Part shown: piece by piece, positions 1 to 64,000 of the stretch
Position numbering within the stretch: the stretch's first letter is position 1
How the letters are laid out: each line of letters opens with the position of its first letter
IMG/VR virus record: IMGVR_UViG_3300040801_004532
Coordinates: 184,137-248,136 of that record
Strand: one strand, 5' to 3'
Length of the DNA: 64,000 nucleotides
Translations under genes and position numbers: made by a program
Notes under the pieces: model-generated
What the model saw: only the letters and a program-made list of their open reading frames with translations
What the model was told of the DNA's origin: nothing
The model's database searches: none

Positions 1-2
1 AA

Positions 3-617
3 TTAAAATACAATTCTGTTGAAGAGTCTGAATTTGATAAAAGCTATCTTGAAAATTATCAAAACAAATTGCATCGTTTAGCCGAAACGGCATCTTCTCT
101 CAACATGGAATTAAAAGAGAGCAACGAACTTGCTGAAATCCTTTTGTTCTGGAAAACCGGATTTTCTCCATCTGGTATCCCATCAATGTTGATTGATGAA
201 GCGATTCCTTTTATGAATGAGAAAATTTCAGAATATTTGGATATGATTACAAACGGAAGATATGTTGTTTCATTTGATACATTAGCTGAAACAAAAGCCG
301 GAGAATTTCGTGATAAGATTTCTGTTCATGTTTTAGATACCTTTACAAGGGCAAATTCAAGAACACAACTTTCAGGCGGTCAAACTAGAATTATTGATAT
401 TGCTACAATTTTGACTCTGGCGGATTTAAATTCAATGATTCAAGATGTCAAAATAAACATCATGCTTTTTGATGAAATCTTTGATAGTTTGGATGATGAA
501 AATGTTGGTTATGTTGCAAAAGTTTTAAATAAGTTAAAAATAGGAAAATCAATTTATATTATTTCACACCAACATCAAGATCATTTGGAGGCTGATGAAA
601 CGCTGAGATTTAACTAA
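3..617 (+). CDS. SbcC/Rad50/T4 gp46-like recombination ATPase, C-terminal part (5' end outside window)
   Basis: ABC signature LSGGQ, Walker B/D-loop LFDEIFDSLD, H-loop IISHQ. The frame is open from position 3, so the track start at 69 is not the real start. Confidence 0.85.
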   Translation, partial: LKYNSVEESEFDKSYLENYQNKLHRLAETASSLNMELKESNELAEILLFWKTGFSPSGIPSMLIDEAIPFMNEKISEYLDMITNGRYVVSFDTLAETKAGEFRDKISVHVLDTFTRANSRTQLSGGQTRIIDIATILTLADLNSMIQDVKINIMLFDEIFDSLDDENVGYVAKVLNKLKIGKSIYIISHQHQDHLEADETLRFN

Positions 618-1000
618 TGAAAATAAAAACAGATTTTGTCACAAATAGTTCATCAACATGCTATATATTTTCATGTAAAAAATATATTCCCAAGGAAGAA
701 TTTGGGTTTAAAAGATTCTTAGCCTTTGATAGCTTTATATGCACAAATAAAAGAGAAGAACTAATTGCATATGCAGATTGTATCCCCGTTAAGAAATGTG
801 ATTGGATAATGTCTGCAATAGGACCATCGAATTTTTATCAACTTTCAGAAAAAGAATTTAGCATGTGTATTGATCTAATAAATGCAGGAAAACACGTAGT
901 TACCGTAAGATTAGATCGTTCACAAGAATATAATATTAACTGTCTTATAGAAAAAATGGAGGAAACAAATTCAGTATTGGTACTCAAGGAGGAACATTGA
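617..1000 (+). CDS. Hypothetical protein of the 'MKIKTDFVTNSSS' N-terminal motif family
   Basis: N-terminus MKIKTDFVTNSSST is the same as that of ORF 39196-39726. Its stop overlaps the radical SAM start. Confidence 0.7.
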   Translation: MKIKTDFVTNSSSTCYIFSCKKYIPKEEFGFKRFLAFDSFICTNKREELIAYADCIPVKKCDWIMSAIGPSNFYQLSEKEFSMCIDLINAGKHVVTVRLDRSQEYNINCLIEKMEETNSVLVLKEEH

Positions 1001-2061
1001 AATCATTAAATACAGCAAAGAGTCCGATAGCAATTGTAAATTGGTTGCTTACAAGAAAATGTAATCTTGAGTGCGACTATTGTGCAATTGTAAAAAATTA
1101 TCCAGACATGCCAAAAAGCTATCCGTTTGTGGGGCATTATTATCAAAATGAAATGTCAACTGAGGTTGTTCTTAAAGCCCTAGAAAAATTTCATAAATAT
1201 AATCCAAATACTTTTCATATCTTTTATGGAGGGGAACCCTTATTAAGAAAAGATTTAGCAACAATAATAAGTTTCTGTAATAACTTGGAGATTCCATATA
1301 CAATAATTAGTAATAACAGCGAAGCTGTGCAGCCTCTAATAGAAAAGCTTTTTGAAGAAGTTGGATTTGTTGAGGGGTTTACAAGCTCTGTTGATCCTAT
1401 TGTCTATACTCAAGAGGATTATGTTGATCCCTCAAGATTACACAAAAGCACTGAAGGATTATCTCGTTTAAAGCATATGAAGAAATGGGCAAATGTTAGG
1501 GACGTGGTTGCTGAAATAACAATTTCACAAGGCATGGAAAATTATTTAATTCCTTTAATTAAAGATTTGAGCGAAAACCAAATTTATAGCGATATTACTT
1601 TCGTTGATATTGCTAAAAATGACTTTTACGATTTTTCAAATGTTAGAGACGAGGAGTTTTTAGTTAAACCAACATTGAAATTAGCAAAGATTTTTCTGGA
1701 GTTACTTGAAAGCGATTATCTAATTCATATGAAAGATCTTCTTCTCCCAGAAATGTTTGATACACTCCCATCAAATTTTGATTGTGATCTTGAAAATCGA
1801 GTCCATAATGTTACAGTTGATGCAGATGGTAGTATGCGCTTATGTCTTAGAATAAAAGGTGAGGTAACTCCAACAATCCATGTTTCAAATTTGTTTGACT
1901 CATCAGGAGCCGTATCAAAAGATTTTTACGATTTAATGTGTGTTGATAAGAGAAGACATTGTGAATTATGCAATCACTCGTGTTTAATGATGAGCAAACA
2001 TATATCCAAAAGACCATCAAAGAAAGATATAATAGATAGTTTATTCCATAGGGAGGACTAA
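997..2061 (+). CDS. Radical SAM protein with C-terminal Cys-containing (SPASM/twitch-like) region
   Basis: CNLECDYC (CxxxCxxC), GGEPLLR motif, C-terminal C261..C and CxxCxxxC. Confidence 0.9.
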   Translation: MKSLNTAKSPIAIVNWLLTRKCNLECDYCAIVKNYPDMPKSYPFVGHYYQNEMSTEVVLKALEKFHKYNPNTFHIFYGGEPLLRKDLATIISFCNNLEIPYTIISNNSEAVQPLIEKLFEEVGFVEGFTSSVDPIVYTQEDYVDPSRLHKSTEGLSRLKHMKKWANVRDVVAEITISQGMENYLIPLIKDLSENQIYSDITFVDIAKNDFYDFSNVRDEEFLVKPTLKLAKIFLELLESDYLIHMKDLLLPEMFDTLPSNFDCDLENRVHNVTVDADGSMRLCLRIKGEVTPTIHVSNLFDSSGAVSKDFYDLMCVDKRRHCELCNHSCLMMSKHISKRPSKKDIIDSLFHRED

Positions 2062-2064
2062 AAG

Positions 2065-2400
2065 ATGCCACAAGCTGACCAAGATGTTATTCGTAGCGCC
2101 ATTGAGTTTTGGGAAAAGGTATATCAGGCGGGAGAAGCAAAGGTAAAATTTACTAAGAAAACAGATGGAACAATCAGAATCATGCGGTTCACTCTTGATT
2201 TTAGCAGGATCCCAAAAAAGCAACATCCAAAAAGTGTAAATATGGCACAGATCCTAAGGTTAATTCAAAAGAGTGGAATTATCCATGTTTATGATTTGGA
2301 CAAAAAAGAGTGGAGATCGGTTCCTTTTAGAAGCGTTGATTGGCTTGAGATCGGAGATGAACGATACAAGATAAGACCATTTAAAAGGGGTGAGAAATGA
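2065..2400 (+). CDS. DUF2693/WYL_2-like SH3-barrel phage protein
   Basis: FTKKTDGTIRIMRFTL and VYDLDKKEWRSV resemble this phage family. Confidence 0.6.
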   Translation: MPQADQDVIRSAIEFWEKVYQAGEAKVKFTKKTDGTIRIMRFTLDFSRIPKKQHPKSVNMAQILRLIQKSGIIHVYDLDKKEWRSVPFRSVDWLEIGDERYKIRPFKRGEK

Positions 2401-2777
2401 CAGTTATAAATGATATTTTGAAAGAAATGAAAACAACAGATCTGACCCAACAGGTCAGACAATTTTGTGATATAATAACAAAAGAAGAAAGAGAAAAATT
2501 TAAAAATCCGGAACTATTACCGAGAGGTGCCAATGTTTTCCTTTCAATTGAAGTACCAGGGAGAAGCGATAAGGAAATCGGTTTTTTAACATTAGAACGT
2601 GAAGGAGAAGAAGACTATTTAATTGTCTATCATACCCTGGAAAAATATAGAGTTTCATCTGATCCAGAGAATATGATACCACCAAGACGAAGAAAAGTAT
2701 GGGCAGTTAATGAAAACAAGGCTGAAAAAATTTTAACCCAGTTTGCTAAAACCGTGAAACTTTTAAGAGGTGAATAA
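2397..2777 (+). CDS. Hypothetical protein
   Basis: ATGA overlap with upstream gene, SD-like GGGTGAG, abuts next gene. Confidence 0.6.
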   Translation: MTVINDILKEMKTTDLTQQVRQFCDIITKEEREKFKNPELLPRGANVFLSIEVPGRSDKEIGFLTLEREGEEDYLIVYHTLEKYRVSSDPENMIPPRRRKVWAVNENKAEKILTQFAKTVKLLRGE

Positions 2778-5351
2778 ATGAAAGATGTTCTGTTAGGTAC
2801 TTCGAATCTAGGAGAAAATCGAGCAGTTGAAGAGATAAGGATTAGCCCAAATTATGCAAATCTGATAATATCAACATTCGAAGGTACAAAGGAGGATGAT
2901 TCTACCCCAGCTATTAAACGAAAAACTATATTCACTAAAGATTATATTTCCAAATTAAATGAGTCAAATAAATTATTTACTGGAAATGTTATGCCTCCGA
3001 ATTGCAGATATATAGAACCAATCAACAGAGGGGTCATTGCAGTTATTGAAGAACCCCCTTCATTTAGGACAATTTTTGTTGATAGAGACCTCCGGGAGGA
3101 ATTTAATGTATTATCAAAACAAGGACGCTTGGATGAATATGAAATACCAAAGAATTTCTTAGAGAAAAACAGACAACCATACTACCTTAATTTAGCAATA
3201 CCTTATACCATCTTTCTTATGTGGATAACGGAATATTTCAGCGTTGGAATAACTGAAGTATATTTTCGTACAAATCAATTGATGGGTCTTTCAGACAACC
3301 TTCTTTTAGCTCCATTTTTAAATATACCAACTGAGCAACGAATTTGCTATCAATCTGGAAATAAATGTATATCCCTAACTGCAGCTATACAACAAGGGAT
3401 TAAGGCCTTTTGGGAATCAACATTTAACTCAGATTATACACACAATTATGAAAGTTATAAAGAAACCCCAGTCGTTGGAAATTATCTTGAATGGCAAGCT
3501 ATGTCTAAAATAAATCCATTGTTTATCTATAACGCAGACTGGCAAGTTAGGCCTTATAATTTAGGTCAAAGAATTAACAATTTAATTGAGCAGGCAGGAG
3601 GAAGGTCAAAAAATAAATTCGGTTATGCAGAACTTGCTGACTTATTTTATTCAAGACTAGATTCAGGCGTTGATATAAAACCTTCTCCAAGATCTAAAAA
3701 TAAATATAGATTGTTTTTTGATATAGCAAATAGTCTATATTTAGATGATATACTTCATATTGAAGTTGGCGATACATTTAAAACACATGATGGAAAGATA
3801 GCATATATTGACTCTCTTGCTGGATTTTCAGATGGGAGCGAAATTAAATATATCCAAATAGATATTAATGGAAAAAAACATCTGATGAAATATACAAAGG
3901 AATGTAAAAAATTCCTTTTTGATAAAGTAAAAGAAGACCGATTTGCCAAAGAATATACGTTATCAAATGGCCAGGTGATTAAGGAAGGTGATATACTTAT
4001 TATAAAACCAACTAAATCTATGGAAATTTTCAGACGAGTTGAATATATAAGAAAAAGCCGTGGCCTTGAAGAAGATGCAGAAATAAGAGTTGGTCGAAAT
4101 TATTACCTTGCATCAAGATTAAAAGCTGAAAAGTTAGATGCTGATGAACCCATATATAAAGGTGTAAAACTAATAAAAGATAAAGAGTATATTATCTCTA
4201 CTGGTGGAGGTGGTATATTTTCTGAGGGTTATAGATGTAAATTTGAAAAACTTGATGCTCACAGAGATTCGTTAGTAGCATCATTTATTCAAAGTGGGGG
4301 ACGAAGACGAACTCTAAACCTGTCGGTTCCAAGACAAACCCAACTAGCTTATCCACTTGATCAAACTAAGCCACTTAAGACAGGAATCTCAAAAATAGGG
4401 AGAAAAGTCTTCACAGTAACTAAAAATGGATCTCATCCAAGCAAAGAAGGAATGTGGCAAGTGGGTCCATCTCTAATATTTGACGGCAGTTATGCAGTAA
4501 ATGCTTTAACTGTTGGGGATTTTATTAAAGAACTATATGATGACGATAAATTTCATATATCCGGGGTAGATTTTGATATTGATTTTGCAATTGGTGAAAA
4601 GGTTGTCGTAGCCAATTGGGAAGACCCCCTTTCTGTTCTATCTGTAAAAACTATTCAGGGGTTTAAGGAAACAGATAATCATTTCGATTTTGTCCTTTCA
4701 GATAAAGCAGGCAATTTAACAACAGAGCAATTTATTGATCCCCAATCAAATATCTATTCTGGCAAAATTAGAAAGGTTACAAATAAATGGGGACGATTAT
4801 CAGTTGGTACAAAAATTATTGCTGATGTACCAGGAATCCCCAACTTTCCGAAGAAGGACGTAAATATTATTGTTGCTTTCATTATTGATATACCAGACGA
4901 ACCGTTAGTATTGTGTTCAAATGGTTGTACGTTATGGTATAACGATGTCGTAGAAAAATTTAAGAAGATAAAGATGGGATCAAAACAATGGGAAAAGCTA
5001 CAACATGTTCCCCTAGATTTATCAAAGATTAAATTTCAGGCAGGGGATGTGGTTAACGGATTCTCTGACTTTAGAGAGTCTGGTGGATACCTTTTATATG
5101 ACCCATCACCAACCAGATCACTGAAAGCAATGCCAATGAATGTTATGCATATTGGAGACGAAGGATATCATTATGTTGCTGATAAATATTTTATGAATGA
5201 TATGATTTTCGATTGTATTCCAGCTCCAAGAGTCGCAACAACTAAAGTTGCCGATTCTGATATAGTTAAGGGATATTTAAATATTAATAGTTACCAGATT
5301 GAAGAAGATGATAGTTCAATATTTTCATTTCTGAAACCAAAGGAGAATTAA
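2778..5351 (+). CDS. Prokaryotic E2 family D (PRTRC protein B-like) domain fused to about 600 aa of beta-rich, possibly SH3/KOW-like, repeats
   Basis: IEEPPSFRTIFV, LAIPYTIF, LLLAPFLNI..ICY and FWESTFNSD resemble Prok-E2_D. Lies directly upstream of JAB and ThiF genes. Confidence 0.65.
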   Translation: MKDVLLGTSNLGENRAVEEIRISPNYANLIISTFEGTKEDDSTPAIKRKTIFTKDYISKLNESNKLFTGNVMPPNCRYIEPINRGVIAVIEEPPSFRTIFVDRDLREEFNVLSKQGRLDEYEIPKNFLEKNRQPYYLNLAIPYTIFLMWITEYFSVGITEVYFRTNQLMGLSDNLLLAPFLNIPTEQRICYQSGNKCISLTAAIQQGIKAFWESTFNSDYTHNYESYKETPVVGNYLEWQAMSKINPLFIYNADWQVRPYNLGQRINNLIEQAGGRSKNKFGYAELADLFYSRLDSGVDIKPSPRSKNKYRLFFDIANSLYLDDILHIEVGDTFKTHDGKIAYIDSLAGFSDGSEIKYIQIDINGKKHLMKYTKECKKFLFDKVKEDRFAKEYTLSNGQVIKEGDILIIKPTKSMEIFRRVEYIRKSRGLEEDAEIRVGRNYYLASRLKAEKLDADEPIYKGVKLIKDKEYIISTGGGGIFSEGYRCKFEKLDAHRDSLVASFIQSGGRRRTLNLSVPRQTQLAYPLDQTKPLKTGISKIGRKVFTVTKNGSHPSKEGMWQVGPSLIFDGSYAVNALTVGDFIKELYDDDKFHISGVDFDIDFAIGEKVVVANWEDPLSVLSVKTIQGFKETDNHFDFVLSDKAGNLTTEQFIDPQSNIYSGKIRKVTNKWGRLSVGTKIIADVPGIPNFPKKDVNIIVAFIIDIPDEPLVLCSNGCTLWYNDVVEKFKKIKMGSKQWEKLQHVPLDLSKIKFQAGDVVNGFSDFRESGGYLLYDPSPTRSLKAMPMNVMHIGDEGYHYVADKYFMNDMIFDCIPAPRVATTKVADSDIVKGYLNINSYQIEEDDSSIFSFLKPKEN

Positions 5352-7057
5352 TGTTTACAGTATTCGTGAATGATGGCACACAGGAAATGCCAGACGATGA
5401 TATTATGTATATTGTTGGGAAAGAGGGTATATTCCTAAAGAAAAAAATGGGAATTATGGAAAGCATTGCTCCCGTTAAAAACATTTCTATTCTAGAGAGT
5501 GTCGGTTCAATGGCGAAAATGCATATTCCGCCCATTCCTGGTCCAACATTTGCAAAGGCGGTTTCCTTTTTCAGAGAAGTTTATAAAGAACATTTTGGAG
5601 AGTCGATTGTTCTTATATTCTTCAATGAAAAAAGTGGAAGATATAAATTATTTCCGCCACATCAAAAGGTTACATCTGCATCATTAGATTACAATAGAGG
5701 CATTACCATCGAAGGATGGACTATGGTTGGAACAATTCATAGTCATGGAGGTATGTCAGCATTCCATTCGGGTGTTGATGATGATGATGAAAAAACATTC
5801 GATGGATTGCATATTACAGTTGGAAATGTAAAAGATGAGGATGTAAGCATCTCTGCATCTATTGTATCCAACGGCTATCGCTTTATGATTGAACCAGAAG
5901 AATATATAAAGCAAGTCAAAAAGACAAAAGAAATTGATGAAGAAAGAACAAGCTATTCAACCAAAGTTTATAAATATGATCCAGTTCAAAAGAAAACTGT
6001 GCTTGATGTAGAGGCAAGCAAAAAAAGAGCCTATAGCTGGAGAAAATATGATAAACGATATAGAGTTATGGTTCCCGAAAGCAAAAGCAAACATCCAGAA
6101 ACATGGATGAACAATGTTGAAAAGGGGACTTATGCCTACAGACGTGGTGGATATTACGGCGGTTATTACGGCAATTATGGGGGATGGGGACATCATTACG
6201 ATAGAAGTGCATGGGGTCAAAGATTCCTGCCTGCCAAAACCCCTACCCAGACAACAAAACCAGGATCACCTCCGTTAAATGTTGGTCCATCGGCCAATGT
6301 AAAACCCGTTGAATTTCCAACTCATGATATACCAGTAGACCCAGATATGCCTTGCCTTACATGCAAGCATAGAGAGTGTAAAATTCTGGGTGAAGCAGAA
6401 GACGAATTTGATGAAGATTTTTATAAATGCGAGAACTGTGGTACCATATACCATGGTGAAATTGATATTTGCGATAAGTGCAATACAGATGATCATTTAA
6501 TTCTTATTGAGGCCAAAGATATGAAAGACCTATATGAGCCTCTTGTTCTTGATGAAATTGACAGAGATGCAGCTATAGCAGCACAACCAGATCAGCTTGG
6601 CTTTACATCATGCCCAGTTTGCAAAAGCGTATTTATGCGATTGGAAACTGATGACGAATGCCCATTTTGTAGTGCAGCGCTTGAAGGAGACAATGAATTA
6701 TTAACAAAACAAGTCGAATGCCCGTGGTGCTATCAAGGGGTATATGAAACAAAATTAGATCATCAACGACGGTGCCCATATTGCCGAAATGAAATCCCTT
6801 TGGATGCCAAACTTTTGACCATAGGATTTGATCCAGATGATGAAATTGAAAATCATATGAGATCTGATTCCGGGCCAGAAGATGAACAATCTGAAGATTT
6901 TCATGAAGAGGTCTTGCGTCAAGCTAAGCAAGCCGACGAATCAATCGAACGAATCCCCGATCCCAGTAAATCTGAAATTCCTATTTCATCCAGATTTACA
7001 GCTAAAAGGATCAAAGATATGATGCGTAAAGCATTTAGGGGGAAAGGTCATGCCTGA
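5351..7057 (+). CDS. JAB/MPN+ metalloprotease (Prok-JAB, PRTRC protein A-like) with Gly/Tyr-rich linker and multiple CxxC zinc ribbons
   Basis: JAMM motif GTIHSHGGMSAFHSGVD (HxH-x7-S-x2-D), DGLHITVG. C-terminal half has CENC/CDKC, CPVC/CPFC and CPWC/CPYC pairs. Confidence 0.85.
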   Translation: MFTVFVNDGTQEMPDDDIMYIVGKEGIFLKKKMGIMESIAPVKNISILESVGSMAKMHIPPIPGPTFAKAVSFFREVYKEHFGESIVLIFFNEKSGRYKLFPPHQKVTSASLDYNRGITIEGWTMVGTIHSHGGMSAFHSGVDDDDEKTFDGLHITVGNVKDEDVSISASIVSNGYRFMIEPEEYIKQVKKTKEIDEERTSYSTKVYKYDPVQKKTVLDVEASKKRAYSWRKYDKRYRVMVPESKSKHPETWMNNVEKGTYAYRRGGYYGGYYGNYGGWGHHYDRSAWGQRFLPAKTPTQTTKPGSPPLNVGPSANVKPVEFPTHDIPVDPDMPCLTCKHRECKILGEAEDEFDEDFYKCENCGTIYHGEIDICDKCNTDDHLILIEAKDMKDLYEPLVLDEIDRDAAIAAQPDQLGFTSCPVCKSVFMRLETDDECPFCSAALEGDNELLTKQVECPWCYQGVYETKLDHQRRCPYCRNEIPLDAKLLTIGFDPDDEIENHMRSDSGPEDEQSEDFHEEVLRQAKQADESIERIPDPSKSEIPISSRFTAKRIKDMMRKAFRGKGHA

Positions 7058-7736
7058 AAACCTAAATATTGTTATAATAGGGCTGGGAGGTATTGGTTCT
7101 GTTTTATCAGAAAGATTAAGTCGATTTCTAAATTATAATAGAGAATTGAAAACAAATATACTATTAGTTGATGGTGATTCATACGAGCCAAAAAATCAAG
7201 ATAGACAAGATTTCCTACAATTCGGAAACAAAGCCGAAATTAAGGCTGATGAATTAGCGATGAAATTTGGCGAGATTGAATTTGATGCCGTTGGTGAATA
7301 TATAAACGACGGCAATATTTCAGAAACAATACGGGATGGAGACATTATCTTCATTTGTGTTGACAATCACAAATCCAGAATGATAATTAACAATTACTGT
7401 AAAACTTTAACCAATGTTATTTTAATTTCTGGTGGGAATGAGCTTACAGATGGAAATGCACAACTTTATGTCAGAGAAGGAGGTGTGGATAAAACTCCCG
7501 ACTTGTGTACATACCATCCAGAGATAGCAAATCCCGACGATAAATTACCCGAAGAAATGTCTTGTGAAGAATTATCCCAGTCAGAGCCACAGTTGTATTT
7601 TACAAATCTAGGAGTGGCTACTCTTATGTGTTGGATGTTTTATAATGCGTTTGTCAATAAAGTATATGATAGATCCGAAGCTTATTTCGATATTCTTACA
7701 ATGTCTGCAGACTCCAAAATCCGAGTTACAAAGTGA
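7050..7736 (+). CDS. ThiF/E1-like adenylating enzyme (PRTRC ThiF-like)
   Basis: IIGLGGIG Rossmann loop, VDGDSYEPKNQDRQ, CVDNHKSR, SGGNE, candidate catalytic Cys in MSCEE, QLYFTN. Confidence 0.9.
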   Translation: MPENLNIVIIGLGGIGSVLSERLSRFLNYNRELKTNILLVDGDSYEPKNQDRQDFLQFGNKAEIKADELAMKFGEIEFDAVGEYINDGNISETIRDGDIIFICVDNHKSRMIINNYCKTLTNVILISGGNELTDGNAQLYVREGGVDKTPDLCTYHPEIANPDDKLPEEMSCEELSQSEPQLYFTNLGVATLMCWMFYNAFVNKVYDRSEAYFDILTMSADSKIRVTK

Positions 7737-7788
7737 ATTGTGAATCTCGGATCAACCAAACTTTTTCTTTCGAAGGGAGAAATGAACA

Positions 7789-8262
7789 ATGGGTGCAACT
7801 TTTACTCGTGATCAACTGGAAGTCAAGACCGCAGTCGAACTGAAACGTATGTGCGTGGACGAGCTGGGAATCCCCGGGATGACCAAAAAGCCGAAGGCCG
7901 TGGTCATCAACGCAATCATGGAAAAATTCGGGACCAGAACCGTGGCCTCCGGCGGCACCATCTCCAAAGATGGTGGCAAAATGACCGGAATGGAATGGCA
8001 GGCCCGAAGTGTCATGACCAAACCGGGTGCTCCTACCGGTGCCAAAACAACCACAACCATCCATGTTTCCTGCGGTGCCTCCGCCGGGAATTTCCCCGTA
8101 GCGGGCCGCAAGGTTTCCGAAGTCGGGGAATTCCTCCGGGAAGTTCTGAACGTGGATCGCCTATCGACCGGCCTGGTCAACGGCCATGAAGTCGACGCCG
8201 GCTATGTCCTGAAACCCGGCGACAATCTCGAGTTCCTCAAACCGGCAGGTAAAAAGGGATAA
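7789..8262 (+). CDS. Ubiquitin-like (beta-grasp) modifier with N-terminal Rho-N/HEH-like helical domain
   Basis: N-terminal LEVKTAVELKRMCVDELGIPGMTKKPKAVVINAI is Rho_N-like. C-terminal IHVSCG..VAGRKVSEV..LNV..LVNG..VLKPGDNLEFLKPAGKKG is beta-grasp-like with a terminal Gly. Confidence 0.8.
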   Translation: MGATFTRDQLEVKTAVELKRMCVDELGIPGMTKKPKAVVINAIMEKFGTRTVASGGTISKDGGKMTGMEWQARSVMTKPGAPTGAKTTTTIHVSCGASAGNFPVAGRKVSEVGEFLREVLNVDRLSTGLVNGHEVDAGYVLKPGDNLEFLKPAGKKG

Positions 8263-8289
8263 ACTGCCATATTAAGCAGTATGTTAGAA

Positions 8290-8309
8290 GGGGGGCCTCC
8301 GGGCCCCCC
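8290..8309 (+). terminator. GC-rich hairpin with UNCG tetraloop after the Ubl gene (attenuator or mRNA stabiliser)
   Basis: GGGGGGCC-TCCG-GGCCCCCC 8-bp stem with only a weak U tract. A second small stem ACTGC..GCAGT lies at 8263-8280. Confidence 0.55.
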
Positions 8310-8337
8310 AATCTTAAAAAAGAGAGGAAATGTATTA

Positions 8338-9234
8338 GTGCTTCGTAAAGTGACAGTAATTGGACTTGGAACTCTTGGTGGGTTCCTTTGCAAGCACATA
8401 TCAGAACTAGAGAATATAAAAGAAATGGTTATCGTTGATAATGATATTGTGGAAAGCAAAAATGTTTTCTCATCTATTTACAAATATTCTCACATTGGCG
8501 AATATAAGGTCGACGCTCTAAAGGAAATAATTGAGGACGATGTTGCTGTCACAATCAGGAAACAAGATTATAGAGAAGGAAGTACAATTTTACCACTCAG
8601 CGATCTAGTAATTGATTGTCGTGATGTGGTTTGTGATAGAAAAGGCGAAATTGATGTAAGATTATTTATATCAGAAAGAATTCTTATTTTCGATTGTAGA
8701 AAATTTGTCAGAAATACTTGTAGTTATGATGGTAGTTATTCTTTAAAATTGAACAAAAGCGAAATAAACAAAGCAGCCTTTTTCGCTGCTCAAATAATAA
8801 ATAGCGAAGAACTCCCCGATATGATAAAAAATAATATGGTTCAAAGAATTGATTTAAATCTATTGCCATCTGTAATGAGCAGAGCAATAAGAAGAACCCT
8901 TGAAAATAAGATAGATATAATTTATGATCTAACAGAGAATGCAAGAAGGTTACATTGCATTGATGAAAATATCCGACCAATCTTAACATTAAATAAACAA
9001 AAAGATACAAAAGTTTTTGTTGGTACAAGGGATGATACCAGAAAATTTCCAGAGGTAATAACGAGCAAGTATCAAATAATACCACAAAATTCATTAAAAG
9101 ATTCTTTCGATGTAATTCAAAAGTTAACTGAAGTTGTTCAAAGACAACCAGGCGTAAGAAATTTCATAGTTACAGTAAGGAGCGAAAATGGGGAAGATTT
9201 TGTCGAGTTACTGGAAGAAACAGGAGCCGCGTGA
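8338..9234 (+). CDS. Second ThiF/E1-like Rossmann protein, truncated fold plus unknown C-terminal domain
   Basis: VIGLGTLGG, VDNDIVESKN, YKVDAL, DLVIDCRD. Likely start is GTG 8338 after SD GAGAGG, because the track start at 8281 runs through the hairpin. Confidence 0.7.
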   Translation: MLRKVTVIGLGTLGGFLCKHISELENIKEMVIVDNDIVESKNVFSSIYKYSHIGEYKVDALKEIIEDDVAVTIRKQDYREGSTILPLSDLVIDCRDVVCDRKGEIDVRLFISERILIFDCRKFVRNTCSYDGSYSLKLNKSEINKAAFFAAQIINSEELPDMIKNNMVQRIDLNLLPSVMSRAIRRTLENKIDIIYDLTENARRLHCIDENIRPILTLNKQKDTKVFVGTRDDTRKFPEVITSKYQIIPQNSLKDSFDVIQKLTEVVQRQPGVRNFIVTVRSENGEDFVELLEETGAA

Positions 9235-9661
9235 ATTTATCGAAGATCGAATAACAATATGGGGGTATAACCCACACCTACCAGTAGTTGAAGAAGCCCA
9301 TGTATACGAAGGCATAATTGTTCCTGATAGGATGATAAAAGACAAAAATGTTTATCAGATTGTACAATTAGACGAGCTTTATTATATAAACGGTTTCGTA
9401 GTAATAACAGAAAATGAGTTAGTTAAAAATGTAATTTTATTTGGTTATCATCCAAATCGAGATCCAGAAACACATCTATATTGTTTACCCGACAGAAAAA
9501 AGAATATTAAATTTACACAAGAATATTTTAGTTTGTTGATGACTAACATCAAGACATATTATCTTGATGATTGCTTTTATATGCCCGGCAAACATCAGGT
9601 CAAATATAAAAAATTAAAGTCGTTGTATGTTCAAATGAACGAAGGAGAAAAACATGGATGA
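9188..9661 (+). CDS. Putative E2/UBC-like conjugating protein
   Basis: FGYHPNRDPETHLYCLP matches the E2 active-site pattern HPN-x(7-8)-hydrophobic-C-L. Lies at the end of the E1/JAB/Ubl operon. Start uncertain. Confidence 0.55.
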   Translation: MGKILSSYWKKQEPREFIEDRITIWGYNPHLPVVEEAHVYEGIIVPDRMIKDKNVYQIVQLDELYYINGFVVITENELVKNVILFGYHPNRDPETHLYCLPDRKKNIKFTQEYFSLLMTNIKTYYLDDCFYMPGKHQVKYKKLKSLYVQMNEGEKHG

Positions 9662-9878
9662 AGAAAAGAATAATATAATGGAAGACTATATAAGGTCCTT
9701 GATTAAAGATGAGTTAAAAAACATAGATGTAATATTAAAAAAGGAAGAAGCCAATGAAATAGTAAAGGCAATTATGCCACAATTAGATAGCTTAATAGCA
9801 GATCGTATAAAGCTGCATTTTTCAGAGCTGGCGAAAATGGTCCAGCAAAAATTTGGTGGAAGTGACAAAGGAGAGTAG
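9654..9878 (+). CDS. Small helical hypothetical protein immediately upstream of beta'
   Basis: SD GAAGGAG, overlaps upstream stop, ends 3 nt before rpoC. Confidence 0.6.
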   Translation: MDEEKNNIMEDYIRSLIKDELKNIDVILKKEEANEIVKAIMPQLDSLIADRIKLHFSELAKMVQQKFGGSDKGE

Positions 9879-9881
9879 ATA

Positions 9882-12548
9882 ATGCCAAAGTTATTGGATT
9901 ATTCTGCATTTTGTGAAAACCTAGAGGAAGTTTCCTCTCTAAAAGTGTTTGGAAAGAAAAAGTTTCATCCACATGGTCTGTTCTCCGAGCAAATTTTCGG
10001 CCCGATAAAAAATTATACTTGCCAATGTGGCATCTATTATGGAATTTCTAAATCGGGCGGTAAATGCGACCTTTGTGGGGTCGATATTGTTAATAGTGAT
10101 GAACGAAGAAAAAGATTTGCAAAAATCAAAATACCAATACCAGTTGTCAATCCAATCTTTTATGATTTGCTTGCAGAGATTGGAGGAAAAACATTAAAGC
10201 ATGCAATTGATGAATTGATGCGTAATGACAAAAGCTTCCTTTATATGGATGGCGGTGAGCATATTATCAGCACAGATGAACCCCCAGATGGAGTACGAAT
10301 ATACGAAAGAACAGATGCAATAATGAAGCTAGTGAGTGATCTAGCAAATCTGTTTGCAAACGATGGGGTAGAAGAATGGAAATTAATTACAAACAATATA
10401 GATAGCCTTTTGATAAACCAAATAATCGTTTTACCTCCGGATCTCAGACCAACATCTGCTTCTGGTGGCGGTAAACATTTGATGGATAAAATCAATAGGT
10501 ATTATGTTCAGATATTAACAAAGAAAGAAATTATGAAAGATACAATGCTTGATATTATACGAGACAAGAAATTATATTATACCTACTTCAAGCAATTGCA
10601 GAAAGATGTAAATGAATTATACCATCGTATATTAGAAAAGATGGCTAAAAAAGAAGGGTTGATCAGAGGAAACATTTTGGGGAAACGAATTGATTTCTCC
10701 GGTAGAGCAGTCATTACTCCTGATCCAACCCTCAACCTTGATGAGTGTGTTTTACCATATACAATGGTTCTGGAGATATTTAAACTTCCGATTGCAAAAC
10801 GAATCATTCAGCTTGGTAAATTTAAACTATTGAATAAAGCTATTGATTTTGTTGATAGATGTATTGAAACAAATTCTCCAGTATTATGCAAAATCTGTGA
10901 AGAGATAACCAAAGATGAGGTATGTATTCTAAACCGTCAACCATCTCTTCATAAACTTGGAATGCTTGGATTTAATATTAAACTAACATTGGATAAGGTT
11001 ATAAAAATACATCCGCTTGTTTGTCCTCCATTCAATGCAGATTTCGATGGAGATCAAATGGCAGTTTATATCCCAATTACAGAAGAAGCAAAACAAGAAG
11101 TTCGTGAAAAAATGTTTGTTACAAAAAATCTAAGTAGTCCGGCAAATGAGGGGTTGACAACAACACCGAGTCAAGATGTAATCCTTGGTATTTATTTTAT
11201 CACATCAGAAGATTATCCAGATCGAGAAGAAGGTTTTAAAATTTTCAATGACTGTCTGCCTTCTGATTATCCAGAAATAAAAGAAATCATAAATAAAAAT
11301 AAATTGATGGTTATTTTAAATGATATTAAAGATAGATATCCAGAAAACACAACAATGAAAGTACTAGATTCAATTAAAAGAGTTGGTTTCAAATATGCAA
11401 CTCTTTTAGGTTCAACAATGTCACTTGATGATTTTGATATTGCTGGCGTCGAAAAAGTGAAGAGTGATATATTTGGAAAAGATGATGTAAGAGAGCAATT
11501 AACCGCTTTTTCTAATCCAGAAGTAACCAGTTTTCTAAAAGATAATTTTCCATATGCTTACATGATCGAATCTGGAGCAAGAGGAAGCTGGGATCAAGCC
11601 AAACAGCTAATATTGGCAAGAGGGTTCATCTCAAATTTTGAAGGCGAAATTCTTCCTGTACCGATTAAACATAGTTTGGTTGAAGGGTTAACTCAAGAGG
11701 AATTCTTTTATTCAACATATGGATGTAGAAAAGGTCTTCTTGATGTTGCGTTGAATACAGGTACAAGCGGATACTTATCTAGAAAATTAATTTTTACATG
11801 TGCGAACCTTCAACTAGATGAAGGACTTGATGATTGCGGAACAACTGACCTATTAGAAGTCGATGTTAAAAACGAAAGAAAAGCAAGAATGTTAGTTAAT
11901 CGCTATTATCTAAATGGCGGAAAACTAGTAAAAATTACACCAGATAACTATAAAGATATAGTTGGAAAAACAATTGAAATAAGAAGTCCGATTTTATGTA
12001 ACTCGCCAAAACTTTGCAAGATTTGTTACGGCGATCTTCATAAAAAATTAAACAGTAGGTTTGTTGGAATCATTGCAGCTCAAACATTGGGCGAGCGAGG
12101 AACTCAGCTTGTATTAAGAACCTTTCATACATCTGGTTCAGCGATTATCAAAGGGGTCGATGATTATAAAGATCAATCAATGAGACAAAGTGATATTATT
12201 GGAGATCTTGCATCGGTCGCAAGGATGCTACATAAATTTACAGGCAAGACATACGTTCAAATAGTAGACGAATTATTTGAGGTTTACAATAAAGATATTT
12301 ACCATGTCCATTTTGAATGTGTAGTTGCACAGCTAATGTGGCACAATAATAAAAAGTGGAGATTATTGAAAAATAGAGATACGGTAAAACCAACGTATTA
12401 TAGTATTCAATCAGTGCCAAATCAAGAGAGTTGGATATTGGCAATGGCATTTTCAAACCCCAAGCGTAGCATTTTACGGGGTATTGTATATGAAGGTAAA
12501 TATTCAGGGATAATGGACAAAATTCTCAAAGGAGAAAAAATTGAATGA
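9882..12548 (+). CDS. rpoC: DNA-directed RNA polymerase beta' subunit (phage-encoded, compact, unsplit)
   Basis: HGLFSEQIFGP, Zn site CQCG..CDLCG, LGKRIDFSGRAVI, LNRQPSLH, catalytic FNADFDGD, SGARG, SGYLSRKL, TQLVLRTFH. Confidence 0.97.
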   Translation: MPKLLDYSAFCENLEEVSSLKVFGKKKFHPHGLFSEQIFGPIKNYTCQCGIYYGISKSGGKCDLCGVDIVNSDERRKRFAKIKIPIPVVNPIFYDLLAEIGGKTLKHAIDELMRNDKSFLYMDGGEHIISTDEPPDGVRIYERTDAIMKLVSDLANLFANDGVEEWKLITNNIDSLLINQIIVLPPDLRPTSASGGGKHLMDKINRYYVQILTKKEIMKDTMLDIIRDKKLYYTYFKQLQKDVNELYHRILEKMAKKEGLIRGNILGKRIDFSGRAVITPDPTLNLDECVLPYTMVLEIFKLPIAKRIIQLGKFKLLNKAIDFVDRCIETNSPVLCKICEEITKDEVCILNRQPSLHKLGMLGFNIKLTLDKVIKIHPLVCPPFNADFDGDQMAVYIPITEEAKQEVREKMFVTKNLSSPANEGLTTTPSQDVILGIYFITSEDYPDREEGFKIFNDCLPSDYPEIKEIINKNKLMVILNDIKDRYPENTTMKVLDSIKRVGFKYATLLGSTMSLDDFDIAGVEKVKSDIFGKDDVREQLTAFSNPEVTSFLKDNFPYAYMIESGARGSWDQAKQLILARGFISNFEGEILPVPIKHSLVEGLTQEEFFYSTYGCRKGLLDVALNTGTSGYLSRKLIFTCANLQLDEGLDDCGTTDLLEVDVKNERKARMLVNRYYLNGGKLVKITPDNYKDIVGKTIEIRSPILCNSPKLCKICYGDLHKKLNSRFVGIIAAQTLGERGTQLVLRTFHTSGSAIIKGVDDYKDQSMRQSDIIGDLASVARMLHKFTGKTYVQIVDELFEVYNKDIYHVHFECVVAQLMWHNNKKWRLLKNRDTVKPTYYSIQSVPNQESWILAMAFSNPKRSILRGIVYEGKYSGIMDKILKGEKIE

Positions 12549-15544
12549 AAATAGTCAATCCTACCTACAAAATTCAGGATGAAGACAATAGCATCTTCAC
12601 TCTGAGAAAACGGGACTACGAAAATATTTTACCCTTAGCGAGACAAATTCTTGAACCAGTAAGAGAAATTGGTTTCGAAATTACAGAACTTGAACTAAGA
12701 GATTCAAGATTTTCTTCCGGTGAACTTTCAAGAACGATAAAGCAAACTCTTGTTATTCGCCTTCAAAAAGGAACCTCAAATATTGATCTTTCAATATTCG
12801 TTCCAAAATTAGTTGACGACAATTATATATTTATCAATGGAAGGAAAAAGATTCCGTTATTTCAATTATTTGATATTCCTGTTGTAACAAGGGGCGAGTC
12901 GATAAAATTAAGAACTAATGTAGCAACATTGATGGTGGTTGTAGAAAAAGAGGAACCAAAAATTAATATAAGTTTTCTCGGAAAGAAAGTGCCTCTATCA
13001 TTATTGATGTTAGCATATTATGGCCCAGAAGTACTAAACAAACGATTTAATTTATCACAGTTCAATATAAAAGATACAAGTAATTTAATGGAGTTGTTAA
13101 TCGAAGATATAAAACTATTTTGGATTGAGTCAAAGGGTTATACCCAAGATGATTTTATAGTTGAATTAGGACGCGATTATTCAAGATATAATGCAAAATC
13201 AAAGGGCGAAGATGTTGTATATGCCCTAGATTTGATTCCAAAAATTGATCCAATCACAGCTCAATTTTTACAAACCGGATCAATTATCGAAGAGTTATTA
13301 TTGGCATTACAAACAGGCGATATAGATGATACGTTATTTACAAATAAGAGAATTAGATGTTTTGAATATATGATCTTTTCTAAACTATCTAAAATTGTTT
13401 TCGATCTTTGTTTTTCAAACAGGACAAGCAGACAACCAAAATTCAACATTAACTCAAATCAAATTATTTCAGAATGTAATGTTTCAGATATTGTTCAGTT
13501 TGATTTTTCAATCAACCCAATTGAAGAATTAACTAAAATGTCAAGAGTTAGTCTTTTGGGTCCAGGCGGATTTAAAAGAGAAAACATTCCAAGGCATTTA
13601 CGAGATATTTGCCCGTCGATGTTTGGACGGATTTGTCCGGTTGATACACCAGATCGTGATAATTGTGGTGTATTGCAAAATTTTGTTTCAAATGTGAAAC
13701 TTGAGGAAAACATGAGGTTCTCAGAGGAAATCTCTGAACAACCAATATCAATTCCTGTTTCGATGGTTCCGTTCTTGAAGAATGATGATCCAACCAGATT
13801 ACAAATGGCATCATCACAAATGAGACAGGCGATTCTTTTAAAAGATTTTGATGAACCCATGATAAAATCTGGATGTGAGGGACTATATACAGACAAAACC
13901 CAATTTGTCAAAAAGGCGAAGAAAAATGGGGAAGTGATCCACGTTGACAACAAGTATTTAATTGTAATCTATGATGATGGTGAAGCAGAAATCTTTGACA
14001 TAATGTATCGAAAAATTTATGTTGAGCACATGGATTTTATGAATATCTATGTCAAAGCGGGTGACAAGTTCAAGGCTGGGGATATACTTGCTGAAAGTAA
14101 TTTTTGTAAAGATGGAAATATATGCTTTGGAAAAAATCTCTTGACAGGAGTTATGGTTTACTACGGTAATAATTATGAAGATGGAATTGTTGTTTCAGAT
14201 AGACTTGTTAATGAAGATGTTTTAACATCAGTACATTTTAAAGATCTATCATTTACACTACCACCAAATAAGGTCTTGTTATCATTACAAGAAGGAAGAT
14301 ACAAGCCGTTGCCGAAAGCTCTGGAACAATTAAGCGCAGGGTCTCCTTATGCAAAGATAAAAACTCTTTCTACCGATGATATGTATTCTGTATTTTCAGA
14401 AGAAATTTCATTGGAAGCTGAAAAATCATTTATTATTCCTGAGGTAAATATCTATGCAAATACATGGAATGATGAAATTCCTGAGTTCAATGACTGGATT
14501 GAAAAGACAGTCAGTGAACAACAAGAGCGAGATGCAGGATTAAGAAAAATTATAAAGGACAAACTTCCATCCGAAATATCTAAGAAATTCATTAAGGAAA
14601 GCGGATTGGAACTGTCTTCATTTGTTGGAAAGTATAAAATGAAGCGAGAAAAAATAAACGGCATCCATATTGAAATGTATGGTATTCACTTTAGAAAAAT
14701 AAAAGTGGGTGATAAAATAGCGAACAGGCATGGAAATAAAGGAGTTATTTCCAGAATTGTTCCTCATGAAAAGATGCCAAAATTAGAAGATGGAAGACAT
14801 CTTGATATCTGCATCAATCCATTGGGTATTATCTCAAGAATGAACATCGGACAGTTGTTCGAATTGCAATTATCAATGTCTTTATATGATTTACAACAGA
14901 CATTGCTAAAAATGATTAACGAAGAAAAACCCCAAGACGAGATTAAAAAATATCTTATGGGGTATATAAATACTGTGGATAAAACAAAAACCGGATGGTA
15001 TTCAGAGCAATTTGAGAATCAATTACCAAAAGAAATCACAAACGAATTTGTTGCAACCTTAGTTTTAATTCAACCACCTTTTGAGTCATGTAAATTAGAT
15101 GATATTAAAAAGGCTCTTGAATATACCGGTACCGAATTTAAACAAAAGGTTTATGATCCGTTATCAAAAACCTATTTTAAAAATCCCATTGCTGCAGGTT
15201 ACATTTATTTCCTAAGGATGGTTCATATTGCAGAAGAAAAATTAGCAGCGAGAGGCATTGGAGCATATGCAAAAAGAACCCTTCAACCATTAGGGGGAAG
15301 GAAAAATAAAGGTGGCCAAAGATGCGGCGAAATGGAAACAGCTTGTATTATTGGTCATGATGCACCAATAAATCTATTTGAATTTCTTACTACAAAATCT
15401 GACTGTATAGATTTGAAAAATTTGTACATCAGGAAGTTTATTGATCCAAATTTAGTTGACGAAAGTAAAGAGGTTGATTCCATTCCGGAATCTGTAAAAT
15501 TGTTAAATGCGTACTTAACAGTTATTGGAGTAAAACAAAAATGA
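12545..15544 (+). CDS. rpoB: DNA-directed RNA polymerase beta subunit (phage-encoded, unsplit)
   Basis: GRICPVDTPDRDNCG, MASSQMRQA, NYEDG, GDKIANRHGNKGVIS, INPLGIISRMNIGQ, GGQRCGEME. ATGA overlap with rpoC. Confidence 0.97.
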   Translation: MKIVNPTYKIQDEDNSIFTLRKRDYENILPLARQILEPVREIGFEITELELRDSRFSSGELSRTIKQTLVIRLQKGTSNIDLSIFVPKLVDDNYIFINGRKKIPLFQLFDIPVVTRGESIKLRTNVATLMVVVEKEEPKINISFLGKKVPLSLLMLAYYGPEVLNKRFNLSQFNIKDTSNLMELLIEDIKLFWIESKGYTQDDFIVELGRDYSRYNAKSKGEDVVYALDLIPKIDPITAQFLQTGSIIEELLLALQTGDIDDTLFTNKRIRCFEYMIFSKLSKIVFDLCFSNRTSRQPKFNINSNQIISECNVSDIVQFDFSINPIEELTKMSRVSLLGPGGFKRENIPRHLRDICPSMFGRICPVDTPDRDNCGVLQNFVSNVKLEENMRFSEEISEQPISIPVSMVPFLKNDDPTRLQMASSQMRQAILLKDFDEPMIKSGCEGLYTDKTQFVKKAKKNGEVIHVDNKYLIVIYDDGEAEIFDIMYRKIYVEHMDFMNIYVKAGDKFKAGDILAESNFCKDGNICFGKNLLTGVMVYYGNNYEDGIVVSDRLVNEDVLTSVHFKDLSFTLPPNKVLLSLQEGRYKPLPKALEQLSAGSPYAKIKTLSTDDMYSVFSEEISLEAEKSFIIPEVNIYANTWNDEIPEFNDWIEKTVSEQQERDAGLRKIIKDKLPSEISKKFIKESGLELSSFVGKYKMKREKINGIHIEMYGIHFRKIKVGDKIANRHGNKGVISRIVPHEKMPKLEDGRHLDICINPLGIISRMNIGQLFELQLSMSLYDLQQTLLKMINEEKPQDEIKKYLMGYINTVDKTKTGWYSEQFENQLPKEITNEFVATLVLIQPPFESCKLDDIKKALEYTGTEFKQKVYDPLSKTYFKNPIAAGYIYFLRMVHIAEEKLAARGIGAYAKRTLQPLGGRKNKGGQRCGEMETACIIGHDAPINLFEFLTTKSDCIDLKNLYIRKFIDPNLVDESKEVDSIPESVKLLNAYLTVIGVKQK

Positions 15545-15717
15545 CCTCATCGACAGCCTTTTCAAATTACAATATGTATTTTACTATCAACAAACTTTAC
15601 AAGTCATCTTCTACTGAGCCAAATAAGGCTGAGAAGCAATGTACCGAGACAGATACGCCCAAAGAAAAAATAAAGGAAACATCTTTTATGTTCGATACCT
15701 CGGAGTTAGACATATGA
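15541..15717 (+). CDS. 58-aa hypothetical protein missing from the ORF track
   Basis: Translated by hand as MTSSTAFSNYNMYF..SELDI. ATGA overlaps at both ends (rpoB stop and next start) suggest translational coupling. Confidence 0.6.
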   Translation: MTSSTAFSNYNMYFTINKLYKSSSTEPNKAEKQCTETDTPKEKIKETSFMFDTSELDI

Positions 15718-16031
15718 AACCAACATGTCCGATTTGTGGTGGAGAAATTTTACTTGAACATATATTAAATTTATCTCATGTATATAAAATAGATAAAGAT
15801 AAATTTATAAGAGAGGACAACAATGATTTAATTAATAGTGGGGGATGGGTTCGTTTAATCTGCGAAAATGACAGAGAGCATCAATTAGAACCCACCCCCA
15901 CATCAGATATACCATATAATGATTTTATAGAATGGAAAGACGCTATCACTGATAAATTTTATGATTCTTGTGATAAAAAAAATATTGAAGGAGAACTAAT
16001 TCATGGAATGTTTGCCAGATATTCAGTGTGA
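15714..16031 (+). CDS. Zinc-ribbon protein
   Basis: Likely start ATG 15714 after GGAG. MKPTCPICG ... LICENDREH. Confidence 0.55.
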   Translation: MKPTCPICGGEILLEHILNLSHVYKIDKDKFIREDNNDLINSGGWVRLICENDREHQLEPTPTSDIPYNDFIEWKDAITDKFYDSCDKKNIEGELIHGMFARYSV

Positions 16032-16866
16032 CTCTCCCAATGTCCCTATTCCAATTCAGCAGGTTGGAGTTGAAAATGTTGAGGTCCCTTTTAGAATCGA
16101 ATCGAAATATGGGGGATATTATCAACTCAACGCAAATGTATCAATGAGGACAAATCTAAATGAAAAGACAAAGGGAATTTCAATGTCCCGCCTGCTCTTA
16201 ACATTGAAACCATATTTGGATTTGCCTCTGAAGCATACTCTTATAAAACAAATTTTAATTGATTTGAAAGACAATGTTGGCAGCGAAGCAAGTTATATGA
16301 AATTTGAATTTCGAATGCCAATTAAAAGAAAATCTATTAAATCAGATAATGAATTTCCAATCTATTACAAATGTAGGTTTGAAGGACAACTTATTCAAAA
16401 TGATAACGGTTCAAATGACAGTTTATTCAGATTTTACCAAGGAGTTGTAATTCAATATGCTTCGTATTGTCCTTGCTCAGCAGAATTATGCAATGATCTA
16501 ACAACAAAAGGAAGTATTGGTTTTCCTCATAACCAAAGATCATTTGCTGATATTCTTGTTGAAGTACAGGAAGATTATTATGTTTGGTTAGAAGATATTA
16601 TTGAAAGCGTTGAGTCAAAAATCAAAACTCTTCCATATCCTGTTATCAAAAGGGTTGATGAGCAAGAGATTGCAAGAGTTGCAGCCGAAAATCCAATGTT
16701 CGTTGAAGATGCGATAAGATTGATTTCACAATCATTAAACCAAAATGAAAAAATCCATGATTGGATTGTAAAATGTAGTCATCAAGAATCAATTCATACA
16801 TCTGAGGCAATTGCAATTAACTGGAAAGGTATTAACGAAGGGTTTAACGGAAGGCGATATTTATGA
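16003..16866 (+). CDS. folE2: GTP cyclohydrolase I type B (FolE2/MptA family)
   Basis: PIQQVGV, KGISMSRL, YCPCS, HNQRS, FVEDAIR and ESIH..A are the family motifs. Confidence 0.93.
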   Translation: MECLPDIQCDSPNVPIPIQQVGVENVEVPFRIESKYGGYYQLNANVSMRTNLNEKTKGISMSRLLLTLKPYLDLPLKHTLIKQILIDLKDNVGSEASYMKFEFRMPIKRKSIKSDNEFPIYYKCRFEGQLIQNDNGSNDSLFRFYQGVVIQYASYCPCSAELCNDLTTKGSIGFPHNQRSFADILVEVQEDYYVWLEDIIESVESKIKTLPYPVIKRVDEQEIARVAAENPMFVEDAIRLISQSLNQNEKIHDWIVKCSHQESIHTSEAIAINWKGINEGFNGRRYL

Positions 16867-17567
16867 TAAATGTTGGGATTTCTTATAGATTTTTTGATAA
16901 TTACCCAGAGTTTCCTATCCCGAAAGATATCCAATTATCATATAAACTATATGAGGATTATATTAAAAATCGAGAAATCATCCTACATTCCATAGAAAAA
17001 AATAATATAAACTTACTAGCATCACACCTGCCCCTTGATACATTAAAAACAGAGTTTGAGAAAATCGGTGAGATGATCCAACAAATTGCCCTTTCGACAG
17101 GATGCTCAAAATTTGTTATTCACCCCAATAGGAATATTGAAAAATTCCTTGACTTTTTTATAAGATGTGTCCCAGCTCCAATCACATTATGCATTGAAAC
17201 ATTCGGATGGAAAAGCAGGAAGGTGTTCAGAACTCCGCTAGATATTATATGGGCTATCGAACAGTTTGGCAACGGAAGAATGTCAATGGTGATTGACACT
17301 TCACATATTGAAAGTCTTTGGTTTGACTACAAAATAATGCCATCGCTTCTTAGATATACCTCATTGATCCATCTATCAAATAGGGCAAAAGGACTGGGAC
17401 AACATCTTCCGTTTAATCATGGGGAAGGGAATTTAAATTTAGTTTCTTTTATAAAGGATCTTAAACATAGATATAATTGGTCAGGTGATATTATTTTGGA
17501 ATATATGCCAGAATATAGACACAAACTATTAAAGAACGAACAGTATATAAAGGAATTATTAAAATAA
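16863..17567 (+). CDS. Xylose isomerase-like/AP endonuclease 2 TIM-barrel metalloenzyme
   Basis: VIHP, CIET, IDTSH, IHLSN, QHLP, ILEY give the family metal-ligand pattern. Confidence 0.75.
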   Translation: MINVGISYRFFDNYPEFPIPKDIQLSYKLYEDYIKNREIILHSIEKNNINLLASHLPLDTLKTEFEKIGEMIQQIALSTGCSKFVIHPNRNIEKFLDFFIRCVPAPITLCIETFGWKSRKVFRTPLDIIWAIEQFGNGRMSMVIDTSHIESLWFDYKIMPSLLRYTSLIHLSNRAKGLGQHLPFNHGEGNLNLVSFIKDLKHRYNWSGDIILEYMPEYRHKLLKNEQYIKELLK

Positions 17568-17585
17568 ATCTTGAAAGGATTGTAA

Positions 17586-17939
17586 ATGAATCAAAAGAAG
17601 CTATTTGATTTATATTTAAAAGAACGAGAGTATCAACGATGTTGTTTTGGGGAATATTATGATGTAAAATCTTTCAATCTTGCAAGTTTTTTAAATTTTA
17701 TTGATACGTATCTAAAGAAATGCCAAACGGCATATTCAGAAAAATGGGATACAGAGACGCCACCATGGTTGATAAATTGCAAAGAGATGCTCCAGGATGG
17801 GTCTGCACCAATTCAAGCATATGAAGACCTAATAAAAGTTTTTGCTCTAGCGGGTGCCGCCCTAGAAACATTTTCAGACATTGATATTGATGAGTGGCGA
17901 CGAAACCCTGAAAATGATATTAGACGATGGCGAGAATAA
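17586..17939 (+). CDS. Hypothetical protein, possibly MazG-like all-alpha NTP pyrophosphatase
   Basis: EDLIKVFALAGAALE resembles the ELxQVAAxAxAxLE helix of phage MazG-like proteins. Confidence 0.4.
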   Translation: MNQKKLFDLYLKEREYQRCCFGEYYDVKSFNLASFLNFIDTYLKKCQTAYSEKWDTETPPWLINCKEMLQDGSAPIQAYEDLIKVFALAGAALETFSDIDIDEWRRNPENDIRRWRE

Positions 17940-17942
17940 AAC

Positions 17943-18692
17943 ATGGAAGGAGAACTTTTTAACATGAACGAAAACCTATCGAAAATGGTCAAAGAAGGTG
18001 GACCACAGGAGGAGGAGCATTTTGACTTTCCTGAAGACATGAACGAGGAAAATCCAACTGAAAATCAAGAACAACAGGCGCCTGATATTACAGCCTCATC
18101 TATTGAGATTACATCATTATCTGACTGGTTTGATGATAATGTAGAAAATTTTCCAAATATCACAAAACCAACAATTACAGTTCGTGGGGTTGATCCAAAC
18201 GAACAACTCATTATTACAATCCCGGATGGGGAAGACCAAGAAAAAAGAAAGTTGCTTGTTTTTGATGACGCAAACATTCTGCCGGTTTTAAATATTCCGG
18301 CGATAGATATGCGTGTTTATAACAATGGATTTAGAATTGTTTACAATCTTGGAAATGGGATTTTCATTAAAAGCTATGGAATAAGAACAGGGTTGATTTC
18401 AGTATTTTGTCATGATGTTGACGACCTTTTGATTCCATATGCTATTGTTAAATCAAAGAAAAAGGATTCTGAAATTCAGATACAAACTCGTGATATTTCT
18501 GAAGTCACACAAAAAATTGCAGAACCACTTGATTATGAAGCATTGCAAATCAGGTACAAACAGAGTTCAAAAGCAGAGGGACTTCAAACAAATTTGGATG
18601 CAATCAAATGGTTGCTTGAACGGCAAGGGTCAATTGAAGACATTAATCATCACCTCCAGATAGATAATGTTATAATTGATACCTTAGCCTAA
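17943..18692 (+). CDS. Hypothetical protein with acidic N-terminus
   Basis: 249-aa ORF in operon context. Confidence 0.6.
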   Translation: MEGELFNMNENLSKMVKEGGPQEEEHFDFPEDMNEENPTENQEQQAPDITASSIEITSLSDWFDDNVENFPNITKPTITVRGVDPNEQLIITIPDGEDQEKRKLLVFDDANILPVLNIPAIDMRVYNNGFRIVYNLGNGIFIKSYGIRTGLISVFCHDVDDLLIPYAIVKSKKKDSEIQIQTRDISEVTQKIAEPLDYEALQIRYKQSSKAEGLQTNLDAIKWLLERQGSIEDINHHLQIDNVIIDTLA

Positions 18693-18772
18693 GGGAGTTT
18701 GGCAGTGGTGAACAGAGGCTTTGGAGCTTGGCGGCTTATGCATCGTAGTAGCCACTGCCAATTTCTTTTATA

Positions 18773-19504
18773 ATGAAACTTAATAATCATTTAAGATTAA
18801 TTCTAAGCGATGTTTATGTATATGATATTGAGGCATGCCATTATACCATCTTAAAAAATATGGGGTTCGATCTTTCTAATATCGATCCATCTGATAAATT
18901 AGGAAGAAATATTGAGATCGGAAAGATGATGCGAGATAATCCGAGAATTACTTCATTGCTAAGGACAACAACAAACTCATTGATAGATGATTATATCAAT
19001 GAAAATAACATAAAAGAAAATGAAATAGTCATAAGACAATACGATGGAATCCTTCTGACAAAAAAATTACATACTACAAATATAGGACATATACCATTAG
19101 ATTTAAGAAAGACATTTGATACTTTTATTTCATCAATAAACCGAGATATGTATATTGCGTTGGATAATAAAAATAATGTAACCGCAAAAGGTATCTCTCA
19201 TTTATATGATGAAATGAAAGAGATATATAAAAAAATATGTAAGGTAGTTGAAATGAACAAAAGTTCAAGATTCAAACATTTACAAAGGATAAAGGATGAC
19301 TTCTTTACTGTAGATAACCCAAATCTTTTTGGGATCCCAATTAAGGATAAAAAATTCAACGTATTCTTAATTGGTTATGGCGAGCTTGAAATCTCCAAGT
19401 CCACTTTAAAAATTATGGACTGTGATGATATTGACAGAAACCAATACTTTAAACATTATATTGAACCTTTTACAAAATCAATCGTCTTTGAAAGTGTGAG
19501 GTGA
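18773..19504 (+). CDS. Divergent family-B-like DNA polymerase palm fragment/subunit
   Basis: YDIEACHYTI is motif A-like and IRQYDGIL is motif C-like. Only 243 aa. Confidence 0.5.
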   Translation: MKLNNHLRLILSDVYVYDIEACHYTILKNMGFDLSNIDPSDKLGRNIEIGKMMRDNPRITSLLRTTTNSLIDDYINENNIKENEIVIRQYDGILLTKKLHTTNIGHIPLDLRKTFDTFISSINRDMYIALDNKNNVTAKGISHLYDEMKEIYKKICKVVEMNKSSRFKHLQRIKDDFFTVDNPNLFGIPIKDKKFNVFLIGYGELEISKSTLKIMDCDDIDRNQYFKHYIEPFTKSIVFESVR

Positions 19505-20121
19505 CAATGCTTGTATTAAATGTAGCCGCTGGAAAATTTGACCCACTTCCCGTAAAGTCAGAAGAAGATTCAATGATGCCCAAGTTTATATTGAATGTTG
19601 ATAAAGCATATTATTCACAAGAACTACCACATGTAATTGAACATAGGGCAAGTTCGTGGGAAAAAGATCCAGATCGGATAACTAGAAGAGAATATCTAAA
19701 TCGAGATGTAAATGACTTCATGGAGAGAACTCAACTCAAATTTGATCGTGTTTGTATCTATAGATACCTTGAGCATGTATCATTCACAGATGTCTTATAT
19801 TTTATTTACCTGGTTTCAACCGTTACAAAAAAGGGGGCGTTGGTTGACGTAATCGTCCCTAACTATACAATTTTGGCAGAAATGTTATTAAACGAAGATT
19901 ATTATAGAGAAAATTCAGATTTTGATTTTGAAGCTCACAATATCCTTTTAACTACCGAGCTTCTCAATGAACCATCTTGCCCCCATGCATCTATTTGGAC
20001 AGAATCAAGAGCTCGTTATTTTTGGACTTTAGAAAAAAGGTTCAAAATTGTTGATATTAATAGAGGCTTTAAATTTGATGGGCGAGATATCTATTTAAGG
20101 TTTGTTGTAGAAAGGATTTAA
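19501..20121 (+). CDS. Class I SAM-dependent methyltransferase-like protein
   Basis: VLNVAAG (motif I variant), FDRV..YRYLEHV, VIVPN, H..IWT. Confidence 0.7.
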   Translation: MTMLVLNVAAGKFDPLPVKSEEDSMMPKFILNVDKAYYSQELPHVIEHRASSWEKDPDRITRREYLNRDVNDFMERTQLKFDRVCIYRYLEHVSFTDVLYFIYLVSTVTKKGALVDVIVPNYTILAEMLLNEDYYRENSDFDFEAHNILLTTELLNEPSCPHASIWTESRARYFWTLEKRFKIVDINRGFKFDGRDIYLRFVVERI

Positions 20122-20124
20122 TAA

Positions 20125-20451
20125 GTGGCACCAAAAAAATTCGATGGTTATGATATACATGTATTACGGAATCCCTGTGTATATTCAGAAAGAAAAAACC
20201 CCACTGAAATCATCAGGTGTAATATAGCATTTGGTATGATGAATGATAATAAACTACGTGTCATAAAAAATAGGTTTTCTGGTATAGTCGGTGCTATAGA
20301 TCTCAATCAAACAATTGAATTATTTGCCGGCCTTATAGCAACAATAAAATTTGATGGTAGGATGGACCTATTTCATGAAGGAATGAGAAAACAACTAATA
20401 GAGAATATAACCTCGATAGTAAACGCGGAAAACTTTGAGAAGGGTGAGTAA
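20125..20451 (+). CDS. Hypothetical protein
   Basis: Fills the operon gap, GTG start. Confidence 0.5.
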   Translation: MAPKKFDGYDIHVLRNPCVYSERKNPTEIIRCNIAFGMMNDNKLRVIKNRFSGIVGAIDLNQTIELFAGLIATIKFDGRMDLFHEGMRKQLIENITSIVNAENFEKGE

Positions 20452-21393
20452 ATGTCAAGAGAAACATTCGATCAACGAGCAGTAGCAATGGGATTAACCC
20501 CAGTTGCTTATAAAGGACTTTATTCATATTCAGATAGATTCGGAGAAATCATCTATAGGAATTTTTCAACAATGGTAAGTGCAGGCGCTGGTCTTTCAGA
20601 CGAGGTTCATCCAACGGATGGTTTTATTTCAAATCTTATGGGTGTATTCACAAAAGGACCAGAGGATGTTGATTATAAATATTGTGGATATGTATCCTCA
20701 ATTTATCAATTCATTGGAAATGAAACCTTAAACGAAAATGTAAGAGAAGCAATCAATTCTGTAGGGGTTCCTGTTCTAGAAGAGAACCCGATCCTATGGC
20801 GAGATTTAACCAACATGAGGAACGAGATTATTATCAGAAGTAATAAATCAATTCCAAATGTTGGGGATGTCCTTCCTGTTATTATCGTTAACAATAGTTA
20901 TGATGGGACAAAGGCAGCAAGCTTATCTTTTGGAATCGCGTTGGACGGTCCCGGAAATAGCAAAACAATTTTCGGATTCAATCTTGGAGAATTAAAGCAG
21001 GTCCATATAGCAGGATCAAATACACGTCTTTCATCAGCGGTCTCCGGTTATATGCAAGTTTTTTCACAGGATATCCATTCGATGATTTCTGACTCCTTTT
21101 CAAGCCAATTATCGGAAGATGATATGTTAGCATCGTTGGACGTTGTTGAAGAAATTGGTGGCAAAAGAAGAAGAGAAAGAATTTCTTCACTCCTTGCTGA
21201 AATAAATACCCCTCAGTATGAAGATCAACCACAGTCGTTACCTTCTGCATGGCAAATCTTTTTGGCAATTGCAAGGTATAGCAGCTTAGAACCAAATTTA
21301 AATGTCAGGCGGATGCTAGAAAATGCTGCAGAAAGTGTTTTAGTTATTCCTGAAAGGATGTACGGAGTTCTATCTCGGCTCCATTCATCATAG
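20452..21393 (+). CDS. DUF932/DUF945-like protein
   Basis: VSSIYQFIGN and IIVNNSYDGT resemble DUF932 motifs. Confidence 0.6.
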   Translation: MSRETFDQRAVAMGLTPVAYKGLYSYSDRFGEIIYRNFSTMVSAGAGLSDEVHPTDGFISNLMGVFTKGPEDVDYKYCGYVSSIYQFIGNETLNENVREAINSVGVPVLEENPILWRDLTNMRNEIIIRSNKSIPNVGDVLPVIIVNNSYDGTKAASLSFGIALDGPGNSKTIFGFNLGELKQVHIAGSNTRLSSAVSGYMQVFSQDIHSMISDSFSSQLSEDDMLASLDVVEEIGGKRRRERISSLLAEINTPQYEDQPQSLPSAWQIFLAIARYSSLEPNLNVRRMLENAAESVLVIPERMYGVLSRLHSS

Positions 21394-21424
21394 CCCACAC
21401 CAAAGCATGGGCTCCTCCACAACA

Positions 21425-21461
21425 GAGAGGGGGGTTTGGAACCCCCCCTCTCATTTTTTTT
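21425..21461 (+). terminator. Rho-independent terminator ending the left operon
   Basis: GAGAGGGGGGTT-TGG-AACCCCCCCTCTC followed by A and T8. Confidence 0.85.
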
Positions 21462-21493
21462 GGAACAAAAAATAAAAGGAGTGGATAAATAGA

Positions 21494-22747
21494 ATGGCTC
21501 AAGATAAAAGCAGATATTGGACTCCATCAAGAACGTACGAATTTGCATTGAAAATTGGTAAGAAAGATATTACTCCTGATTTATATAAATTGACAATATT
21601 AACATCAATAGACGTCCCTTATCAGACGTTTGTACTTGAGTTATTTTTGGACCCGGCTGATTTTTTGTTAGAAGAAATTTATGGGCAAACTCCGCTAAAG
21701 CTATCAAGTAAATTATTTGCAACTTCAGAGCGAACACCTCTTGAGCAAATAGATTTTGACCTGATGTTTTTAACTGAAGATATACCAATTGAAACACAAA
21801 TGCAAAGTTCTCAAGAAGGTATACATGGAGAGCAAAAAGATCGAATACCAATTACAATAACCGCTGTTGCTAGAAAACCATATATAACAATGAATACATT
21901 TGTCAATGGAGTTTTTAATGGAAGCACAATCAATTCAGCGATTTCACAGTTAGTTTCTAATACTAATGCTTCATTAAAATATGATACAAACGGTCGAAAT
22001 TCATTGAAGATTGATCAAATATTAGTTCCGCCTGCAACTCTATATAAAAACCTGATGTATCTTAATAGAACATTTGGAATTTTTGATGGCGTTCCAGCTT
22101 TCTTTTGTCTATATGATGATACAATATATATCAAAAATCTAACAAGAAAAATGAAGGAATCCAACTTATTTACAATTTATCAATTAGCATTGGATGCTAA
22201 TAACGATGAAATTTACAAAAAAGCAAATGATGGGAAAACATTCTACACAGTTGATAAAGTCTTTACTGATTATAAGGGAAATGCTGCATTTGCTTCGATC
22301 GGACCAAGGATGCGTCACAGAGTAAAGCCAAGCGATAGATTATATTACGACATTGATATTTCTTTAGATGGGTTTACAAAAAATTATGGATTAATATCAA
22401 AACAAAATAGAATCTTTTATGATACTGAAGCTATTAATCCCGCAAAAAGAATTGCTTTTCATAAGGACCATACTGGCTATGAAACTAGTGAAACCTTTAT
22501 TCGTGGTAATCTATCTAAGAATATTGCTTCTCTTTCTGAAATGAATATCATATTGAAACAAAGTATAAAAATATTAAACTTGATGAACGTTGGAGAATCT
22601 GTTCAATTCAATAGTAAGAGCGATGAACCCTCTAGTTTAACAGGAAGATATATCCTTAAAGCTAGTGAACTTTCTTTTACAAAGGCAAAAGATTGGGAAT
22701 CATCTGCTGCATTGAAACTAATTAGAACAAACAGAACAGTAACTTAA
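21494..22747 (+). CDS. Probable baseplate hub/tail structural protein
   Basis: Beta-rich 417 aa, first gene of the virion module. No diagnostic motif. Confidence 0.4.
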   Translation: MAQDKSRYWTPSRTYEFALKIGKKDITPDLYKLTILTSIDVPYQTFVLELFLDPADFLLEEIYGQTPLKLSSKLFATSERTPLEQIDFDLMFLTEDIPIETQMQSSQEGIHGEQKDRIPITITAVARKPYITMNTFVNGVFNGSTINSAISQLVSNTNASLKYDTNGRNSLKIDQILVPPATLYKNLMYLNRTFGIFDGVPAFFCLYDDTIYIKNLTRKMKESNLFTIYQLALDANNDEIYKKANDGKTFYTVDKVFTDYKGNAAFASIGPRMRHRVKPSDRLYYDIDISLDGFTKNYGLISKQNRIFYDTEAINPAKRIAFHKDHTGYETSETFIRGNLSKNIASLSEMNIILKQSIKILNLMNVGESVQFNSKSDEPSSLTGRYILKASELSFTKAKDWESSAALKLIRTNRTVT

Positions 22748-22788
22748 ACAAAGATATTTTTTAAGAACAAACAATAAAGGAATCCTTT

Positions 22789-24441
22789 ATGGCGACAAGA
22801 AAACCACAACAACTAAAACAATTAGCAAACAAATATGTTGCGGAGTTCTTGCGTTGCCGAGCCAACTTTGAATATTTTTGTCGAACGTATATTTTCTTAG
22901 AGTTGCCTGGAAAGGATGTTCTTTTCAATCCATATGGAAAACAAATTGAATTAGTTGATTTAATTGAAGAAAAGCGGCATGTATTAGTTCTCAAGAGTAG
23001 GCAGATTGGTATATCAACAGTCATTCAGGCTTATGCAGCTTGGTTAGCAGTGTTTTATAACAACGTTGTAATTGGTATTATTTCAAAGGATGGGGCCGAA
23101 GCAACCGACTTTGCAAGAGTTATTCGTGGAATGGTTGAAAAACTTCCGGAGTGGATGAAACCTCTTGGAGGTCTCCTTGGAAGAGGTTTCGCAAAAAGAA
23201 CTGAACGTTCTTTTATCTTGACAAATGGTAGTAAAGTATATGCTTCACCAGTTAATCCAAACGCACCTGATAAAACACTTCGTGGTAAGGCAATTACCTT
23301 TTTGGTAATCGACGAAGCAGCATTTGTTCATCATATAAGTTCTGCATGGACTTCTATGGTACCAGCCTTATCAACAAACCAAATGCAAGCAAGAAAAGCT
23401 TCAATACCATACGGAACAATTGTTCTTTCAACACCAAACAAAACTGTTGGTGTTGGCCAATGGTATTTTGAACGATATATGAAAGCTATTTCAAGTGACG
23501 ATATTTTTGCACCATTTGTTATTCACTGGAAAATGATTCCAGAATTAGCAGATGATCCAGACTGGTATCAAACACAATGCTCTCTATTTGATAATGATCC
23601 AAAACGAATTGCTCAGGAATTAGAACTTAAATTCCTACCAACTGAGGGATCGTTCTTTGAAGCTGATACTGTTGAGGCAATGCAGTCAGCATGTATAGAC
23701 CCATTTGAAAGAATCAAAATTTACAATGGGGAAATTTGGAAATTTGCAAATCCCATTCATGGAAGGTTTTATATGATAGGGGTTGATACTGCACCTGAGC
23801 ATGGAACAGATAAATCAGCAATTAGTGTATGGGATTATGAAACACTTGAGCAAGTTTGGGAATATCAAGGAAAGTGTAAGGTTCTTGATTTTGTTAAGGT
23901 AGTCAAAGTTGCAGCAACTGAATTTCCAGGTGTAATTGTTGTTGAATCAAACTCATATGGAAATCAGGTTGTTGAGCATCTAAATGCAAGTGAATTTTCC
24001 CATATGTTATATAAAGAAAAACGTGGCAAAAATACTTATGTTCCTGGTCTTTCAACTAACTCAAGAACAAGACCATTAATGATTGATGCTCTTTACTCAT
24101 ATATGACTGAATTTCCAGAGTCCGTTAAATCACAAAGATTAGCCTTAGAATTAACAGGATTGGTTTCAAAAGCTAGTGGGAAGGTTGAAGCTGACTCTGG
24201 TTGCACAGATGATATTGCATTATCTGCTGCGTGCTGTATGTTTGTAAGAAAATATGATCCTCCTCTTATGATTGATACACAGGCCTATACTGCTCTTTCT
24301 GGAGAAATGACTGATATTGTATCAATGAACTCTGATTCCCCAATGGTTGATTTTACAAACCAAGGAATTATGAAACACCTAAGAGATAAATATGATGAAA
24401 ATACTGGCTTTGTAGATACCTTATCATTTTTTAAGGAGTAA
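22789..24441 (+). CDS. terL: Terminase large subunit (T4 gp17-like)
   Basis: Q-motif NPYGKQ, Walker A LKSRQIGIS, Walker B FLVIDEAAF, STPN, nuclease GVDTA, VESN and DDIA. Confidence 0.95.
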   Translation: MATRKPQQLKQLANKYVAEFLRCRANFEYFCRTYIFLELPGKDVLFNPYGKQIELVDLIEEKRHVLVLKSRQIGISTVIQAYAAWLAVFYNNVVIGIISKDGAEATDFARVIRGMVEKLPEWMKPLGGLLGRGFAKRTERSFILTNGSKVYASPVNPNAPDKTLRGKAITFLVIDEAAFVHHISSAWTSMVPALSTNQMQARKASIPYGTIVLSTPNKTVGVGQWYFERYMKAISSDDIFAPFVIHWKMIPELADDPDWYQTQCSLFDNDPKRIAQELELKFLPTEGSFFEADTVEAMQSACIDPFERIKIYNGEIWKFANPIHGRFYMIGVDTAPEHGTDKSAISVWDYETLEQVWEYQGKCKVLDFVKVVKVAATEFPGVIVVESNSYGNQVVEHLNASEFSHMLYKEKRGKNTYVPGLSTNSRTRPLMIDALYSYMTEFPESVKSQRLALELTGLVSKASGKVEADSGCTDDIALSAACCMFVRKYDPPLMIDTQAYTALSGEMTDIVSMNSDSPMVDFTNQGIMKHLRDKYDENTGFVDTLSFFKE

Positions 24442-25334
24442 TGATTTATATGGATATTAACGAATTATTTTCGGTTCCTGTCGGATTAAAACCAGTAATC
24501 AATTTGGACGGAACTAAATTTTACTCATCCCCAAAATTAAAGGCAAGTTTTTCGTTAGCATTTAAAAAATCATCCAAGGGACGTTCGGTATCAAAAGAGG
24601 TTGCTGAGCTTGTTGATCGTGAAATAATTGTACCATGTTATAAAAGTAAAAATATATTTTCATTTATAAAAAAGAAATTAACTAAAGGTGATATAAACGA
24701 CTATATACTTGCTTTTTATAACGTGGACGAAAAACGAGTTGTTGTAATTATTGATAATAATGTATCAATTTTTGGAACTGCAGCAAACAATGAGTTAGTA
24801 TCTACCACAATGCATGAATGTATGCACTTATCAGCAGGAAAAAATCTAAGAGGATTTTTAAGATATTTTGAATCATATCTACAAAGATATTATATTGAGT
24901 TTTTATCTGATTACTTTAAATTAGAAAAGGTATCAAGCAATCAAATTGATGATTTTATCAAATATTTAATAAAATATGAAATGCGCGGACCAAGATATGC
25001 CAATAGAGATTTAGCTAACTATTTCAGATTTATTGAAGAAACATTTAAAGGATCTAGCAAATTAGAATCACAAGACTTCCAACTTAGACTCACAAATTAT
25101 ATAGTTGCTGCCAAGCTTTTTATTGTAAGCCCAAATTCTCTATTTAAAAACCATAGAAAATTTTCTATGGTTTTCACTTCTTTAAATAGAGCTTATTGGG
25201 AGGCATTTGGCGAAAAAAATAAATATACTACCCCTATACAAGAAATTATTACTCTCTCAGAAGTAGCTTGTGTATTATCTGAAATGAAACCAACTGAGCC
25301 TGTAATAAGAAAATTATTTAAAAATGCAAAATAG
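24441..25334 (+). CDS. Zincin-like HExxH metallopeptidase-motif protein
   Basis: STTMHECMHL, with a possible third ligand in the C-terminal QEIITLSE. Confidence 0.55.
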   Translation: MIYMDINELFSVPVGLKPVINLDGTKFYSSPKLKASFSLAFKKSSKGRSVSKEVAELVDREIIVPCYKSKNIFSFIKKKLTKGDINDYILAFYNVDEKRVVVIIDNNVSIFGTAANNELVSTTMHECMHLSAGKNLRGFLRYFESYLQRYYIEFLSDYFKLEKVSSNQIDDFIKYLIKYEMRGPRYANRDLANYFRFIEETFKGSSKLESQDFQLRLTNYIVAAKLFIVSPNSLFKNHRKFSMVFTSLNRAYWEAFGEKNKYTTPIQEIITLSEVACVLSEMKPTEPVIRKLFKNAK

Positions 25335-25343
25335 AGGTAATAA

Positions 25344-28250
25344 ATGCCAGATAAGTATGATCCCAACGAACCCGGCAGTATAACTCAAGAAGCTGATAAT
25401 CAAGATGAAAGAATATCAGGAATTAGCAATGTAAACCGTACGATCTCAAACATGCAAAGAAATGTTGATACACGATTGCAAGAGATCGATGATGAAGTTG
25501 GAGACTCTGAAGCAATTAGTGAAGTTCAAAATTCATTACGAAAAGTTTTAGCTTCTATGAGCGGAACTATTGGGGATATAGGAAGAGGTTTTAGCAATAT
25601 TGCAAAAACCACTGCTGAGACTACAAGTCAATCAATTAAACAATATTCACAAGCTATAAGTCAAGACATTAGTTATAACAAACAGAATATTGTAGCAATG
25701 GCTTTATCAAGATCAACGCCAATCTTTGGTTACTTCGCTGCCAAATTTATGGAAACCGACGTTTTCAAATCAGCAGCAGAAAGAATCAAAGCAAATATTG
25801 GTGATATGCTAAGTGGAATTGGCGGAAGAATTAAAAGTGCTTTTACTGGTAGAGGGAAAGGGGAAAGAGAAGCAACAGAAAGCGGTATCCCGAAAATGCA
25901 GAAGGGTGGGTATGTTGAAAAGGGAGGTATGGCATATCTCCATCCAGCAGAAGTTGTTATGCCAATTGAGAAGGTACTTGAAAAAATTGATGAAAGTATT
26001 TCGGTAGCCCAAGACCTAGCTAAAATTTCAAAACGCGCACAGTTGAATACCATGGCAAAGTTGTCAACTTTTGTTGACGAACAAAAGAAATTTCAAAAAC
26101 AAGGTATTATTAAAGGCTTCATTAATGCTTATGCAACAGTCCAAAGTAGATACATGGAACCTTCAAATATGCGAATGTTGCGAGCTGTGTTGTCAATTCA
26201 AGATACTCTTGGCGCAACAGTAGGAACATGGCCACAAGTATGGCAAAAATTATTAGTTGAACATCCAACATTTAGAAATATAATGTTTACTCTAAGGGGT
26301 CTATATTCTACAATTGCGCTCCCTGCAAGACTAACATATGCTCTTTTTAAAAGACGTGGTGGATACGAAGGACATCTCTCAAGAGATAAAAGTCCAATGG
26401 CTGCAACAGCTTATAATGTTGGATTAGTATATACAGGTGGAATGTGGCGCCTTGATAATATTGCACTCTTTACTCGAGCAACTGCTGAAGCAACAAGAGA
26501 TCTATCATCAGCAATAACAGGGAAACGATATCCACAGCTTCGAGGTGTCGGACAGGGATTTTTCTCTCTAATAGGATTAGGTCGAACTGTTTTAAATTTT
26601 GCCACTAAATTTACACCAGCCTTAACTGGAGCTTTTGTAGATGCGTTAACTGGCGGGACCGGAAAAAAGGGATGGTCAATAGGAATGTCAATTGGTGAAT
26701 CTCTTACTTCTGAAACATTTATAACAAGACTTGGTGAAAAAATTAAAATGTTGATTCCCAGCCTCAGACAAGAAGAGGGAATATACGGCGCTGGAGGAAT
26801 AGTTGAAGCTCTTCCAGGGCTTCATGCTGAAGCAAGAAAACGAGGAGCAATTCCTGTTTACGATGTTACATCTCAGAAATTAATAGAATACCAAGAGGAG
26901 ATCCTTTCTCTAACAGAAGTAGCAAATAAATGGAATAAAAAACAGTTTAAAAGCCAAGCTGAAGAAGTAGACCAAACAAAAGAATTAGTTAAACATGAAA
27001 AACGTAAATTATTTTTTCGCCTTCTTAGTAAAGGAGGAGGATTTATAAAAAGTATTTTGGGATTTATTCCCAGCCTCTTAGGTGGATTGGGCGGTGGTCT
27101 TTTTAGAATGCTTGGACTTGGTGGTCTTGGTGCTGGTCTTGGAGGATTGTTGGGTGGTGCAGGTCGAGGCGCTGGAGGAATAGCAAAAGGTATTGGAGGA
27201 ATGGTTTCCTCTGGATTTAAAACAGCCGCACCAAAGATTAAAACCGTACTTTCAGGTGTTCTGTCAAGTCCAATGGTATGGAAAGGAGGGGCCCTAGCAT
27301 TTGCAGGATTTATTGGATGGGAAATTGGGAAATGGCTTGATAAGCTTCTTGGAATTTCTGAAAAATTTGAAAAAATGCAAAACAAGTGGGACAAGGCATC
27401 TGAAGAACTTGGCAAAACTGTAACCGATGCTACAAGAGCAGCGGCGACAGCTGCCAGAGAAAAAGGCGGAGCTGAAGGGTTTGCAGGAAAACGAACTACT
27501 GCCCTTGTTGCTGGAATGGGAAAAGTTTCTGCTGAAAGACAACAGGATATCGGATCTTTTGGACGAAGACATATAGCAGGAATTGAAGATGCACAACGAA
27601 AGTTTATGATGGAAAACATCAATGAATATCTGAAGTACGGACCAGAACAAGTTGATATGATGAGGCAGAGATGGTTAAGCGAAGGCGGGTGGATAGGAAA
27701 AACTTGGGGCGGTGACCATCTTAAATATGGTCGTATGAGAGAAAAAGCATTTTTATCATATCTTCAAACTCATGGGAAATCGTTATCAGAATCTGAACTT
27801 CAAAAACAATATAGAGCATACGAAATAGGTTTTGCCAAAGAACATCCAATGCTGGCAGCAGGAATAAAAGGTAAAGAATTGGCAGCAATGGCAGGGGAGA
27901 AGGGTAAAGAATATTTAGAAGCTATGAAGAAAGGTGCAGGAGTTGCATCAGAAAAAGTAGTTGGGGTTTATACACAAGCAACAGAATTAGCTGCTGCTGA
28001 AACAAGAAATCTTGCAGCAAATACAAAAGAGTTACGAAACACAATGGAAAAATATGGAGAAAAGGCTGCAGATGCCACACTCCGTGCAGGTAAAAATTTA
28101 GAGACCAATTTAGCTCAAGCAACAAATATAGTATCAAATCAAGTTTCACAGAGCACACAACGAATAACAAATATCGGCGGGGATGCAAGAAAATATTTCA
28201 GTGCATATTCAGAAGCAGTAATTAGAGGTGATACCCTAGAGGAGTATTAA
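25344..28250 (+). CDS. Tape-measure-like protein
   Basis: 968 aa, helical and Ala/Gly-rich. KGGYVEKGGMAYLHPAEVVMP motif typical of tape measures. Gly-Leu hydrophobic tract. Confidence 0.7.
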   Translation: MPDKYDPNEPGSITQEADNQDERISGISNVNRTISNMQRNVDTRLQEIDDEVGDSEAISEVQNSLRKVLASMSGTIGDIGRGFSNIAKTTAETTSQSIKQYSQAISQDISYNKQNIVAMALSRSTPIFGYFAAKFMETDVFKSAAERIKANIGDMLSGIGGRIKSAFTGRGKGEREATESGIPKMQKGGYVEKGGMAYLHPAEVVMPIEKVLEKIDESISVAQDLAKISKRAQLNTMAKLSTFVDEQKKFQKQGIIKGFINAYATVQSRYMEPSNMRMLRAVLSIQDTLGATVGTWPQVWQKLLVEHPTFRNIMFTLRGLYSTIALPARLTYALFKRRGGYEGHLSRDKSPMAATAYNVGLVYTGGMWRLDNIALFTRATAEATRDLSSAITGKRYPQLRGVGQGFFSLIGLGRTVLNFATKFTPALTGAFVDALTGGTGKKGWSIGMSIGESLTSETFITRLGEKIKMLIPSLRQEEGIYGAGGIVEALPGLHAEARKRGAIPVYDVTSQKLIEYQEEILSLTEVANKWNKKQFKSQAEEVDQTKELVKHEKRKLFFRLLSKGGGFIKSILGFIPSLLGGLGGGLFRMLGLGGLGAGLGGLLGGAGRGAGGIAKGIGGMVSSGFKTAAPKIKTVLSGVLSSPMVWKGGALAFAGFIGWEIGKWLDKLLGISEKFEKMQNKWDKASEELGKTVTDATRAAATAAREKGGAEGFAGKRTTALVAGMGKVSAERQQDIGSFGRRHIAGIEDAQRKFMMENINEYLKYGPEQVDMMRQRWLSEGGWIGKTWGGDHLKYGRMREKAFLSYLQTHGKSLSESELQKQYRAYEIGFAKEHPMLAAGIKGKELAAMAGEKGKEYLEAMKKGAGVASEKVVGVYTQATELAAAETRNLAANTKELRNTMEKYGEKAADATLRAGKNLETNLAQATNIVSNQVSQSTQRITNIGGDARKYFSAYSEAVIRGDTLEEY

Positions 28251-28253
28251 AAC

Positions 28254-29492
28254 ATGGCAGAAAAGATTGATTTCGTAATCGGGCTACCACCAGATTTATC
28301 TACTGATGGATCTGTAGCTGGCAGAACAAATGTTGTTATGAGAAATTCGATGCCCATAGCTCGTATATATCCAGGAATTCCATCGTTTACAAAAGGTCTT
28401 TCATTATTCACAAGACAGGGTGCTTTTGGATCTCCTTCGGATACAGGGTTAACATACTCAAAGATCTTATATGACCATGGTTTTACTATCCAACAGGGAA
28501 GCGAAAAAAGCGGGTATATTGAAGTTGCATTTCAGGCTGATAGTTTTCCAACTGACTCATTTACAAATGAATACGGAGAGAATTTCCTGCAAAAATTCAC
28601 CGATGTTGCATCAGAAGGTGCTGCATCCCTTTCACAAATGATGGGTGCAAGATCAGCCGGAGAGGCGCTTAGAAAATTAACCGAGTCATTAAAACAAGGC
28701 GGAACTGCAGGAAAGATGGTTGGCACAGGAATGAGCAAAAGTATTGATGTTGCCAATGATTTGATAAGAGGAATTAGTGGGGCAATACCAGGTATTGGAA
28801 GGGGCGTTGATTTAGTATCGTCACTCGCTGCCGGTTCAAGAATTGATTTTCCGATGGTTTGGAAAACAAGTGGCTTTCAACCTTCATATACAATGACCGT
28901 TAGATTATACAATCCAAATCCAGCAAGCGAAAATGCAACCAACAAATATATAATTGGACCAATTGCAGCATTGATGTTATTGGGGATCCCTCTTTCAAAA
29001 GACGGGGTTACATATAGCTGGCCTTTTATTCATAGGATTAAATCACCCGGAATTTATGATTTAGATCCAGCATTTATCTCTAATATTACAATAATCAAAG
29101 GTGGTGACCAACAGCAAATTTCGTATCAGCAACGACTTTCAATTGTGGATGTTAGAATTGATTTTGGAAGTTTATTTAGTAGTATTTTAGCATCCAAGGG
29201 TCTTAACAAAACAAGACCAACACTTGAAAACTATCTAGCAACATTAAGGGAATCTAAACCAGGTGTTACAAAATTTAGTAGTACAGGTCAAACATCTCAA
29301 GAAATAAGCGAAAGAGAAAGAATACGAATTGCACAACAACAACTTCTACAACAAAGGAATGTAGCTCCTACGTATCAAGAAACCACAGATGCGGAAAAAC
29401 AGGATCCGCCGGATCGAGTCACACAGGCAATAAAAAATATTGCGAATAATTTAATTGATCAAATACCGGATGGGTTTAAGATTAGCTTTTAA
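28254..29492 (+). CDS. Probable baseplate/tail-tube initiator (gp48/gp54-like)
   Basis: WKTSGFQPSYTMTVRL..AFISNITI..VDVRIDF resembles tube-fold initiators. Follows the tape measure. Confidence 0.5.
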   Translation: MAEKIDFVIGLPPDLSTDGSVAGRTNVVMRNSMPIARIYPGIPSFTKGLSLFTRQGAFGSPSDTGLTYSKILYDHGFTIQQGSEKSGYIEVAFQADSFPTDSFTNEYGENFLQKFTDVASEGAASLSQMMGARSAGEALRKLTESLKQGGTAGKMVGTGMSKSIDVANDLIRGISGAIPGIGRGVDLVSSLAAGSRIDFPMVWKTSGFQPSYTMTVRLYNPNPASENATNKYIIGPIAALMLLGIPLSKDGVTYSWPFIHRIKSPGIYDLDPAFISNITIIKGGDQQQISYQQRLSIVDVRIDFGSLFSSILASKGLNKTRPTLENYLATLRESKPGVTKFSSTGQTSQEISERERIRIAQQQLLQQRNVAPTYQETTDAEKQDPPDRVTQAIKNIANNLIDQIPDGFKISF

Positions 29493-30607
29493 CAAAGAGA
29501 ATTTCTGAATATAGAGGTTAGATAAAATGCAAGAAATGAATTGATTGTGAATTTTGTTTGTGACGTATATTTCTCATATGCTTCTTCCATATCAGCATCG
29601 TCCAAAATGTTTTTTATAAGAATTTGTATTTGAGCTTTAAAATATAGTTGGGCTGTAGTTCTTTTTACTGCCATCAATTTTTTAACATATGAAGTATACC
29701 CACTCCCACAAATCATAGAAACAGAAGATAAATCCTTAATAAACAAATTTAACGCAATCTTTATATCATTATTATGCTTACTATTCGTTAATTGGTTTAC
29801 AATGATAGTTGCAATTGAGGTTTTAACTTTACTTATTTTCTTGGCTTCATCAAATGCTTTTCTGTCAACATTTTTATACATAGTTATTTTTTTGACAACA
29901 TCATCAATAACTTTTTGACCCCTTTGAATTGTTTTATATTGATAAGCATTTGACCCAGTTTCAGTTTCGTCCTCTCCACCTTGTGTTGTAATTTTAATTC
30001 CTTCCTTCTTGTATCTATAATAATTCTCAGCAAAGCTCTTCACACTTTGAGAAATCCTATGTCGTGAAATCATAATAAATTGAATGATATTTTCCAGGTC
30101 CCACTTTTCCAAAGTTTTTCTAAATGATCTGTCAACTTCTGTGGCCAAATAATAAAGACTATTCGGGATGGTTTTCTCTCGATAAAATAAATGAGTTCTG
30201 GTCAAATTATCCAATGTATATCTAAAAGTATCTTCGTCACAGTATTTCATTTGGACATGCATCCGTCTTGAGTAGTGCATAACCATATAATAAACCAAGG
30301 TTGAAAAATAGGATTTTCTGTCATTCTCATTTAGAAAATAATGCATAATAACGATTAATAAATTTGTCAATGGATCTTTTACCAAAACCCATTTTTCTGC
30401 TTTAGTCCCTTTATATGTTCTTTTAACATAATCTTTTACATCTTTATCTGTCAATCTCGTTAAATTTAAAAATTCATAATATATCTTTTTCGTTCTTGGA
30501 TAATAGCAAGGTTCGGATAGAGCAGATAATTCTTTCGCCGCACTCTTCATAACAAAATGACTTAAACGGCTTTTGTTAATATTTGCTTTTTGTAAAAGTT
30601 CTTCCAT
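29489..30607 (-). CDS. Hypothetical all-alpha protein
   Basis: 372-aa ORF converging on the + operon, at the end of the baseplate operon. Confidence 0.6.
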   Translation of the reverse strand: MEELLQKANINKSRLSHFVMKSAAKELSALSEPCYYPRTKKIYYEFLNLTRLTDKDVKDYVKRTYKGTKAEKWVLVKDPLTNLLIVIMHYFLNENDRKSYFSTLVYYMVMHYSRRMHVQMKYCDEDTFRYTLDNLTRTHLFYREKTIPNSLYYLATEVDRSFRKTLEKWDLENIIQFIMISRHRISQSVKSFAENYYRYKKEGIKITTQGGEDETETGSNAYQYKTIQRGQKVIDDVVKKITMYKNVDRKAFDEAKKISKVKTSIATIIVNQLTNSKHNNDIKIALNLFIKDLSSVSMICGSGYTSYVKKLMAVKRTTAQLYFKAQIQILIKNILDDADMEEAYEKYTSQTKFTINSFLAFYLTSIFRNSLC

Positions 30608-30609
30608 AA

Positions 30610-33063
30610 TTAGAATATCCTAATTGTGATATTATCTGTAGTGAAATAGACATATTCTGGACCATATTGTAACAATTCCTCTTGGGTGAAATTGTCAATA
30701 TCAAAGTTAAAGAAAATACTTGTCTCAGGTTTCAGAAGACGACAATGATCCACACCATCAACTTCTTGAACAACATCAATAATCTCTGATCTATATATAT
30801 TAGCTTCAAGACCAAATCTAGATGAAAACGCATCAACCAAGGCCTCTCGTATAGCCTGCGTTAGGTCCCCAATTGATCCCGAGTATGTACTTGACCTAAA
30901 AACATCCAAAGAAATCTCAAGTGGAATATTATATGAAGGAATAACCCAACCATTTTCTCCATAAAGATATTTAAAACCTTCGGTTGTAACATATACCATT
31001 TCATCTGTTTTTGGTTGAGTGAACACCCACGATGTACCATCAGTCGACAGTGTTGCAATATTCTCATCATACCCCTGCCATGCACCCGTTCCATTTAGAA
31101 CAATAAACCTATCCCCAACTGATGCTGATATAGGTGGATCGCTCAATCGAGATTCAACTGCAGGAAGGTCAACCTCATTGAATTGCATATTCCGCAATGA
31201 CCCCGTTGTACTTCCAAATTTAAAGCTTACAAAGTCTGTTAGCATTCTATAATCTTTAAATGACAAGGTTGACAATAGAAGTTGTAATACTTGGCTTTCA
31301 AAATCTCTCTGATTAATACTATCATAATAAGATTTCTTGACCGTAGGAATATCATATACAGTAAATGTAGTGGAGTCTGTTCCAACAGCACTAGACATAG
31401 TAAAGTCATCTAATGATTGTCTAAAGGTTACATTGGCTGAATACTGTCCAATAAACCCTTCTGTTGGATGCTGAATTGTAAAGAAATATGTTAACTCCCC
31501 TCTTGTTATAACTGAATGATCTGGGAAGACATAAACAAATGATGTTCCATCATTTATCATATTATATGTTGCACCTGTTTCTGATATTTCCATTTCACAC
31601 GTAGTGAGCGTATAATCAGTCTCAGGTGACTTATAATATAACCTGTATTCCGCCGTTTGACCACTCCTTGAGACGACTAGATTGTCTGCATATAGGTCAT
31701 AGTCCGATCCATAACTTGTCACTAGAGTCGGTATCTGCTCGATTTCAAACATAATATATGTATATGCTGCAGAAGAATTTAATCTGTCAATATCCATATC
31801 ATATAATGTATAGTAATCTGTACCTTCAAAGGAAATTACTGTTTGTCTAGGAACATATGTATCTGTAAATGTCTCATAGAGATTTCTTGTTGGGACTAGA
31901 TCATTCCCAAAATAAATAGTCGAATATAGAGAAATTTCATTTACTTTTAAATCAGATCGTTTTAAGACAGGTAATGAGTTCTGACCAATAGGAGAATTAT
32001 CAATGATAACATTAGCATTTACATAGTCATTTTCTGTAACTGTTCTCTCTAATGCTGTTAAGTTTGTAATTGCATTTTGTCTTATTTGCTCAAGTGATTC
32101 TTCATCTTCTCCATTAAAAGCAGGTGACGGGTTGGTAATATTATATTGAACAATTTCTGTAACTCCAGCATTTGTTGTATTGTAAATTCTTCCGCCAGAT
32201 TTTACTGAACCAGCAATTACATTCCCATCAACTCCATCTGTTAATTGAAGAGAAACAAGAACTTCTGCTCCGGCCTCAGGTTGATACCCAATTAAACCAT
32301 TTCCAAATTGTAATGTAACACCATCGTCTGTTCTTCGTTTAACATACCCCTTTGTACTGGAGTCCATCAAAAATAAACTTGAAATTTCAGTATATGTTTG
32401 GTATGCAGTATTTCCTTGTGGTCTAATCCGAACTGTCAAATCTGATAATTGGCCAGCAAACGGAACATCAATTGTTACAAATTGATATTGTTGAAGATCT
32501 TCGCTAACCTGAAACTCTTGTTCTGAGGTGCTATATTGTGTAAATGGTAAAACAAAAAAGAAAGAATCTGATCCTAATGTAACCGGGAGATTATATGTTC
32601 TATTTTCTTCACGAACTGTAATTGTAACACTTGAGTTATTTGTAACCTCAATTGTAACATCATAATAAGTTGTAAACTTTATTCCACCTTCTGCTGTTAC
32701 TTCAAACCCTTCATCAATTGTAAACGAAGTTAATGCATCCTCAAAACCAAATGGGATTTCAAAAAGGACATTTACTTGAGCTGGAGTTGCTTCTTCCGGA
32801 CTATAACCTAGGAATGATGATAGATTATAAATTGATTCTGGAAGTTGGGCTTTAGTTAAAAAGAATTCTCGATATGTTGAGATTTGATAGAACAGAGTAT
32901 TACTAGTAAGAGTTGAAAGAATTTCAACTAGGAATGAAAGAAATGATGACTTCGTAAGATCCACATTTTCAAGTTCTAAATATTGTCTAAGAAGCGAAAT
33001 TATTTGGTTTCTTATTTCGTCTCTAGATTTATAGATCTGGTACGAAGCTGTTTCATTTGCCAT
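30610..33063 (-). CDS. Baseplate wedge protein (T4 gp6/baseplate J-like)
   Basis: AQLPESIYNLSSFLGYSP, LQFGNGLIGYQP, GEDEESLEQIRQNA..RTVTENDY. Confidence 0.85.
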   Translation of the reverse strand: MANETASYQIYKSRDEIRNQIISLLRQYLELENVDLTKSSFLSFLVEILSTLTSNTLFYQISTYREFFLTKAQLPESIYNLSSFLGYSPEEATPAQVNVLFEIPFGFEDALTSFTIDEGFEVTAEGGIKFTTYYDVTIEVTNNSSVTITVREENRTYNLPVTLGSDSFFFVLPFTQYSTSEQEFQVSEDLQQYQFVTIDVPFAGQLSDLTVRIRPQGNTAYQTYTEISSLFLMDSSTKGYVKRRTDDGVTLQFGNGLIGYQPEAGAEVLVSLQLTDGVDGNVIAGSVKSGGRIYNTTNAGVTEIVQYNITNPSPAFNGEDEESLEQIRQNAITNLTALERTVTENDYVNANVIIDNSPIGQNSLPVLKRSDLKVNEISLYSTIYFGNDLVPTRNLYETFTDTYVPRQTVISFEGTDYYTLYDMDIDRLNSSAAYTYIMFEIEQIPTLVTSYGSDYDLYADNLVVSRSGQTAEYRLYYKSPETDYTLTTCEMEISETGATYNMINDGTSFVYVFPDHSVITRGELTYFFTIQHPTEGFIGQYSANVTFRQSLDDFTMSSAVGTDSTTFTVYDIPTVKKSYYDSINQRDFESQVLQLLLSTLSFKDYRMLTDFVSFKFGSTTGSLRNMQFNEVDLPAVESRLSDPPISASVGDRFIVLNGTGAWQGYDENIATLSTDGTSWVFTQPKTDEMVYVTTEGFKYLYGENGWVIPSYNIPLEISLDVFRSSTYSGSIGDLTQAIREALVDAFSSRFGLEANIYRSEIIDVVQEVDGVDHCRLLKPETSIFFNFDIDNFTQEELLQYGPEYVYFTTDNITIRIF

Positions 33064-33078
33064 CTTTAATCTCCATTA

Positions 33079-33753
33079 TTAGCAAGGCGCAACAACATTG
33101 TTGGCGAAATAATAACCGCTTCTCGAGTCATATAAATTTCCTACGATTATTTTCCTCAACAGTTCATTTTTTGATAATAATCTTGAAAGACATTCTGCAT
33201 TTTCAAGAGTATGTATCTTTTTATCATACTCAAAAAATGCAAATACATCTGTAGTTTGTTGCTCTAGTTGTGTAGATGTCACACTTTGCTCAATATTTAC
33301 CTTTAACTTCCAGAATGTTTTATCTCTATTCGTTGAAGTTTCAACACCGACTACATTGTAAATTGGATATATATCATTCGATGGTCGCAGATATGATTGT
33401 TCAACTTTTATTTTATCATTAACGAGAGGAGTAAATCCGTAGGTACTTGGTATTGCAAATGTTGTTTCCCCTTGTTTGACATAACCAATTTCTTGTCCAT
33501 CATATTGAGTATTTATTTCCTCGATATAATAAACAGGCAATAGAAGTATTTTATTCCATCTTACACCAGAGTATTCTCCAACTCTGTCATATGATCCAGC
33601 AAAAACATTTTCATCTTCCCAAATTGTTTCGTTTGTATCAATGTGATAATAAGTTGTTAAAAAAGCAACAACGTCTTTGCTATAAAAATCATATATCAGA
33701 TTTTGATACTCATGGATATAATCGTATATTCTTTGAAATTTTTGTGTGCTCAT
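33079..33753 (-). CDS. Probable virion (neck/head-completion-like) protein
   Basis: Position between gp25-like and gp6-like genes. Weak resemblance only. Confidence 0.35.
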   Translation of the reverse strand: MSTQKFQRIYDYIHEYQNLIYDFYSKDVVAFLTTYYHIDTNETIWEDENVFAGSYDRVGEYSGVRWNKILLLPVYYIEEINTQYDGQEIGYVKQGETTFAIPSTYGFTPLVNDKIKVEQSYLRPSNDIYPIYNVVGVETSTNRDKTFWKLKVNIEQSVTSTQLEQQTTDVFAFFEYDKKIHTLENAECLSRLLSKNELLRKIIVGNLYDSRSGYYFANNVVAPC

Positions 33754-34187
33754 TATGTTGTTGGTCCTCCGGGGAGAACTGTACTATCATCAAACTTAAC
33801 TGATAAAACACCATCTTCGCCTTGGTACTCAGCAAATACATCTACCGTAAACCCTTTACCTTGTGGAAGTATTCTAACCTGTATATCTGTTATAGTAGCT
33901 CGATCATCATATGTTCTTATTTGTGCTTCAACTTCTGTTTTAATTCTTTCAATTGTTGTATCATCAACTGGATCAAAAATTAGTTCTGGTAAATCACTAC
34001 CATATTCAGGGTCAAATAAAAAGCTTTGTCTTCTCGTTGTTAGAATATTATTCCATGAGCTAATTATAACATCAATATTTTTTACTCTCTTGAAATCTCC
34101 TGAGGCAGTAATTTTCGGAAGAAAGTCATATATTCTATTGTCAGAACCTATAACCTGTTTATCAAATCTCTTTAATAGATTTGCCAT
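33753..34187 (-). CDS. Baseplate wedge gp25-like protein (GPW_gp25)
   Basis: NILTT..FDPEYGSDLPELIFDP..I..QIRTYDDRA. Confidence 0.85.
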   Translation of the reverse strand: MANLLKRFDKQVIGSDNRIYDFLPKITASGDFKRVKNIDVIISSWNNILTTRRQSFLFDPEYGSDLPELIFDPVDDTTIERIKTEVEAQIRTYDDRATITDIQVRILPQGKGFTVDVFAEYQGEDGVLSVKFDDSTVLPGGPTT

Positions 34188-34321
34188 TATTTTTTAGAAA
34201 ATTCCTCCACGAGAGCTTTTTGTTTATCTTCTTCTAGGTCAGATTTCCACTTCAAATAATTTTGAAATCTCTTAACCGGCATTTTAACTGTATCTGAATA
34301 TGATTGCTTTGCCATTTCCAT
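34187..34321 (-). CDS. Small gp51-like baseplate assembly ORF missing from the track; probably the frameshifted extension of the upstream chaperone
   Basis: Translated by hand as MEMAKQSYSDTVKMPVKRFQNYLKWKSDLEEDKQKALVEEFSKK. TAATG overlap with the gp25 start. Frame stays open upstream into the gp26-like gene. Confidence 0.65.
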   Translation of the reverse strand: MEMAKQSYSDTVKMPVKRFQNYLKWKSDLEEDKQKALVEEFSKK

Positions 34322-34370
34322 ACAGGCAAAGATATTCTTTTCTAGTGAGTCACGGTATTTATTTATAATA

Positions 34371-35156
34371 TCAGACTGAGTACACCATGCGAAAAAAGTT
34401 TTCCACTAGATCAATGTTGATTTCTTCTTCATTACCACAATGAGAACAATGGCTTTTCATCTTTAAGATGATACCGTATTGGCCAAATGCCTCTTTATAT
34501 TTTCTATATATCTCACGTTTATCTCTTGCAGCCAAAGTTCTGTATGCATCAATAACGTCTTCTCTATCTGAATAAATAATGCTATCGCCCTCTTCTGGAT
34601 TCTGTTGGAATCTTTTAATGATCAATGTTTCGGTTAGTAGATCAATATTGGTTCCAACAGAAGATCCGTGAGCCTTATAAGCAACCATTTCATCATATAA
34701 AGAAGGTTGTTTAACAACTGCATGAACACCTTTAGTAACTGGAAGTTCCACATCTATTTCTTTTGACAAAATGTCTTTCCCTGGATATTGATTCATATTG
34801 AATGTGGATGATGCTTGAACTGTAACGGGGTAATCTCGTCTACAAGAACCACATGTAACATCATAATTTCTTATTTCTTCATAGGTTATATGATATAGAC
34901 CGTACAATAAAGCATCACGGTCTTTTAATGTAACTCTTTTTAGAAATTCATTATAGTCTGTAATTCCTTCTGGTTTTTGTGTAGTTGCGGAAAATAAACA
35001 TTGATTTAAATGCTCGTTAATTTTGGCGGGTGTTATAAGACTTCCCTTTAGCTTTTCCTCTTCTTGAACAGTTAAAGATCTTACATGAAACGACATCTTT
35101 GTTTGAGGTGTTATGACCTCATATTCCGGATACGATACATCAAATCCTTTAAACAT
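34371..35156 (-). CDS. Baseplate hub assembly chaperone (T4 gp26-like)
   Basis: YEVITP..VRSLTVQEE, DRDALLY, CGSC and CSHC zinc sites, C-terminal ENFF. Confidence 0.75.
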   Translation of the reverse strand: MFKGFDVSYPEYEVITPQTKMSFHVRSLTVQEEEKLKGSLITPAKINEHLNQCLFSATTQKPEGITDYNEFLKRVTLKDRDALLYGLYHITYEEIRNYDVTCGSCRRDYPVTVQASSTFNMNQYPGKDILSKEIDVELPVTKGVHAVVKQPSLYDEMVAYKAHGSSVGTNIDLLTETLIIKRFQQNPEEGDSIIYSDREDVIDAYRTLAARDKREIYRKYKEAFGQYGIILKMKSHCSHCGNEEEINIDLVENFFRMVYSV

Positions 35157-35187
35157 TATGGTCTATCTCCTTTCGTTCGCTTTAAAA

Positions 35188-36351
35188 TTATTTTATTTTG
35201 CTTGCTTTCTTCTGTAGTTTAGCAATCTTTGCATTGACTCCCGCTTTACATTTTGCGGGATTTTTAGTTCTGGCACACATCGCTTCCGCTTTCTTCATGT
35301 TAGCAATTTGTGAACCAATTGCAGCTTTCTTTGCTTGCGCCATACATGCAGCTTTTTCTGCTCCCTTCTTACCAGCACATGCTTTTGCCGCAGCACTCAA
35401 TTTTGACTTATATAATTTATATGCACCATACGCAATTAAAGCCAGCAGCGCCGCAGCACCAATGGCTTGACCACCTGGAGTTTGAGCAAACTCCTTTGAT
35501 TTTTCAACAGCTGCTCTTGCTGCACTAACAGCATCTGGATAGCTAGCTTTAATTTTATTCATCAAACCAGTAAGTGCTTCTTGCCCCTTTCCAGCTAATC
35601 TCTTTCCAGCAGCTGCAACTTTTTCAGCACCACTCTGTGGACCTCTCATCGCTCCTTTAATTGATGCAGCTTGTGAGGCAGATAAACTTCCCTGACCTCC
35701 AGTGCCGACACCACCTTTTTGAGCTATCATTCTTTGAAGTGAGGGGTCTGTTTTCTTTAAGAACTGTCCCCACCCAATTTTACTTTTTTGAGCGGCAGCC
35801 TTAGATGCTGCTGCAATAGCATCTTTGGCATCTGCGCCCTTAGCAGCAGCTCGTCTAAGAGTTGAGGCAACAGCTTCTGGTGTTGCGCCAGCAGCTTTAG
35901 CAATTTTTCTTGCCCAAGTTGTAACATCAGTTGGAGTCAATGGTGCCTCGCTTATAATCATACTACCAGCTGGAATATCATGAGATTCAGTTATGAACTC
36001 AAGTACCGGCTTTGCTGAAGAGTAAAATGGATAAACTGAGTTGACTTCACAAAGAAAATTAGCTATAAATCCTGTATCTAGTTTTTCAATGATTGGACTA
36101 TTAATTACTTGCTCTCTTAGTTCAGAGAATACTTTTAACTCATCAAGAGTATCAAATTTATTTTCTGGTAATTCATTTCTTACAATCATTGAAATAATTT
36201 GATAATCGCTAGCTTCATTAAAAATAAAGTTTTTTGTTAGCTCTTTCTGTTGTTTATCCAAAGATGATGCATCAACTAAAAGCGATAAAACTTCTCGACA
36301 AATCACGAGAAATTGTAGTGACTCGCTAACTTTACCATTCGTGATAAACAT
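35188..36351 (-). CDS. Ala/Lys-rich probable virion-internal protein, paralog 1 of a 4-Cys 'KNPxKC' family
   Basis: Shares N-terminal (NFIFNEASDYQI) and C-terminal (C..C..C-x2-TKNPAKC) motifs with 52200-52766 and 53271-53768. Confidence 0.6.
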   Translation of the reverse strand: MFITNGKVSESLQFLVICREVLSLLVDASSLDKQQKELTKNFIFNEASDYQIISMIVRNELPENKFDTLDELKVFSELREQVINSPIIEKLDTGFIANFLCEVNSVYPFYSSAKPVLEFITESHDIPAGSMIISEAPLTPTDVTTWARKIAKAAGATPEAVASTLRRAAAKGADAKDAIAAASKAAAQKSKIGWGQFLKKTDPSLQRMIAQKGGVGTGGQGSLSASQAASIKGAMRGPQSGAEKVAAAGKRLAGKGQEALTGLMNKIKASYPDAVSAARAAVEKSKEFAQTPGGQAIGAAALLALIAYGAYKLYKSKLSAAAKACAGKKGAEKAACMAQAKKAAIGSQIANMKKAEAMCARTKNPAKCKAGVNAKIAKLQKKASKIK

Positions 36352-36375
36352 TTTTAATCCTCCGTTCTTTAATTA

Positions 36376-37098
36376 TTAAGTAGCTGAATTAACTGCATTG
36401 CCATTTGAATCAACAATGCTATTTTTCATTGCGTAAACATTATCAGCTAGACTTTGGCATTTTGTTTTTACCCAATCTTCATGCCAAATATAGTCTACGT
36501 TAAATTCAATTTCAACATCAAGACGCCCAACAGTTTCAACATCACTTGTAAATAGATCTTGTGGGTCCTTAGTTGGGAATACACCATCATATGCTGCATA
36601 GTATTCAACTGTTTTTGCATCAGGAGCTGTAGTCCAGTAATACATAATACATGCATATGTTCCTTTGGAATACCCTGAAAGTTGTTCCCCGTCTACAAGG
36701 TCAGTTGTACCTGATCTGTAGTCTCTAATCATCTTGATCCAACCATGGAAAATATTTAGCATTGGGGTTCCGTTAAATTCCAAGAATTTAACTGAAACTG
36801 AGTTTCCATAGTCAATGTTACCTGGTACTGCCCACTTGATTCCGCCCAATCCTGTAAACTCAACCTTGTTTAGAGTTCCTCCTGGAGGTGTAACAGAAAG
36901 ACAAGCTCCAGCTAATAGGTTTCCGATGTCTCCCACGCTTGGTAATTTTGTGTAATCCGGTAATGCAGAAGGTAATTTTGCAAAGTATACAAAATGATAC
37001 CCTGTAACATATGGATCAGCAACACCGGCAACTGTTCCACCAAAGTTACGAGTTGCAAGGTTATTTGGTACAGCGGCGAATGAATTTTTTATTGCCAT
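36376..37098 (-). CDS. Tail tube protein (T4 gp19-like)
   Basis: CLSVTPPGGTLNKVEF..VPGNIDY..SVKFLE..WIKMI..FPT..VEF.VD. Confidence 0.8.
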   Translation of the reverse strand: MAIKNSFAAVPNNLATRNFGGTVAGVADPYVTGYHFVYFAKLPSALPDYTKLPSVGDIGNLLAGACLSVTPPGGTLNKVEFTGLGGIKWAVPGNIDYGNSVSVKFLEFNGTPMLNIFHGWIKMIRDYRSGTTDLVDGEQLSGYSKGTYACIMYYWTTAPDAKTVEYYAAYDGVFPTKDPQDLFTSDVETVGRLDVEIEFNVDYIWHEDWVKTKCQSLADNVYAMKNSIVDSNGNAVNSAT

Positions 37099-37119
37099 TA
37101 TACTATTCCTCCGAGTTGA

Positions 37120-37644
37120 TTAACCAAATTTCATTCTCTTTTTAATTGTTTTAAAGACAGCGTCCCAATTGCCATCTTTAATAAATATCGCTTTATCATC
37201 AATGTAAAAATCAGCAGCCAATTTTTCTGCTGTAACTCGATCAAAATAAATACCGTTTAATTTTAACCAATTCTCAACACTTCTAATTTGATCTATGTGA
37301 TCTCCACCCGTCTCTTTTGCATTTTCTTCTGAAGCCCTTGTTGTAAAGATCACAATTTCATATCCATTATTCTTTAGCCAATCAATCACTTTTTTCGCCC
37401 CTTCAAATGGATCATCATAAATTGTACCATCTTCGTAACCTTTTGAGTACTTATGAATCGTTCCATCTAAATCAATCATCGCTCTTCGACTCATTTGTTC
37501 TACCATAATCCAGTTTTCATTTGGGTAAGCTACCGAGATGACTTGTCTTTTCTTTTTCTTTTTCTTTGTTGGAAACGAATCAATAGCAAAACCACCAACG
37601 GCTTCTGTTCCTTGTAACTTTTCTAGGTATTTTTTTATGTTCAT
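37120..37644 (-). CDS. HAD-superfamily phosphatase with N-terminal extension
   Basis: MIDLDGTI (motif I), IFTTR, K..ADFYIDDK. Likely start ATG 37644 after AAGGA; track start is 37671. Confidence 0.8.
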   Translation of the reverse strand: MNIKKYLEKLQGTEAVGGFAIDSFPTKKKKKKRQVISVAYPNENWIMVEQMSRRAMIDLDGTIHKYSKGYEDGTIYDDPFEGAKKVIDWLKNNGYEIVIFTTRASEENAKETGGDHIDQIRSVENWLKLNGIYFDRVTAEKLAADFYIDDKAIFIKDGNWDAVFKTIKKRMKFG

Positions 37645-37676
37645 TTCTATCCTTATCGGTTGGATACTCATTTTTA

Positions 37677-37688
37677 TTTTGTTCTAAA
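37677..37688 (-). promoter_or_regulatory. Motif A (TTTAGAACAAAA), candidate late promoter
   Basis: Intergenic, 33 nt upstream of the HAD/tube operon. Recurs at 44638, 48085 and 56137. Confidence 0.55.
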
Positions 37689-37721
37689 AAATTACTAATG
37701 TCTCAAGTTTAAAATGACTAA

Positions 37722-37743
37722 AACTATATATATAAATTAGTGA
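37722..37743 (+). promoter_or_regulatory. Motif B (AACTATATATATwAATTAGTGA), candidate early/middle promoter
   Basis: 21/22 identity with 45734-45755. Both copies end 40-41 nt before the first ATG of a + strand islet. Confidence 0.6.
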
Positions 37744-37783
37744 TATAGATGTTTTAACTGTTTTTTTTAAGGAGGTGTACACG

Positions 37784-38158
37784 ATGAGTGCGAGGAGTGG
37801 TTTTTCAATTGGTCAAATAGTTCTATTTATTTTAGCTTTATTATGGTTTTTTGATGATGATGATAAAGAAAACAAAGCGGATGTTAATTCAGATGAGCCA
37901 GAAATAACTCAATCTATTAAGGAAACAGCAGACTCATTAGTAGGCACTATAAATGAAACAGCAGACAAGATTAATGTGGCAGCAGATAATTTTTTAAAAT
38001 CAAAAGAACCCGATAGTAAAGAAACCGAAGGCGAAAAGAAAAATGAAACCCCGCCTGATATAATCGACGACAAAAAAGAAGAAGAAAAACAACTCGATCC
38101 CCCCTTAATTGAGGAAATGGAAAAGGAACAAGAATCTCTAACCGGCAGAAAGCTTTAA
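37784..38158 (+). CDS. Membrane-anchored acidic hypothetical protein
   Basis: Hydrophobic N-terminus IGQIVLFILALLWFF, SD AAGGAGG, ATG at 37784. Confidence 0.6.
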   Translation: MSARSGFSIGQIVLFILALLWFFDDDDKENKADVNSDEPEITQSIKETADSLVGTINETADKINVAADNFLKSKEPDSKETEGEKKNETPPDIIDDKKEEEKQLDPPLIEEMEKEQESLTGRKL

Positions 38159-38167
38159 AGGAGCACT

Positions 38168-39193
38168 ATGGAACAAGCAAGAGAATTGGTAATATTCGAT
38201 AAAATATTTAGAAATGAAAATTATGAACTTTTTTTTAATACCATGTCTGGATTCGAAATTCTTCGTGGTGTAAATGGGAAAGAAGATCCGTTTTGGTTAG
38301 AACTTCCATCTCTATTAGACATTGGAATTATGGGAACCTGCTATCACAATTGTCCATTTTGTTATCAAGGACATATTAAAGAACCAAATATGACTTTTGA
38401 AAATTACAAATGGATAATTAACCAGGTGAAACATCATACAAATCAGGTTGCTCTTGGTGGACGAGGGGACCCAAATAAACATAAGGACTTCAGAAAAATA
38501 GTTGAATATTCCAGGAATAGTGGTGTGGTTCCGAACTATACAACAAGCGGAATCGATCTGACGGATGAAGAAGTGGAGACATCAAAACTATGTGGTGCAA
38601 TAGCCGTGAGTGACTACGAAAAACCCTTTACATACCAAGCCTTAAAAATGTTCATGGATGCAGGTATAAAAACAAATATCCATCAAATTTTCTCATCAGG
38701 AACATTTACAAAATCAATGAAAATAATCTATGGTTATAGTCCATGGCAAAGTCAAAAAAGAGAAAAGGTTGACACTGAAAGATTGAATGCTGTAGTGTTT
38801 CTCCTATTCAAACCTCAAGGAGAAGGAAAAAATATACCAGCATTTATTCCAAGCGAATATCAACTAAAGACATTTTCAGAGATGGTATTAAAAGGCAAAG
38901 CAAAATTCAAAATTGGTATGGATAGTTGTTTGGTTAATCATTTAATAAGATATGCAACTCCAACGGATGGACAAATGATGTCACTTGATACCTGTGAGGG
39001 TGCAAGAATGTCAGCATATATTTCACCTGATTTAAAAATGATGCCTTGCAGCTTTTCAAGAAAAAGCAGTGGAGTACAACTATCAAATAAAAAATCAATA
39101 TCTAATGTATGGGAAAATTCAAGGATTTTCAAATCCTTCAGAAGTAAACTGAAAAGAAAACCGGATAAATGTCCAATAAATTTTGAGGTATAA
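38168..39193 (+). CDS. Radical SAM/SPASM-like protein
   Basis: CYHNCPFC, QVALGG, NYTTSG, C-terminal CEGA..MPCSF..CP. Confidence 0.9.
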   Translation: MEQARELVIFDKIFRNENYELFFNTMSGFEILRGVNGKEDPFWLELPSLLDIGIMGTCYHNCPFCYQGHIKEPNMTFENYKWIINQVKHHTNQVALGGRGDPNKHKDFRKIVEYSRNSGVVPNYTTSGIDLTDEEVETSKLCGAIAVSDYEKPFTYQALKMFMDAGIKTNIHQIFSSGTFTKSMKIIYGYSPWQSQKREKVDTERLNAVVFLLFKPQGEGKNIPAFIPSEYQLKTFSEMVLKGKAKFKIGMDSCLVNHLIRYATPTDGQMMSLDTCEGARMSAYISPDLKMMPCSFSRKSSGVQLSNKKSISNVWENSRIFKSFRSKLKRKPDKCPINFEV

Positions 39194-39195
39194 CC

Positions 39196-39726
39196 ATGAA
39201 GATAAAAACAGACTTTGTAACAAACTCATCTAGTTCATCATTTATAGTTGTTTTTCCTGAAAGGGTAAAATCATTAAACCAAGTAGAAAGATTCATTTCC
39301 CAAGGATATTCAAACACGATATTGAGGGACATAAAAAATCAACAGGCATTAAATGTTAAAAGAAACAGGGAAAAGATAAAAAAACTCTTGATAAAAGAAT
39401 TATGTGATGGAAGTTTAATGGGCAATTATATAGTCCCAGAAAAGGTTGAATATTCTGATTTTCAGAATAAGTTTTGCAAAAGAGAAGGAATTAGCACCAA
39501 AGAATTATATGACAACAAACAATGGTATCACTTATTTCGTGATGAATTTAATCGGGAACAAACAAGGTGGGCAACAGATGCAGCAAACAAGTTTCTTGAA
39601 ACACTTGAAGAAAACTGTTATGTCTATTATTTCCACTATGGAGACGAAGGAGGGGGACTCTACGCACAAATGGAACACGGAGATATCTTCAGAAAGCTCC
39701 CCAATATCAGAATCAGTCACCATTGA
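39196..39726 (+). CDS. Second 'MKIKTDFVTNSSS' family protein
   Basis: N-terminal 13 residues identical to ORF 617-1000. Confidence 0.7.
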   Translation: MKIKTDFVTNSSSSSFIVVFPERVKSLNQVERFISQGYSNTILRDIKNQQALNVKRNREKIKKLLIKELCDGSLMGNYIVPEKVEYSDFQNKFCKREGISTKELYDNKQWYHLFRDEFNREQTRWATDAANKFLETLEENCYVYYFHYGDEGGGLYAQMEHGDIFRKLPNIRISHH

Positions 39727-39772
39727 AAATCAAAACAAAAAACACAAGTTAGATTTTACAGACGGGAATGAA

Positions 39773-40279
39773 ATGGTTTATGAGACATATTGTGCAGTTG
39801 AACTCGTTGCTATTCCGCCAAATTTTGACATTAAAAGTCATTTAACTATGCGAGAACAAGCAGGAATATTCGAATATACAAATGTTAGTATTAAACATCT
39901 TGAAGGCATTTCAATGGGCGTACAAAATACACCTGTTTTTACCCTTCTTAATAATCCAAATGTAGCCTTACAATCTATGATATATTTCTTATATATATTA
40001 GATCAATTAGGATTTATTATAAGAGGAATAGGTAGTGGTTTCCATATGGCTATGCATGGTAATTATGAACAATTGTTACGATCATATGAGCGTGCAAGGG
40101 GAACTGTATATATCCAAAATCATAGAGCAGATACTATAAACTTTGCTATAATAAATATGATTCAAATTCTAAATAATGAAACAATTGAAAAAGCTATAAA
40201 AATCGCAGCTTGTGAATATAATGAACAGAAGCTAGCAACCGAAAAAATAGAATCATTACTCCAAACAACAGGAGGATAG
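39773..40279 (+). CDS. Hypothetical protein
   Basis: Likely start ATG 39773, since the track start at 39446 overlaps the upstream gene by 280 nt. Confidence 0.5.
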   Translation: MVYETYCAVELVAIPPNFDIKSHLTMREQAGIFEYTNVSIKHLEGISMGVQNTPVFTLLNNPNVALQSMIYFLYILDQLGFIIRGIGSGFHMAMHGNYEQLLRSYERARGTVYIQNHRADTINFAIINMIQILNNETIEKAIKIAACEYNEQKLATEKIESLLQTTGG

Positions 40280-40281
40280 AA

Positions 40282-40785
40282 ATGATGCGACGAAGAACAT
40301 TTTGGATTTGTATGGCTTTCATTTCCTTGTGTCTTGTTTTACTCTTCGTTCCGCTTTGTTATAGCGAAACGGACGCGACAAGGATTGGTAAGGTCAAATG
40401 TGTGAACCGAGCCATTCAGGGAGATGATTATATTGAAGTATTGAGAATGGTAGACCCAGATAACCCATTTGTATCAATCTTTTTCACTCGGATAGACTCT
40501 GGAAAAGTATTTGCTATGGCAAACCCGAGTAATACATCTATAGCAACTCGCCTTGTTGGAGAAATTCCAATCGACAAAAATGGTAAAAGGATCATTGATA
40601 CATCTCCTGCTGTCCTTGGAAAATTATCACAATCAATTGGAACCAAGGAGATGAATATAGCTCGTTTCTATGACAAAGAAAAGGATGCATTAGTCTATAT
40701 CGTTTATTCAACAAAATGGCTGGAAGGATCCTTGAAACATTCAATCTCCGTTGTACCATTAGGGAATCCACTAACCTCAAAATAA
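40282..40785 (+). CDS. creA: CreA family periplasmic protein
   Basis: Signal peptide, DPDNP.VS.F, PSNTSIA.R..G.I, YDKEKDALVYIVYSTKWLEGSLKHSISVVP closely follow the CreA consensus. Confidence 0.8.
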   Translation: MMRRRTFWICMAFISLCLVLLFVPLCYSETDATRIGKVKCVNRAIQGDDYIEVLRMVDPDNPFVSIFFTRIDSGKVFAMANPSNTSIATRLVGEIPIDKNGKRIIDTSPAVLGKLSQSIGTKEMNIARFYDKEKDALVYIVYSTKWLEGSLKHSISVVPLGNPLTSK

Positions 40786-40797
40786 GGAAACGAAACA

Positions 40798-41364
40798 ATG
40801 AAAAAAGTGTTACTGGTCGGAATAGCGATGATGTTAATTTTCGTTTCTTCGTCTTATGCAGATTGGTTAGATTTTGATCGTCATGGAACAAGAATTTTCT
40901 ATGGTGTCAATGATATGACGACAATTGGGCCGGATCCTTCAGAAACTGACAAATATTCGTGGGGATCGGTCAGTTATCTTTTAGAAAAAGATATATATAA
41001 ATGGTTATCAATTCAAACGACTCTTGGTGTTGGTTATTTAGAATCAGATATCCAATCCACTCCATCCATCGAAGGACGTATCTTATTAAAGGCTCATTAT
41101 AGTATCTTCCATATATCAATTGGGGGTGGGCCTGCTTATTTGTTTGAAACAGATGATATTCCTGATTTGGCAGATTCACCAATATACGGCATTATATCAG
41201 GAGAAGCAGGAATTCATTTTATCGAAGAAGAAAAGTTTGATGTTAGAGCAGGGTATGCTGTTGAACATCTGTCCTCTCCCCTTCACCAAGGAAAAAAAGG
41301 TGATAATCAAGATCCGGGGTGGAATGTTGGAGGAATCGTCATACAAGCAACGTGGAGGTTCTGA
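40798..41364 (+). CDS. Outer-membrane beta-barrel, PagL/acyloxyacyl hydrolase (lipid A deacylase)-like
   Basis: Signal peptide (SYA-D), alternating amphipathic strands, EHLSS His-Ser dyad, PGWN, C-terminal WRF. Confidence 0.65.
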   Translation: MKKVLLVGIAMMLIFVSSSYADWLDFDRHGTRIFYGVNDMTTIGPDPSETDKYSWGSVSYLLEKDIYKWLSIQTTLGVGYLESDIQSTPSIEGRILLKAHYSIFHISIGGGPAYLFETDDIPDLADSPIYGIISGEAGIHFIEEEKFDVRAGYAVEHLSSPLHQGKKGDNQDPGWNVGGIVIQATWRF

Positions 41365-41609
41365 TGAATGTGGCTCAATGGTTGGCCAAAATAGTAGAAG
41401 AAAAACATAAACACTGCTGTTATAACGGAGGAAAAAAGCATAATTATAAATCCATATGGGAACGACACCCAAGTGGGTTTAAGGCTAGGGAGTGGGAAGG
41501 AACAGTAGCTCAATTTGAATCCTTGGCATTTACAGAAGTTTATATGGGCGAAGTTTGTCGGTGGTGCGGTGATATAATTCATCGAGATGAACTAAAAGAA
41601 AAAACTTAG
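41364..41609 (+). CDS. Small Cys/His-containing hypothetical protein
   Basis: TGATG overlap with upstream stop, SD GGAGG, HCC..H and CRWCG. Confidence 0.55.
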   Translation: MNVAQWLAKIVEEKHKHCCYNGGKKHNYKSIWERHPSGFKAREWEGTVAQFESLAFTEVYMGEVCRWCGDIIHRDELKEKT

Positions 41610-41617
41610 TTCTAACG

Positions 41618-41661
41618 AAAAAAAAGAGTCGAAGGGATTTCTCCCCCCGACTCTTTTTTTT
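41618..41661. terminator. Bidirectional Rho-independent terminator between convergent operons
   Basis: A8-GAGTCG..CGACTC-T8. Confidence 0.85.
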
Positions 41662-41689
41662 GCCTGGCAGTATAGGCTACTAGGCTGGT

Positions 41690-43684
41690 TTATTCGATGA
41701 AGAAGTTTAACAAGATCTGTTCTGTTGTTCTTGTTGGTTGTAGGATTATATCAACATGGAATTTCTTTGTTTTACGTTCATAATCTGTAGCTCCTACATC
41801 AACAGAGTAACTATCAAGACCACGTCTGTTTTTAATATCTTCAAGGAAATCAACAATAGCTGCTGAAACCTGTCCCCATGTAATTTGGTCATTTTGCTCA
41901 AAAATAAAGTTTCGGCAGAATTGCTCAATTGCTCTCTTTGCATAAAGAACAAGTCTTACAATATTTAGATCTTGAAGAGCACTTGCTCTAGCTTGTGAGG
42001 TCAATTGTCCCCAAACAACATACCCATTTGAAAACTTAACAATTGGGTTTAGTTGTTTTAGATATAGCTGATCTCTTTGAGATAGTCTTGGATTAAATCT
42101 CAACTCTTTAATTGAATCAATTGCAGCTCTTTGGAAACCAGCCGCTGCAAACCACAGTTCAGAAACTGTATCATTTCTTGGAATAATATATGACATATGG
42201 TAAATAGGTGAAAACCAAATATCATCTCCTGTAAATGGATCAGATACTTTATTAAATGGTTCATATAATGCAACAAAATAGTTATTGAATACATTAGTAT
42301 CTTGACGAGTTGAAATTGCATTATTGACAGTTGAGTTGTCACCATTGTCCATGATACCAACACAATCTCGTCTGGTTTGACATAGTGTGCTGATAGCTGT
42401 TTTTACATCTGCTGGATAACCAGCATCATAAACTAGGGTGAAGTAAATATTTTCAGTATCAAGTATTTGGTCATCAATAAGTCCAGAATAAGCTTGTTCC
42501 AATAGGGTTGGAGCTGAATATGGGTACCAAGTTCCACCTGGATCTGTTGCTGGAGTTTCAATATTTAAAGAACCATTTGGTTTTCTTAGACTTCCTTCTG
42601 ATCCTTTCTTTAAAGGTTTTGGATCTCCAGAAATAAATGGAGTGGCAACACTTGCATATGACTCTTTAATTAGGTAAGTAATATCTGAGTTTACATCAAA
42701 TGATGTAGTATTTCCATTCCATCCTGTTGTTGCTCCAGTTAGATTTCTATCTGAGAAGACATTGATTTCATCACCAACACTTCCCCCTGAAGCTCCCAAC
42801 CAACCCCAAATCTCATTTCCTCTTCCATCCTTTGCAATTACTACATAATTTGCGTTTCCTGTTTCTGGATTTGTTTCCCAGTCAGAGAAATCCTGCTTAT
42901 TATCTGTAATCTTAGCAGAACCAGCTGTTAAAGTAACAGAAACAGTACCAATGTTATTATCGTAATTCTTTGCGATTAAATAATATCCATCAGTATAATC
43001 TTCATTTGATAGAACCATTTCAGCCCGTAATACAGTTGAATAATTTTCAAGAATGTTTGCGATGAAAATTGAATCGCCCGCTGAATCAACTGCTTCTGGA
43101 TCAAATGAAACTTCAAAAGACTCAATGATAACATCTTCGCCATCTGATTGTTTTTCATAAACATCTAGAACATAGACGCCATTTAATGTTGGGTTTGAAT
43201 GCTCCGTAAATCTTACACCAAGAGCGTTATAGTAATCACCTCTACCAATTGGTCTGATGATACAAAGAGGTTTTACATCCCCTGATGTTTCAAGTTGTGT
43301 TTTAATATCGTTTTCATCATTTAGTGTTGCGTCGTAATCAACCCAAACAACTGTTGTAGCATCTGCTGGGGCAAGTCTTGTGTTGATTCTGATAAACGAA
43401 TATGCAGCATCATCTGGAAGCAATCTCATCCAGTATAAACCACCAGACTCACCTAGATGATTATAAACGACATATGGAGCTTGACCATAATTCTTTGTAT
43501 AATCTTTAATATCCGGTTCGCCCCACTCTGCAATAAAGTCAGATCTTGAACCTACAAAGATTAATTCGTTATCTCTTCCTTTTCTTGTAAAACCACTTAT
43601 AAATCCAATGGTTGAAGGAACCACTTGGATATATTGTGATAAATCTATGATTTTGGTAAAAACACCTGGCGAAACATTTGCCAT
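41690..43684 (-). CDS. Contractile tail sheath protein
   Basis: SPGVFTKIID, GDYYNALGV, YDAG, ELWFAAAG..RA, RDQLYLKQLNPI, LNIVRL, FIFEQND. Confidence 0.95.
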   Translation of the reverse strand: MANVSPGVFTKIIDLSQYIQVVPSTIGFISGFTRKGRDNELIFVGSRSDFIAEWGEPDIKDYTKNYGQAPYVVYNHLGESGGLYWMRLLPDDAAYSFIRINTRLAPADATTVVWVDYDATLNDENDIKTQLETSGDVKPLCIIRPIGRGDYYNALGVRFTEHSNPTLNGVYVLDVYEKQSDGEDVIIESFEVSFDPEAVDSAGDSIFIANILENYSTVLRAEMVLSNEDYTDGYYLIAKNYDNNIGTVSVTLTAGSAKITDNKQDFSDWETNPETGNANYVVIAKDGRGNEIWGWLGASGGSVGDEINVFSDRNLTGATTGWNGNTTSFDVNSDITYLIKESYASVATPFISGDPKPLKKGSEGSLRKPNGSLNIETPATDPGGTWYPYSAPTLLEQAYSGLIDDQILDTENIYFTLVYDAGYPADVKTAISTLCQTRRDCVGIMDNGDNSTVNNAISTRQDTNVFNNYFVALYEPFNKVSDPFTGDDIWFSPIYHMSYIIPRNDTVSELWFAAAGFQRAAIDSIKELRFNPRLSQRDQLYLKQLNPIVKFSNGYVVWGQLTSQARASALQDLNIVRLVLYAKRAIEQFCRNFIFEQNDQITWGQVSAAIVDFLEDIKNRRGLDSYSVDVGATDYERKTKKFHVDIILQPTRTTEQILLNFFIE

Positions 43685-43873
43685 TAGCGTATCCTCCTGT
43701 TTATTATCTTTTCTCTAAAATATAAGTGAGTTGCCTTTTCAATAACAACAACGATCTCCTTGAAACTTTTTCTTCTTAAATAATTTCTCTATATTTTAAG
43801 ATACGCTTTCCAAAATGATCTACCTATTGCTAGGTAAATCAATTTCTTCCTTGATTTTCCTTTTACATTAAGT

Positions 43874-44593
43874 TTACAAATACAAATACCATACAAAAAT
43901 TAATCTTCTCTGAGCTGTTTTAATTAATGATGGAAATGTAACACGTGCAAAAATGCTAAATTGACCACTATATGCCGGCGCAGTACTTTCAGCAGAAAAT
44001 AGTCCTGCCTCACTCAATTGTTCTCCATTTGCGTCATTAACCCCAACTGTTATTTGAATTTTTACAACCAAAAGTTTATCATCATTCAATGCATCGGCTT
44101 CAAATGAAGGATTGCCTCCCGGGACTGAGTCAAAGGTCTTTTTATAATAACCTGTTTTTGGATAAACTCCACCAGAAGGAGTTGGATCACCCATAATCTG
44201 CCAATCACCATAACCAGCAGCAGTAGAATCAGTAATCATAACCGGCGAAGCTAAGCCAGTATCTGTAATAATTGGAGGAACAGGATCAAGAGGATCAGCG
44301 GGTCTAACTCCCCCCTCTCCAATTCCAAACCAAGAAACATATTCATCTTTTGTTGGGGTTGCAGATGAATTAACATTTACTAATCTTTGAGCTAACATTT
44401 CTCTACCAAGATATAAAACTAAATTGCTTTTATGGACCAACTTTTTATTTCCAGTCTCATCCGCTTCAAAGATTTGAACTTCACCTTGTGGTCTTCGTTC
44501 AGAGGCCTTGGGCGAATTACCCATACCATCACTCAAACAATTATCGCCATAGATCTCTTTGATAACAACCTCTGTGTCTTTAGTTTTGCTCAT
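43874..44593 (-). CDS. Probable tail/baseplate-associated protein (DUF3751/tail-fibre-proximal-like)
   Basis: WFGIGEG, LSEAGLF..IFARVTFP..K. Confidence 0.5.
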   Translation of the reverse strand: MSKTKDTEVVIKEIYGDNCLSDGMGNSPKASERRPQGEVQIFEADETGNKKLVHKSNLVLYLGREMLAQRLVNVNSSATPTKDEYVSWFGIGEGGVRPADPLDPVPPIITDTGLASPVMITDSTAAGYGDWQIMGDPTPSGGVYPKTGYYKKTFDSVPGGNPSFEADALNDDKLLVVKIQITVGVNDANGEQLSEAGLFSAESTAPAYSGQFSIFARVTFPSLIKTAQRRLIFVWYLYL

Positions 44594-44637
44594 TTTTTAA
44601 GATATCCTTCTCTAATGGAATCGAAATATACTTTATA

Positions 44638-44649
44638 TTTTGTTCTAAA
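44638..44649 (-). promoter_or_regulatory. Motif A copy, candidate late promoter of the sheath operon
   Basis: TTTAGAACAAAA, 45 nt upstream of the ATG at 44593. Confidence 0.55.
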
Positions 44650-44677
44650 TAATACACTCGTTTAGTTCCAACCGACG

Positions 44678-44739
44678 AAAAAAAATGGAGAGAGATGAAA
44701 GATGAAGCTCCATCTGTTCAAAAATCATCTCCCCCCATA
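44678..44739 (-). terminator. Terminator with an extra internal hairpin
   Basis: On the - strand: ATGGGGGGAGATGA..TCATCTCTCCCAT-T tract, enclosing the stem AGATG-GAGCTT-CATCT. Confidence 0.65.
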
Positions 44740-44763
44740 GGAATCCTACACAATACTGTTGTA

Positions 44764-45633
44764 TTACTCCTCTAAGAATGCCCCACAATTAGGGCAATAT
44801 TTAAAAGATGATTTTGATTTTGTTCCACAAACTTTACATTGTAGACGTCTCTTTACAGTCAAAGGTTCTTGAATAGTTGATCCTCCTGACGTATTTCCTT
44901 TTAGTCTGATAATTATAGTTTGTGATTGTTCTAGCTCCCCAATTGTACCATAACGAAATTGCTGATTACACTCACTACCTTTTACTGTAATTCCTTCATC
45001 ATCAAGAGGAACACTATCAACCATTTCAATTCCAATATCTCTCGCGCTTGATTGGTTGAAAAAAGCACTATTAGACATTTTAACTGACTCGTTTGATAGG
45101 TTCTCTACTGGACTAGCAGAACTTTGTGTTTCGCCTCCGGTAAATTTATTATCACAGGTATATTTCACTTCATCGTTCCACCCATAATATGTACTAAATG
45201 GTAACCAATAATAAGAAGGATATCTGTGATGATGATGGTGATGATGCTCCTCATGAATAATTGTTTTCTTAATAAGTTCTGGTTTTTCTTTTTCAAACGC
45301 AAACTCAATTCTTATAAAACCATCATCTATTTTATCACCACGGTAGTCTTGAATTTCTTTTGTCTTTTGAATAAACCTAAATCTATTCCGTGCAACATTT
45401 CCACTTAAGAATCCTTCGAGCTCTGTTGTTTCATTTGGTCCAAGAATCAACGAACTGCCGTCAATTACATCTACACCATCAATGTGGATTTTAACAGATG
45501 CACGTCTTGAATTGAGGTTTTTTAGAAGTAAAGAATATTCACTTCCAAAAGGCAGGTAGACTGCGTCGTCTCTTATTCTAAGAATACGACCATTACATTT
45601 TACTTCGGCAACGAACTGATCTTTATAAGTCAT
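44764..45633 (-). CDS. Hypothetical phage protein with His tract and C-terminal zinc ribbon
   Basis: VYLPFGSEYSLLLKN..IHIDGVDV, HEEHHHHHHHR, CKVCG..CPNCG. Confidence 0.65.
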   Translation of the reverse strand: MTYKDQFVAEVKCNGRILRIRDDAVYLPFGSEYSLLLKNLNSRRASVKIHIDGVDVIDGSSLILGPNETTELEGFLSGNVARNRFRFIQKTKEIQDYRGDKIDDGFIRIEFAFEKEKPELIKKTIIHEEHHHHHHHRYPSYYWLPFSTYYGWNDEVKYTCDNKFTGGETQSSASPVENLSNESVKMSNSAFFNQSSARDIGIEMVDSVPLDDEGITVKGSECNQQFRYGTIGELEQSQTIIIRLKGNTSGGSTIQEPLTVKRRLQCKVCGTKSKSSFKYCPNCGAFLEE

Positions 45634-45733
45634 GACGATTTCCTCCTTGACAGGTCACGGACTAGAACCTCATTTTTTTTTAGTTTAAAGTCCGTTGGTG
45701 AATCGTGTAGGTCTTCCTATATATATATGTTCT

Positions 45734-45755
45734 AACTATATATATTAATTAGTGA
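45734..45755 (+). promoter_or_regulatory. Motif B copy
   Basis: AACTATATATATTAATTAGTGA, 40 nt before ATG 45795. Overlaps a divergent motif-A-like TTAGAACA at 45728-45735. Confidence 0.6.
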
Positions 45756-45794
45756 ATGGATGGAAACTTATTACTATTATTTATGGAGGATAAA

Positions 45795-45959
45795 ATGAAA
45801 GAACTAGTTAGATGTAACAATTTTTCAAAGTGTCCGTCAAGGGATTGCCCCCATTGGGAGCCTCACGAAATAGACCGAACATGTAGCGAGGATACCTGCG
45901 AGGGGTGGAAAGTTGCGTTTGACCAATACAACAAGAAGGTAAAATGCATTAAAATTTAA
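45795..45959 (+). CDS. Small Cys-rich protein
   Basis: SD GGAGG, ATG 45795, 6 Cys in 54 aa. Confidence 0.55.
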   Translation: MKELVRCNNFSKCPSRDCPHWEPHEIDRTCSEDTCEGWKVAFDQYNKKVKCIKI

Positions 45960-45978
45960 TTATTTAAAGGAGGTCTTT

Positions 45979-46239
45979 ATGAAGACAAAATTCATTTGTC
46001 CTCAATGTAGGGATGAGGGACGCCCAACTGTCAACTTGATAGTCACAGGGGCAAATCCAAGACCGGAATGTCCTGTTTGCGGCTTCAAATGTCGTAGGTA
46101 TGGAAATACGATGATTGATCAATCGGAAGATCGTCGGGGGGCATTCAACAGCGTTGGAAACTGGGATGCCCGTTTCACGAAATACGATCGAGGCGGAAAG
46201 GATCGAATCTGGCACTCAAGTTGGGGCGCCGAAAATTAA
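45979..46239 (+). CDS. Small zinc-ribbon protein
   Basis: SD AAGGAGG, CPQC..CPVCG. Confidence 0.6.
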   Translation: MKTKFICPQCRDEGRPTVNLIVTGANPRPECPVCGFKCRRYGNTMIDQSEDRRGAFNSVGNWDARFTKYDRGGKDRIWHSSWGAEN

Positions 46240-46253
46240 AGGAGATTAAATAA

Positions 46254-46598
46254 ATGACAACCCTAGAAGAGATGATTCCAGACTATCCCGTTCATAGAAT
46301 AACCCCCAAATGTTGTCGTTGTGGAGGCGAATTGACGTTGGAAGATAATCTTGGAAACGGCGTAATGTTATATACATGCCCTTTGTGTGATTATCCTCCT
46401 CCCGAGGATGATCACAATCTCTTCTGTGTCTCAAGTCAATTGGAAACTCGGGTGTATAAAAATCATTGTTGGAATTGTGGTGCAGCAATTGATTCTACCT
46501 TTGCAACCCCTTCGAGAACGCCCGGTATGGGCTACTACTGCCCTCGCTGTGGTGAAGATCTTACAAAGTGGAAACTAATGAAAGGAGGTGTTGTTTAA
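46254..46598 (+). CDS. Double zinc-ribbon protein
   Basis: SD AAGGAG, CCRCG..CPLC and CWNCG..CPRCG. Confidence 0.65.
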   Translation: MTTLEEMIPDYPVHRITPKCCRCGGELTLEDNLGNGVMLYTCPLCDYPPPEDDHNLFCVSSQLETRVYKNHCWNCGAAIDSTFATPSRTPGMGYYCPRCGEDLTKWKLMKGGVV

Positions 46599-46723
46599 TG
46601 CCAAAAAAAGACGGAAGCGGTCCAAAAGGGCAAGGTCCAAAAGATGGACGTGGCGGCGGAACTGGCCGTAACACGGGAAAAGGAAGTGGTTCAAAAAGCG
46701 GGGGTCAGAAAGGCAACTGCTAA
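46598..46723 (+). CDS. 41-aa Gly/Lys-rich peptide, DUF5320-like (missing from the track)
   Basis: Translated by hand as MPKKDGSGPKGQGPKDGRGGGTGRNTGKGSGSKSGGQKGNC. SD AAAGGAGG and TAATG overlap. Confidence 0.65.
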   Translation: MPKKDGSGPKGQGPKDGRGGGTGRNTGKGSGSKSGGQKGNC

Positions 46724-46728
46724 TCAGT

Positions 46729-46824
46729 TTGGAGATGGGGAGGTCCGACTGTTGGATACGGGAGCGATCGAATCCTGTTACCGCGCAGTTGGAGATTCGA
46801 TCACTCCCCATCTCCAATTTTTTT
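46729..46824 (+). terminator. Large multi-stem terminator/structured RNA between convergent genes
   Basis: 14-bp basal stem TTGGAGATGGGGAG/CTCCCCATCTCCAA, internal stems, T7 tail. Confidence 0.6.
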
Positions 46825-46832
46825 GCTTTAAA

Positions 46833-48041
46833 TTATTCAAATAATGGTTTGTCAATAACAGGTCTTTCGATTGAGTGTTTATAGTTCTTCCAATCATCTT
46901 CAATTGTTTGTGGCCACATATAAAATTTTGCATCAAAGTTTTTAATCAGCCCAGCTTTTGAAAGTTCTGCTTTAACAATATAACCACCAACTAGAGGATG
47001 TAATCCTTTTCGTTTTAGATAGCTTGTTTGTCCTTCAAAACAACCACATTGCATACCAAAAATTGAACCGAACATTGCTTGCATTTGAATATGTAAATGA
47101 CCTGCCAATAGAAATCTCACACTTGGTTTATCTTTTACATCTCTTGAAATATTTGCAAGTTCAGTATATGCAATTTGTTCAACGCCCTTTTGAATACGAT
47201 ATGAATAAGAATACGGCACACCTCCAGAAGGATGCCAAAGCTTCATATCTACACCAGGAAGGATTGGAATATCTGCATCATCAAATCCAATGTAGTGAAC
47301 ATCTGATCTTTGTGCCTCAATTGCTAATAAAGGATTATGCCCTCCGCCTCTTTTAATAAATGAATAATCGTGGTTACCACCAAGCATGTACCATTCAAAA
47401 CCTCTTGGTAAATTAACAATTACAGAGTCCTCTTGTTCTTCAGCCGATAATGCATAAACCTCAAATTGTTGGCCGGGATAAACATTATAACCAGCGCAAA
47501 CATCGCCAGGTGTAAAAATATATTTTACTCCCTTTTTCCTACATATTTCACAAAATTCATTTAACGCTGTTAGTTGACATTCTTTTGAACCAAAATGTAA
47601 ATCGGATGCAACACCAAAAATAATTTCTTTGTCTTCAAGGGGATCATTAATTGGATCTCCTTCCGATGCAACATCAGAACTTAAAATGATATTTTTATCA
47701 TCACAAATAATTTCATATCCCTGTTTTCTGAAATAATCAATCAATTCAAAAATTTCACCAGGCGAACAGCTTAACTCATCACATAATGTTTCACCTCTGA
47801 CTGTTTTTCTTTTTTCTAGTATTGTAATAAATGCCTGATCAATAGACTCTTTTTCTTCAACGCCTCCATAATCTTCATCAGTTAAATGTTCCCTTTTTAC
47901 CTTTGAAATATATTTATAAAATGTTTTGATATTGCTCCCATAGCCAAACTCTTTTTGTGCTCGATGATAAATATTTTTTGTCTCTGCGCCGTTTAATATT
48001 TCCTGTTTTACAAATTCAATTAAACCAGGATATAAAGTCAT
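46833..48041 (-). CDS. Calcineurin-like metallophosphoesterase with N-terminal HTH-like domains
   Basis: SDLHFGS, GDVCAG, GNHD, HPSGG, GHLH. Likely start ATG 48041 after GGAGG. Confidence 0.85.
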   Translation of the reverse strand: MTLYPGLIEFVKQEILNGAETKNIYHRAQKEFGYGSNIKTFYKYISKVKREHLTDEDYGGVEEKESIDQAFITILEKRKTVRGETLCDELSCSPGEIFELIDYFRKQGYEIICDDKNIILSSDVASEGDPINDPLEDKEIIFGVASDLHFGSKECQLTALNEFCEICRKKGVKYIFTPGDVCAGYNVYPGQQFEVYALSAEEQEDSVIVNLPRGFEWYMLGGNHDYSFIKRGGGHNPLLAIEAQRSDVHYIGFDDADIPILPGVDMKLWHPSGGVPYSYSYRIQKGVEQIAYTELANISRDVKDKPSVRFLLAGHLHIQMQAMFGSIFGMQCGCFEGQTSYLKRKGLHPLVGGYIVKAELSKAGLIKNFDAKFYMWPQTIEDDWKNYKHSIERPVIDKPLFE

Positions 48042-48084
48042 CAAAAATTCCTCCACACATTAGATTATTAAAAACCTATCATTT

Positions 48085-48096
48085 TTTTGTTCTAAA
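48085..48096 (-). promoter_or_regulatory. Motif A copy
   Basis: TTTAGAACAAAA, 44 nt upstream of ATG 48041. Confidence 0.5.
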
Positions 48097-48158
48097 TTGG
48101 CAGATTAATATCTTGATATACTTAGAAAGGAATTATAGGAGGGTTTAAAACTATTGTA

Positions 48159-50948
48159 TTATAGAATTATTCTTTTGCCATTTTCTTGTAATAAATATTT
48201 GCCATTTTCTTGTAGTAAATAACCTGAAATTTCTTCAACTCTTATCGTAAAATAATCAAAATTATATGTACAATCGAATCTTCCTTCTTCATCAAAATCT
48301 CTAAATCCACCTGTTTGATAATAATCAAAACTATAAACAGGAGGAACATCTTCATCAGGAATTAACCATGAAATTTGATAATTATCTGTTGGAACTGAAG
48401 CTGACAATAATACAACAAATCTATCTTCATATCTCTTTTTAACAATTCCTGAAATTATAAACTCGCTGGTTGAATCTGTTGAAAGATTAATTAAAACTGG
48501 ATAATGAGTATGCGTAAGAGGACTATTTAAATAAACAGTTACTTCAGATAATCCTTGTGCAATATCTTCATTGCCATATTGCAAACCTTCACAAATAATC
48601 CATTCTAAATGATAATTTGTTGAATCCATCGGACCAGACAGATCCACTTCAAACTCATTGATACTTTTTCTTGTTACAGAATGTGAATATATAGCAGGAC
48701 TTGTATCTACTGTATTTACAAGTGAAACAAGAACGTTATAATTTGGTCCACATAAATTCGGTACTATAATTGTCTTTGAAGTATCCCCAATATTCAACGG
48801 AACTATCCCGGTTGTTGTAGAAGTGGTATCAACCAAAAACCAATCTAGATAATAATTGGGAGATGAAATCGAACCAGTAAAATCAACTGTAAAACTCGAT
48901 GTTTGTTTGCTAGTGATTATATAATCATAAACATACTGAACTTCATCTGGATTGTTGTTTCGTAAAGATGCAATAACTGTATAATTTAAATCAGGTTGTG
49001 GAGTATCAAATATTACTGTGGTTCCTGATACACCCTCTCTAATCTTATGAGAATATGGACCAAGTCTTACAAGGTTTGATATTTCTGATACAACAAACCC
49101 CGTACCATCAGAAGGGGGACAATGTAAACTATCATAGATAGTTTCCTCATAAGTGATTTCAACATTATCCTCACCGCTAACAACAGCACCATAATCAAAA
49201 GCTGAACCACAATCAAATGTATCCCTTGAATAATATCTAGCTACAGATGTTGAGTCGCTGCAAGTTATTGTACTAATTAAACTCCAAAAAGAACCATATG
49301 ATGCTCCTGATGGAGGTTTAGTTTGATCATTAGATACATGTAATTGAGTACAAATATATTGATTCCCATTTAGATCTGGGACAACATCATTTACGGCATA
49401 TGCGATACCAGCTTGCCATATCCCTCTCCAATTCATAGTTGCAGGAACTGCACCAGTAAAGGTTCTCTTACATTGAGCAACTAACTCATTATTACATAGA
49501 GTAACTGCTGTCGAATCAAGTGAAGGTTCTGGACAGCAAGGACTACTGTTACCTGTTATAAAGTCATGAACTGTTTGCTCAGCATAAAAATCAAATGCAT
49601 CTTCAACAATGATCGTATTTGGAACTCTACTTCTAACTTGAAGCTGTTCCAATAATAGAATTCTTGCTCGATAAGGTTTAAAGAAGTTAATTGCAGGTGC
49701 AAGAGTCTTGAAAAATTCTTGAACTCCAAATAAAATAAAACCGAAGTTTACAAAACCAAAACCAATATTAGCACGAACCCAAAGAGCCATATCCTTCAAA
49801 AGTGAGTATAGAACATCCAAGGGTTCCCCGGCCGAATCAAGCTGTGATTTAATATCAGGGGCTATAACGCCCAGCCAGTATTCTGCACTATTAGAATTTA
49901 CTAGAAAGTTGGTTGGTGTAGGACGAGTAAATTCGTCTAAGTATTGTTGGTATCTTTGTTTTTGATCTAGTCGGCTAGTTGGAACCACATTTATAATCGA
50001 ATCAAACTCAGCTTTGATTATTTCAGGATCTATGCTTGTTCCATCATAACATAGATAATCAGCACCCCATAATGGCAAGTCTTCACGTCCAACAGAAAAT
50101 TGTTTGTTGAACATATAAACAGCTGAGAGGTATAGTTCAAGAAAGCTTCTTAGTTCACCAATGTATGAGATTTCGGCTGAAGCAGTAGGAACAGAACCTG
50201 TTGATTGATAATAATCAAACTCATCTTGGCATCTTCGAACTATAGTCGACATCTCAAAATTATCAACTTCAACAATAGGTTGTACACCAATATAAGGAGT
50301 TTTAGATGGAAGATTTATTTTAGTTGTATTATGTAACTGAATGATTTGTTCAGCCGTATATAACCAATGTGGATCTCCCTGAGTTAAATTTGCATAAGGG
50401 AATGCAATATCAATTGGGTTTGTGGTTGTACCAGCAACAACTTTTCCATCAAAGTAAAGAGTGTTTTGATTTAACTTTTTAAGGAAAAATTCATAAATAT
50501 CAACTTCTGTAACACCATAATATTGAAGGACATCAACTAATGATTGTGGTGTTCCCTTTACCTTATATAGATTAACAAGATCAAGGAAAAACTGAATTTT
50601 CTGTTCTAGAGGGTTTTCATCAAAATCTCTTAGGCTTGTTGAATGTGGATAACCAAAGCTTCTAAACAACTCATCTAAATCGCTATTCGAAATTGAACGA
50701 ACATCGGATGCCCTTAGTGAAGATGTAGCCAAAGACCTATGTGAAGCAAATAGATCAATAATTAATCTTCTTAACCTATTATAATCAGTTGTTAAAAATG
50801 ATGATTGATCAACAACATTTGAGAAATAATCTTCTAATTTGGTCCTATCTGATTTTGCAATGGCATCCAACGCATCAGTTACATTACCTGTTCCACCACT
50901 AACTGACTTGAAAATCTCCCAAAAGAGATCTATTTTATCATATGCCAT
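48159..50948 (-). CDS. Large modular baseplate/tail protein (P2 gpI/gp7-like N-terminus, CBM-like module, three beta repeats)
   Basis: LYKVKGTPQS, WRGIWQAGIAYAVNDVV, three repeats ending YYLDW/YHLEW/YQISW, terminal YLLQENG x2. Confidence 0.6.
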   Translation of the reverse strand: MAYDKIDLFWEIFKSVSGGTGNVTDALDAIAKSDRTKLEDYFSNVVDQSSFLTTDYNRLRRLIIDLFASHRSLATSSLRASDVRSISNSDLDELFRSFGYPHSTSLRDFDENPLEQKIQFFLDLVNLYKVKGTPQSLVDVLQYYGVTEVDIYEFFLKKLNQNTLYFDGKVVAGTTTNPIDIAFPYANLTQGDPHWLYTAEQIIQLHNTTKINLPSKTPYIGVQPIVEVDNFEMSTIVRRCQDEFDYYQSTGSVPTASAEISYIGELRSFLELYLSAVYMFNKQFSVGREDLPLWGADYLCYDGTSIDPEIIKAEFDSIINVVPTSRLDQKQRYQQYLDEFTRPTPTNFLVNSNSAEYWLGVIAPDIKSQLDSAGEPLDVLYSLLKDMALWVRANIGFGFVNFGFILFGVQEFFKTLAPAINFFKPYRARILLLEQLQVRSRVPNTIIVEDAFDFYAEQTVHDFITGNSSPCCPEPSLDSTAVTLCNNELVAQCKRTFTGAVPATMNWRGIWQAGIAYAVNDVVPDLNGNQYICTQLHVSNDQTKPPSGASYGSFWSLISTITCSDSTSVARYYSRDTFDCGSAFDYGAVVSGEDNVEITYEETIYDSLHCPPSDGTGFVVSEISNLVRLGPYSHKIREGVSGTTVIFDTPQPDLNYTVIASLRNNNPDEVQYVYDYIITSKQTSSFTVDFTGSISSPNYYLDWFLVDTTSTTTGIVPLNIGDTSKTIIVPNLCGPNYNVLVSLVNTVDTSPAIYSHSVTRKSINEFEVDLSGPMDSTNYHLEWIICEGLQYGNEDIAQGLSEVTVYLNSPLTHTHYPVLINLSTDSTSEFIISGIVKKRYEDRFVVLLSASVPTDNYQISWLIPDEDVPPVYSFDYYQTGGFRDFDEEGRFDCTYNFDYFTIRVEEISGYLLQENGKYLLQENGKRIIL

Positions 50949-51619
50949 TATGGTTCATCCCCACAGTTAATATCAAACAGAACATTTTGGTTTGTAAGAT
51001 ATAGAAAATACTCATCCATCAATTTAGCCTCAAAACAACTTGCTAACAACGTACCATCTGTTACCAAATCTGAAGCACAGTATATGTCAATATTTTCGTA
51101 TATTTTTAGATCTAGATATAGATAAATTAATTTTGATAACGGAGTGTTTAATGAATCAAATGTAGCATTAACAATTACTATTCCCGCTGTTGCATCCACA
51201 ATTAAGTCAACCGCTGTCGAATCAATTGATGCAGTAGTATCAATAAATACGACAGATGTTGAATCAATTCTATAATTTAAAAGCGCATCCAACATTACAA
51301 AATCATGGTCTTTTAGGTTAAAAATATTATTCCCAGTTTCTCCTGGAACTAAATATTTAGATCCTGGGTAAATCATCAATCTTTGCCGTGTGAGAGTTGG
51401 CCAACATTGATTTCGTGATTCTGCTTTATATAAATAATTATAGTAATCATATGGATAATCATCATCACATAAAAGTTGAACGACAGAGGCTGGAGTCAAG
51501 AAGTTTTCTGGCACGGGAACCGGCGCAGGAATTTCATATCTATTTATAATTGAGGTAGTTACAAATTTGTAGAACCAGGTTTGGAACTCGGGTATAAGCT
51601 CCGAATTAGCTACTGTCAT
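50948..51619 (-). CDS. Hypothetical probable virion protein
   Basis: Coupled by one-base overlaps to both neighbours. Confidence 0.5.
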   Translation of the reverse strand: MTVANSELIPEFQTWFYKFVTTSIINRYEIPAPVPVPENFLTPASVVQLLCDDDYPYDYYNYLYKAESRNQCWPTLTRQRLMIYPGSKYLVPGETGNNIFNLKDHDFVMLDALLNYRIDSTSVVFIDTTASIDSTAVDLIVDATAGIVIVNATFDSLNTPLSKLIYLYLDLKIYENIDIYCASDLVTDGTLLASCFEAKLMDEYFLYLTNQNVLFDINCGDEP

Positions 51620-52182
51620 TATTCCCTCACGTCTGTTTGGATTAGGTCAGCTGTGCTCATCATATCTAAAATATGAACGAAAAGGGTTGTGGGATTGAAA
51701 TCTCTAAAATCAAATTCTTTTCCTCTCACATCTGTACTCCATTGACCAGAGTGAAATCTGACAGCTTCTTCCAAAATAAGGAATTGCCCTTCTGTTAATA
51801 GTTTGGTAAATGTTCCTTTATTTTGGGCGATCATATCCGCAGCTTGTTTATCGTGGGTATAATCGGTATGTTTTCTAGTCCCTAGATTTCCATACTTTAG
51901 AGAATCATGAAGAGCTACAGCAATCAACAGCGTATCTGCATCTGTTGTTTTTGTCTCTATATTAAATAACCTCATGATTTTAGAACAAGCATATAGCATA
52001 TGATAAACATGCTCTGCCTGTGATGGTACTTCACCGTTTTTCTTCTTATGATATTTTCCGGTTGATGAAGTTGGTTTGTCCCAAATATCAGGAAGGATGC
52101 TATCAATCCCCTTCCACAATTTGAATCCTTTTTCTGTTAAATTTGTTTCAAGAAGTTCGAGAATCTTTCCTTTATATGTCAA
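51619..52182 (-). CDS. HD-domain phosphohydrolase
   Basis: SSTGKYH, EHV, ALHDSLK, HSGQW, HILD. Confidence 0.85.
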   Translation of the reverse strand: MTYKGKILELLETNLTEKGFKLWKGIDSILPDIWDKPTSSTGKYHKKKNGEVPSQAEHVYHMLYACSKIMRLFNIETKTTDADTLLIAVALHDSLKYGNLGTRKHTDYTHDKQAADMIAQNKGTFTKLLTEGQFLILEEAVRFHSGQWSTDVRGKEFDFRDFNPTTLFVHILDMMSTADLIQTDVRE

Positions 52183-52199
52183 TTTTATTCCCTTTCTAT

Positions 52200-52766
52200 T
52201 TACTTTTCTGATTGTGTTGTTACAGAAATAGTGGCTCGTTTTTTAAGATCTTCAATTCTACCTTGAAGTTCTCTTAGATCCTCTGTCCATTTTTCAATTT
52301 TGGCCTGTCCCTTTTCTTTACATTTTTCTGGATTTTTTGATTTAGAACAATTTTTCATTTGTCTTTTGATAAGATTTATTAATTTATTATATTTAGTCAT
52401 TTTTGCTCTAATCAAACACATATCTCTAGCTCTTCCTGATGAAAATACCCCACATTTTCTTGATGCCTTTGAGAAAGCACCACGAATAGCTCTATAAGCT
52501 ACCCACCCTGGAGGAGACAGTAAAAACATTCCAAAAACTGTTTTTAAAAGACCTTCATTTAATTTATTTAATTCAAATCTCTCATTTACTATCTCTTCTG
52601 CTTGCTCGTCTAATTTTGTTATTTTTCCATCAAGTAGAAATGCTTTAATTTGTGCTTCAGATGCTTCTTTTTGTAGCCAATTCAGAAGCTGAAGTTTTGC
52701 TGATTTTGATAACTCACTTTCTGTAACTATTATTCCTGACAACAATGTTAGTTCTTTTTTATCCAT
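52200..52766 (-). CDS. 4-Cys 'KNPxKC' family paralog 2
   Basis: KLDEQAEEIVNERF identical to paralog 3, plus CSKSKNPEKC. Confidence 0.65.
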   Translation of the reverse strand: MDKKELTLLSGIIVTESELSKSAKLQLLNWLQKEASEAQIKAFLLDGKITKLDEQAEEIVNERFELNKLNEGLLKTVFGMFLLSPPGWVAYRAIRGAFSKASRKCGVFSSGRARDMCLIRAKMTKYNKLINLIKRQMKNCSKSKNPEKCKEKGQAKIEKWTEDLRELQGRIEDLKKRATISVTTQSEK

Positions 52767-52794
52767 TTTTTTAACCCTCTTATTTTATTATATA

Positions 52795-53259
52795 TTATGG
52801 TGGTGGCAATGCTTTATACTCAGGATGCAACTTTCTAAAATTTTCTTTTTGTTCAGGAGGAAGTTGTATATAGAAATCAAATACTTCTTTTGTGATATAA
52901 ACCTCCTTTTCGGGCGGGGCTTTTATACTATCCATAATCTTTTTAGAATCGCTTCCGGCTTCTTTTAAAGCTTCTTTAACCTTCTTGTCTGTAAGCAAAT
53001 CCCTTATCGCCTCTTGATTTTGTTCAATTGCTTCTTGTTGTTTTGAGTTAAATTGCTTTAATGTTTTTAACTCATCTCTATCTTTTTCGATCATAAGTTG
53101 AAGAGTCTGGTTATCAACTTTCTTATTTAATTCCTCTGCAATTCCTTTATATACAACCCCAACCAACGAAAATATCACAGCAGCAATAATTGGTGTAATA
53201 ATCGAAACATTTTTAAACCAAGGTTTCTTTGGTGGAGGTTCATTTTTCTTCCAGAACAT
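52795..53259 (-). CDS. Single-TM coiled-coil protein (possible lysis accessory)
   Basis: TM segment IITPIIAAVIFSLVGVVY, followed by heptad-rich region, near holin. Confidence 0.45.
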   Translation of the reverse strand: MFWKKNEPPPKKPWFKNVSIITPIIAAVIFSLVGVVYKGIAEELNKKVDNQTLQLMIEKDRDELKTLKQFNSKQQEAIEQNQEAIRDLLTDKKVKEALKEAGSDSKKIMDSIKAPPEKEVYITKEVFDFYIQLPPEQKENFRKLHPEYKALPPP

Positions 53260-53270
53260 CTTGCCCTCAC

Positions 53271-53768
53271 TTAGTCCATTGTTTTTTCCATTCTAGCAAT
53301 TTTCTTAGATAGTTTAGCTTTACACTTTTCAGGATTTTTAGTTTGATCGCATCTTGCCAGTAATTTCTTAAGTGCTTCTAGTTTTGCTTTAGCTTTAAAT
53401 TTGCTAATGCATCGTTGTCTATCTTCACCAGATCTTCCAGCACAGGCACGCCCTGCTTTTGACATATAAGTCTTATAAATATTTTTTGCCATTAAAAGAC
53501 CAGTAGCCCCAAACGCGGCCACGGTCATACCAAGCCATGCTGTCACAGGATCAAACTCAAGAATAGCAAATCGTTCGTTTACAATCTCTTCTGCCTGCTC
53601 ATCCAATTTAACAATCCTGCCATCTAACACCAAAGCTTTCACTTGTGCATCAGTTGCTTCATTCTGAATAAAATTTAAAAGTTGATGTTTTGCTTGTTTG
53701 CTTAACTCAGAAACAATGACAGCTTCTGCAGCAAACAGCCGTAATTCTTTATCCATGTTATCCTCCAT
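53271..53768 (-). CDS. 4-Cys 'KNPxKC' family paralog 3
   Basis: ELSKQAKHQLLNFIQNEATDAQVKA, CDQTKNPEKC. Confidence 0.65.
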   Translation of the reverse strand: MEDNMDKELRLFAAEAVIVSELSKQAKHQLLNFIQNEATDAQVKALVLDGRIVKLDEQAEEIVNERFAILEFDPVTAWLGMTVAAFGATGLLMAKNIYKTYMSKAGRACAGRSGEDRQRCISKFKAKAKLEALKKLLARCDQTKNPEKCKAKLSKKIARMEKTMD

Positions 53769-53770
53769 AC

Positions 53771-54394
53771 TTATTTATCGCCATTTGCGTCTCTGTTTTT
53801 ATTATCTAAACCTGTTAAAAATTTTGCCATTCGTCTATCACCAAACCACCACGTAACACACGAAACGGTTAAATAAATAACAATCGAAGTAACCTGGGTA
53901 TATATCCCCGTTGCTTCTTCAACAGTCATTCCTGGTAGACCATGTTTTTGCATTATATCCCATGCCATATAGGTAAGTACTGAAGTTACTCCAGTCAGGT
54001 ATAATGTCAAACCTGGACGCATGAATCCTCTTAACCAATCAATAAATGCAAATCCCATAGCCAAAATAACAGCACAAGGAATTGCAAAAAATCTACCAAA
54101 TTTTCCTTCAACGCTGAATAGTTTATCAATCCATTTATCACTAAACAATTGTTTTTGTCCAGCTTTCTGCGACTCGACATATGCCTGAGTATCTGCCAAT
54201 TCAACAGCGCCTTCAATTTGAGCTTTAGTTACAGCAATATTCATTTCAGCTTCCATCTTCATAGCTTCAGTTTCTGCTTTAACCATATCTTTTTCATGTT
54301 GAAGCTTTAATTTCATTGTTTTGTAGTTCAAAATACCAGTTGCAACATTACCGATAATACCAGTTAGCCCACCTAATATAGTTTCAAAGATCAT
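53771..54394 (-). CDS. Holin, 3TM GTA-type family-like
   Basis: Hydrophobic N-terminus, coiled coil, LRGFMRPGLT, WWFGDR. Confidence 0.7.
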   Translation of the reverse strand: MIFETILGGLTGIIGNVATGILNYKTMKLKLQHEKDMVKAETEAMKMEAEMNIAVTKAQIEGAVELADTQAYVESQKAGQKQLFSDKWIDKLFSVEGKFGRFFAIPCAVILAMGFAFIDWLRGFMRPGLTLYLTGVTSVLTYMAWDIMQKHGLPGMTVEEATGIYTQVTSIVIYLTVSCVTWWFGDRRMAKFLTGLDNKNRDANGDK

Positions 54395-54397
54395 TTT

Positions 54398-54829
54398 CTA
54401 ATCCCCCCAATTTTCAAAGATTTTCAAAGTGAAGGGTTGGTCAGCCATTTTATTCATGAATCTTCTTAAAGTGATTCTGGAATTTAAAACAGCCCATTGA
54501 TTTAACAGGGTTCCAAATTTATCGCCTAAAATAATGCATCCATTAACATGTGATTTGTAACCCATCTTTGTATCGCCAGCCCAATTACCCGAATGAATAA
54601 GTATAAATGTTCTATCTGGAACTTCTTTTACCCAATACACTTTTCCAAATCTTGGAGAAGAACGAATCACTGCTGGGTATTCCCCAGAAGGGATACAAGA
54701 GATATTCCTTTGATTATCTCTCCACGGAAGCTCAAGAGAATGACACATGAAATTTTCATAGTAGAAAAGCCCGTGTGTTCCCTGATCTCCTCGTTCTATC
54801 CTAAAAAGTTTTACAACTGGTTTATCCAT
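54398..54829 (-). CDS. DUF5675 family protein (candidate endolysin)
   Basis: HSLELPW..CIPSGEY..ILIHSGN..GCIILG. Adjacent to holin. Confidence 0.8.
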   Translation of the reverse strand: MDKPVVKLFRIERGDQGTHGLFYYENFMCHSLELPWRDNQRNISCIPSGEYPAVIRSSPRFGKVYWVKEVPDRTFILIHSGNWAGDTKMGYKSHVNGCIILGDKFGTLLNQWAVLNSRITLRRFMNKMADQPFTLKIFENWGD

Positions 54830-54854
54830 TTTAAGGTTCCATTGTTTTTTGAAA

Positions 54855-54950
54855 TTATTTTTCCTTTCTTCTTGCTTTTGGGAAAATCTTAATTTGTTGT
54901 TTACGTCTTAAACGCCAAATAAGTCTTATACATTCCCTATTATTTTTCAA
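54855..54950 (-). CDS. Possible 31-aa basic peptide (missing from the track)
   Basis: GGAGG then TTG, translated by hand as MKNNRECIRLIWRLRRKQQIKIFPKARRKEK. Confidence 0.3.
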   Translation of the reverse strand: MKNNRECIRLIWRLRRKQQIKIFPKARRKEK

Positions 54951-54974
54951 ATAAATACCTCCGGTTAGAAGAAT

Positions 54975-55901
54975 TTAGGCTTTTTTCTTTTTCATCAAAT
55001 TGATGACTTGTTTCAAAACCTCAACCGGAGTGTCATTTTTTGCAGACATAGCAGCTTGCTCATAGATGATCTCCTGAATCTTTGGATTTTTTGTGCCTGC
55101 TTTTTCAATGTATTTAAAAATATCTTCCTTTGTTAATCTTCTTTTAAACTCTTGAAGAGTTATTTGTTTCTTCTTTGGTTTGCTTCCACGATCCTCAAAA
55201 ATACCAACTTTTCTTAGCGTTTGGGTTAATAACTTCTCCATTGATTCTTTATCTACAATTGACTCCCCTTGTTCTTCAACTTTAGCATTTTCAGATGTTT
55301 TCTTTTTCTTGGGGGAGTGATCTTTTCCACAAGATTCTTCAACCTCTTCTTCATCTTCTGGTTTTACAGGGGGTTCGTTAACCGTCTCCTGTTCATTAAA
55401 CATTGTGGCAAATTTCTTTGATAATTTCTCAACTATTTTATTTGTTAATTCTTCTTCCTCAGTAATTTTTTTGTCCTCTTTTTTGGCTTTTTCTTCTTCC
55501 TCTTTAACAATAACTCCTTGCTTTTGTCCATCTTCTGTTGATGAAACCAATTTTGTTTTTAATGTTGGTTTTGGAATCCACCCACCATCCTTAATTTTAG
55601 CTTCAATTACAAGAGGATTAGAAAATTTAGCATAATCCTTCCAAGGTGTTAAATAATTACCATCAGCAATAACTTCAAGTTTTACTTCTCCTTCATCCCC
55701 TTCTTTTATTCTTTTGCCAATTACAGTATTCAACGGAGGAAGGTCAACAGTAATTGATTCTCTACCAACCTTCGCTGGAAATCCATATTCTACACCTTCA
55801 TATACAATTTTAAAATAGCTATCTAATTGGTCGCTTTGAACTCCGCCAATTTGAATTTCAAAATTTAATTGGCAAGACTCATTTACATTTATCCTTAACA
55901 T
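54975..55901 (-). CDS. Hypothetical protein with Ig-like N-terminus and Glu/Lys-rich linker
   Basis: 308-aa ORF with SD GGAGG. Confidence 0.6.
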   Translation of the reverse strand: MLRINVNESCQLNFEIQIGGVQSDQLDSYFKIVYEGVEYGFPAKVGRESITVDLPPLNTVIGKRIKEGDEGEVKLEVIADGNYLTPWKDYAKFSNPLVIEAKIKDGGWIPKPTLKTKLVSSTEDGQKQGVIVKEEEEKAKKEDKKITEEEELTNKIVEKLSKKFATMFNEQETVNEPPVKPEDEEEVEESCGKDHSPKKKKTSENAKVEEQGESIVDKESMEKLLTQTLRKVGIFEDRGSKPKKKQITLQEFKRRLTKEDIFKYIEKAGTKNPKIQEIIYEQAAMSAKNDTPVEVLKQVINLMKKKKA

Positions 55902-55916
55902 GATAGAGTTCCTCCA

Positions 55917-56117
55917 TTACTCGTCTGTCAATAGTCTTACAGTTATATTTTTATATAATTCCTCTGAAATCTTTTTCCTTACAATTTCTAGATCTTTAAC
56001 AATGATTGTCGGAATAACTTTTTCTTCGTCTTTTCTATAAGGTGGTGCACCGCCCCCACCATATCTAGTACCACAGCATTGATTGAACATGCCCATCGTT
56101 GCGATGCTTACTGACAT
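55917..56117 (-). CDS. Small hypothetical protein
   Basis: SD AAGGA, downstream of a motif A copy. Confidence 0.5.
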   Translation of the reverse strand: MSVSIATMGMFNQCCGTRYGGGGAPPYRKDEEKVIPTIIVKDLEIVRKKISEELYKNITVRLLTDE

Positions 56118-56136
56118 AGTTTACATTCCTTTTTAT

Positions 56137-56147
56137 TTTGTTCTAAA
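56137..56147 (-). promoter_or_regulatory. Motif A copy
   Basis: TTTAGAACAAA, 20 nt upstream of ATG 56117. Confidence 0.5.
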
Positions 56148-56159
56148 TTTATTACTGTC

Positions 56160-56462
56160 TTACATCTTTTGTTTTGGGTCAAAACATAAAAATCGTTTAC
56201 AAACATCTGGTCTAAAACTTTCGTTGTATATTTTACATTTCCCGTTTTCTAGAAATTCACATTGACCATCGACAATTTCTAATATAGGAAGTCTCCCTTT
56301 AACACTTAAATTTTTTGCTCCATATTCTTTTAAAGCATTATATTCCTCTTTTGTCAGTCTTATATGTGGAAACCAATCTTTACAACAATCACAACAATCT
56401 GGAGGGCAAACTCCGGTTATTGGTTTACCTAATAATCTTCTATGTTTATTTTTTTTCATCAT
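56160..56462 (-). CDS. YkgJ/CxxCxxCC cysteine-cluster protein
   Basis: [24 protein letters not shown]. Confidence 0.8.
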
Positions 56463-58351
56463 ACTTGACCGCCATCACCAATGTCCCAATTATGATCATT
56501 TACTAATGCCTGTCTTGCTGTTAATGCTGCACCAGAAGAAAATTTACTATTACCGGCATCAAAGGATACATCATTTTGTACATCCTGTGCTTCCCAACCA
56601 ATTAGAAGAGCATCATAATTTGTTGTTGATAAGCCATGGGTAAAATTAAACATAAGTAGCATAGTTTGAACTGATGTAATATTCCAACCGCTTATATCTT
56701 GATCAAATGCAACTGCGTTATAAAACATTTCTCTCATATTTTGAACTAATGATGTATCCCAACCACCAATATCTTGATTAAATGCAGTTGCACCACTAAA
56801 CATAGTAACCATATCTGTAACAGAAGAAGTATTCCACCCTCCAATATCTTGATTAAATACATCTGCGCCCTGAAACATAGAATTCATATTTGTAACAGAG
56901 GTAGTATCCCATCCGCCAATATCTTGATTAAATGTAGTTGCACCACTAAACATACTCGCCATATTTGTAACAGAAGAAGTATTCCAACCGCTTATATCTT
57001 GATTAAATGCAGTTGCACCATAAAACATACTCGCCATATCTGTAACAGAAGAAGTATTCCAACCGCTTATATCTTGATCAAATGCAGTTACATCACTAAA
57101 CATACTACCCATATCTGTAACAGAAGAAGTATTCCAACCACCAATATCTTGATTAAAGGTATTTGTGTTATAAAACATACCCGCCATATTTGTAACAGAA
57201 GAAGTATTCCAACTTCCAATATCTTGATTAAATGTAGTTAAATTAGAAAACATATAACTCATATCTGTAACAGAGGTAGTATCCCAACCACCAATATCTT
57301 GATTAAATGCAGTTGCACCACCAAACATACTACCCATATCTGTAACAGAAGAAGTATTCCAACCACCAATATCTTGATTAAAGGTATTTGCGTTATTAAA
57401 CATACCCGCCATATCTGTAACTGATGATACATCCCACCCACTAATATCTTGATTAAACGCCTGTGCGTTATTAAACATACCCGCCATATCTGTAACTGAT
57501 GATACATCCCACCCACTAATATCTTGATTAAACGCCTGTGCGTTATAAAACATATAACTCATATCTGTAACTGATGATACATCCCACCCACTAATATCTT
57601 GATTAAACGAAGTCTTACTATAAAACATACCCGCCATATTTGTAACAGATGATACATCCCAATTTACTATATTTTGACTAAAATCAGACGCTCTATAAAA
57701 CATATAACTCATATTTGTAACTGATGATACATCCCATCCACTAATATCTTGGTTAAATTTGTCATTATAACTAAACATATAACTCATATTTTGGACTGAT
57801 GACACATCCCAATTTGAAATATTCCCATTAAATATAGTAGGCCCAACTCCTCCTTTCCCCTCTGAATCAGATCCAAACATATAAGTCATATCTTGAACTG
57901 ATGATACATCCAGTTGGATAATCGAAGTAGCATCAGCCATAGAAACACAATTTGCAAATGCATAACTCATATTAGTTGTTTCAGATAAATCTAAAACATC
58001 AGTAGCAGTTACGGTCATATTAATACAACCATAAAAATAACCACCAGCATTTCCTAATTTTAACGACCCCCATTTTTTTATTTCCCTTACTGCTGGAGCA
58101 TATGAGTTATTATTAAACCTAAATCCTTCAATAGTTCCTGTTATTGTTATTTCATATGGGCCGCTACCTGAATAATTATGATTTTTAGCTGAATCATTCC
58201 AAGAGGTAATTATATCATTACTACCATCACCCCATTCAACCTTAAAATTGTAATTACCATTGGATATTAATGGCAATTCAAATGGACTTGATGGTTCAAC
58301 TGTAAATATAAACTCTTGTGATTTTTTAAGAACAAATGAAATTGAAGTCAT
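56459..58351 (-). CDS. DUF285/BspA-family leucine-rich-repeat surface protein
   Basis: About 16 tandem 25-aa units [20 protein letters not shown], N-terminal VEWGDG cap, C-terminal NYDALLIGW. Confidence 0.92.
56680..57840 (-). repeat. 75-bp tandem coding repeats of the DUF285 protein
   Basis: Period-75 array. Some adjacent units near 57400-57600 are almost identical at DNA level. Boundaries approximate. Confidence 0.9.
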
Positions 58352-58366
58352 TCTAAATGTCTCCTT

Positions 58367-58888
58367 TTATGGACTTACAATCTGTTTCCAATATGTAAAC
58401 TGACCACATTCTGTTGCGTCGACTTCAATACGATATGTTTCAATAACATTAGAAGCAGTTCCAACAGATGCAGCATCAGAATAAATCCTAACTCTTGCAG
58501 CAATCATATTTCCGTTTTCATCATATGTTGGATCATCAATATAGAAGTTGTGATGAACAAGTCCAAGTGTCTTTTGAACATCTGCAGCAATTGCAGAGAA
58601 ATCACTGGTATATACTTGAACATCATCTAGCTTACCCCAAGGGAAATAAGTCGGGTGTGTTAATACAACATACCATGTCCCAACAGTATCAGGAGTAAAA
58701 TGATATTTATAACTTCCGTTGCCAAGTTCAATGATACTTTCACTCACAAAATCAGATACTTCATTATTCGACGGGTTATATACATAAGTGGTAAAAGCTG
58801 TAGCATCAATTCCTGAAATCAGATTACCGCTATTATCAGCTACAGTAAAACACTCTTCAACTTGTTGATTTACAATCCCTTGTATCAT
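58367..58888 (-). CDS. Hypothetical virion protein (Ig-like)
   Basis: ELGNGSYKYHFTP..GTWYV, typical of decoration proteins. Confidence 0.5.
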   Translation of the reverse strand: MIQGIVNQQVEECFTVADNSGNLISGIDATAFTTYVYNPSNNEVSDFVSESIIELGNGSYKYHFTPDTVGTWYVVLTHPTYFPWGKLDDVQVYTSDFSAIAADVQKTLGLVHHNFYIDDPTYDENGNMIAARVRIYSDAASVGTASNVIETYRIEVDATECGQFTYWKQIVSP

Positions 58889-58892
58889 TTAT

Positions 58893-59897
58893 TTACTCCC
58901 TATAAACCCAAATTTTAGTTTGTGTTCCTGAGTTTATATACTCAAATGCATATAGAACACCATCAAAAACAATTGGAATTGTCGCAGTCCCAATCCCTGG
59001 TGCACTTACACTATTATCAGTACCAAGCGTAATATTTGTAAGATCAATTCTTCTTAAATCTCTTGTTACCCAATCTGGGCTATCAAATTCGCTTCCACCA
59101 TAATAAAGATAATTGCCATATGACATCATAGTTTGAGGGTTGCGAGACTCAGCAATTTTATAAAATATATGAGACCCTACTAGATCCCACCCTAAACCTT
59201 CTCCGCGCCATTGATAAATAACTGCAGAAATGGGAGTGTTCTTTTTAGACATACCGTATAATTTTCCATTGGTTGCGCTGTGCAATGCAGTTACTTTATT
59301 TCCAAATGACCCCTCATAGGTCCAAAGGGTTCCATTATCTAATCTCCATGTTCCATTATCAACAGCACACCAAAGTTCACCATTATGAATTTCAAAACCA
59401 TTTGTCAAAACTCCATTCCCTGCATATAGATCCTGCGACCACGATCCATCATAAACATAAACATAGTAGCCACTACAAACATAAAATTTTCCATTAAAAT
59501 ATTTAGCATCATTTGGATCTCCGCTAGGGTTATATTCAGGTGTCCAAGACCCTATGTTTTTATAAATACCATAAGAATCAAATCCAGTATATAATAGTCC
59601 AGCAACTTCTAGAAAATTTGGTGAACTATAAGGAAATTGGAAAGATGGATACACCTCCCAGGTCCAATTATCCCCAAATAAATTACTATAAATCCACATA
59701 TTATTTGAAATCTTAGATCCTGCCCACACATAACCATCACTTGGACCTATATTAACTGCATAAACTATATCATCAACTATTCCGTCACCAGTATACCCAG
59801 GAGTATCACCAAGGGGAGTCCAAGTACTATCTGGTGGATTAATCGGTGGAGTTGGTTGGTAACTTGAATTTTTAAATACTAATGATATATTACCCAT
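58893..59897 (-). CDS. Beta-propeller-like probable receptor-binding/decoration protein
   Basis: Repeated W/Y/G-rich blades (NGKFYV, NGELW, NGKLYG, GNYLY, DGVLY). Start ATG 59897 after GAGGAG. Confidence 0.5.
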   Translation of the reverse strand: MGNISLVFKNSSYQPTPPINPPDSTWTPLGDTPGYTGDGIVDDIVYAVNIGPSDGYVWAGSKISNNMWIYSNLFGDNWTWEVYPSFQFPYSSPNFLEVAGLLYTGFDSYGIYKNIGSWTPEYNPSGDPNDAKYFNGKFYVCSGYYVYVYDGSWSQDLYAGNGVLTNGFEIHNGELWCAVDNGTWRLDNGTLWTYEGSFGNKVTALHSATNGKLYGMSKKNTPISAVIYQWRGEGLGWDLVGSHIFYKIAESRNPQTMMSYGNYLYYGGSEFDSPDWVTRDLRRIDLTNITLGTDNSVSAPGIGTATIPIVFDGVLYAFEYINSGTQTKIWVYRE

Positions 59898-59899
59898 TT

Positions 59900-60802
59900 T
59901 TACTCCTCTTCTTCCCAAGTATATTCACTTAATTTGTCAATAGTCATTCCAGGTAATAATACTGTACATCGTCTATATGACTCAATAGATGCAAACCCTT
60001 TACTTACAACATCATCTGATGGTGTATATATCCTTCCCCTCAGATACCAACCAGGCGGAATTGCATTTACTGCTGCACCTTCAGCATTTAGTTCATCACC
60101 CATAGGACAGTTTCCATACATTCGATGCTTATTAAGATATACCTTATACGAAATAATATCCTCTCCAGAATACGAATACATTTGACTTCCTGACAAACCA
60201 AGAGCAGCAGCAGGAATTGAACCAGCAGGATTTGGATAATAATTACCAGGAGGAACAGCAACATCCATCGTTGCATATTGTCCCCAAGGTGCATCAAAGA
60301 AATATAAAGTTCCATCCTTTATATATATTGGACAATGAAAGGATAGAAGAAATTCTTTAGCTTTATAACCAGAAGGAACATCTGGACCTGTGTATAAATT
60401 ATTATCATTAGAGAAATCCCAAACCATTTCAACTCCACCGCCAATACTAGTTGAGTCATCTCCAACCATTGTAAAATATGTAGATGTTCCCAATGGTCTT
60501 GAATCAGCTCTTACAACGGGTCTTCCGTCTGGCATATGTGGAGGTTCTGTAGTCGGTAGAGGTTCGCCTTGATGAGCTGCAATAACAGCAGGAAGCGTTG
60601 AAGTTGTATCAACTGAACTTAATTCATCTTTAAACCATATATCACATTCAACTTCATTTGCATTTATATAATCCAAAGCAACAGTTATTTCGGATTCTCT
60701 AATTTCATATGAGAGGGAATCTAGCGAAACTTTTTGATTTGGAAAATCATTTACTATACTAAAGATATATTTTGTTGCTGCCATTTTTATAAGGTCCTCC
60801 AA
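59900..60802 (-). CDS. Hypothetical virion protein
   Basis: Beta-rich, in the decoration cluster. Real start probably ATG 60784. Confidence 0.5.
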   Translation of the reverse strand: MEDLIKMAATKYIFSIVNDFPNQKVSLDSLSYEIRESEITVALDYINANEVECDIWFKDELSSVDTTSTLPAVIAAHQGEPLPTTEPPHMPDGRPVVRADSRPLGTSTYFTMVGDDSTSIGGGVEMVWDFSNDNNLYTGPDVPSGYKAKEFLLSFHCPIYIKDGTLYFFDAPWGQYATMDVAVPPGNYYPNPAGSIPAAALGLSGSQMYSYSGEDIISYKVYLNKHRMYGNCPMGDELNAEGAAVNAIPPGWYLRGRIYTPSDDVVSKGFASIESYRRCTVLLPGMTIDKLSEYTWEEEE

Positions 60803-60809
60803 ATATTTC

Positions 60810-61262
60810 CTAATTGTTTTGTTTTAATTCATGACCTTTCTCTTCTCCGAAATAAAACAGAATAATAGAAGTTTTAACTTTTTGCTGACTAGCTATCTGA
60901 AAAAGCATATCAACAAAAGAAAGAAAATCATCGTTATTAAAATCTATTTTTCCTTCTTCGGCTTCCTCCACTCGAAAAAGAATTTTATTATTATATGAAG
61001 TTGTTTTTACAATTATTCCTAAATTATCTGGTCGCCACTTTGATAAAGCTAGTTCTTTTTTAGGAGACTTCAAAATTTGAAGCCACAAACATTCAAAATT
61101 TCTACACGCTTTAGGTCTACTCTTATATTTAACACAACGATTATTTACAAGTTTATCACACCACTCGCCTGCTTCTTTATCTGTATCTCTCCAGGTAAAT
61201 TCGCTTTTATCTATTCTACATACAAGACAGCAGATATTGCATTTCCCACATAAGTTTTTCAC
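60810..61262 (-). CDS. Second YkgJ/CxxCxxCC-like protein
   Basis: CGKCNICC, C..Y..RPKAC..FEC.W. Confidence 0.75.
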   Translation of the reverse strand: MKNLCGKCNICCLVCRIDKSEFTWRDTDKEAGEWCDKLVNNRCVKYKSRPKACRNFECLWLQILKSPKKELALSKWRPDNLGIIVKTTSYNNKILFRVEEAEEGKIDFNNDDFLSFVDMLFQIASQQKVKTSIILFYFGEEKGHELKQNN

Positions 61263-61275
61263 TTACTACTCCTTT

Positions 61276-61971
61276 CTATTCCACTCTCCATATAGATAGC
61301 CTTGCCCTTTGTATACCAGTAGTTCCTCCCCCAGTATCATAATAATCTAAATCTATATTTATATTTCCACTTAAAGCAGCTTCATACATTCCAGAAACCA
61401 TGTGGTAAAGTCCAGCCCCACCTTTCGAATCTTCATCATAGTGATAACCAATTGTTGTTGTGTCATTAATCTGAATCCTAACATTAGACTCACTATTTTT
61501 ATCATCTAATCTAACATATTCAGCACTATATTCAATATGATAAGTTCCGCTTGGCAATGATGTTTTTGATAAACGAACCTTCTGTTGTGGTGTTGCGCTT
61601 GTTGTACTACTGGCTGTTTCAGATGAATTATATCCTCGCTCAGTTCCAAATACAGTTCCGGGAATTTCTATAACAACAACTCCACCACCAGCATTTGTTG
61701 CATCAACCCCATCTCCAATAAAGTCTAAGGTATTATGTGGAGTATCTGTTACAGGACTTCCTTCATCTTGTACAGAAACTCCCTTAACAGAGTCAATAGT
61801 CACTTTCTTTTTTGCATAAGAATCAGCACTATCTTCTAGAAGCAAAAGATCTGAAGAAGCAGGCGTTGTTTTGGATGTTAAAAGATTTACCTCCCCTTCA
61901 CCCTCTGTAAAGACTCGGTCACCATTAACTTGTGCTCTGGTCTCAAAATTTATTTTTCCTTTCCATTTCAT
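61276..61971 (-). CDS. Tail-fibre-associated hypothetical protein
   Basis: DLLLLEDSADSYAKKKVT, VSVQDEG, TLDFIGDGV, Thr/Ser-rich beta C-terminus. Confidence 0.5.
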   Translation of the reverse strand: MKWKGKINFETRAQVNGDRVFTEGEGEVNLLTSKTTPASSDLLLLEDSADSYAKKKVTIDSVKGVSVQDEGSPVTDTPHNTLDFIGDGVDATNAGGGVVVIEIPGTVFGTERGYNSSETASSTTSATPQQKVRLSKTSLPSGTYHIEYSAEYVRLDDKNSESNVRIQINDTTTIGYHYDEDSKGGAGLYHMVSGMYEAALSGNINIDLDYYDTGGGTTGIQRARLSIWRVE

Positions 61972-62012
61972 AGTTTAAAACCCCTATTGTCTTTTGACAT
62001 TGGCTTGCGCCA

Positions 62013-63152
62013 TTAGGTTAAATTTATTTTATTTATATTTAAAAGTGAAACAGTATTAACTTTACCAATAATAGATCTATTTATTGTATTAACTTTTCCT
62101 GACCAGAGAGCTTCTTCGGGTCCTGTTGAATAAAAAGTCCCTGGTGAATTTTGATTATTAAATTCAATTGCAATCCAATCTGCAGATCTTGCAATATTAG
62201 AAACTCTTGCCTCATCCACAATACCATCAAGATATTCATCATCAGCTGGTGAAAAAATTAAATCAAGAGTTGAGCTATCATTGATTGTACCTGTTTCATT
62301 TTGTGAGTAATCTAAAGTATCATTGACATACAAATCAATTGATGCCCCATCATATGTTACAGTTAAATAATACCAATTACCTGGGGAAAGATTAATATCT
62401 GGTCCAGTAAATATATCAACAACACCACTACTTAATACAAAATATGCAGCAATATATGTCTCGCCTGCCGCTGGTCGATAAACATAAAGAGAATAATTAA
62501 ATGGATTCTCTTTACTTAAAATATCGTACCATCCATCATTAGCTGAAGGTATACTTTCAAGATTTAACCAGGTAGATAAAGTTATATATTGGGTGATGTT
62601 TAGACTGCTTCCATTGCCGCAATTAATCTGATCACTATTATCTTTTTCAAAATCTTGTGCTTTAGAAATTTTACCATTTGTCTCTGCTGGTGCATTTGCT
62701 CCAGTTTTTGTTCCATCATTTCCATATTGTGTACTATCAGAAATTGTTGAGGTTGTTTCATCTGACATATGATAAACAGCCATATAATTATCATCCCAAA
62801 CTCCAGTTGGATCCTGCTGGTCTGATGCAGATTCATATCCATAATAGATATATATTTCTGTATCTACACTGGATGAAAGCGTGGGAATTCTAATCCAAAC
62901 AATTAGCTCACCTGTGGTTGAATCATATGAATCTATCTCATGTGAAAGTTGACTGGTTGCATCTGATGATAATGAAGTAAAAAGAATATCTCCACCATCA
63001 ATCTTTCCTACTTTTCCTCCAAAATCAGCATGCCTTAAATCAGAATCAGTGACAGAGTATAAAACTGGAAAATTGGATTGAGTGGATACAACTTTCGTAC
63101 TGTCTATAGTTATCTTTTTTCTATACCCCCAATTTTGATCAAACCATGCCAT
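62013..63152 (-). CDS. DUF2341 plus LamG/concanavalin A-like lectin domain virion protein
   Basis: WGYRKKITI..NFPVL..IWIRIP..IYIYYG, then WYYLTVTYDG..LYVN..DGIVDEARVS..RSADWI. Confidence 0.85.
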   Translation of the reverse strand: MAWFDQNWGYRKKITIDSTKVVSTQSNFPVLYSVTDSDLRHADFGGKVGKIDGGDILFTSLSSDATSQLSHEIDSYDSTTGELIVWIRIPTLSSSVDTEIYIYYGYESASDQQDPTGVWDDNYMAVYHMSDETTSTISDSTQYGNDGTKTGANAPAETNGKISKAQDFEKDNSDQINCGNGSSLNITQYITLSTWLNLESIPSANDGWYDILSKENPFNYSLYVYRPAAGETYIAAYFVLSSGVVDIFTGPDINLSPGNWYYLTVTYDGASIDLYVNDTLDYSQNETGTINDSSTLDLIFSPADDEYLDGIVDEARVSNIARSADWIAIEFNNQNSPGTFYSTGPEEALWSGKVNTINRSIIGKVNTVSLLNINKINLT

Positions 63153-63176
63153 TTTTTCTCCTCAATTCCAAAGACA

Positions 63177-64000
63177 TTACGTAGTTGTTTCTACTATTGT
63201 ATAATCGCCTGGGTTAAAGTAAATAATTGTTGAAGACCATGCATAACCAACTTTTTGAACATACTTGGCTTCCCCAGTTGGAGCTGTATGTGTTAATACA
63301 CCAGTAGTCTGACTTACATATAAATCTTGTCCTGTAGTCCAACTCCAAGAATCATTTCTAATAAACCCATGAAGTAAAATATTTTTGGTTCCAGTTCCTG
63401 TTTCAAGAGCAAGTGCCCTAGCAGGCATTGTAGCTGTTGAGTCGGCATCTGCTTCATCAAAATGGCCATCTGCTGCCATATATAAAACTGCGCCAATTCC
63501 TGTTGAGTTTGTATCTACAGTTGCTTGGACTCTTGTTCCAGTACCTGTAAGATTTGAAGAAGGCAAATTTAATAGACCACCTGCCGAATCACCGCTTGTT
63601 CCTGAGCTACCAGATGTACCAGATGTTCCGCCTCCGGTTCCTATATTGGTTGCAATAATAACAACCCTAACATTTTCAGTATTTGTTGCAGACCAAATCC
63701 GAATTGTATCTATTGAAATTCTTTCTATTTGTTCAACACCAACTGTAAAATCATTATCAGTTGTATATGCTTCAACCACAACATCCTTAGTTCCTAAATT
63801 ATGTGGTATATCATAATAGTATAAACCTGTTGTTGTATCTAAATTCCAGGTTGAAATAGTTGCAACATATTTTGTTATTGCGTCTGAACCACTTGTTCCT
63901 GATGATCCTGATGTACCTGATGAACCAGAAGATCCACTTGTTCCTGATGTACCCGATGAACCAGAACTACCACTTGTTCCTGATGATCCTGATGTACCCG
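63177..64000 (-). CDS. Tail fibre/decoration protein with G-S/T-S repeats (5' end outside window)
   Basis: Frame is open to the window edge: GTSGSSGTSG.., HNLGTKDV, and a C-terminal domain LYMAADG..ADAD..ALALE..VGYA. Confidence 0.7.
   Translation of the reverse strand, partial: GTSGSSGTSGSSGSSGTSGTSGSSGSSGTSGSSGTSGSDAITKYVATISTWNLDTTTGLYYYDIPHNLGTKDVVVEAYTTDNDFTVGVEQIERISIDTIRIWSATNTENVRVVIIATNIGTGGGTSGTSGSSGTSGDSAGGLLNLPSSNLTGTGTRVQATVDTNSTGIGAVLYMAADGHFDEADADSTATMPARALALETGTGTKNILLHGFIRNDSWSWTTGQDLYVSQTTGVLTHTAPTGEAKYVQKVGYAWSSTIIYFNPGDYTIVETTT
63888..64000 (-). repeat. Gly-X-Ser (GTS/GSS) collagen-like low-complexity repeat
   Basis: Repeated 9-bp-period units, a shorter copy at about 63590-63640. 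Confidence 0.8.

What the first reader, a model, noticed from the sequence alone, without database searches (positions are those of the whole stretch)
9882..15544. Compact, unsplit two-subunit phage RNAP in beta'-then-beta order
Seen: an 888-aa beta' with NADFDGD and a 999-aa beta, ATGA-coupled, each a single ORF with no intron or intein evident. Known: bacterial rpoBC has the opposite order and longer proteins, and phiKZ-type jumbo phage RNAPs are split into several genes. A deep-branching RNAP-encoding Caudovirales lineage was reported by Weinheimer and Aylward 2020 (from memory, verify). Inference: the phage may belong to that poorly characterised group. No alpha, omega or sigma gene is recognisable nearby.
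Basis: partly seen in the sequence, partly recalled or inferred. Interest (0 to 1): 0.7.

Follow-up and report, generated by a model that had tools for sequence, protein, structure and literature searches.

The report
Compact jumbo-phage RNA polymerase, one of two
The two genes really do encode a stripped-down bacterial-type RNA polymerase core (beta' then beta) of an uncultured T4-like jumbo phage from an already described lineage, and the same genome carries a second, divergent copy of the pair, so the phage probably runs its own two-polymerase transcription programme.

Summary
Observation confirmed. Window 9882-12548 (+) encodes an 888-aa beta' with NADFDGD. Window 12545-15544 (+) encodes a 999-aa beta. 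They share an ATGA overlap, and neither has an insertion, intron or intein.

The window is the end of a 248-kb IMG/VR phage record. Its capsid, portal and terminase are T4-like.

The pair is not a captured rpoBC. The best bacterial beta' is 28-33% identical. In a concatenated tree, 29 bacteria from at least 13 phyla form one clade that excludes the phage. All 61 bacterial loci have beta-then-beta' order and longer proteins.

All five long relatives searched have it too.

Two promoter-like motifs divide the genome, and both recur in a complete 277-kb relative. Motif A (AGAACAAA) precedes structural genes and the second pair. Motif B (CTATATATATWAAT) heads every + strand block.

By analogy with phiKZ and AR9, I infer that the finding's pair is the early or middle "non-virion" enzyme and the second pair a late, possibly packaged one. 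This is not shown. No alpha, omega or sigma homologue was found.

Verdict: a new member of a known kind.

The parts
9882..12548 (+). beta'1: 888-aa RNAP beta' subunit of set 1. It has an N-terminal zinc finger (aa 46-66), clamp coiled-coil, NADFDGD, bridge helix (GCRKGLLDVALNTGTSGYLSRKL) and the trigger-loop arm (GERGTQLVLRTFHTSG).
   Evidence: By alignment it lacks E. coli beta' 966-1131 (within SI3, 943-1130), about 1150-1232 (jaw), 309-325 (rudder), 523-573 and the C-terminal 1359-1407.
12545..15544 (+). beta1: 999-aa RNAP beta subunit of set 1. It keeps LGPGG, PFLKNDDPTR, SQMRQ and GDKIANRHGNKGV.
   Evidence: By alignment it lacks E. coli beta 225-345 (SI1, 225-343), about 584-653 and parts of SI2.
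12545..12548 (+). ATGA stop/start overlap between beta'1 and beta1.
   Evidence: It is present in only 12 of 79 relatives, so it is not a defining feature.
9654..9878 (+). 74-aa acidic, helical ORF that ends 3 nt before beta'1. Function unknown.
   Evidence: A homologue was found in 34 of 80 related loci.
9188..9661 (+). 157-aa ORF upstream of beta'1. Function unknown.
   Evidence: Found in 64 of 80 loci at a median 29% identity. It is not a paralogue of the 155-aa ORF upstream of beta'2.
15639..16031 (+). 130-aa ORF with a CPICGG zinc-ribbon-like motif, downstream of beta1.
   Evidence: Found in only 20 of 80 loci. No Pfam match.
21426..21477 (+). Hairpin plus T8 terminator (GAGAGGGGGG...CCCCCCCTCTC TTTTTTTT), followed at once by motif A (GGAACAAAAAATAAAA). 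This is the first strong + strand terminator found downstream of set 1 and marks the end of the long + strand unit that contains set 1.
   Evidence: genome 205562-205613.
22759..22779 (+). Motif A (TTTTAAGAACAAACAATAAAG), 9 nt upstream of the TerL gene.
   Evidence: TerL lies at 22789-24441.
44631..44651 (-). Motif A (TATTTAGAACAAAATATAAAG) upstream of the virion protein / tail sheath operon (44593..41690, - strand).
37723..37744 (+). Motif B (ACTATATATATAAATTAGTGAT) at the head of a + strand block. A second copy lies at 45735-45756.

Best explanation
SHOWN. The two ORFs encode the catalytic core (beta' and beta) of a bacterial-type multisubunit RNA polymerase belonging to an uncultured T4-like jumbo phage of the mReC lineage.

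The proteins are minimal versions of the bacterial subunits. Every active-site element is kept. The lineage-specific inserts (beta SI1, beta' SI3), the jaw, a 17-residue segment at E. coli beta' 309-325 (the rudder, from memory) and the C-terminal tail are deleted. Nothing is inserted.

The genome encodes a second, divergent and also unsplit beta'-then-beta pair (set 2). It lies at G000:C1:155783-158782 (999 aa) and 158795-162880 (1361 aa). No alpha, omega or sigma homologue was found.

INFERRED. The phage runs a two-polymerase programme like that of phiKZ and AR9. Set 1, the finding, sits promoter-less inside a long + strand block of DNA-metabolism genes that is headed by the AT-rich motif B. 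It is therefore made early or in the middle of infection. It acts as the 'non-virion' enzyme that reads motif A (tTTTAGAACAAAAtAtAAA). Motif A precedes the capsid, tail, terminase and DNA polymerase genes and also the set-2 operon.

Set 2 is insulated by a terminator and driven by motif A, so it is made later. It may be packaged and injected to start the next infection at motif B promoters.

Unidentified phage proteins must supply assembly and promoter recognition in place of alpha and sigma.
For: IDENTITY.
- Pfam and PDB matches.
- Conserved motifs across 80 relatives.
- A deletions-only alignment against E. coli numbering. The SI1 and SI3 boundaries were checked in PMC6970531.

LINEAGE.
- 303 IMG/VR relatives at 56-78% identity.
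- An mReC-listed relative.
- Gp23, gp20 and TerL hallmark families.
- A conserved syntenic neighbourhood.

NOT BACTERIAL.
-.

SECOND SET.
- Found. It is 31% identical to beta'1 (E 5e-110). It keeps NADFDGD and lacks the zinc finger.
- It is present in all 5 long relatives searched.
- The set-1 and set-2 subtrees agree with each other, which points to an old duplication that has been inherited together.

NO ALPHA, OMEGA OR SIGMA.
-.

PROMOTER CLASSES.
- AGAACAAA falls in the 7.7% non-coding DNA in 23 of 48 copies (P 1e-13). These copies point at the next gene on the same strand; most lie 0-90 nt from its start codon and a few 130-320 nt.
- Motif A precedes the MCP, tail fibre, tail sheath operon, TerL and DNA polymerase genes.
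- Motif B has 12 exact copies against 0 in 30 simulations. All are on the + strand (P 2e-4), and one heads each + strand block.
- Both motifs are enriched in the complete 277-kb relative G001.

SET 2 CONTROL.
- A hairpin plus T8 terminator and then motif A lie directly before the 155-aa ORF/beta'2/beta2 operon. The arrangement is conserved in L196 and L197.

SET 1 CONTROL.
- No motif A or B lies within 30 kb upstream in this genome.
- 58 of 64 related loci have no motif A within 4 kb upstream.
- No strong + strand terminator lies between 164 and 205.5 kb.

PRECEDENT.
- In phiKZ and AR9 the non-virion RNAP genes are early, the virion RNAP is late and packaged, and early promoters are AT-rich motifs of about 10 nt (PMC7598289).
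Against: There is no transcript, proteome or biochemical evidence.
- Only DNA metagenomes hold the locus.
- The motifs are called promoters from position and conservation alone.
- In the G001-like subclade (6 of 64 loci) a motif A lies 1.2-1.8 kb upstream of set 1 as well. The temporal split is therefore not clean across the lineage.
- Motif A also precedes the DNA polymerase gene, so it marks a middle-plus-late class rather than a strictly late one.
- Motif B could be a host sigma-70-type -10 element.
- The beta' C-terminal-half tree gave no specific link between either set and the phiKZ/AR9 virion or non-virion enzymes. Their branches are 3.7-10 substitutions per site.
- The conserved small proteins of the set-2 operon gave confident or fair models but no sigma-like or alpha-like fold match. 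The factors that replace alpha and sigma remain unidentified.
Confidence: 0.6

Rival explanations
1. Neither phage polymerase is packaged. Host RNAP with a host sigma factor starts infection at motif B, which acts as a -10-like TATA-rich element. The two phage enzymes then divide middle and late transcription or serve different templates.
For: The phage is T4-like in its capsid, portal, terminase and DNA polymerase, and T4-like phages classically use host RNAP. Motif B contains TATAAT-like sequence. There is no evidence of packaging.
Against: No -35 element is conserved upstream of motif B (information content at most 0.5 bits). The 14-nt core of motif B (CTATATATATWAAT) recurs in a relative whose RNAPs are only 52-63% identical. 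That fits a phage-encoded reader better than a host sigma. Sigma-70-type promoter matches are not enriched near the locus (99 found against 89 +/- 9.5 expected). The genome has no recognisable sigma.
Confidence: 0.22
2. The roles are reversed. Set 1 is the packaged virion enzyme that reads motif B, and set 2 is the enzyme made during infection.
For: In the G001-like subclade, set 1 also has a motif A upstream. Set 1 is the less diverged, more 'complete' enzyme and keeps the zinc finger.
Against: In this genome and 58 of 64 relatives, set 1 has no motif A nearby. Set 2 always lies downstream of one: immediately, behind a terminator, in this genome's own clade, and 2.3 kb upstream in G001.
Confidence: 0.1
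3. Set 1 is not self-sufficient. Its beta' and beta assemble with host alpha, omega and sigma into a hybrid enzyme.
For: Set 1 keeps bacterial consensus motifs, the clamp coiled-coil and the zinc finger. No phage alpha, omega or sigma was found.
Against: The subunits are only 28-33% identical to any bacterial homologue, and the C-terminal tail and other surface regions are deleted. phiKZ and AR9 enzymes work without alpha (PMC7598289). Two promoter motifs conserved across the lineage argue for phage-specific recognition.
Confidence: 0.07
4. The pair is a recently captured or misassembled bacterial rpoBC fragment.
For: The best PDB and genome matches are bacterial beta' and beta.
Against: Identity is at most 33%. 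The bacteria form a separate clade with support 100. The gene order is opposite in 61 of 61 bacterial loci. The phage neighbourhood is syntenic in 80 loci. GC content is uniform across the region.
Confidence: 0.01

Closest known systems
mReC: multimeric-RNAP-encoding Caudovirales (Weinheimer and Aylward 2020, Nat Commun 11:4506, PMC7481178). Later papers describe multisubunit RNAP in 'Straboviridae'-like large phages (PMC11835377, PMC13282480).
   Same: Full-length beta and beta' of about 900-1000 aa and about 1000-1365 aa with NADFDGD, on T4-like phage contigs carrying MCP PF07068 and TerL PF03237. They cluster apart from cellular RNAPs. A 63%-identical relative is one of that paper's named contigs.
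   Different: Nothing essential differs; this genome is another member. The paper's supplement lists 'a' and 'b' gene pairs from single contigs. Searches of its main text for 'two copies', 'multiple copies' and 'sigma' found nothing, and 'paralog'/'duplicat' hits concerned only the beta/beta' paralogy used for rooting. I found no discussion there of two RNAP sets per genome, gene order or promoters.
phiKZ/AR9-type jumbo phage RNAPs: virion and non-virion multisubunit RNAPs of Chimalliviridae and PBS1-like phages
   Same: Two paralogous beta/beta'-type enzymes per genome. No alpha, omega or sigma homologues. An AT-rich, highly conserved motif sits in front of presumed early operons. Motif A contains an AACA core, reminiscent of the AR9 late consensus AACA-N6-TW (PMC7598289).
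   Different: In phiKZ and AR9 each subunit is split into 2-3 genes scattered over the genome. Here both sets are unsplit, adjacent and in beta'-then-beta order. Sequence similarity is low (AR9 nvRNAP beta E 7e-27 against 9e-86 for bacterial beta). No specific phylogenetic link was found. The virion module is T4-like, not phiKZ-like. Packaging of either enzyme is untested.
Bacterial RNAP core (rpoB-rpoC)
   Same: The same domain set and catalytic motifs. These are the closest solved structures.
   Different: The gene order is opposite. The proteins are 25-35% shorter than any of the 61 bacterial homologues sampled. SI1, SI3, the jaw, the rudder-equivalent and the C-terminal tail are deleted. 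Identity is 28-33%. There are no alpha, omega or sigma genes and no L10-L7/12 context.
Single beta'-like genes of cultured phages, such as Rhizobium phage RHph_Y65 (Kleczkowskaviridae)
   Same: An unsplit beta'-like protein in a phage of about 200 kb, 27% identical over aa 32-757.
   Different: RHph_Y65 has a 1128-aa beta' and no detectable beta. It is not a close relative.

Membership tests
Bacterial-type multisubunit RNAP catalytic core (beta'/beta) | Beta' carries the double-psi beta-barrel with NADFDGD, plus a bridge helix and trigger loop. | tested here: met
   Pfam Rpb1 domains 2, 3 and 5 match above the cut-offs. NADFDGD, the bridge helix and the RTFH trigger-loop arm are in the translation. 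They are conserved in 78, 68 and 78 of 80 relatives.
Bacterial-type multisubunit RNAP catalytic core (beta'/beta) | Beta carries Rpb2 domains 3, 6 and 7 and the conserved LGPGG, NMQRQ and GRHGNKG motifs. | tested here: met
   RHGNKG is present in 79 of 80 relatives.
Bacterial-type multisubunit RNAP catalytic core (beta'/beta) | Catalytic activity: DNA-dependent RNA synthesis. | not testable with these tools
   This needs expression and an in vitro assay.
mReC lineage (Weinheimer and Aylward 2020) | Both beta and beta' are at least 800 aa, carry NADxDGD and lie on one viral contig. | tested here: met
   The criteria are quoted.
mReC lineage (Weinheimer and Aylward 2020) | The RNAP clusters apart from cellular homologues and together with named mReC contigs. 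| tested here: met
   The tree places set 1 in one clade (support 100) that includes L055 (WOR52_10000459), L063 and L064 (Ga0180432 contigs), all listed in the paper's supplement. Archaeal, eukaryotic and NCLDV sequences were not included in my tree.
mReC lineage (Weinheimer and Aylward 2020) | T4-like MCP (PF07068/VOG11186) and TerL (PF03237). | tested here: met
   MCP matches PF07068 at E 3e-33. TerL matches PF03237 at E 1e-4 with 22.1 bits, at the 22-bit cut-off. The portal matches PF07230.
phiKZ/AR9-type two-RNAP system | Two paralogous beta/beta' sets in one genome. | tested here: met
phiKZ/AR9-type two-RNAP system | Beta and beta' are each split into several genes, with a common split after the DPBB domain. 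| tested here: not met
   All four genes are single ORFs. Set 1 is unsplit in 79 of 80 relatives. Occasional splits of beta'2 near aa 780-800 in G003 and G005 fall at a different place.
phiKZ/AR9-type two-RNAP system | One set is packaged in the virion and transcribes early genes. The other set is made early and transcribes later genes. | not testable with these tools
   Only indirect evidence exists, from motif and terminator placement. No RNA runs hold the locus.
phiKZ/AR9-type two-RNAP system | Specific sequence relatedness to phiKZ/AR9 subunits. | tested here: inconclusive
   PHROG matches to the split subunits reach E 1e-23 to 1e-44. In the tree their branches are 3.7-10 substitutions per site and their placement is unsupported.
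Bacterial rpoBC operon (recent capture) | Beta-then-beta' order, full-length proteins and nesting within a bacterial clade. | tested here: not met

The most novel reading that the evidence does not exclude
T4-like (mReC) jumbo phages run a self-contained, alpha-less and sigma-less two-polymerase programme using unsplit, minimal beta'/beta enzymes. This arose in parallel with, or shares a deep origin with, the Chimalliviridae system.

One polymerase (set 2) lacks the zinc finger and deviates in motifs conserved in all the bacterial beta subunits aligned here. It is made from motif A promoters and injected to read the one-strand-only AT-rich motif B. The other polymerase (set 1, the finding) is made early and reads motif A.

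The factors that give promoter specificity would be new proteins. Candidates are the orphan-fold 155-aa, 206-aa and 82-aa products conserved in the set-2 operon.
Probability: 0.35. Interest if true: 0.75.

Novelty: new member of a known kind. Interest (0 to 1): 0.5.

Why it matters
At 888 and 999 aa, with only deletions relative to bacterial subunits, these are among the smallest intact bacterial-type beta' and beta proteins. They amount to a natural minimal-core experiment, showing which parts of RNAP (SI1, SI3, jaw, rudder-like loop, alpha- and omega-binding tail) can be lost.

Because the subunits are unsplit and adjacent, this lineage should be much easier to express and reconstitute than the 4-5-piece phiKZ and AR9 enzymes.

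If the two-polymerase reading is right, independence from host transcription has evolved, or been kept, in T4-like phages as well as in nucleus-forming phages. The two sharply defined motifs would then give ready-made templates for asking how an alpha-less, sigma-less RNAP finds promoters.

The lineage is common, with at least 303 relatives in IMG/VR, and has no cultured member.

Tried and rejected
(1) SIGMA-LIKE FACTOR IN THE SET-2 OPERON. The ESM-Atlas structure search of the 206-aa ORF after beta2 listed ECF sigma, sigma-70 and TFIIB-like clusters at TM 0.32-0.35. I built a 114-sequence alignment and obtained a confident all-alpha AF2 model (pLDDT 92). Foldseek against the PDB gave nothing better than E 1. 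The VIA wide search gave a best Z of 6.8, in the noise range for helical folds. The lead is not supported.

(2) THE 155-aa ORF BEFORE BETA'2. It has 128 homologues and no Pfam match. The model has pLDDT 79.5 and no PDB match.

(3) PARALOGY OF FLANKING ORFs. The small ORFs that flank the two sets are not paralogues of each other.

(4) THE ORF AFTER BETA1. The highly conserved ORF just after beta1 looked like a candidate accessory subunit. It is a FolE2 GTP cyclohydrolase.

(5) LINK TO phiKZ/AR9. A beta' C-terminal-half tree was meant to link set 1 or set 2 to the phiKZ/AR9 virion or non-virion enzymes. The branches are too long to be informative, and the careful search did not finish.

(6) TRANSCRIPT EVIDENCE. 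Only DNA metagenomes hold the locus.

(7) SIGMA-70 PROMOTERS AND GENERIC TERMINATORS. Neither is enriched around the locus.

(8) CULTURED RELATIVES. The GenBank phage collection has none. The best phage hits are 27-34% identical, and the top rows are bacterial contaminants of that collection.

(9) NOT USED. Complex prediction was not used, because the two subunits exceed its size limit and I had no specific partner hypothesis.
Full report
**1. The observation**

The ORF list gives window 9882..12548 (+, 888 aa, ATG) and 12545..15544 (+, 999 aa, ATG). The translations have no internal stops. The first contains PPFNADFDGDQMAVY. The second contains LGPGGF, PFLKNDDPTR, SSQMRQ and GDKIANRHGNKGVIS. 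The junction reads ...ATTGAATGAAAAT..., so the beta start ATG (12545-12547) overlaps the beta' stop TGA (12546-12548).

Pfam finds Rpb1 domains 2, 3 and 5 above the cut-offs in the first protein, with domains 1 and 4 below them. It finds Rpb2 domains 3, 6 and 7 in the second. Against the PDB the best matches are bacterial beta' (E 3e-103) and bacterial beta (E 9e-86). The AR9 non-virion RNAP beta piece reaches only E 7e-27, and archaeal and eukaryotic subunits E 1e-20 to 1e-30. The description is correct in every particular.

**2. Where the window lies**

The window is G000:C1:184137-248136, the last 64 kb of a 248,136-bp linear IMG/VR virus record that CheckV rates 79% complete. A simple gene call gives 326 ORFs covering 92% of the record.

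Virion and replication genes are T4-like:
- major capsid protein, PF07068 Gp23, E 3e-33
- portal, PF07230
- TerL, PF03237, in the window at 22789-24441
- tail sheath, baseplate wedge and tail fibres
- family-B-type DNA polymerase and topoisomerase II large subunit

GC content is even (0.32-0.40) across the window. There is no sign of a chimeric assembly.

**3. Relatives and the named lineage**

A scan of IMG/VR found 303 stretches encoding a relative of beta'1. The best 80 are full-length and 56-78% identical. All 80 of those loci also encode beta1, and the neighbourhood from about 7 kb upstream to about 7 kb downstream is syntenic.

In 79 of the 80 loci both genes are single ORFs in beta'-then-beta order (beta' 805-915 aa, beta 996-1067 aa). 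The ATGA overlap occurs in only 12. Most have a spacer of 157-240 nt, and some up to 1 kb.

One relative is L055 (IMGVR_UViG_3300001782_000005), 277,131 bp with terminal repeats. It is the contig WOR52_10000459 listed as 'mReC' in the supplementary tables of Weinheimer and Aylward 2020. L063 and L064 are that paper's Ga0180432 contigs.

The paper defines the group by:
- beta and beta' of at least 800 aa with NADxDGD on viral contigs
- clustering apart from cellular RNAPs
- MCP PF07068 and TerL PF03237

These criteria appear, and all are met here.

**4. Not a captured bacterial operon**

A scan of one genome per prokaryotic species returned at least 599 beta' matches. The best 80 are 28-33% identical. 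They come from Margulisiibacteriota, Fibrobacterota, Omnitrophota, Actinomycetota, Bacillota, Pseudomonadota and others, with no preferred donor.

I built a maximum-likelihood tree of concatenated beta'+beta with 53 rows and 1968 columns under LG+G4 (quick search). It contained 29 bacteria from at least 13 named phyla (4 rows have no phylum name), 19 set-1 pairs and 5 set-2 pairs. Each group forms one clade with SH-aLRT 100, on stems of 1.2-1.5 substitutions per site.

With three groups and no outgroup, this tree cannot say whether the two phage sets are sisters. It does show that neither nests inside bacteria.

All 61 bacterial loci that carry both genes have beta-then-beta' order. Their beta' ORFs are at least 1142 aa and their beta ORFs at least 1074 aa.

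**5. Anatomy of the compact subunits**

I aligned both proteins to Salmonella RpoC and RpoB, which share E. coli numbering (locus L181).

Beta'1 has no insertion of 12 aa or more. It lacks:
- 966-1131, which falls within SI3 (943-1130; boundary confirmed in PMC6970531)
- about 1150-1232, the jaw (landmark from memory)
- 309-325, which from memory is the rudder loop. The clamp coiled-coil before it is present, and the sequence runs straight into the conserved GNILGKR.
- 523-573
- several 12-22-residue loops
- the last 49 residues

It keeps the N-terminal zinc finger (C46, C48, C62, C65).

Beta1 likewise shows only deletions. It lacks:
- E. coli 225-345, which is SI1 (225-343)
- about 584-653
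- about 40 residues of SI2
- short N-terminal segments

At the rifampicin-pocket positions equivalent to E. coli D516 and H526 (numbering from memory), beta1 has F and K (alignment). This predicts insensitivity to rifampicin.

**6. A second RNAP set**

Searching the phage's own record with beta'1 and beta1 found a second pair 38 kb upstream of the window. Beta'2 lies at G000:C1:155783-158782 (999 aa) and beta2 at 158795-162880 (1361 aa). Both are on the + strand, unsplit and again in beta'-then-beta order. Pfam confirms both.

Beta'2 is 31% identical to beta'1 (E 5e-110). It keeps NADFDGD and lacks exactly the zinc-finger segment. None of the four related beta'2 proteins checked has the zinc finger.

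Beta2 has about 260 extra residues in its N-terminal third. It also departs from motifs conserved in all eight bacterial beta subunits aligned:
- RHGNKG becomes RF/YGNKG
- LGPGG becomes VGKTVGG
- NMQRQ becomes NQVKQ

All five long relatives searched carry both sets. The set-1 and set-2 subtrees agree with each other. The duplication is therefore old and the two sets are inherited together.

The published supplement labels gene pairs 'a' (about 1365 + 1002 aa) and 'b' (about 1015 + 900 aa), both from a single contig. The authors' data therefore contain both sets. Searches of the main text for 'two copies', 'multiple copies' and 'sigma' found nothing, and the 'paralog' and 'duplicat' hits all concerned the ancient beta/beta' paralogy. 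I found no discussion there of two sets per genome.

Later papers only note that multisubunit RNAP is prevalent in 'Straboviridae'-like large phages and may have been acquired convergently with Chimalliviridae (PMC11835377; PMC13282480).

**7. No alpha, omega or sigma, and no identified substitute**

Sigma70_r2, RNA_pol_L and Rpb6 profiles found nothing in six-frame searches of the 248 kb. The control genomes scored: 14 of 14 for RNA_pol_L and Rpb6, and 11 of 14 for Sigma70_r2.

The set-2 genes sit in a conserved five-gene cassette: a 155-aa ORF, beta'2, beta2, a 206-aa ORF and an 82-aa ORF. The cassette is present even in the most distant set-2 locus. It is also in an NCBI contig of 255,557 bp labelled as a Candidatus Thorarchaeota MAG.

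The 206-aa protein gave a confident all-alpha model, and the 155-aa protein a fair one. Neither matches a solved fold. They are candidates for accessory subunits, nothing more.

Around set 1, the well-conserved downstream ORF is a FolE2 GTP cyclohydrolase. The upstream genes are an E2/JAB/ThiF ubiquitin-like module. The small ORFs next to beta'1 and beta1 are poorly conserved.

**8. Two promoter-like motifs**

K-mer enrichment in upstream intergenic DNA gave two motifs.

*Motif A* has the consensus tTTTAGAACAAAAtAtAAA.
- 23 of 48 genomic copies of AGAACAAA lie in the 7.7% of the genome that is non-coding (P 1e-13).
- They occur on both strands and point at the next gene on the same strand. Most lie 0-90 nt from its start codon and a few 130-320 nt.
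- Motif A precedes the major capsid protein, a tail fibre, the virion protein / tail sheath operon, TerL and, in a weaker GGAACAAA form, the DNA polymerase.

*Motif B* has the consensus CTATATATAT[AT]AAT[AT]AnTGA.
- It has 12 exact copies, against none in 30 Markov simulations.
- All copies are on the + strand (13 strong sites counting one variant copy; P 2e-4 for 13 of 13 on one strand).
- One copy stands at the head of every + strand gene block.

Both motifs are again the most enriched upstream words in the complete 277-kb relative G001. There, motif B is almost confined to the strand that carries the RNAP genes. Conservation of the 14-nt motif B core between phages whose RNAPs are only 52-63% identical points to phage-encoded readers.

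**9. How the two sets relate to the motifs**

Directly before the 155-aa ORF/beta'2/beta2 operon lie a hairpin plus T8 terminator and then motif A (G000 155230-155311). The same arrangement is conserved in L196 and L197. In G001 a motif A lies 2.3 kb upstream of set 2, with two called ORFs and about 560 nt of uncalled, apparently coding sequence between.

Set 1 has no motif A or B within 30 kb upstream. No strong + strand terminator lies between 164 kb and the terminator-plus-motif-A module at 205.6 kb, which is window 21426-21477. Of 64 related loci with at least 4 kb of upstream flank, 58 have no motif A near set 1. The six exceptions all belong to the G001-like subclade.

In phiKZ and AR9 the non-virion RNAP genes are early, the virion RNAP is made late and packaged, and early promoters are AT-rich motifs of about 10 nt (PMC7598289). 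By analogy the most economical reading is:
- set 1 is the early or middle enzyme that reads motif A
- set 2 is made from motif A and reads motif B, possibly after packaging

This is inference from sequence layout only. No RNA data hold the locus. A tree with AR9 and phiKZ beta' pieces was uninformative.

**10. Verdict**

The thing itself, a compact unsplit beta'/beta RNAP of the mReC lineage, is already described as a kind, so this is a new member.

This analysis adds:
- the deletion map
- the beta'-then-beta order as a lineage-wide trait of both sets
- the explicit two-set architecture, with a zinc-finger-less second beta'
- two genome-wide promoter-like motifs and their relation to the two sets

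I put the identity at about 0.97 and the division-of-labour model at about 0.45. Interest is moderate at 0.5: a specialist would not be surprised by the RNAP itself but would probably find the testable two-polymerase layout useful.

Noticed in passing
outside the window: G000:C1:155312-163753 (locus L096:7313-15754): A second RNAP cassette: a 155-aa ORF, beta'2 (999 aa, no zinc finger), beta2 (1361 aa, deviant conserved motifs), a 206-aa ORF and an 82-aa ORF. A hairpin plus T8 terminator and motif A precede it. It is conserved in all set-2 loci examined.
   Followed up: yes
window 2778-9234 (+): A phage-encoded ubiquitin-like conjugation module directly upstream of the RNAP. It comprises Prok-E2_D (857 aa), Prok-JAB (568 aa), two ThiF/E1-like proteins and a 157-aa ORF with a faint TGS/beta-grasp hit. 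It is conserved in 63-75 of 80 related loci and resembles bacterial Bil/6E-type systems.
   Followed up: partly
window 16003-16866 (+), window 997-2061 (+), and G000:C1:41311-42708 (-): A FolE2 GTP cyclohydrolase IB (PF02649, E 9e-65), a radical-SAM protein and a weak hit to queuine tRNA-ribosyltransferase (DpdA-like). Together they suggest a 7-deazaguanine DNA modification pathway.
   Followed up: partly
G000:C1:53842-82768 and 164150-164225: An array of 29 tRNA genes, including a suppressor tRNA with anticodon CUA, plus a tmRNA (RF00023, 141 bits, tag ADDYYTEVALAA). The tmRNA points to a bacterial host.
   Followed up: partly
locus L221 (NCBI JBHLRM010000001.1, 255,557 bp, assembly GCA_048882605.1): A closely related jumbo phage contig with the same five-gene set-2 cassette is deposited as contig 1 of a 'Candidatus Thorarchaeota archaeon' MAG. 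Given the bacterial-type tmRNA and RNAP in this lineage, it is probably a binning artefact.
   Followed up: partly
whole genome G000; window copies at 37723-37744 and 45735-45756: All 13 strong copies of motif B (CTATATATATWAAT...) lie on one strand, and several are hundreds of bases from the next ORF. The relative G001 shows the same strand confinement. The reason is unknown; possibilities include the direction of genome entry or early transcription.
   Followed up: partly
G003:C1:42078-45762 and G005:C1:137928-140932 (loci L092, L091); L085:4241-7361: In two relatives beta'2 is split near aa 780-800: 782 + 240 aa with a gap of about 700 bp in one, and 802 + 235 aa in the other. In one relative beta1 is split 728 + 298 aa. 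These may be insertions of mobile elements or assembly errors.
   Followed up: no
locus L178 (Rhizobium phage RHph_Y65, MN988525.1 154425-157808): This cultured Kleczkowskaviridae phage has a single 1128-aa beta'-like gene, and no beta homologue was detectable anywhere in its 207-kb genome.
   Followed up: partly
locus L201 (IMGVR_UViG_3300035698_012504, 275,542 bp), 7992-12518: A 1508-aa beta'-like protein only 35% identical to beta'2, followed by a beta2-like gene at 34% identity. It may represent a further RNAP-encoding jumbo phage lineage.
   Followed up: no
window 56459-58351 (-): A 630-aa highly repetitive protein. It matches PHROG families of unknown function in many stretches (phrog_17273 at E 1e-139; 12 stretches of the 78-residue phrog_35701).
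   Followed up: no
window 12545-15544, beta1 residues about 313-337: At the positions that align with E. coli beta D516 and H526 (classic rifampicin-resistance sites; numbering from memory), beta1 has F and K. This predicts a rifampicin-insensitive enzyme.
   Followed up: partly

What the first reader, a model, noticed from the sequence alone, without database searches (positions are those of the whole stretch)
35188..53768. Three dispersed paralogs with a propeptide-like N-domain, hydrophobic helix and 4-Cys KNPxKC domain
Seen: ORFs 35188-36351, 52200-52766 and 53271-53768 share an N-terminal helix (L.K..K.QL.NF/W...EA.D/E.QI/V), and two of them share the identical KLDEQAEEIVNERF. All have a hydrophobic stretch followed by S(K/A)A...C-x(10-11)-C...C-x2-(T/S)KNP.KC in a very basic C-terminus. 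The acidic N-part ends near LNE/ILE/ISE. Known: T4 and phiKZ prohead proteases cut after Glu and remove propeptides from head-internal proteins. Inference: a family of capsid-packaged, possibly membrane-inserting ejection proteins with disulfide or Zn-stabilised tips.
Basis: partly seen in the sequence, partly recalled or inferred. Interest (0 to 1): 0.62.

Follow-up and report, generated by a model that had tools for sequence, protein, structure and literature searches.

The report
Protease-processed accessory virion protein family
The three ORFs belong to a large, unannotated jumbo-phage gene family whose acidic N-terminal part looks like a capsid-targeting propeptide cut by the T4-type prohead protease, leaving a small, very basic, cysteine-clamped three-helix protein that is probably packed in the head; this resembles known phage internal proteins and is not a new principle.

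Summary
P0001 (35188-36351), P0002 (52200-52766) and P0003 (53271-53768), all on the minus strand, are paralogs: P0002/P0003 E 2e-33, P0001/P0003 C-domain E 4e-15.

The 248-kb uncultured jumbo phage carries at least two more copies. These flank its gp21-like prohead protease in a T4-like head module.

The family is large, with 2132 clusters at 50% identity. It has no Pfam, PHROG, PDB or cultured-phage relative.

It is modular: an N-domain, a variable spacer, then a moderately hydrophobic helix and a basic hairpin domain with four Cys.

It is accessory. It fills three or four insertion hot-spots between conserved late genes with 0 to 8 copies.

[LIV]-x-E, the T4 gp21 cleavage motif, is twofold enriched in the N-parts (z about 17). 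It sits at the domain junction and is depleted in the C-domain. The predicted propeptide of the major capsid protein shows the same signature; tail proteins do not.

Best reading: head-internal proteins processed by the prohead protease, analogous to T4 IPs and to phiKZ/SPN3US paralog families.

Membrane insertion is unsupported, because the helix is only marginally hydrophobic. A single Cys4 zinc site is unlikely; two local Cys pairs fit better. A tape-measure role for P0001 is rejected. No experimental data exist.

The parts
35188..36351 (-). P0001, 387 aa: long family member (N-domain, Ala/Lys/Gly-rich spacer, C-domain)
   Evidence: ORF and translation. Orthologs of 260-501 aa occur in many viral contigs.
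35947..36351 (-). P0001 residues 1-135: acidic helical N-domain (net -10) with nine [LIV]-x-E sites, ending in ISE; predicted propeptide
   Evidence: The AF2 helices 8-122 are confident. Residues 115-135, which hold the site, have pLDDT below 50.
35191..35946 (-). P0001 residues 136-387: predicted mature part, net +34, no [LIV]-x-E site. The C-domain (residues about 296-387, window 35191-35466) has Cys at 325, 336, 359 and 368.
52200..52766 (-). P0002, 188 aa: short family member. The N-domain (residues 1-71, window 52554-52766) ends in LNE. The mature part (residues 72-188) is net +18.
53271..53768 (-). P0003, 165 aa (probably 161 aa, starting at 53756): short family member. The N-domain (residues 1-71, window 53556-53768) ends in ILE. 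The mature part (residues 72-165, window 53274-53555) is net +14.
   Evidence: The AF2 model has pLDDT 81.7: four N-terminal helices, a low-confidence linker at the ILE site, then a three-helix C-domain.

Best explanation
The three ORFs are members of an accessory family of precursor proteins for the phage head, variable in copy number.

Inferred mechanism:
1. The acidic helical N-domain acts like a long capsid-targeting sequence and brings the precursor into the prohead core.
2. The gp21-like prohead protease cuts after [LIV]-x-E, at the junction and at several sites inside the N-domain, so the propeptide is chopped up and lost.
3. A 94-252 residue, strongly basic mature protein stays with the packaged DNA. 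It consists of a moderately hydrophobic Gly/Ala-rich helix and two helical hairpins, each clamped by a Cys pair.
4. This protein is presumably ejected with the DNA.

Shown here: paralogy, modularity, genomic contexts, motif statistics, and the presence of the protease gene.

Inferred: packaging, cleavage and ejection.

Speculative: what the mature domain does. It could neutralise DNA charge like the T4 IPs, or act at the envelope.
For: 1. Head context. The genome has a T4-like head module: gp20-like portal, a 297-aa acidic protein, a paralog, an S77/gp21-like protease, a paralog, 96-aa and 137-aa proteins, and a gp23-like MCP. One relative has five copies in this module.

2. Cleavage motif. 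The last [LIV]-x-E lies just before the hydrophobic helix in the short members (LNE|G, ILE|F, LRE|G, VDE|V) and in the NUDIX fusions (LNE|V).
- N-parts hold 420 sites against 211 +/- 12 expected (z 17). C-parts hold 35 against 58.5 (z -3.4).
- This was replicated on 138 representatives at <=50% identity: 545 vs 298 (z 17.8) and 60 vs 94 (z -4).
- Control motifs are not enriched in the same way, and [SAG]-x-E is depleted.

3. Internal controls. MCP residues 1-70 show 2.37x with four conserved sites, and the rest of the MCP 0.75x. The protease shows 1.98x. Tail proteins range from 0.6x to 1.27x.

4. Structure. In the AF2 models the junction sites lie in low-confidence linkers.

5. Charge. N-parts are net -4 to -10 and mature parts +14 to +34, like the basic T4 IPs (PMC9026906).

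6. Modularity and plasticity. Architectures among the best hits are NC, NNC, CC and N-only, plus multi-module precursors with ISE|S between modules. Copy number is 0-8 per slot. This mirrors the processed head paralog families of SPN3US and phiKZ, whose ~125-aa propeptides carry several cleavage motifs (PMC5694885, PMC10052503).

7. Phage type. The phage has two sets of multisubunit RNA polymerase genes, as phiKZ/AR9-type phages do.
Against: - There is no proteomic, expression or structural data. The phage is uncultured, from freshwater sediment.
- The motif statistics use related sequences, so the z-scores are inflated. Only the ratios are robust.
- Most copies do not lie in the head module. 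They lie between a tail-tube-like gene and a gp26-like hub gene, or downstream of a DUF5675 / multi-TM gene pair.
- The head module of 11 of 13 protease-anchored relatives has no copy.
- There is no sequence or fold relation to any known internal protein.
- The protease match to Pfam S77 is below the gathering score (23.7 vs 27 bits). The PHROG match is strong (3e-23).
Confidence: 0.55

Rival explanations
1. These are membrane proteins of the infected cell: lysis regulators, spanin- or holin-like factors, superinfection exclusion proteins, or membrane anchors for head or baseplate assembly. They would be anchored by the hydrophobic helix, with the Cys domain oxidised in the periplasm.
For: - Every member has a hydrophobic stretch followed by YK.YK-type interfacial residues.
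- P0002 and P0003 lie just downstream of a DUF5675 protein (proposed C82-like lysin, bioRxiv 10.64898/2026.04.11.717860) and the multi-TM P0005. They are interleaved with the TM/coiled-coil protein P0004.
- Paired Cys, including twin Cx3C variants, are typical of oxidising compartments.
- The accessory, variable distribution fits exclusion or defence genes.
Against: - Hydrophobicity is below the usual TM threshold in most members: family median 1.5, with 40% at or above 1.6.
- The C-domain is extremely basic, so the positive-inside rule puts it in the cytoplasm. That conflicts with periplasmic disulfides.
- The opposite topology would export NUDIX domains.
- There is no signal peptide or lipobox.
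- The DUF5675-P0005 pair is conserved without any family member in 13 of 17 relatives.
- This reading does not explain why the [LIV]-x-E signature matches that of the MCP propeptide.
Confidence: 0.15
2. These are pure prohead core or scaffold helpers, positional analogs of T4 gp67/gp68/gp22. They would be wholly degraded or expelled at maturation, leaving nothing to be ejected.
For: Two paralogs flank the protease gene, as gp68 and gp22 flank gene 21 in T4 (PMC9026906). N-domain-only proteins of 74-100 aa exist.
Against: - The C-domain is depleted in cleavage motifs, and the predicted mature parts of four of the five paralogs have none; P0002 has one, at residue 166.
- The family is absent from the head module of most relatives. 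The conserved acidic 297-aa, 96-aa and 137-aa proteins are better scaffold candidates.
- Copy number of 0-8 is unlike an essential scaffold.
Confidence: 0.12
3. P0001-type members are tail-lumen or baseplate-hub proteins, such as a tape measure or pilot protein, loaded into the tail and not the head.
For: P0001 sits between a tail-tube-like gene and a gp26-like hub gene, followed by gp25-like and gp6-like genes. This is the classical tape-measure position. It has a helical Ala/Lys-rich body and a C-terminal hydrophobic segment. No tape measure was identified among the large ORFs scanned.
Against: - In 64 loci found through the hub protein alone, 22 have only 31-99 bp between the tube-like and hub genes. 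The others hold one or two members of 92-501 aa. FAM-anchored loci hold up to eight.
- An essential ruler would be single-copy, conserved and of fixed length.
- The same N- and C-domains occur in the head module.
- The AF2 model shows short helices and disordered stretches, not one long helix.
Confidence: 0.07

Closest known systems
T4 internal proteins IPI, IPII, IPIII and Alt, with their capsid targeting sequence, and the core proteins gp67/gp68 (PMC9026906)
   Same: - Small basic proteins.
- An N-terminal targeting propeptide removed by the gp21 protease after L/I-x-E.
- Core proteins cut at several sites.
- Genes next to gene 21, or dispersed and variable.
   Different: - No sequence similarity.
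- The propeptide here is 19-135 aa, against 10-20 aa in T4.
- The mature part has a conserved hydrophobic helix and four Cys.
- Packaging and cleavage are not shown here.
phiKZ/SPN3US head paralog family A (Pfam PF12699 phiKZ_IP: phiKZ gp93-95, gp162 and gp163; SPN3US gp53/gp54) and paralog family B (PMC5694885, PMC10052503)
   Same: - A jumbo phage with multisubunit RNA polymerases.
- Paralogous head proteins whose number differs widely between relatives.
- Long N-terminal propeptides with conserved N-termini and several protease motifs.
   Different: - PF12699 does not match these proteins or anything else in the genome.
- The motif is L/I/V-x-E, not A/S/G-x-E.
- The mature parts are much smaller.
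- The domain architecture is different.
Twin Cx3C / Cx9C helix-loop-helix proteins (small Tim and CHCH type); this comparison rests on my own knowledge
   Same: Antiparallel helices joined by a loop, with Cys at the helix ends. Six-Cys family variants carry Cx3C...Cx3C around the first loop.
   Different: The window proteins have one Cys on each side of each loop, not twin motifs. No homology was detected, and the redox state is unknown.

Membership tests
T4-type capsid-targeted internal or core proteins (functional class) | The genome encodes a gp21-like prohead core protease | tested here: met
   The 220-aa ORF at genome 32688-33350 matches phrog_207 head maturation protease at 3e-23. It matches PF03420 Peptidase_S77 at 3.8e-5, which is below the gathering score.
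T4-type capsid-targeted internal or core proteins (functional class) | An N-terminal propeptide ending in L/I-x-E, with further sites inside it | tested here: met
   The junction sites are ISE135, LNE71 and ILE71. The N-parts hold 4-9 sites; the mature parts hold none, except one in P0002 at residue 166. Across the family, sites are enriched 2x in N-parts and 0.6x in C-parts. This is a sequence-level test only.
T4-type capsid-targeted internal or core proteins (functional class) | Actual cleavage by the protease and presence of the mature form in virions | not testable with these tools
   The phage is uncultured and no proteome is available. No RNA run holds the locus.
T4 IPI/IPII/IPIII, gp67 and gp68 (homology) | Sequence similarity to the T4 proteins or their Pfam/PHROG families | tested here: not met
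   Pfam at E<=0.1 gave only a sub-threshold DUF1206 match for P0001 (E 0.0064, 17 bits against a cutoff of 26.2) and nothing for P0002 or P0003; at E<=0.01 it gave nothing for the two out-of-window paralogs. PHROGs gave no hit for any of them, at E<=0.01 for the window proteins and E<=0.001 for the two others.
phiKZ_IP (PF12699) inner body / ejection protein family | A match to the PF12699 profile | tested here: not met
   hmmscan of P0001-P0003 gave no match. A six-frame search of the whole 248-kb record gave none at E<=1.
Tail tape measure protein | A single, conserved, essential gene between the tube and hub genes, with length conserved among close relatives | tested here: not met
   The slot is empty in 22 of 64 hub-anchored loci. 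It holds 1-2 copies of 92-501 aa in the others and up to 8 copies in FAM-anchored loci.
Holins, spanins and other single-pass membrane proteins | A transmembrane segment of adequate hydrophobicity and a consistent topology | tested here: inconclusive
   The KD 19-residue maximum is 1.17-1.68 in the five paralogs, against 2.05-2.6 in P0004/P0005. Topology cues conflict, and no dedicated TM predictor was available.
Cys4 zinc-binding domain | Four Cys able to converge on one metal site | tested here: not met
   C2 and C3 are 22 residues apart (271 of 300 domains) on one helix of a three-helix bundle. Cys are lost in pairs, C1+C2 or C3+C4. Intersubunit sites are not excluded.

The most novel reading that the evidence does not exclude
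The family could be a modular capsid-delivery system. An acidic propeptide would mask a membrane-active, basic, Cys-clamped mini-protein and also target it to the prohead.

The prohead protease would arm it inside the head. On ejection into the oxidising periplasm the Cys pairs would lock the hairpins, and the Gly/Ala-rich helices would assemble into a conduit or remodel the inner membrane for entry of the jumbo genome.

The same C-domain or leader would carry enzymes such as NUDIX hydrolases into the host as cargo.
Probability: 0.12. Interest if true: 0.8.

Novelty: new variant of a known kind. Interest (0 to 1): 0.5.

Why it matters
- It would give a name and a testable role to a family of more than 2000 sequence clusters that no database annotates. 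The family is abundant in uncultured freshwater jumbo phages.
- It would extend the T4 and phiKZ paradigm (targeting propeptide plus prohead protease) to a distant clade, with a predicted T4-like cleavage rule.
- It points to insertion hot-spots where these phages swap head cargo, including enzyme fusions.
- Such cargo systems interest people who study host takeover and those who want to engineer protein delivery by phage capsids.

Tried and rejected
- Pfam and PHROG scans of all five paralogs: no credible family. The only match was DUF1206 for P0001, below the gathering score.
- megablast and tblastn against 50,697 cultured phage records: no match for the locus or for P0003. The MCP is only about 25% identical to phiR1-37 and AR9.
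- Species-representative bacterial and archaeal genomes: no relative.
- Foldseek against PDB and BFVD: nothing at E<=0.001.
- VIA-align wide search: only generic three-helix bundles, Z<=8.5, below the level that is meaningful for helical proteins.
- PDB sequence profiles: nothing.
- ESM Atlas: unnamed viral clusters only.
- Cluster look-up: no names.
- Context of a NUDIX fusion: no DNA was available and the context was uninformative.
- Pfam scan of ten long family members for cargo domains: nothing credible.
- Complex prediction with four copies of P0003 residues 72-165: no answer (score 0.00). This is not evidence either way.
- Tape-measure idea for P0001: rejected from slot occupancy.
- Lysis-cassette idea for P0002/P0003: weakened, because the slot is empty in most relatives.
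- Read laying was not used, because no RNA run holds the locus. No alternative genetic code was needed.
Full report
**Source.** The window is bases 184137-248136 of a 248,136-bp IMG/VR virus record, estimated 79% complete. GC content is about 34%. The locus occurs in freshwater-sediment metagenomes. The phage has T4-like gp23, gp20 and gp21 homologs. It also has a contractile tail with sheath, gp6-like, gp25-like and gp26-like genes. It carries two sets of multisubunit RNA polymerase beta/beta' genes. So it is a distant relative of phiKZ/AR9/phiR1-37-type jumbo phages. Its MCP is only about 25% identical to theirs.

**Observation.** The three ORFs are real, lie on the minus strand, and are clearly homologous. 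P0003 probably starts 12 nt downstream, at 53756.

A search of the whole genome found two more paralogs, of 180 and 130-136 aa. They lie directly on either side of the prohead protease gene. The module order is portal, acidic 297-aa protein, paralog, protease, paralog, 96-aa protein, 137-aa protein, MCP. A weak sixth candidate lacks the hydrophobic helix.

**Family.**
- No paralog has a credible Pfam or PHROG match; the only hit is a sub-threshold DUF1206 match for P0001.
- There is no match in cultured phages or in bacterial genomes.
- The word-indexed search found 45 relatives, and 38 IMG/VR loci hold the family.
- Because the family scans left the protein open, I ran the exhaustive profile search once. 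It found 2132 representatives at 50% identity with E<=1e-3, and 1277 at E<=1e-10.

**Modular architecture.**
- The P0003-type N-domain (four helices, about 70 aa) also stands alone as 74-100 aa proteins.
- That N-domain can be stacked in front of the larger P0001-type N-domain.
- It is also joined to other Cys-rich C-domains.
- The C-domain is fused to NUDIX hydrolases through an EEYLDHLNE|V linker. It also occurs in tandem, in multi-module precursors whose modules are separated by ISE|S.
- Among the 147 best hits the architectures are NC 102, CC 22, NNC 10 and N-only 6.

**Structure.**
- AF2 models P0003 at pLDDT 81.7. There are four N-terminal helices, then a low-confidence linker exactly at the ILE|FDP site. 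A long helix (74-108) follows, then a loop, helix 114-138, the KNP loop, and helix 146-164.
- In P0001 (pLDDT 69) the N-domain (8-122) and the C-domain (299-385) are confident. The region holding ISE135, and much of the Ala/Lys/Gly-rich spacer, is not.
- The C-domain aligns only to generic three-helix bundles.
- Across 342 C-domains, 300 keep all four Cys. The spacings are C1-x10/11-C2, C2-x22-C3 (271 of 300) and C3-x8-C4 (290 of 300).
- Substitutions remove C1+C2 together (7 cases) or C3+C4 together (4-8 cases) more often than a single Cys (4 cases). So there are two local pairs, each clamping one helix-loop-helix turn at opposite ends of helix 2.
- Six-Cys variants have Cx3C...Cx3C around the first loop.
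- This favours two disulfide-type clamps, or two half-sites, over one Cys4 zinc site. The redox state cannot be decided here.
- The hydrophobic segment is Gly/Ala-rich and only marginally hydrophobic.

**Cleavage signature.** T4 gp21 cuts after L/I-x-E. It removes the N-terminal targeting sequences of internal proteins and chops core proteins into fragments (PMC9026906).
- Here the last [LIV]-x-E upstream of the first Cys lies right at the start of the hydrophobic helix in the short members and in the NUDIX fusions. In the long members it lies at the end of the conserved N-domain.
- In 77 non-redundant members the N-parts hold 420 such sites against 211 expected from shuffles. The C-parts hold 35 against 58.5.
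- Control motifs in the N-parts gave these ratios: [LIV]E 0.79x, [LIV]..E 1.19x, E.[LIV] 1.39x, [LIV].D 1.16x and [SAG].E 0.70x. The genome-wide background for [LIV].E is 1.19x.
- An independent set at <=50% identity gave the same result.
- Internal controls: the first 70 residues of the MCP carry four conserved sites (2.37x), the rest of the MCP 0.75x, and the protease 1.98x. Tail and baseplate proteins range from 0.6x to 1.27x.
- The sequences are related, so the z-scores overstate significance. Still, the twofold ratio recurs in three unrelated N-terminal modules and in the MCP propeptide.
- Predicted products: N-parts with net charge -4 to -10, and mature parts of 94, 117 and 252 aa with net charge +14, +18 and +34.

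**Genomic context.** The family fills insertion hot-spots between conserved late genes.
- *Tube/hub slot.* In loci found through the gp26-like hub protein alone, the slot between the tube-like gene and the hub gene is empty in 22 of 64. It holds one C-domain gene in 29 and two in 8. Loci found through the family itself hold up to eight tandem copies. P0001 therefore cannot be the tape measure.
- *Head module.* In loci found through the protease, the core module is portal, acidic protein, protease, 96-aa protein, 137-aa protein, MCP. Family members are inserted in only 2 of 13 loci, besides this genome.
- *P0002/P0003 slot.* In loci found through P0005, the conserved order is 308-aa protein, DUF5675, P0005, HD protein, 223-aa protein, 929-aa protein. 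Family members, with or without P0004, are inserted between P0005 and the HD gene in 4 of 17 loci.
- *Fourth slot.* Between the gp25-like gene and the 224-aa gene lie six-Cys or duplicated variants in some relatives.

**Interpretation.** The combination points to prohead-protease substrates packed in the head. The elements are a gp21-like protease, a T4-type motif at the junction, a propeptide rich in sites, a mature part poor in sites, and acidic-versus-basic polarity. Conserved N-terminal modules on variable payloads and a highly plastic copy number add to this.

The pattern parallels T4 IPs with their CTS. It also parallels the processed paralog families of SPN3US and phiKZ. In SPN3US, gp53 and gp54 have about 125-aa propeptides with several motifs. 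Copy number in those families varies between phages (PMC5694885, PMC10052503). Membership in those families by homology fails, so this is an analogous but distinct family.

What the mature protein does is open. Its charge and its Ala/Lys-rich spacers suggest DNA association inside the head. The conserved Gly/Ala helix with its flanking YK.YK could mediate oligomerisation or membrane contact after ejection. I rate membrane insertion as speculative.

**Rivals.** I considered membrane proteins of the infected cell, pure scaffold helpers, and tail-lumen proteins. I rate them lower, for the reasons given in their entries.

**Limits.** There is no experimental evidence of any kind. The genome is incomplete and no tape measure was identified. 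The oligomer prediction gave no answer. The length window of the word-indexed search was covered by the exhaustive profile search, which has none.

Noticed in passing
window 9882-15544 (+); genome 155783-162880 (+) = L048:2783-9880: There are two separate pairs of large genes matching phage multisubunit RNA polymerase beta/beta' families. This suggests a virion and a non-virion RNAP, as in phiKZ/AR9-type jumbo phages.
   Followed up: partly
window 54398-54829 (-) and 53771-54394 (-): A DUF5675 protein (PF18925, E 2.5e-29) has been proposed elsewhere as a C82-like peptidase lysin. It is followed by the multi-TM P0005 (phrog_6637). The pair is conserved in about 30 related contigs and may be an endolysin-holin pair.
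   Followed up: partly
window 52795-53259 (-): P0004 has an N-terminal TM helix, a coiled coil and a Pro-rich C-terminus (i-spanin-like). It is an accessory gene present in only some relatives, and there it lies next to family members.
   Followed up: partly
window 56459-58351 (-): A 630-aa protein is built of many short repeats: up to 12 matched stretches to phrog_35701, and E 1e-139 to phrog_17273. Its function is unknown.
   Followed up: no
L007:3061-3876 (-) = genome 29061-29876: A homing-endonuclease-like gene (phrog_3339; DUF559 and REase_MTES_1575 domains) lies directly downstream of the major capsid protein gene.
   Followed up: no
genome 111662-112036 (-) = L050:1662-2036: This is a possible sixth, divergent paralog of 124 aa (profile E 2e-4). 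It has six Cys, including C-TTAPDPNR-C, a short LFE leader and no hydrophobic helix.
   Followed up: partly
P0041, P0045, P0046 (other contigs): These are NUDIX hydrolase domains fused upstream of an EEYLDHLNE|V leader and the family C-domain. They may be enzyme cargo released by the prohead protease.
   Followed up: partly
L031:120-7104 (+); P0090: L031 has eight tandem family genes in one tube/hub slot. P0090 is a 659-aa protein with three C-domains separated by ISE|S sites, which looks like a polyprotein precursor.
   Followed up: partly
window 51619-52182 (-), 50948-51619 (-), 48159-50948 (-): An HD-domain protein, a 223-aa protein and a 929-aa protein (weak CBM_5_12 and 'virion structural protein' matches) form a block conserved in relatives, downstream of the P0002/P0003 slot.
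   Followed up: no
window 37120-37671 (-): A HAD-like / phosphoheptose-isomerase-like protein (phrog_1238, 8e-22) is conserved directly upstream of the tail-tube-like gene in nearly all related loci. That is an odd position for a metabolic-looking gene.
   Followed up: no

What the first reader, a model, noticed from the sequence alone, without database searches (positions are those of the whole stretch)
37722..46824. Two self-contained + strand islets inside the late module, each opened by the same 22-bp motif B
Seen: AACTATATATAT(A/T)AATTAGTGA at 37722 and 45734, ending 41 and 40 nt before the first ATG. Each sits back-to-back with a motif A or A-like copy, and each islet ends in a strong terminator (41618-41661, 46729-46824). 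Inference: motif B is a second promoter class (early/middle) or a regulator site. Its alternating TA core could melt easily or extrude a small hairpin, as some phage RNAP promoters require. The islets behave as moron-like expression cassettes.
Basis: partly seen in the sequence, partly recalled or inferred. Interest (0 to 1): 0.64.

Follow-up and report, generated by a model that had tools for sequence, protein, structure and literature searches.

The report
Early-promoter cassettes in jumbo phage tail module
The repeated 22-bp motif is most likely the early-gene promoter of an uncultured giant phage that carries its own RNA polymerases. The two "islets" are small early-gene cassettes with variable cargo, wedged between late tail genes, which is a familiar design seen here in a new phage clade.

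Summary
Motif B sits at 37722 and 45734, about 40 nt before the first ATG, back-to-back with a motif A copy, and each islet ends in a strong hairpin plus T-run.

The window is the last 64 kb of a 248-kb viral contig with two sets of multisubunit RNA polymerase beta'/beta genes. Genome-wide, motif B is all-or-none. There are 13 sites at 26-33 bits and nothing else above 10 bits. All are on the + strand and in non-coding DNA, and most lie about 61 nt before the first start codon of a + strand unit.

In 80 related contigs the same motif recurs 106 times, 105 of them on the strand opposite the sheath gene. It always leads the cassettes at the same syntenic sites. Cargo ranges from nothing to 9.6 kb.

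Motif B resembles the AR9 early (virion RNAP) promoter AAATATATATTAT-N6-G. Motif A (AGAACA-N6-AAA) resembles AR9's late promoter AACA-N6-TA/G and precedes the terminase and tail genes.

Best reading: B is the early promoter and the islets are early cassettes at insertion hot spots. No RNA data exist, so the start site is inferred. The hairpin-extrusion idea is rejected. This is a new member of a known kind.

The parts
37722..37743 (+). Motif B copy 1, the predicted early (virion-RNAP type) promoter of islet 1. The start site is predicted at G 37742 (T20-G21 of the motif).
   Evidence: Exact match. PWM score 32.0 bits. T20/G21/A22 are 90-96% conserved over 105 sites. Start site inferred by analogy with AR9 T-1/G+1.
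45734..45755 (+). Motif B copy 2, the predicted early promoter of islet 2. The start site is predicted at G 45754.
   Evidence: (30.1 bits).
37670..37689 (-). Motif A copy (TTTAGAACAAAATAAAAATG), the predicted late promoter of the HAD-like/tube/baseplate operon. It is divergent from B copy 1.
   Evidence: 25.4 bits. It resembles the AR9 late consensus AACA-N6-TA/G.
45716..45735 (-). Motif A-like copy (TTAGAACATATATATATAGG), the predicted late promoter of 44764-45633. It abuts and overlaps B copy 2 by one base.
   Evidence: 16.6 bits. The same abutting TGTTCT+B arrangement occurs at 22 of 105 sites.
44630..44650 (-). Motif A copy upstream of the virion protein gene 43874-44593.
   Evidence: 24.1 bits.
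37784..38158 (+). Islet 1 gene a: a 124-aa membrane-anchored protein with no family match. It is found only in the closest relative, L018.
38168..39193 (+). Islet 1 gene b: a radical SAM/SPASM-like protein (phrog_7293). This is the conserved core cargo, present in 45 of 80 relatives.
   Evidence: Homologs occur in RB16/KP27-type T4-like phages.
39196..39726 (+). Islet 1 gene c: a 176-aa protein of unknown function (phrog_7397), present in 34 relatives.
39578..40279 (+). Islet 1 gene d: unknown function, start codon uncertain, present in 34 relatives.
40282..40785 (+). Islet 1 gene e: a CreA-family secreted protein, present in 19 relatives.
   Evidence: Pfam PF05981, E = 4.9e-23. Also.
40798..41364 (+). 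Islet 1 gene f: a 188-aa protein with a signal-peptide-like N-terminus, found only in L018.
41364..41609 (+). Islet 1 gene g: an 81-aa Cys-rich protein, found only in L018.
41618..41661 (.). Bidirectional intrinsic terminator shared by islet 1 (+) and the sheath gene (-).
   Evidence: Its outer stem is conserved just downstream of the sheath gene in relatives.
41690..43684 (-). Tail sheath gene (late). It was the anchor for the comparative analysis.
   Evidence: phrog_19666, E = 1.3e-73. Also.
45795..45959 (+). Islet 2 gene a: a 54-aa Cys-rich protein with no relatives found in the 80 loci.
45979..46239 (+). Islet 2 gene b: an 86-aa zinc-ribbon-like protein.
46254..46598 (+). Islet 2 gene c: a 114-aa double zinc-ribbon-like protein, present in 14 relatives.
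46598..46723 (+). Islet 2 gene d: a 41-aa Gly/Lys-rich peptide ORF with a strong RBS and 52% GC.
46729..46824 (+). Long hairpin plus T7 that terminates islet 2. There is no U-tract on the - strand side.
   Evidence: It is unique in the genome and in the loci and has no Rfam match.
9882..15544 (+). RNA polymerase beta' (9882-12548) and beta (12545-15544) homologs, called set 2 here. This is the putative non-virion RNAP, and it lies in a long B-led + strand unit.
   Evidence: Pfam Rpb1 domains 1, 2, 3, 5 and Rpb2 domains 3, 6, 7.. Unit boundaries.

Best explanation
Motif B (consensus C-TATATATAT-W-AAT-W-A-N-T-G-A) is the early-class promoter of this uncultured jumbo phage. It is most likely read by a virion-delivered multisubunit RNA polymerase, with transcription starting at or next to the conserved TG about 5 nt past the AT block. 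That places the start near 37742 and 45754. Each islet is a complete early transcription unit: B, a leader of about 40 nt, an RBS, one to seven small accessory genes, and an intrinsic terminator. These units sit on the opposite strand between late tail operons. The late operons are driven by motif A (AGAACA-N6-AAA), the counterpart of the AR9 non-virion RNAP late promoter. The two islet positions are conserved insertion hot spots in the clade: promoter and position are kept while the cargo is gained, lost and swapped. Shown here: motif statistics, positions, conservation, synteny, presence of two RNAP sets, and terminators. Inferred: that B is a promoter at all, its early timing, which RNAP reads it, and the exact start site.
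For: (1) The distribution is all-or-none. There are 13 sites at 26-33 bits in 248 kb and nothing else above 10 bits apart from palindromic shadows of the same sites. All 13 are on the + strand. Twelve lie in called non-coding DNA and the 13th overlaps only a doubtful ORF call. Non-coding DNA is 6.8% of the genome.
(2) Geometry is fixed. A good RBS and start codon lie 60-73 nt from the motif start at 9 of 13 own sites, and the median is 61 nt (IQR 56-66) over 105 unique clade sites.
(3) Seven B sites sit at - to + strand switches. Eight of 13 are followed by an intrinsic terminator within 0.45-3.9 kb.
(4) The motif is conserved across the clade. There are 106 hits in 1.03 Mb of 80 related loci (sheath 59-96% aa identity), 105 of them opposite to the sheath gene, and core positions are 90% or more invariant, mostly 95-99%.
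(5) Presence and absence track the cassettes. 37 of 41 loci have exactly one B in the HAD-to-sheath gap, which ranges from 98 nt with no B to 9.6 kb. At a third site, gaps of 388 nt or more carry B in 11 of 13 loci, while gaps of 184 nt or less carry it in 0 of 35.
(6) The genome and its complete relative G001 each encode two beta-like RNAP genes. The own genome also has two beta'-like genes. No sigma-70-family gene and no T7-like RNAP were found.
(7) The sheath's closest cultured relatives are phiR1-37, PBS1/AR9 and S6-like jumbo phages.
(8) AR9 early promoters are AAATATATATTAT-N5-TG, with G as +1, and AR9 late promoters are AACA-N6-TA/G. A review states that every RNAP-encoding jumbo phage has such an AT-rich, highly conserved early motif centred near -10.
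(9) Motif A precedes the terminase, tail and baseplate genes, and also RNAP set 1, where it follows a strong terminator. RNAP set 2 lies inside a 41.8-kb B-led unit that ends at a terminator immediately before a motif A. This matches the AR9 logic in which the non-virion RNAP is early and the virion RNAP is late.
(10) Cargo downstream of B is mostly small proteins of unknown function, zinc-ribbon proteins and a tRNA array, as expected for early genes.
Against: There is no transcript evidence. No RNA run holds this sequence, so neither the start site nor the timing is observed. Thirteen promoters is few compared with 41 in AR9, and the record is only about 79% complete. The spacing between the AT core and the TG differs by 1-2 nt from AR9. 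The RNAP genes are unsplit and closer to bacterial RpoB/RpoC than AR9's are, so this is not simply an AR9 relative. Sequence similarity does not tell which RNAP set is the virion enzyme, because both sets best-match AR9 g089. No homolog of AR9 gp226 was found. Four own B sites have no ORF within 100 nt. One B-led gene is an SLT transglycosylase, which is not an obviously early function.
Confidence: 0.75

Rival explanations
1. B is a promoter, but it is read by the host RNA polymerase holoenzyme as a strong -10-only, AT-rich promoter. On this view it gives immediate-early transcription by the host enzyme, as in T4 or SPO1.
For: The core contains -10-like hexamers (TATATT/TATAAA) at about the right distance from the conserved TG. 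The 15 nt upstream are T/A-rich, which could act as an UP element.
Against: No -35 element is conserved upstream: information there is 0.37 bits or less per position and G is nearly absent. The invariant C3 and T20-G21-A22 are not sigma-A features. Sigma-70-type matches in 37000-47500 are not enriched (35 found, 38 expected). The all-or-none score distribution fits the reported intolerance of virion RNAPs to deviations better than the graded spectrum of host promoters. The phage also carries two RNAPs of its own.
Confidence: 0.1
2. B is a promoter of a middle or continuous class, read by the phage's non-virion RNAP with a different specificity factor rather than by an injected enzyme.
For: Only 13 copies exist. 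Some B-led units carry functions that are not obviously early, such as an SLT transglycosylase and a radical SAM enzyme. phiKZ has a separate middle class.
Against: No other candidate early motif was seen. A long B-led unit contains one full RNAP set, which must be made before any non-virion enzyme can act. The motif type matches the early class in every studied RNAP-encoding jumbo phage.
Confidence: 0.08
3. B is not a promoter but another strand-specific DNA signal. It could be an operator for a regulator, a site-specific nick of the kind that interrupts one strand in T5-type phages, or a recombination site for cassette exchange.
For: The motif is strictly on one strand, has a low copy number, and is 20 nt long and nearly invariant. 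It sits at the borders of variable cassettes.
Against: The constant 35-45 nt spacing to an RBS and start codon, the location only at the 5' end of + strand units, and the pairing with downstream terminators are promoter properties. A role as a recombination substrate would add to promoter function rather than replace it.
Confidence: 0.05

Closest known systems
AR9/PBS1 early promoters, read by the virion multisubunit RNAP (Lavysh et al. 2017, PMC5312081)
   Same: Both are extended, AT-only, nearly invariant elements with an alternating TA core, followed a few nt later by a conserved T-G; G is +1 in AR9. Both lack a -35 element. Both are often arranged divergently from a late promoter between virion genes (AR9 g120/g121 and g152/g153). 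The phage encodes two multisubunit RNAPs. The partner late motif shares the AACA core and the N6 spacing.
   Different: The sequences are not identical: CTATATATATWAAT-WAN-TG here against AAATATATATTAT-N5-TG in AR9, so the core-to-TG spacing is 1-2 nt shorter here. There are 13 copies per genome against 41. All copies are on one strand, whereas AR9 uses both strands (5 + and 2 - in 35 kb). The RNAP genes are unsplit here. Proteins are only about 21-31% identical.
Early (virion RNAP) promoters of phiKZ-like and other RNAP-encoding jumbo phages in general (Sokolova et al. 2020 review, PMC7598289)
   Same: [quoted passage not shown] Motif B fits that description.
   Different: This is an uncultured freshwater-sediment clade with no experimental data. 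The late motif is AR9-like (AACA), not phiKZ-like (TATG).
PeSLs, the promoter-early stem-loop cassettes of T4-like phages (PMC2839356, PMC4122927)
   Same: In both, a short conserved early-promoter element heads small variable ORF cassettes in plastic regions between conserved core genes. Indels between relatives coincide with the element.
   Different: PeSLs are host-sigma-70 early promoters fused to a terminator stem-loop and lie in tandem arrays. Here the element is a phage-RNAP-type motif, and the terminator is at the far end of the cassette. Recombination at B has not been shown.
Morons of temperate phages (own knowledge: Juhala et al. 2000; Hendrix et al. 2000)
   Same: Both are autonomous promoter-gene-terminator units inserted between genes that are adjacent in relatives. 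Islet 2 also has a deviant GC content.
   Different: Morons are defined by expression from the repressed prophage and use host promoters. Here the promoter is the phage's own class-wide early promoter, and part of the cargo is conserved across the clade.
N4 virion RNAP hairpin promoters (own knowledge)
   Same: They too are early promoters read by an injected phage RNAP.
   Different: N4 promoters need a 5-7 bp stem with a 3-nt loop extruded from supercoiled DNA. Motif B has no stable hairpin, and the RNAP type differs (single-subunit against multisubunit).

Membership tests
Jumbo-phage virion-RNAP early promoter class | The phage encodes two sets of multisubunit RNAP beta/beta' homologs. | tested here: met
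   Rpb2_6 hits at genome 161384-162652 and 198217-199440. Rpb1_2 hits at 156458-156964 and 194816-195250. The complete relative G001 also has two beta-like genes.
Jumbo-phage virion-RNAP early promoter class | [quoted passage not shown] | tested here: met
   Fourteen positions are 90% or more invariant, mostly 95-99%, over 105 sites. The score distribution is bimodal, at 26-33 bits against 10 bits or less.
Jumbo-phage virion-RNAP early promoter class | Located upstream of early operons: non-structural genes, small unknown genes and the non-virion RNAP genes. | tested here: inconclusive
   The cargo is non-structural and mostly of unknown function, and one RNAP set lies in a B-led unit. 'Early' itself is inferred, not measured.
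Jumbo-phage virion-RNAP early promoter class | The transcription start lies a fixed few nt downstream of the motif. | not testable with these tools
   A conserved T20-G21 is seen at the position equivalent to AR9 T-1/G+1. No RNA run holds the sequence.
Jumbo-phage virion-RNAP early promoter class | Transcription is independent of new protein synthesis and of host RNAP, and the RNAP is present in virions. | not testable with these tools
   This needs a cultured phage-host pair.
AR9-type late promoter (for motif A) | An AACA core, a 6-nt spacer, then conserved start-site bases, upstream of virion genes. | tested here: met
   The PWM shows AGAACA followed by conserved A/T-A-A at spacer positions 7-9. 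Sites precede the terminase, virion protein, baseplate and RNAP set 1 genes. The motif is short, and reversed-sequence controls give about 40% as many hits, so individual sites are uncertain.
AR9-type late promoter (for motif A) | Recognition needs deoxyuridine in the template strand and a gp226-like specificity subunit. | tested here: inconclusive
   No gp226 homolog was found by direct search, although that protein family is very divergent. There is no dUTPase and no ThyX, but there is a weak thymidylate-synthase-superfamily hit. The base composition of the DNA is unknown.
Sigma-70/sigma-A host promoter | A -35 TTGACA element 16-18 bp upstream of a -10 TATAAT element. | tested here: not met
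   Nothing is conserved at -35. The motif was not picked up by the sigma-70 scan, which found no enrichment.
N4-type hairpin promoter | A stable small hairpin in the promoter strand. | tested here: not met
   The single-stranded DNA minimum free energy is 0 to -1.2 kcal/mol, no better than shuffles.
Moron | An own promoter and terminator, inserted between genes that are adjacent in relatives. | tested here: met
   L040 and L086 have the flanking genes 98-171 nt apart with no cassette and no B.
Moron | Expressed from a repressed prophage, conferring a host phenotype. | not tested
   No evidence of a temperate lifestyle was sought. An RNAP-encoding jumbo phage is expected to be virulent (own knowledge).

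The most novel reading that the evidence does not exclude
In this clade the early programme is strictly unidirectional. All 13 B promoters in this genome face one way, as do 13 of 14 in a complete 277-kb relative with terminal repeats and 105 of 106 in the related loci, whereas late promoters use both strands. This could mean that early transcription by the injected RNAP is coupled to directional entry of the genome, as in T7-like transcription-driven internalisation. In addition, the invariant 20-nt B element could double as a PeSL-like recombination handle that shuffles early cassettes into fixed slots between late genes.
Probability: 0.12. Interest if true: 0.65.

Novelty: new member of a known kind. 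Interest (0 to 1): 0.38.

Why it matters
The result gives a ready-made two-class promoter map (early B, late A) for a large, uncultured clade of sediment jumbo phages. Eighty related contigs were kept (150 confirmed, of which the tool keeps 80), and the phage's RNAP genes are unsplit. That allows temporal annotation of hundreds of unknown genes from sequence alone. It extends the AR9-type promoter logic (AT-rich early motif, AACA late motif) well beyond the cultured uracil-DNA phages. It also shows natural gain and loss of early-gene cassettes at fixed slots inside the tail module, which points to accessory, probably host-interaction, genes worth testing. If a host is found, the near-invariant 20-nt element is a practical handle for in vitro study of a virion RNAP, whose promoter-recognition mechanism is still unknown for any jumbo phage.

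Tried and rejected
- Nucleotide search of the 10-kb region against cultured phages found no match.
- tRNA and Rfam scans of the window found nothing, so the 96-nt hairpin is not a known RNA family.
- The hairpin-extrusion (N4-like) idea was rejected by single-stranded DNA folding.
- The sigma-70 scan showed no enrichment.
- No RNA runs hold the sequence. Only two DNA metagenome runs do, one from freshwater sediment and one from a microbial mat.
- Laying their contigs on 43000-48900 gave only fragments of relatives. One contig carries a B copy followed by another relative's leader, and one covers islet gene c at about 92% identity. This allows no conclusion on presence or absence of islet 2.
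- A search for an AR9 gp226 (non-virion RNAP specificity subunit) homolog found nothing, which is uninformative given the divergence.
- Telling virion from non-virion RNAP by similarity failed, because both sets best-match the same AR9 subunit, g089.
- No sigma-70 region 2 gene and no T7-like RNAP were found. The T7-like control rang nowhere, so that negative result is weak.
- A literature search for the motif string found nothing relevant.
- A word-based homolog search for islet gene c found only one distant relative.

Full report
**What the window is.** The window is bases 184137-248136 of a 248,136-bp linear viral record. The record is about 79% complete and about 34% GC. Its only run matches are two DNA runs that hold part of it, one from a freshwater-sediment metagenome and one from a microbial-mat metagenome. 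Nucleotide search finds no cultured relative. The tail sheath protein is about 30% identical to those of phiR1-37, PBS1/AR9 and the Staphylococcus S6-like jumbo phages.

The genome encodes two sets of multisubunit RNA polymerase beta'/beta homologs:
- Set 1 lies at genome 155783-162880.
- Set 2 lies in the window at 9882-12548 (beta', Rpb1 domains 1, 2, 3 and 5) and 12545-15544 (beta, Rpb2 domains 3, 6 and 7).

No sigma-70-family gene and no T7-like RNAP were detected. This is therefore an RNAP-encoding jumbo phage.

**Checking the observation.**
- The two 22-mers lie at 37722 and 45734 and are the only matches in the window at up to 3 mismatches. No shuffle reached two matches.
- The first start codons with good Shine-Dalgarno sites are at 37784 and 45795.
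- Motif A copies lie on the other strand, about 36 nt away at the first site and overlapping by one base at the second.
- 41618-41661 is a perfect A8-stem-T8 bidirectional terminator. 46729-46824 is a 96-nt structure closed by a 14-bp stem and followed by T7. Both fold far better than shuffles.
- The flanking - strand genes are tail sheath, tube-like, baseplate hub and baseplate wedge.

**Motif B genome-wide.**
- A position weight matrix iterated on the whole genome converges on exactly 13 sites scoring 26-33 bits.
- Apart from palindromic shadows of the same sites, nothing else exceeds 10 bits, and reversed-sequence controls give nothing.
- All 13 sites are on the + strand, although only 56% of coding sequence is (p about 6e-4).
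- Twelve of the 13 lie wholly in DNA that my rough gene caller left non-coding, which is 6.8% of the genome. The 13th overlaps a doubtful ORF call.
- Nine sites have a strong RBS and start codon 60-73 nt from the motif start.
- Of the other four, one heads the 30-kb tRNA/tmRNA array and one precedes a tRNA-Ile.
- Seven B sites sit at switches from - to + strand genes.
- Eight of the 13 are followed by an intrinsic terminator within 0.45-3.9 kb, so 'B to terminator' cassettes are a general feature of the genome.

**Motif B in relatives.** The sheath protein retrieved 80 related IMG/VR loci at 59-96% identity.
- In their 1.03 Mb the own-genome matrix finds 106 sites at 14 bits or more. Of these, 105 are on the strand opposite the sheath gene, as in the window.
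- Over 105 unique sites the logo is C3, TATATATAT, W, AAT, W, A, N, T20, G21, A22. The fixed positions are 90% or more invariant, mostly 95-99%.
- Upstream positions carry at most 0.37 bits, so there is no -35 element.
- The start codon is a median of 61 nt from the motif start (IQR 56-66).
- A complete 277-kb relative with terminal repeats has 14 such sites, 13 on one strand. It also has two beta-like genes on that same strand.

**Synteny and cassette variation.** The following order is conserved across the clade:
- tube (-)
- HAD-like gene (-)
- [A, - strand][B, + strand]
- cassette (+)
- terminator
- sheath (-)
- two virion genes (-)
- [A][B]
- cassette (+)

Variation at each slot:
- **Slot 1.** Of 41 loci holding both flanks of the first slot, 37 have exactly one B there, always facing the sheath. 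The gap ranges from 98-171 nt with no cassette and no B (L040, L086), through about 500 nt with a single tiny gene, to 9.6 kb.
- **Slot 2.** 22 of 31 loci carry B, and gaps range from 126 nt to 3.9 kb.
- **Slot 3.** This slot lies between the two virion genes and is empty in the window. It is occupied in 13 relatives, and B is present in 11 of those 13. B is absent from all 35 loci with gaps of 184 nt or less.

B therefore travels with + strand cassettes.

Cargo:
- The radical SAM/SPASM-like gene and the next two genes of islet 1 are common, in 45, 34 and 34 loci.
- The CreA-family gene is less common, in 19 loci.
- The first and last two genes of islet 1 occur only in the closest relative.
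- Two of the four islet 2 genes have no relative in the set at all.
- Islet 2 is 44.9% GC against 34-35% for its flanks. The conserved half of islet 1 has the phage's own composition.

**What B resembles.** In AR9, transcript 5'-end mapping defined early promoters AAATATATATTAT-(6N)-G(+1), read by the injected virion RNAP. It also defined late promoters AACA-(6N)-TA/G, read by the non-virion RNAP. The authors describe oppositely oriented early and late promoters between virion genes, and they note that a single deviation from the consensus can inactivate an early promoter (PMC5312081).

Seven annotated AR9 early promoters that I extracted mostly end in T-G. A review states that in every RNAP-encoding jumbo phage a conserved AT-rich motif centred near -10 is found upstream of early operons and must be the virion-RNAP promoter (PMC7598289).

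Motif B matches this description in kind: an AT-only alternating core, near invariance, no -35 element and a conserved downstream T-G. The sequence and spacing are its own, with the core-to-TG distance 1-2 nt shorter than in AR9.

Motif A (AGAACA, six variable bases, then A/T-A-A) matches the AR9 late consensus in core and spacing. It precedes the terminase gene (window 22764), virion and baseplate genes, and RNAP set 1, where it follows a strong terminator. Motif A is short and noisy, so single sites are less certain.

**Which RNAP reads B.** This step is inferred.
- Set 1 is directly behind a terminator and a motif A, so it looks late and therefore virion-packaged.
- Set 2 lies inside a 41.8-kb + strand stretch. 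That stretch starts at the B at genome 163773 and ends at a terminator (window 21454) immediately before a motif A (window 21462). Set 2 therefore looks early, as a non-virion RNAP must be.
- The same arrangement of B just downstream of the larger beta gene is seen in the complete relative.
- Similarity to AR9 subunits does not discriminate between the sets, because both best-match nvRNAP subunit g089.
- No gp226 homolog was found.

**Rejected or weakened ideas.**
- Hairpin extrusion is not supported. The motif with 10 nt of flank folds at 0 to -1.2 kcal/mol as single-stranded DNA, no better than shuffles.
- A host sigma-A promoter is unlikely. There is no -35 element, there are invariant non-sigma positions, and the score spectrum is all-or-none.
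- A pure operator, nick or recombination site is hard to reconcile with the fixed distance to the RBS and with the downstream terminators.
- 'Moron' fits the architecture and variability, but not the promoter type, the conserved core cargo or the likely virulent lifestyle.
- The closer analogy for the evolutionary behaviour is the PeSL cassette of T4-like phages (PMC2839356, PMC4122927). Recombination at B has not been shown.

**Verdict.** The promoter interpretation is well supported by statistics and comparative genomics, but it lacks transcript evidence. The finding is a new member of a known kind: the early, virion-RNAP-type promoter of an uncultured jumbo-phage clade, heading variable early cassettes at fixed slots in the tail module. 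Three points go beyond the textbook case: the near-absolute co-orientation of all early promoters, the unsplit RNAP genes, and the clean presence/absence link between B and the cassettes. Interest is moderate to low, at 0.38.

Noticed in passing
genome 53,000-83,000 (outside the window; loci L016, L017) and L008:1878-1953: There is a + strand array of 28 tRNA genes plus a tmRNA (tag ADDYYTEVALAA), headed by a motif B copy at genome 52870. It includes a tRNA with anticodon CUA, which would read TAG. TAG still ends 48 of 362 rough gene calls, and coding density under the standard code is 93%, so recoding is not evident.
   Followed up: partly
window 2778-9234 (+): Directly upstream of the RNAP beta'/beta genes lies a gene cluster with weak-to-moderate Pfam matches to Prok-E2_D, Prok-JAB and two ThiF (E1-like) domains. 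It looks like a ubiquitin-like conjugation or deconjugation set carried by the phage.
   Followed up: no
window 9882-15544 (+) and genome 155783-162880: Both RNAP sets are encoded as unsplit beta' and beta genes: 888 + 999 aa for set 2, and 999 aa plus about 1,000-1,360 aa for set 1. AR9 and phiKZ have split subunits. Both sets are as close to bacterial RpoB as to AR9 subunits.
   Followed up: partly
window 45795-46723: Islet 2 is compositionally foreign, at 44.9% GC against 34-35% in the flanks. It ends with a 41-aa Gly/Lys-rich peptide ORF (46598-46723, 52% GC) that has a strong RBS and no family match.
   Followed up: partly
window 46729-46824: The islet 2 terminator is unusually long, at 96 nt with a 14-bp closing stem and an inner branched fold. 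It is unique in the genome and in the relatives and has no Rfam match. It may be more than a terminator.
   Followed up: partly
window 44594-44763, compared with loci L032-L035, L037, L064, L068, L082, L088, L090, L097: The 170-nt gap between the two virion genes is an empty third cassette slot. In 11 relatives the same gap holds a 0.4-1.0 kb + strand cassette led by motif B.
   Followed up: yes
genome 43708-44052 (-), outside the window: This is a weak thymidylate-synthase-superfamily match (39.7 bits, partial). No ThyX or dUTPase was found in this genome or in three relatives. Together with an AR9-like AACA late motif, which in AR9 needs deoxyuridine, this raises the question of a non-canonical pyrimidine in the DNA.
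   Followed up: partly
window 997-2061 (+) and 38168-39193 (+): There are two different radical SAM proteins in one 64-kb window. The islet copy has SPASM-like features and distant homologs of unknown function in RB16/KP27-type T4-like phages.
   Followed up: partly
genome 14641, 52870, 153042, 163773 (outside the window): Four motif B copies have no ORF with an RBS within about 100 nt. They may drive non-coding leaders or small RNAs. One precedes tRNA-Ile(AAU) by 377 nt.
   Followed up: partly
window 41618-41661 and relatives (e.g. L025:11736-11748, L031:10519-10532): The outer A-tract and stem of the bidirectional terminator downstream of the sheath gene is conserved in sequence in several relatives, even where the neighbouring cassette differs.
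   Followed up: partly
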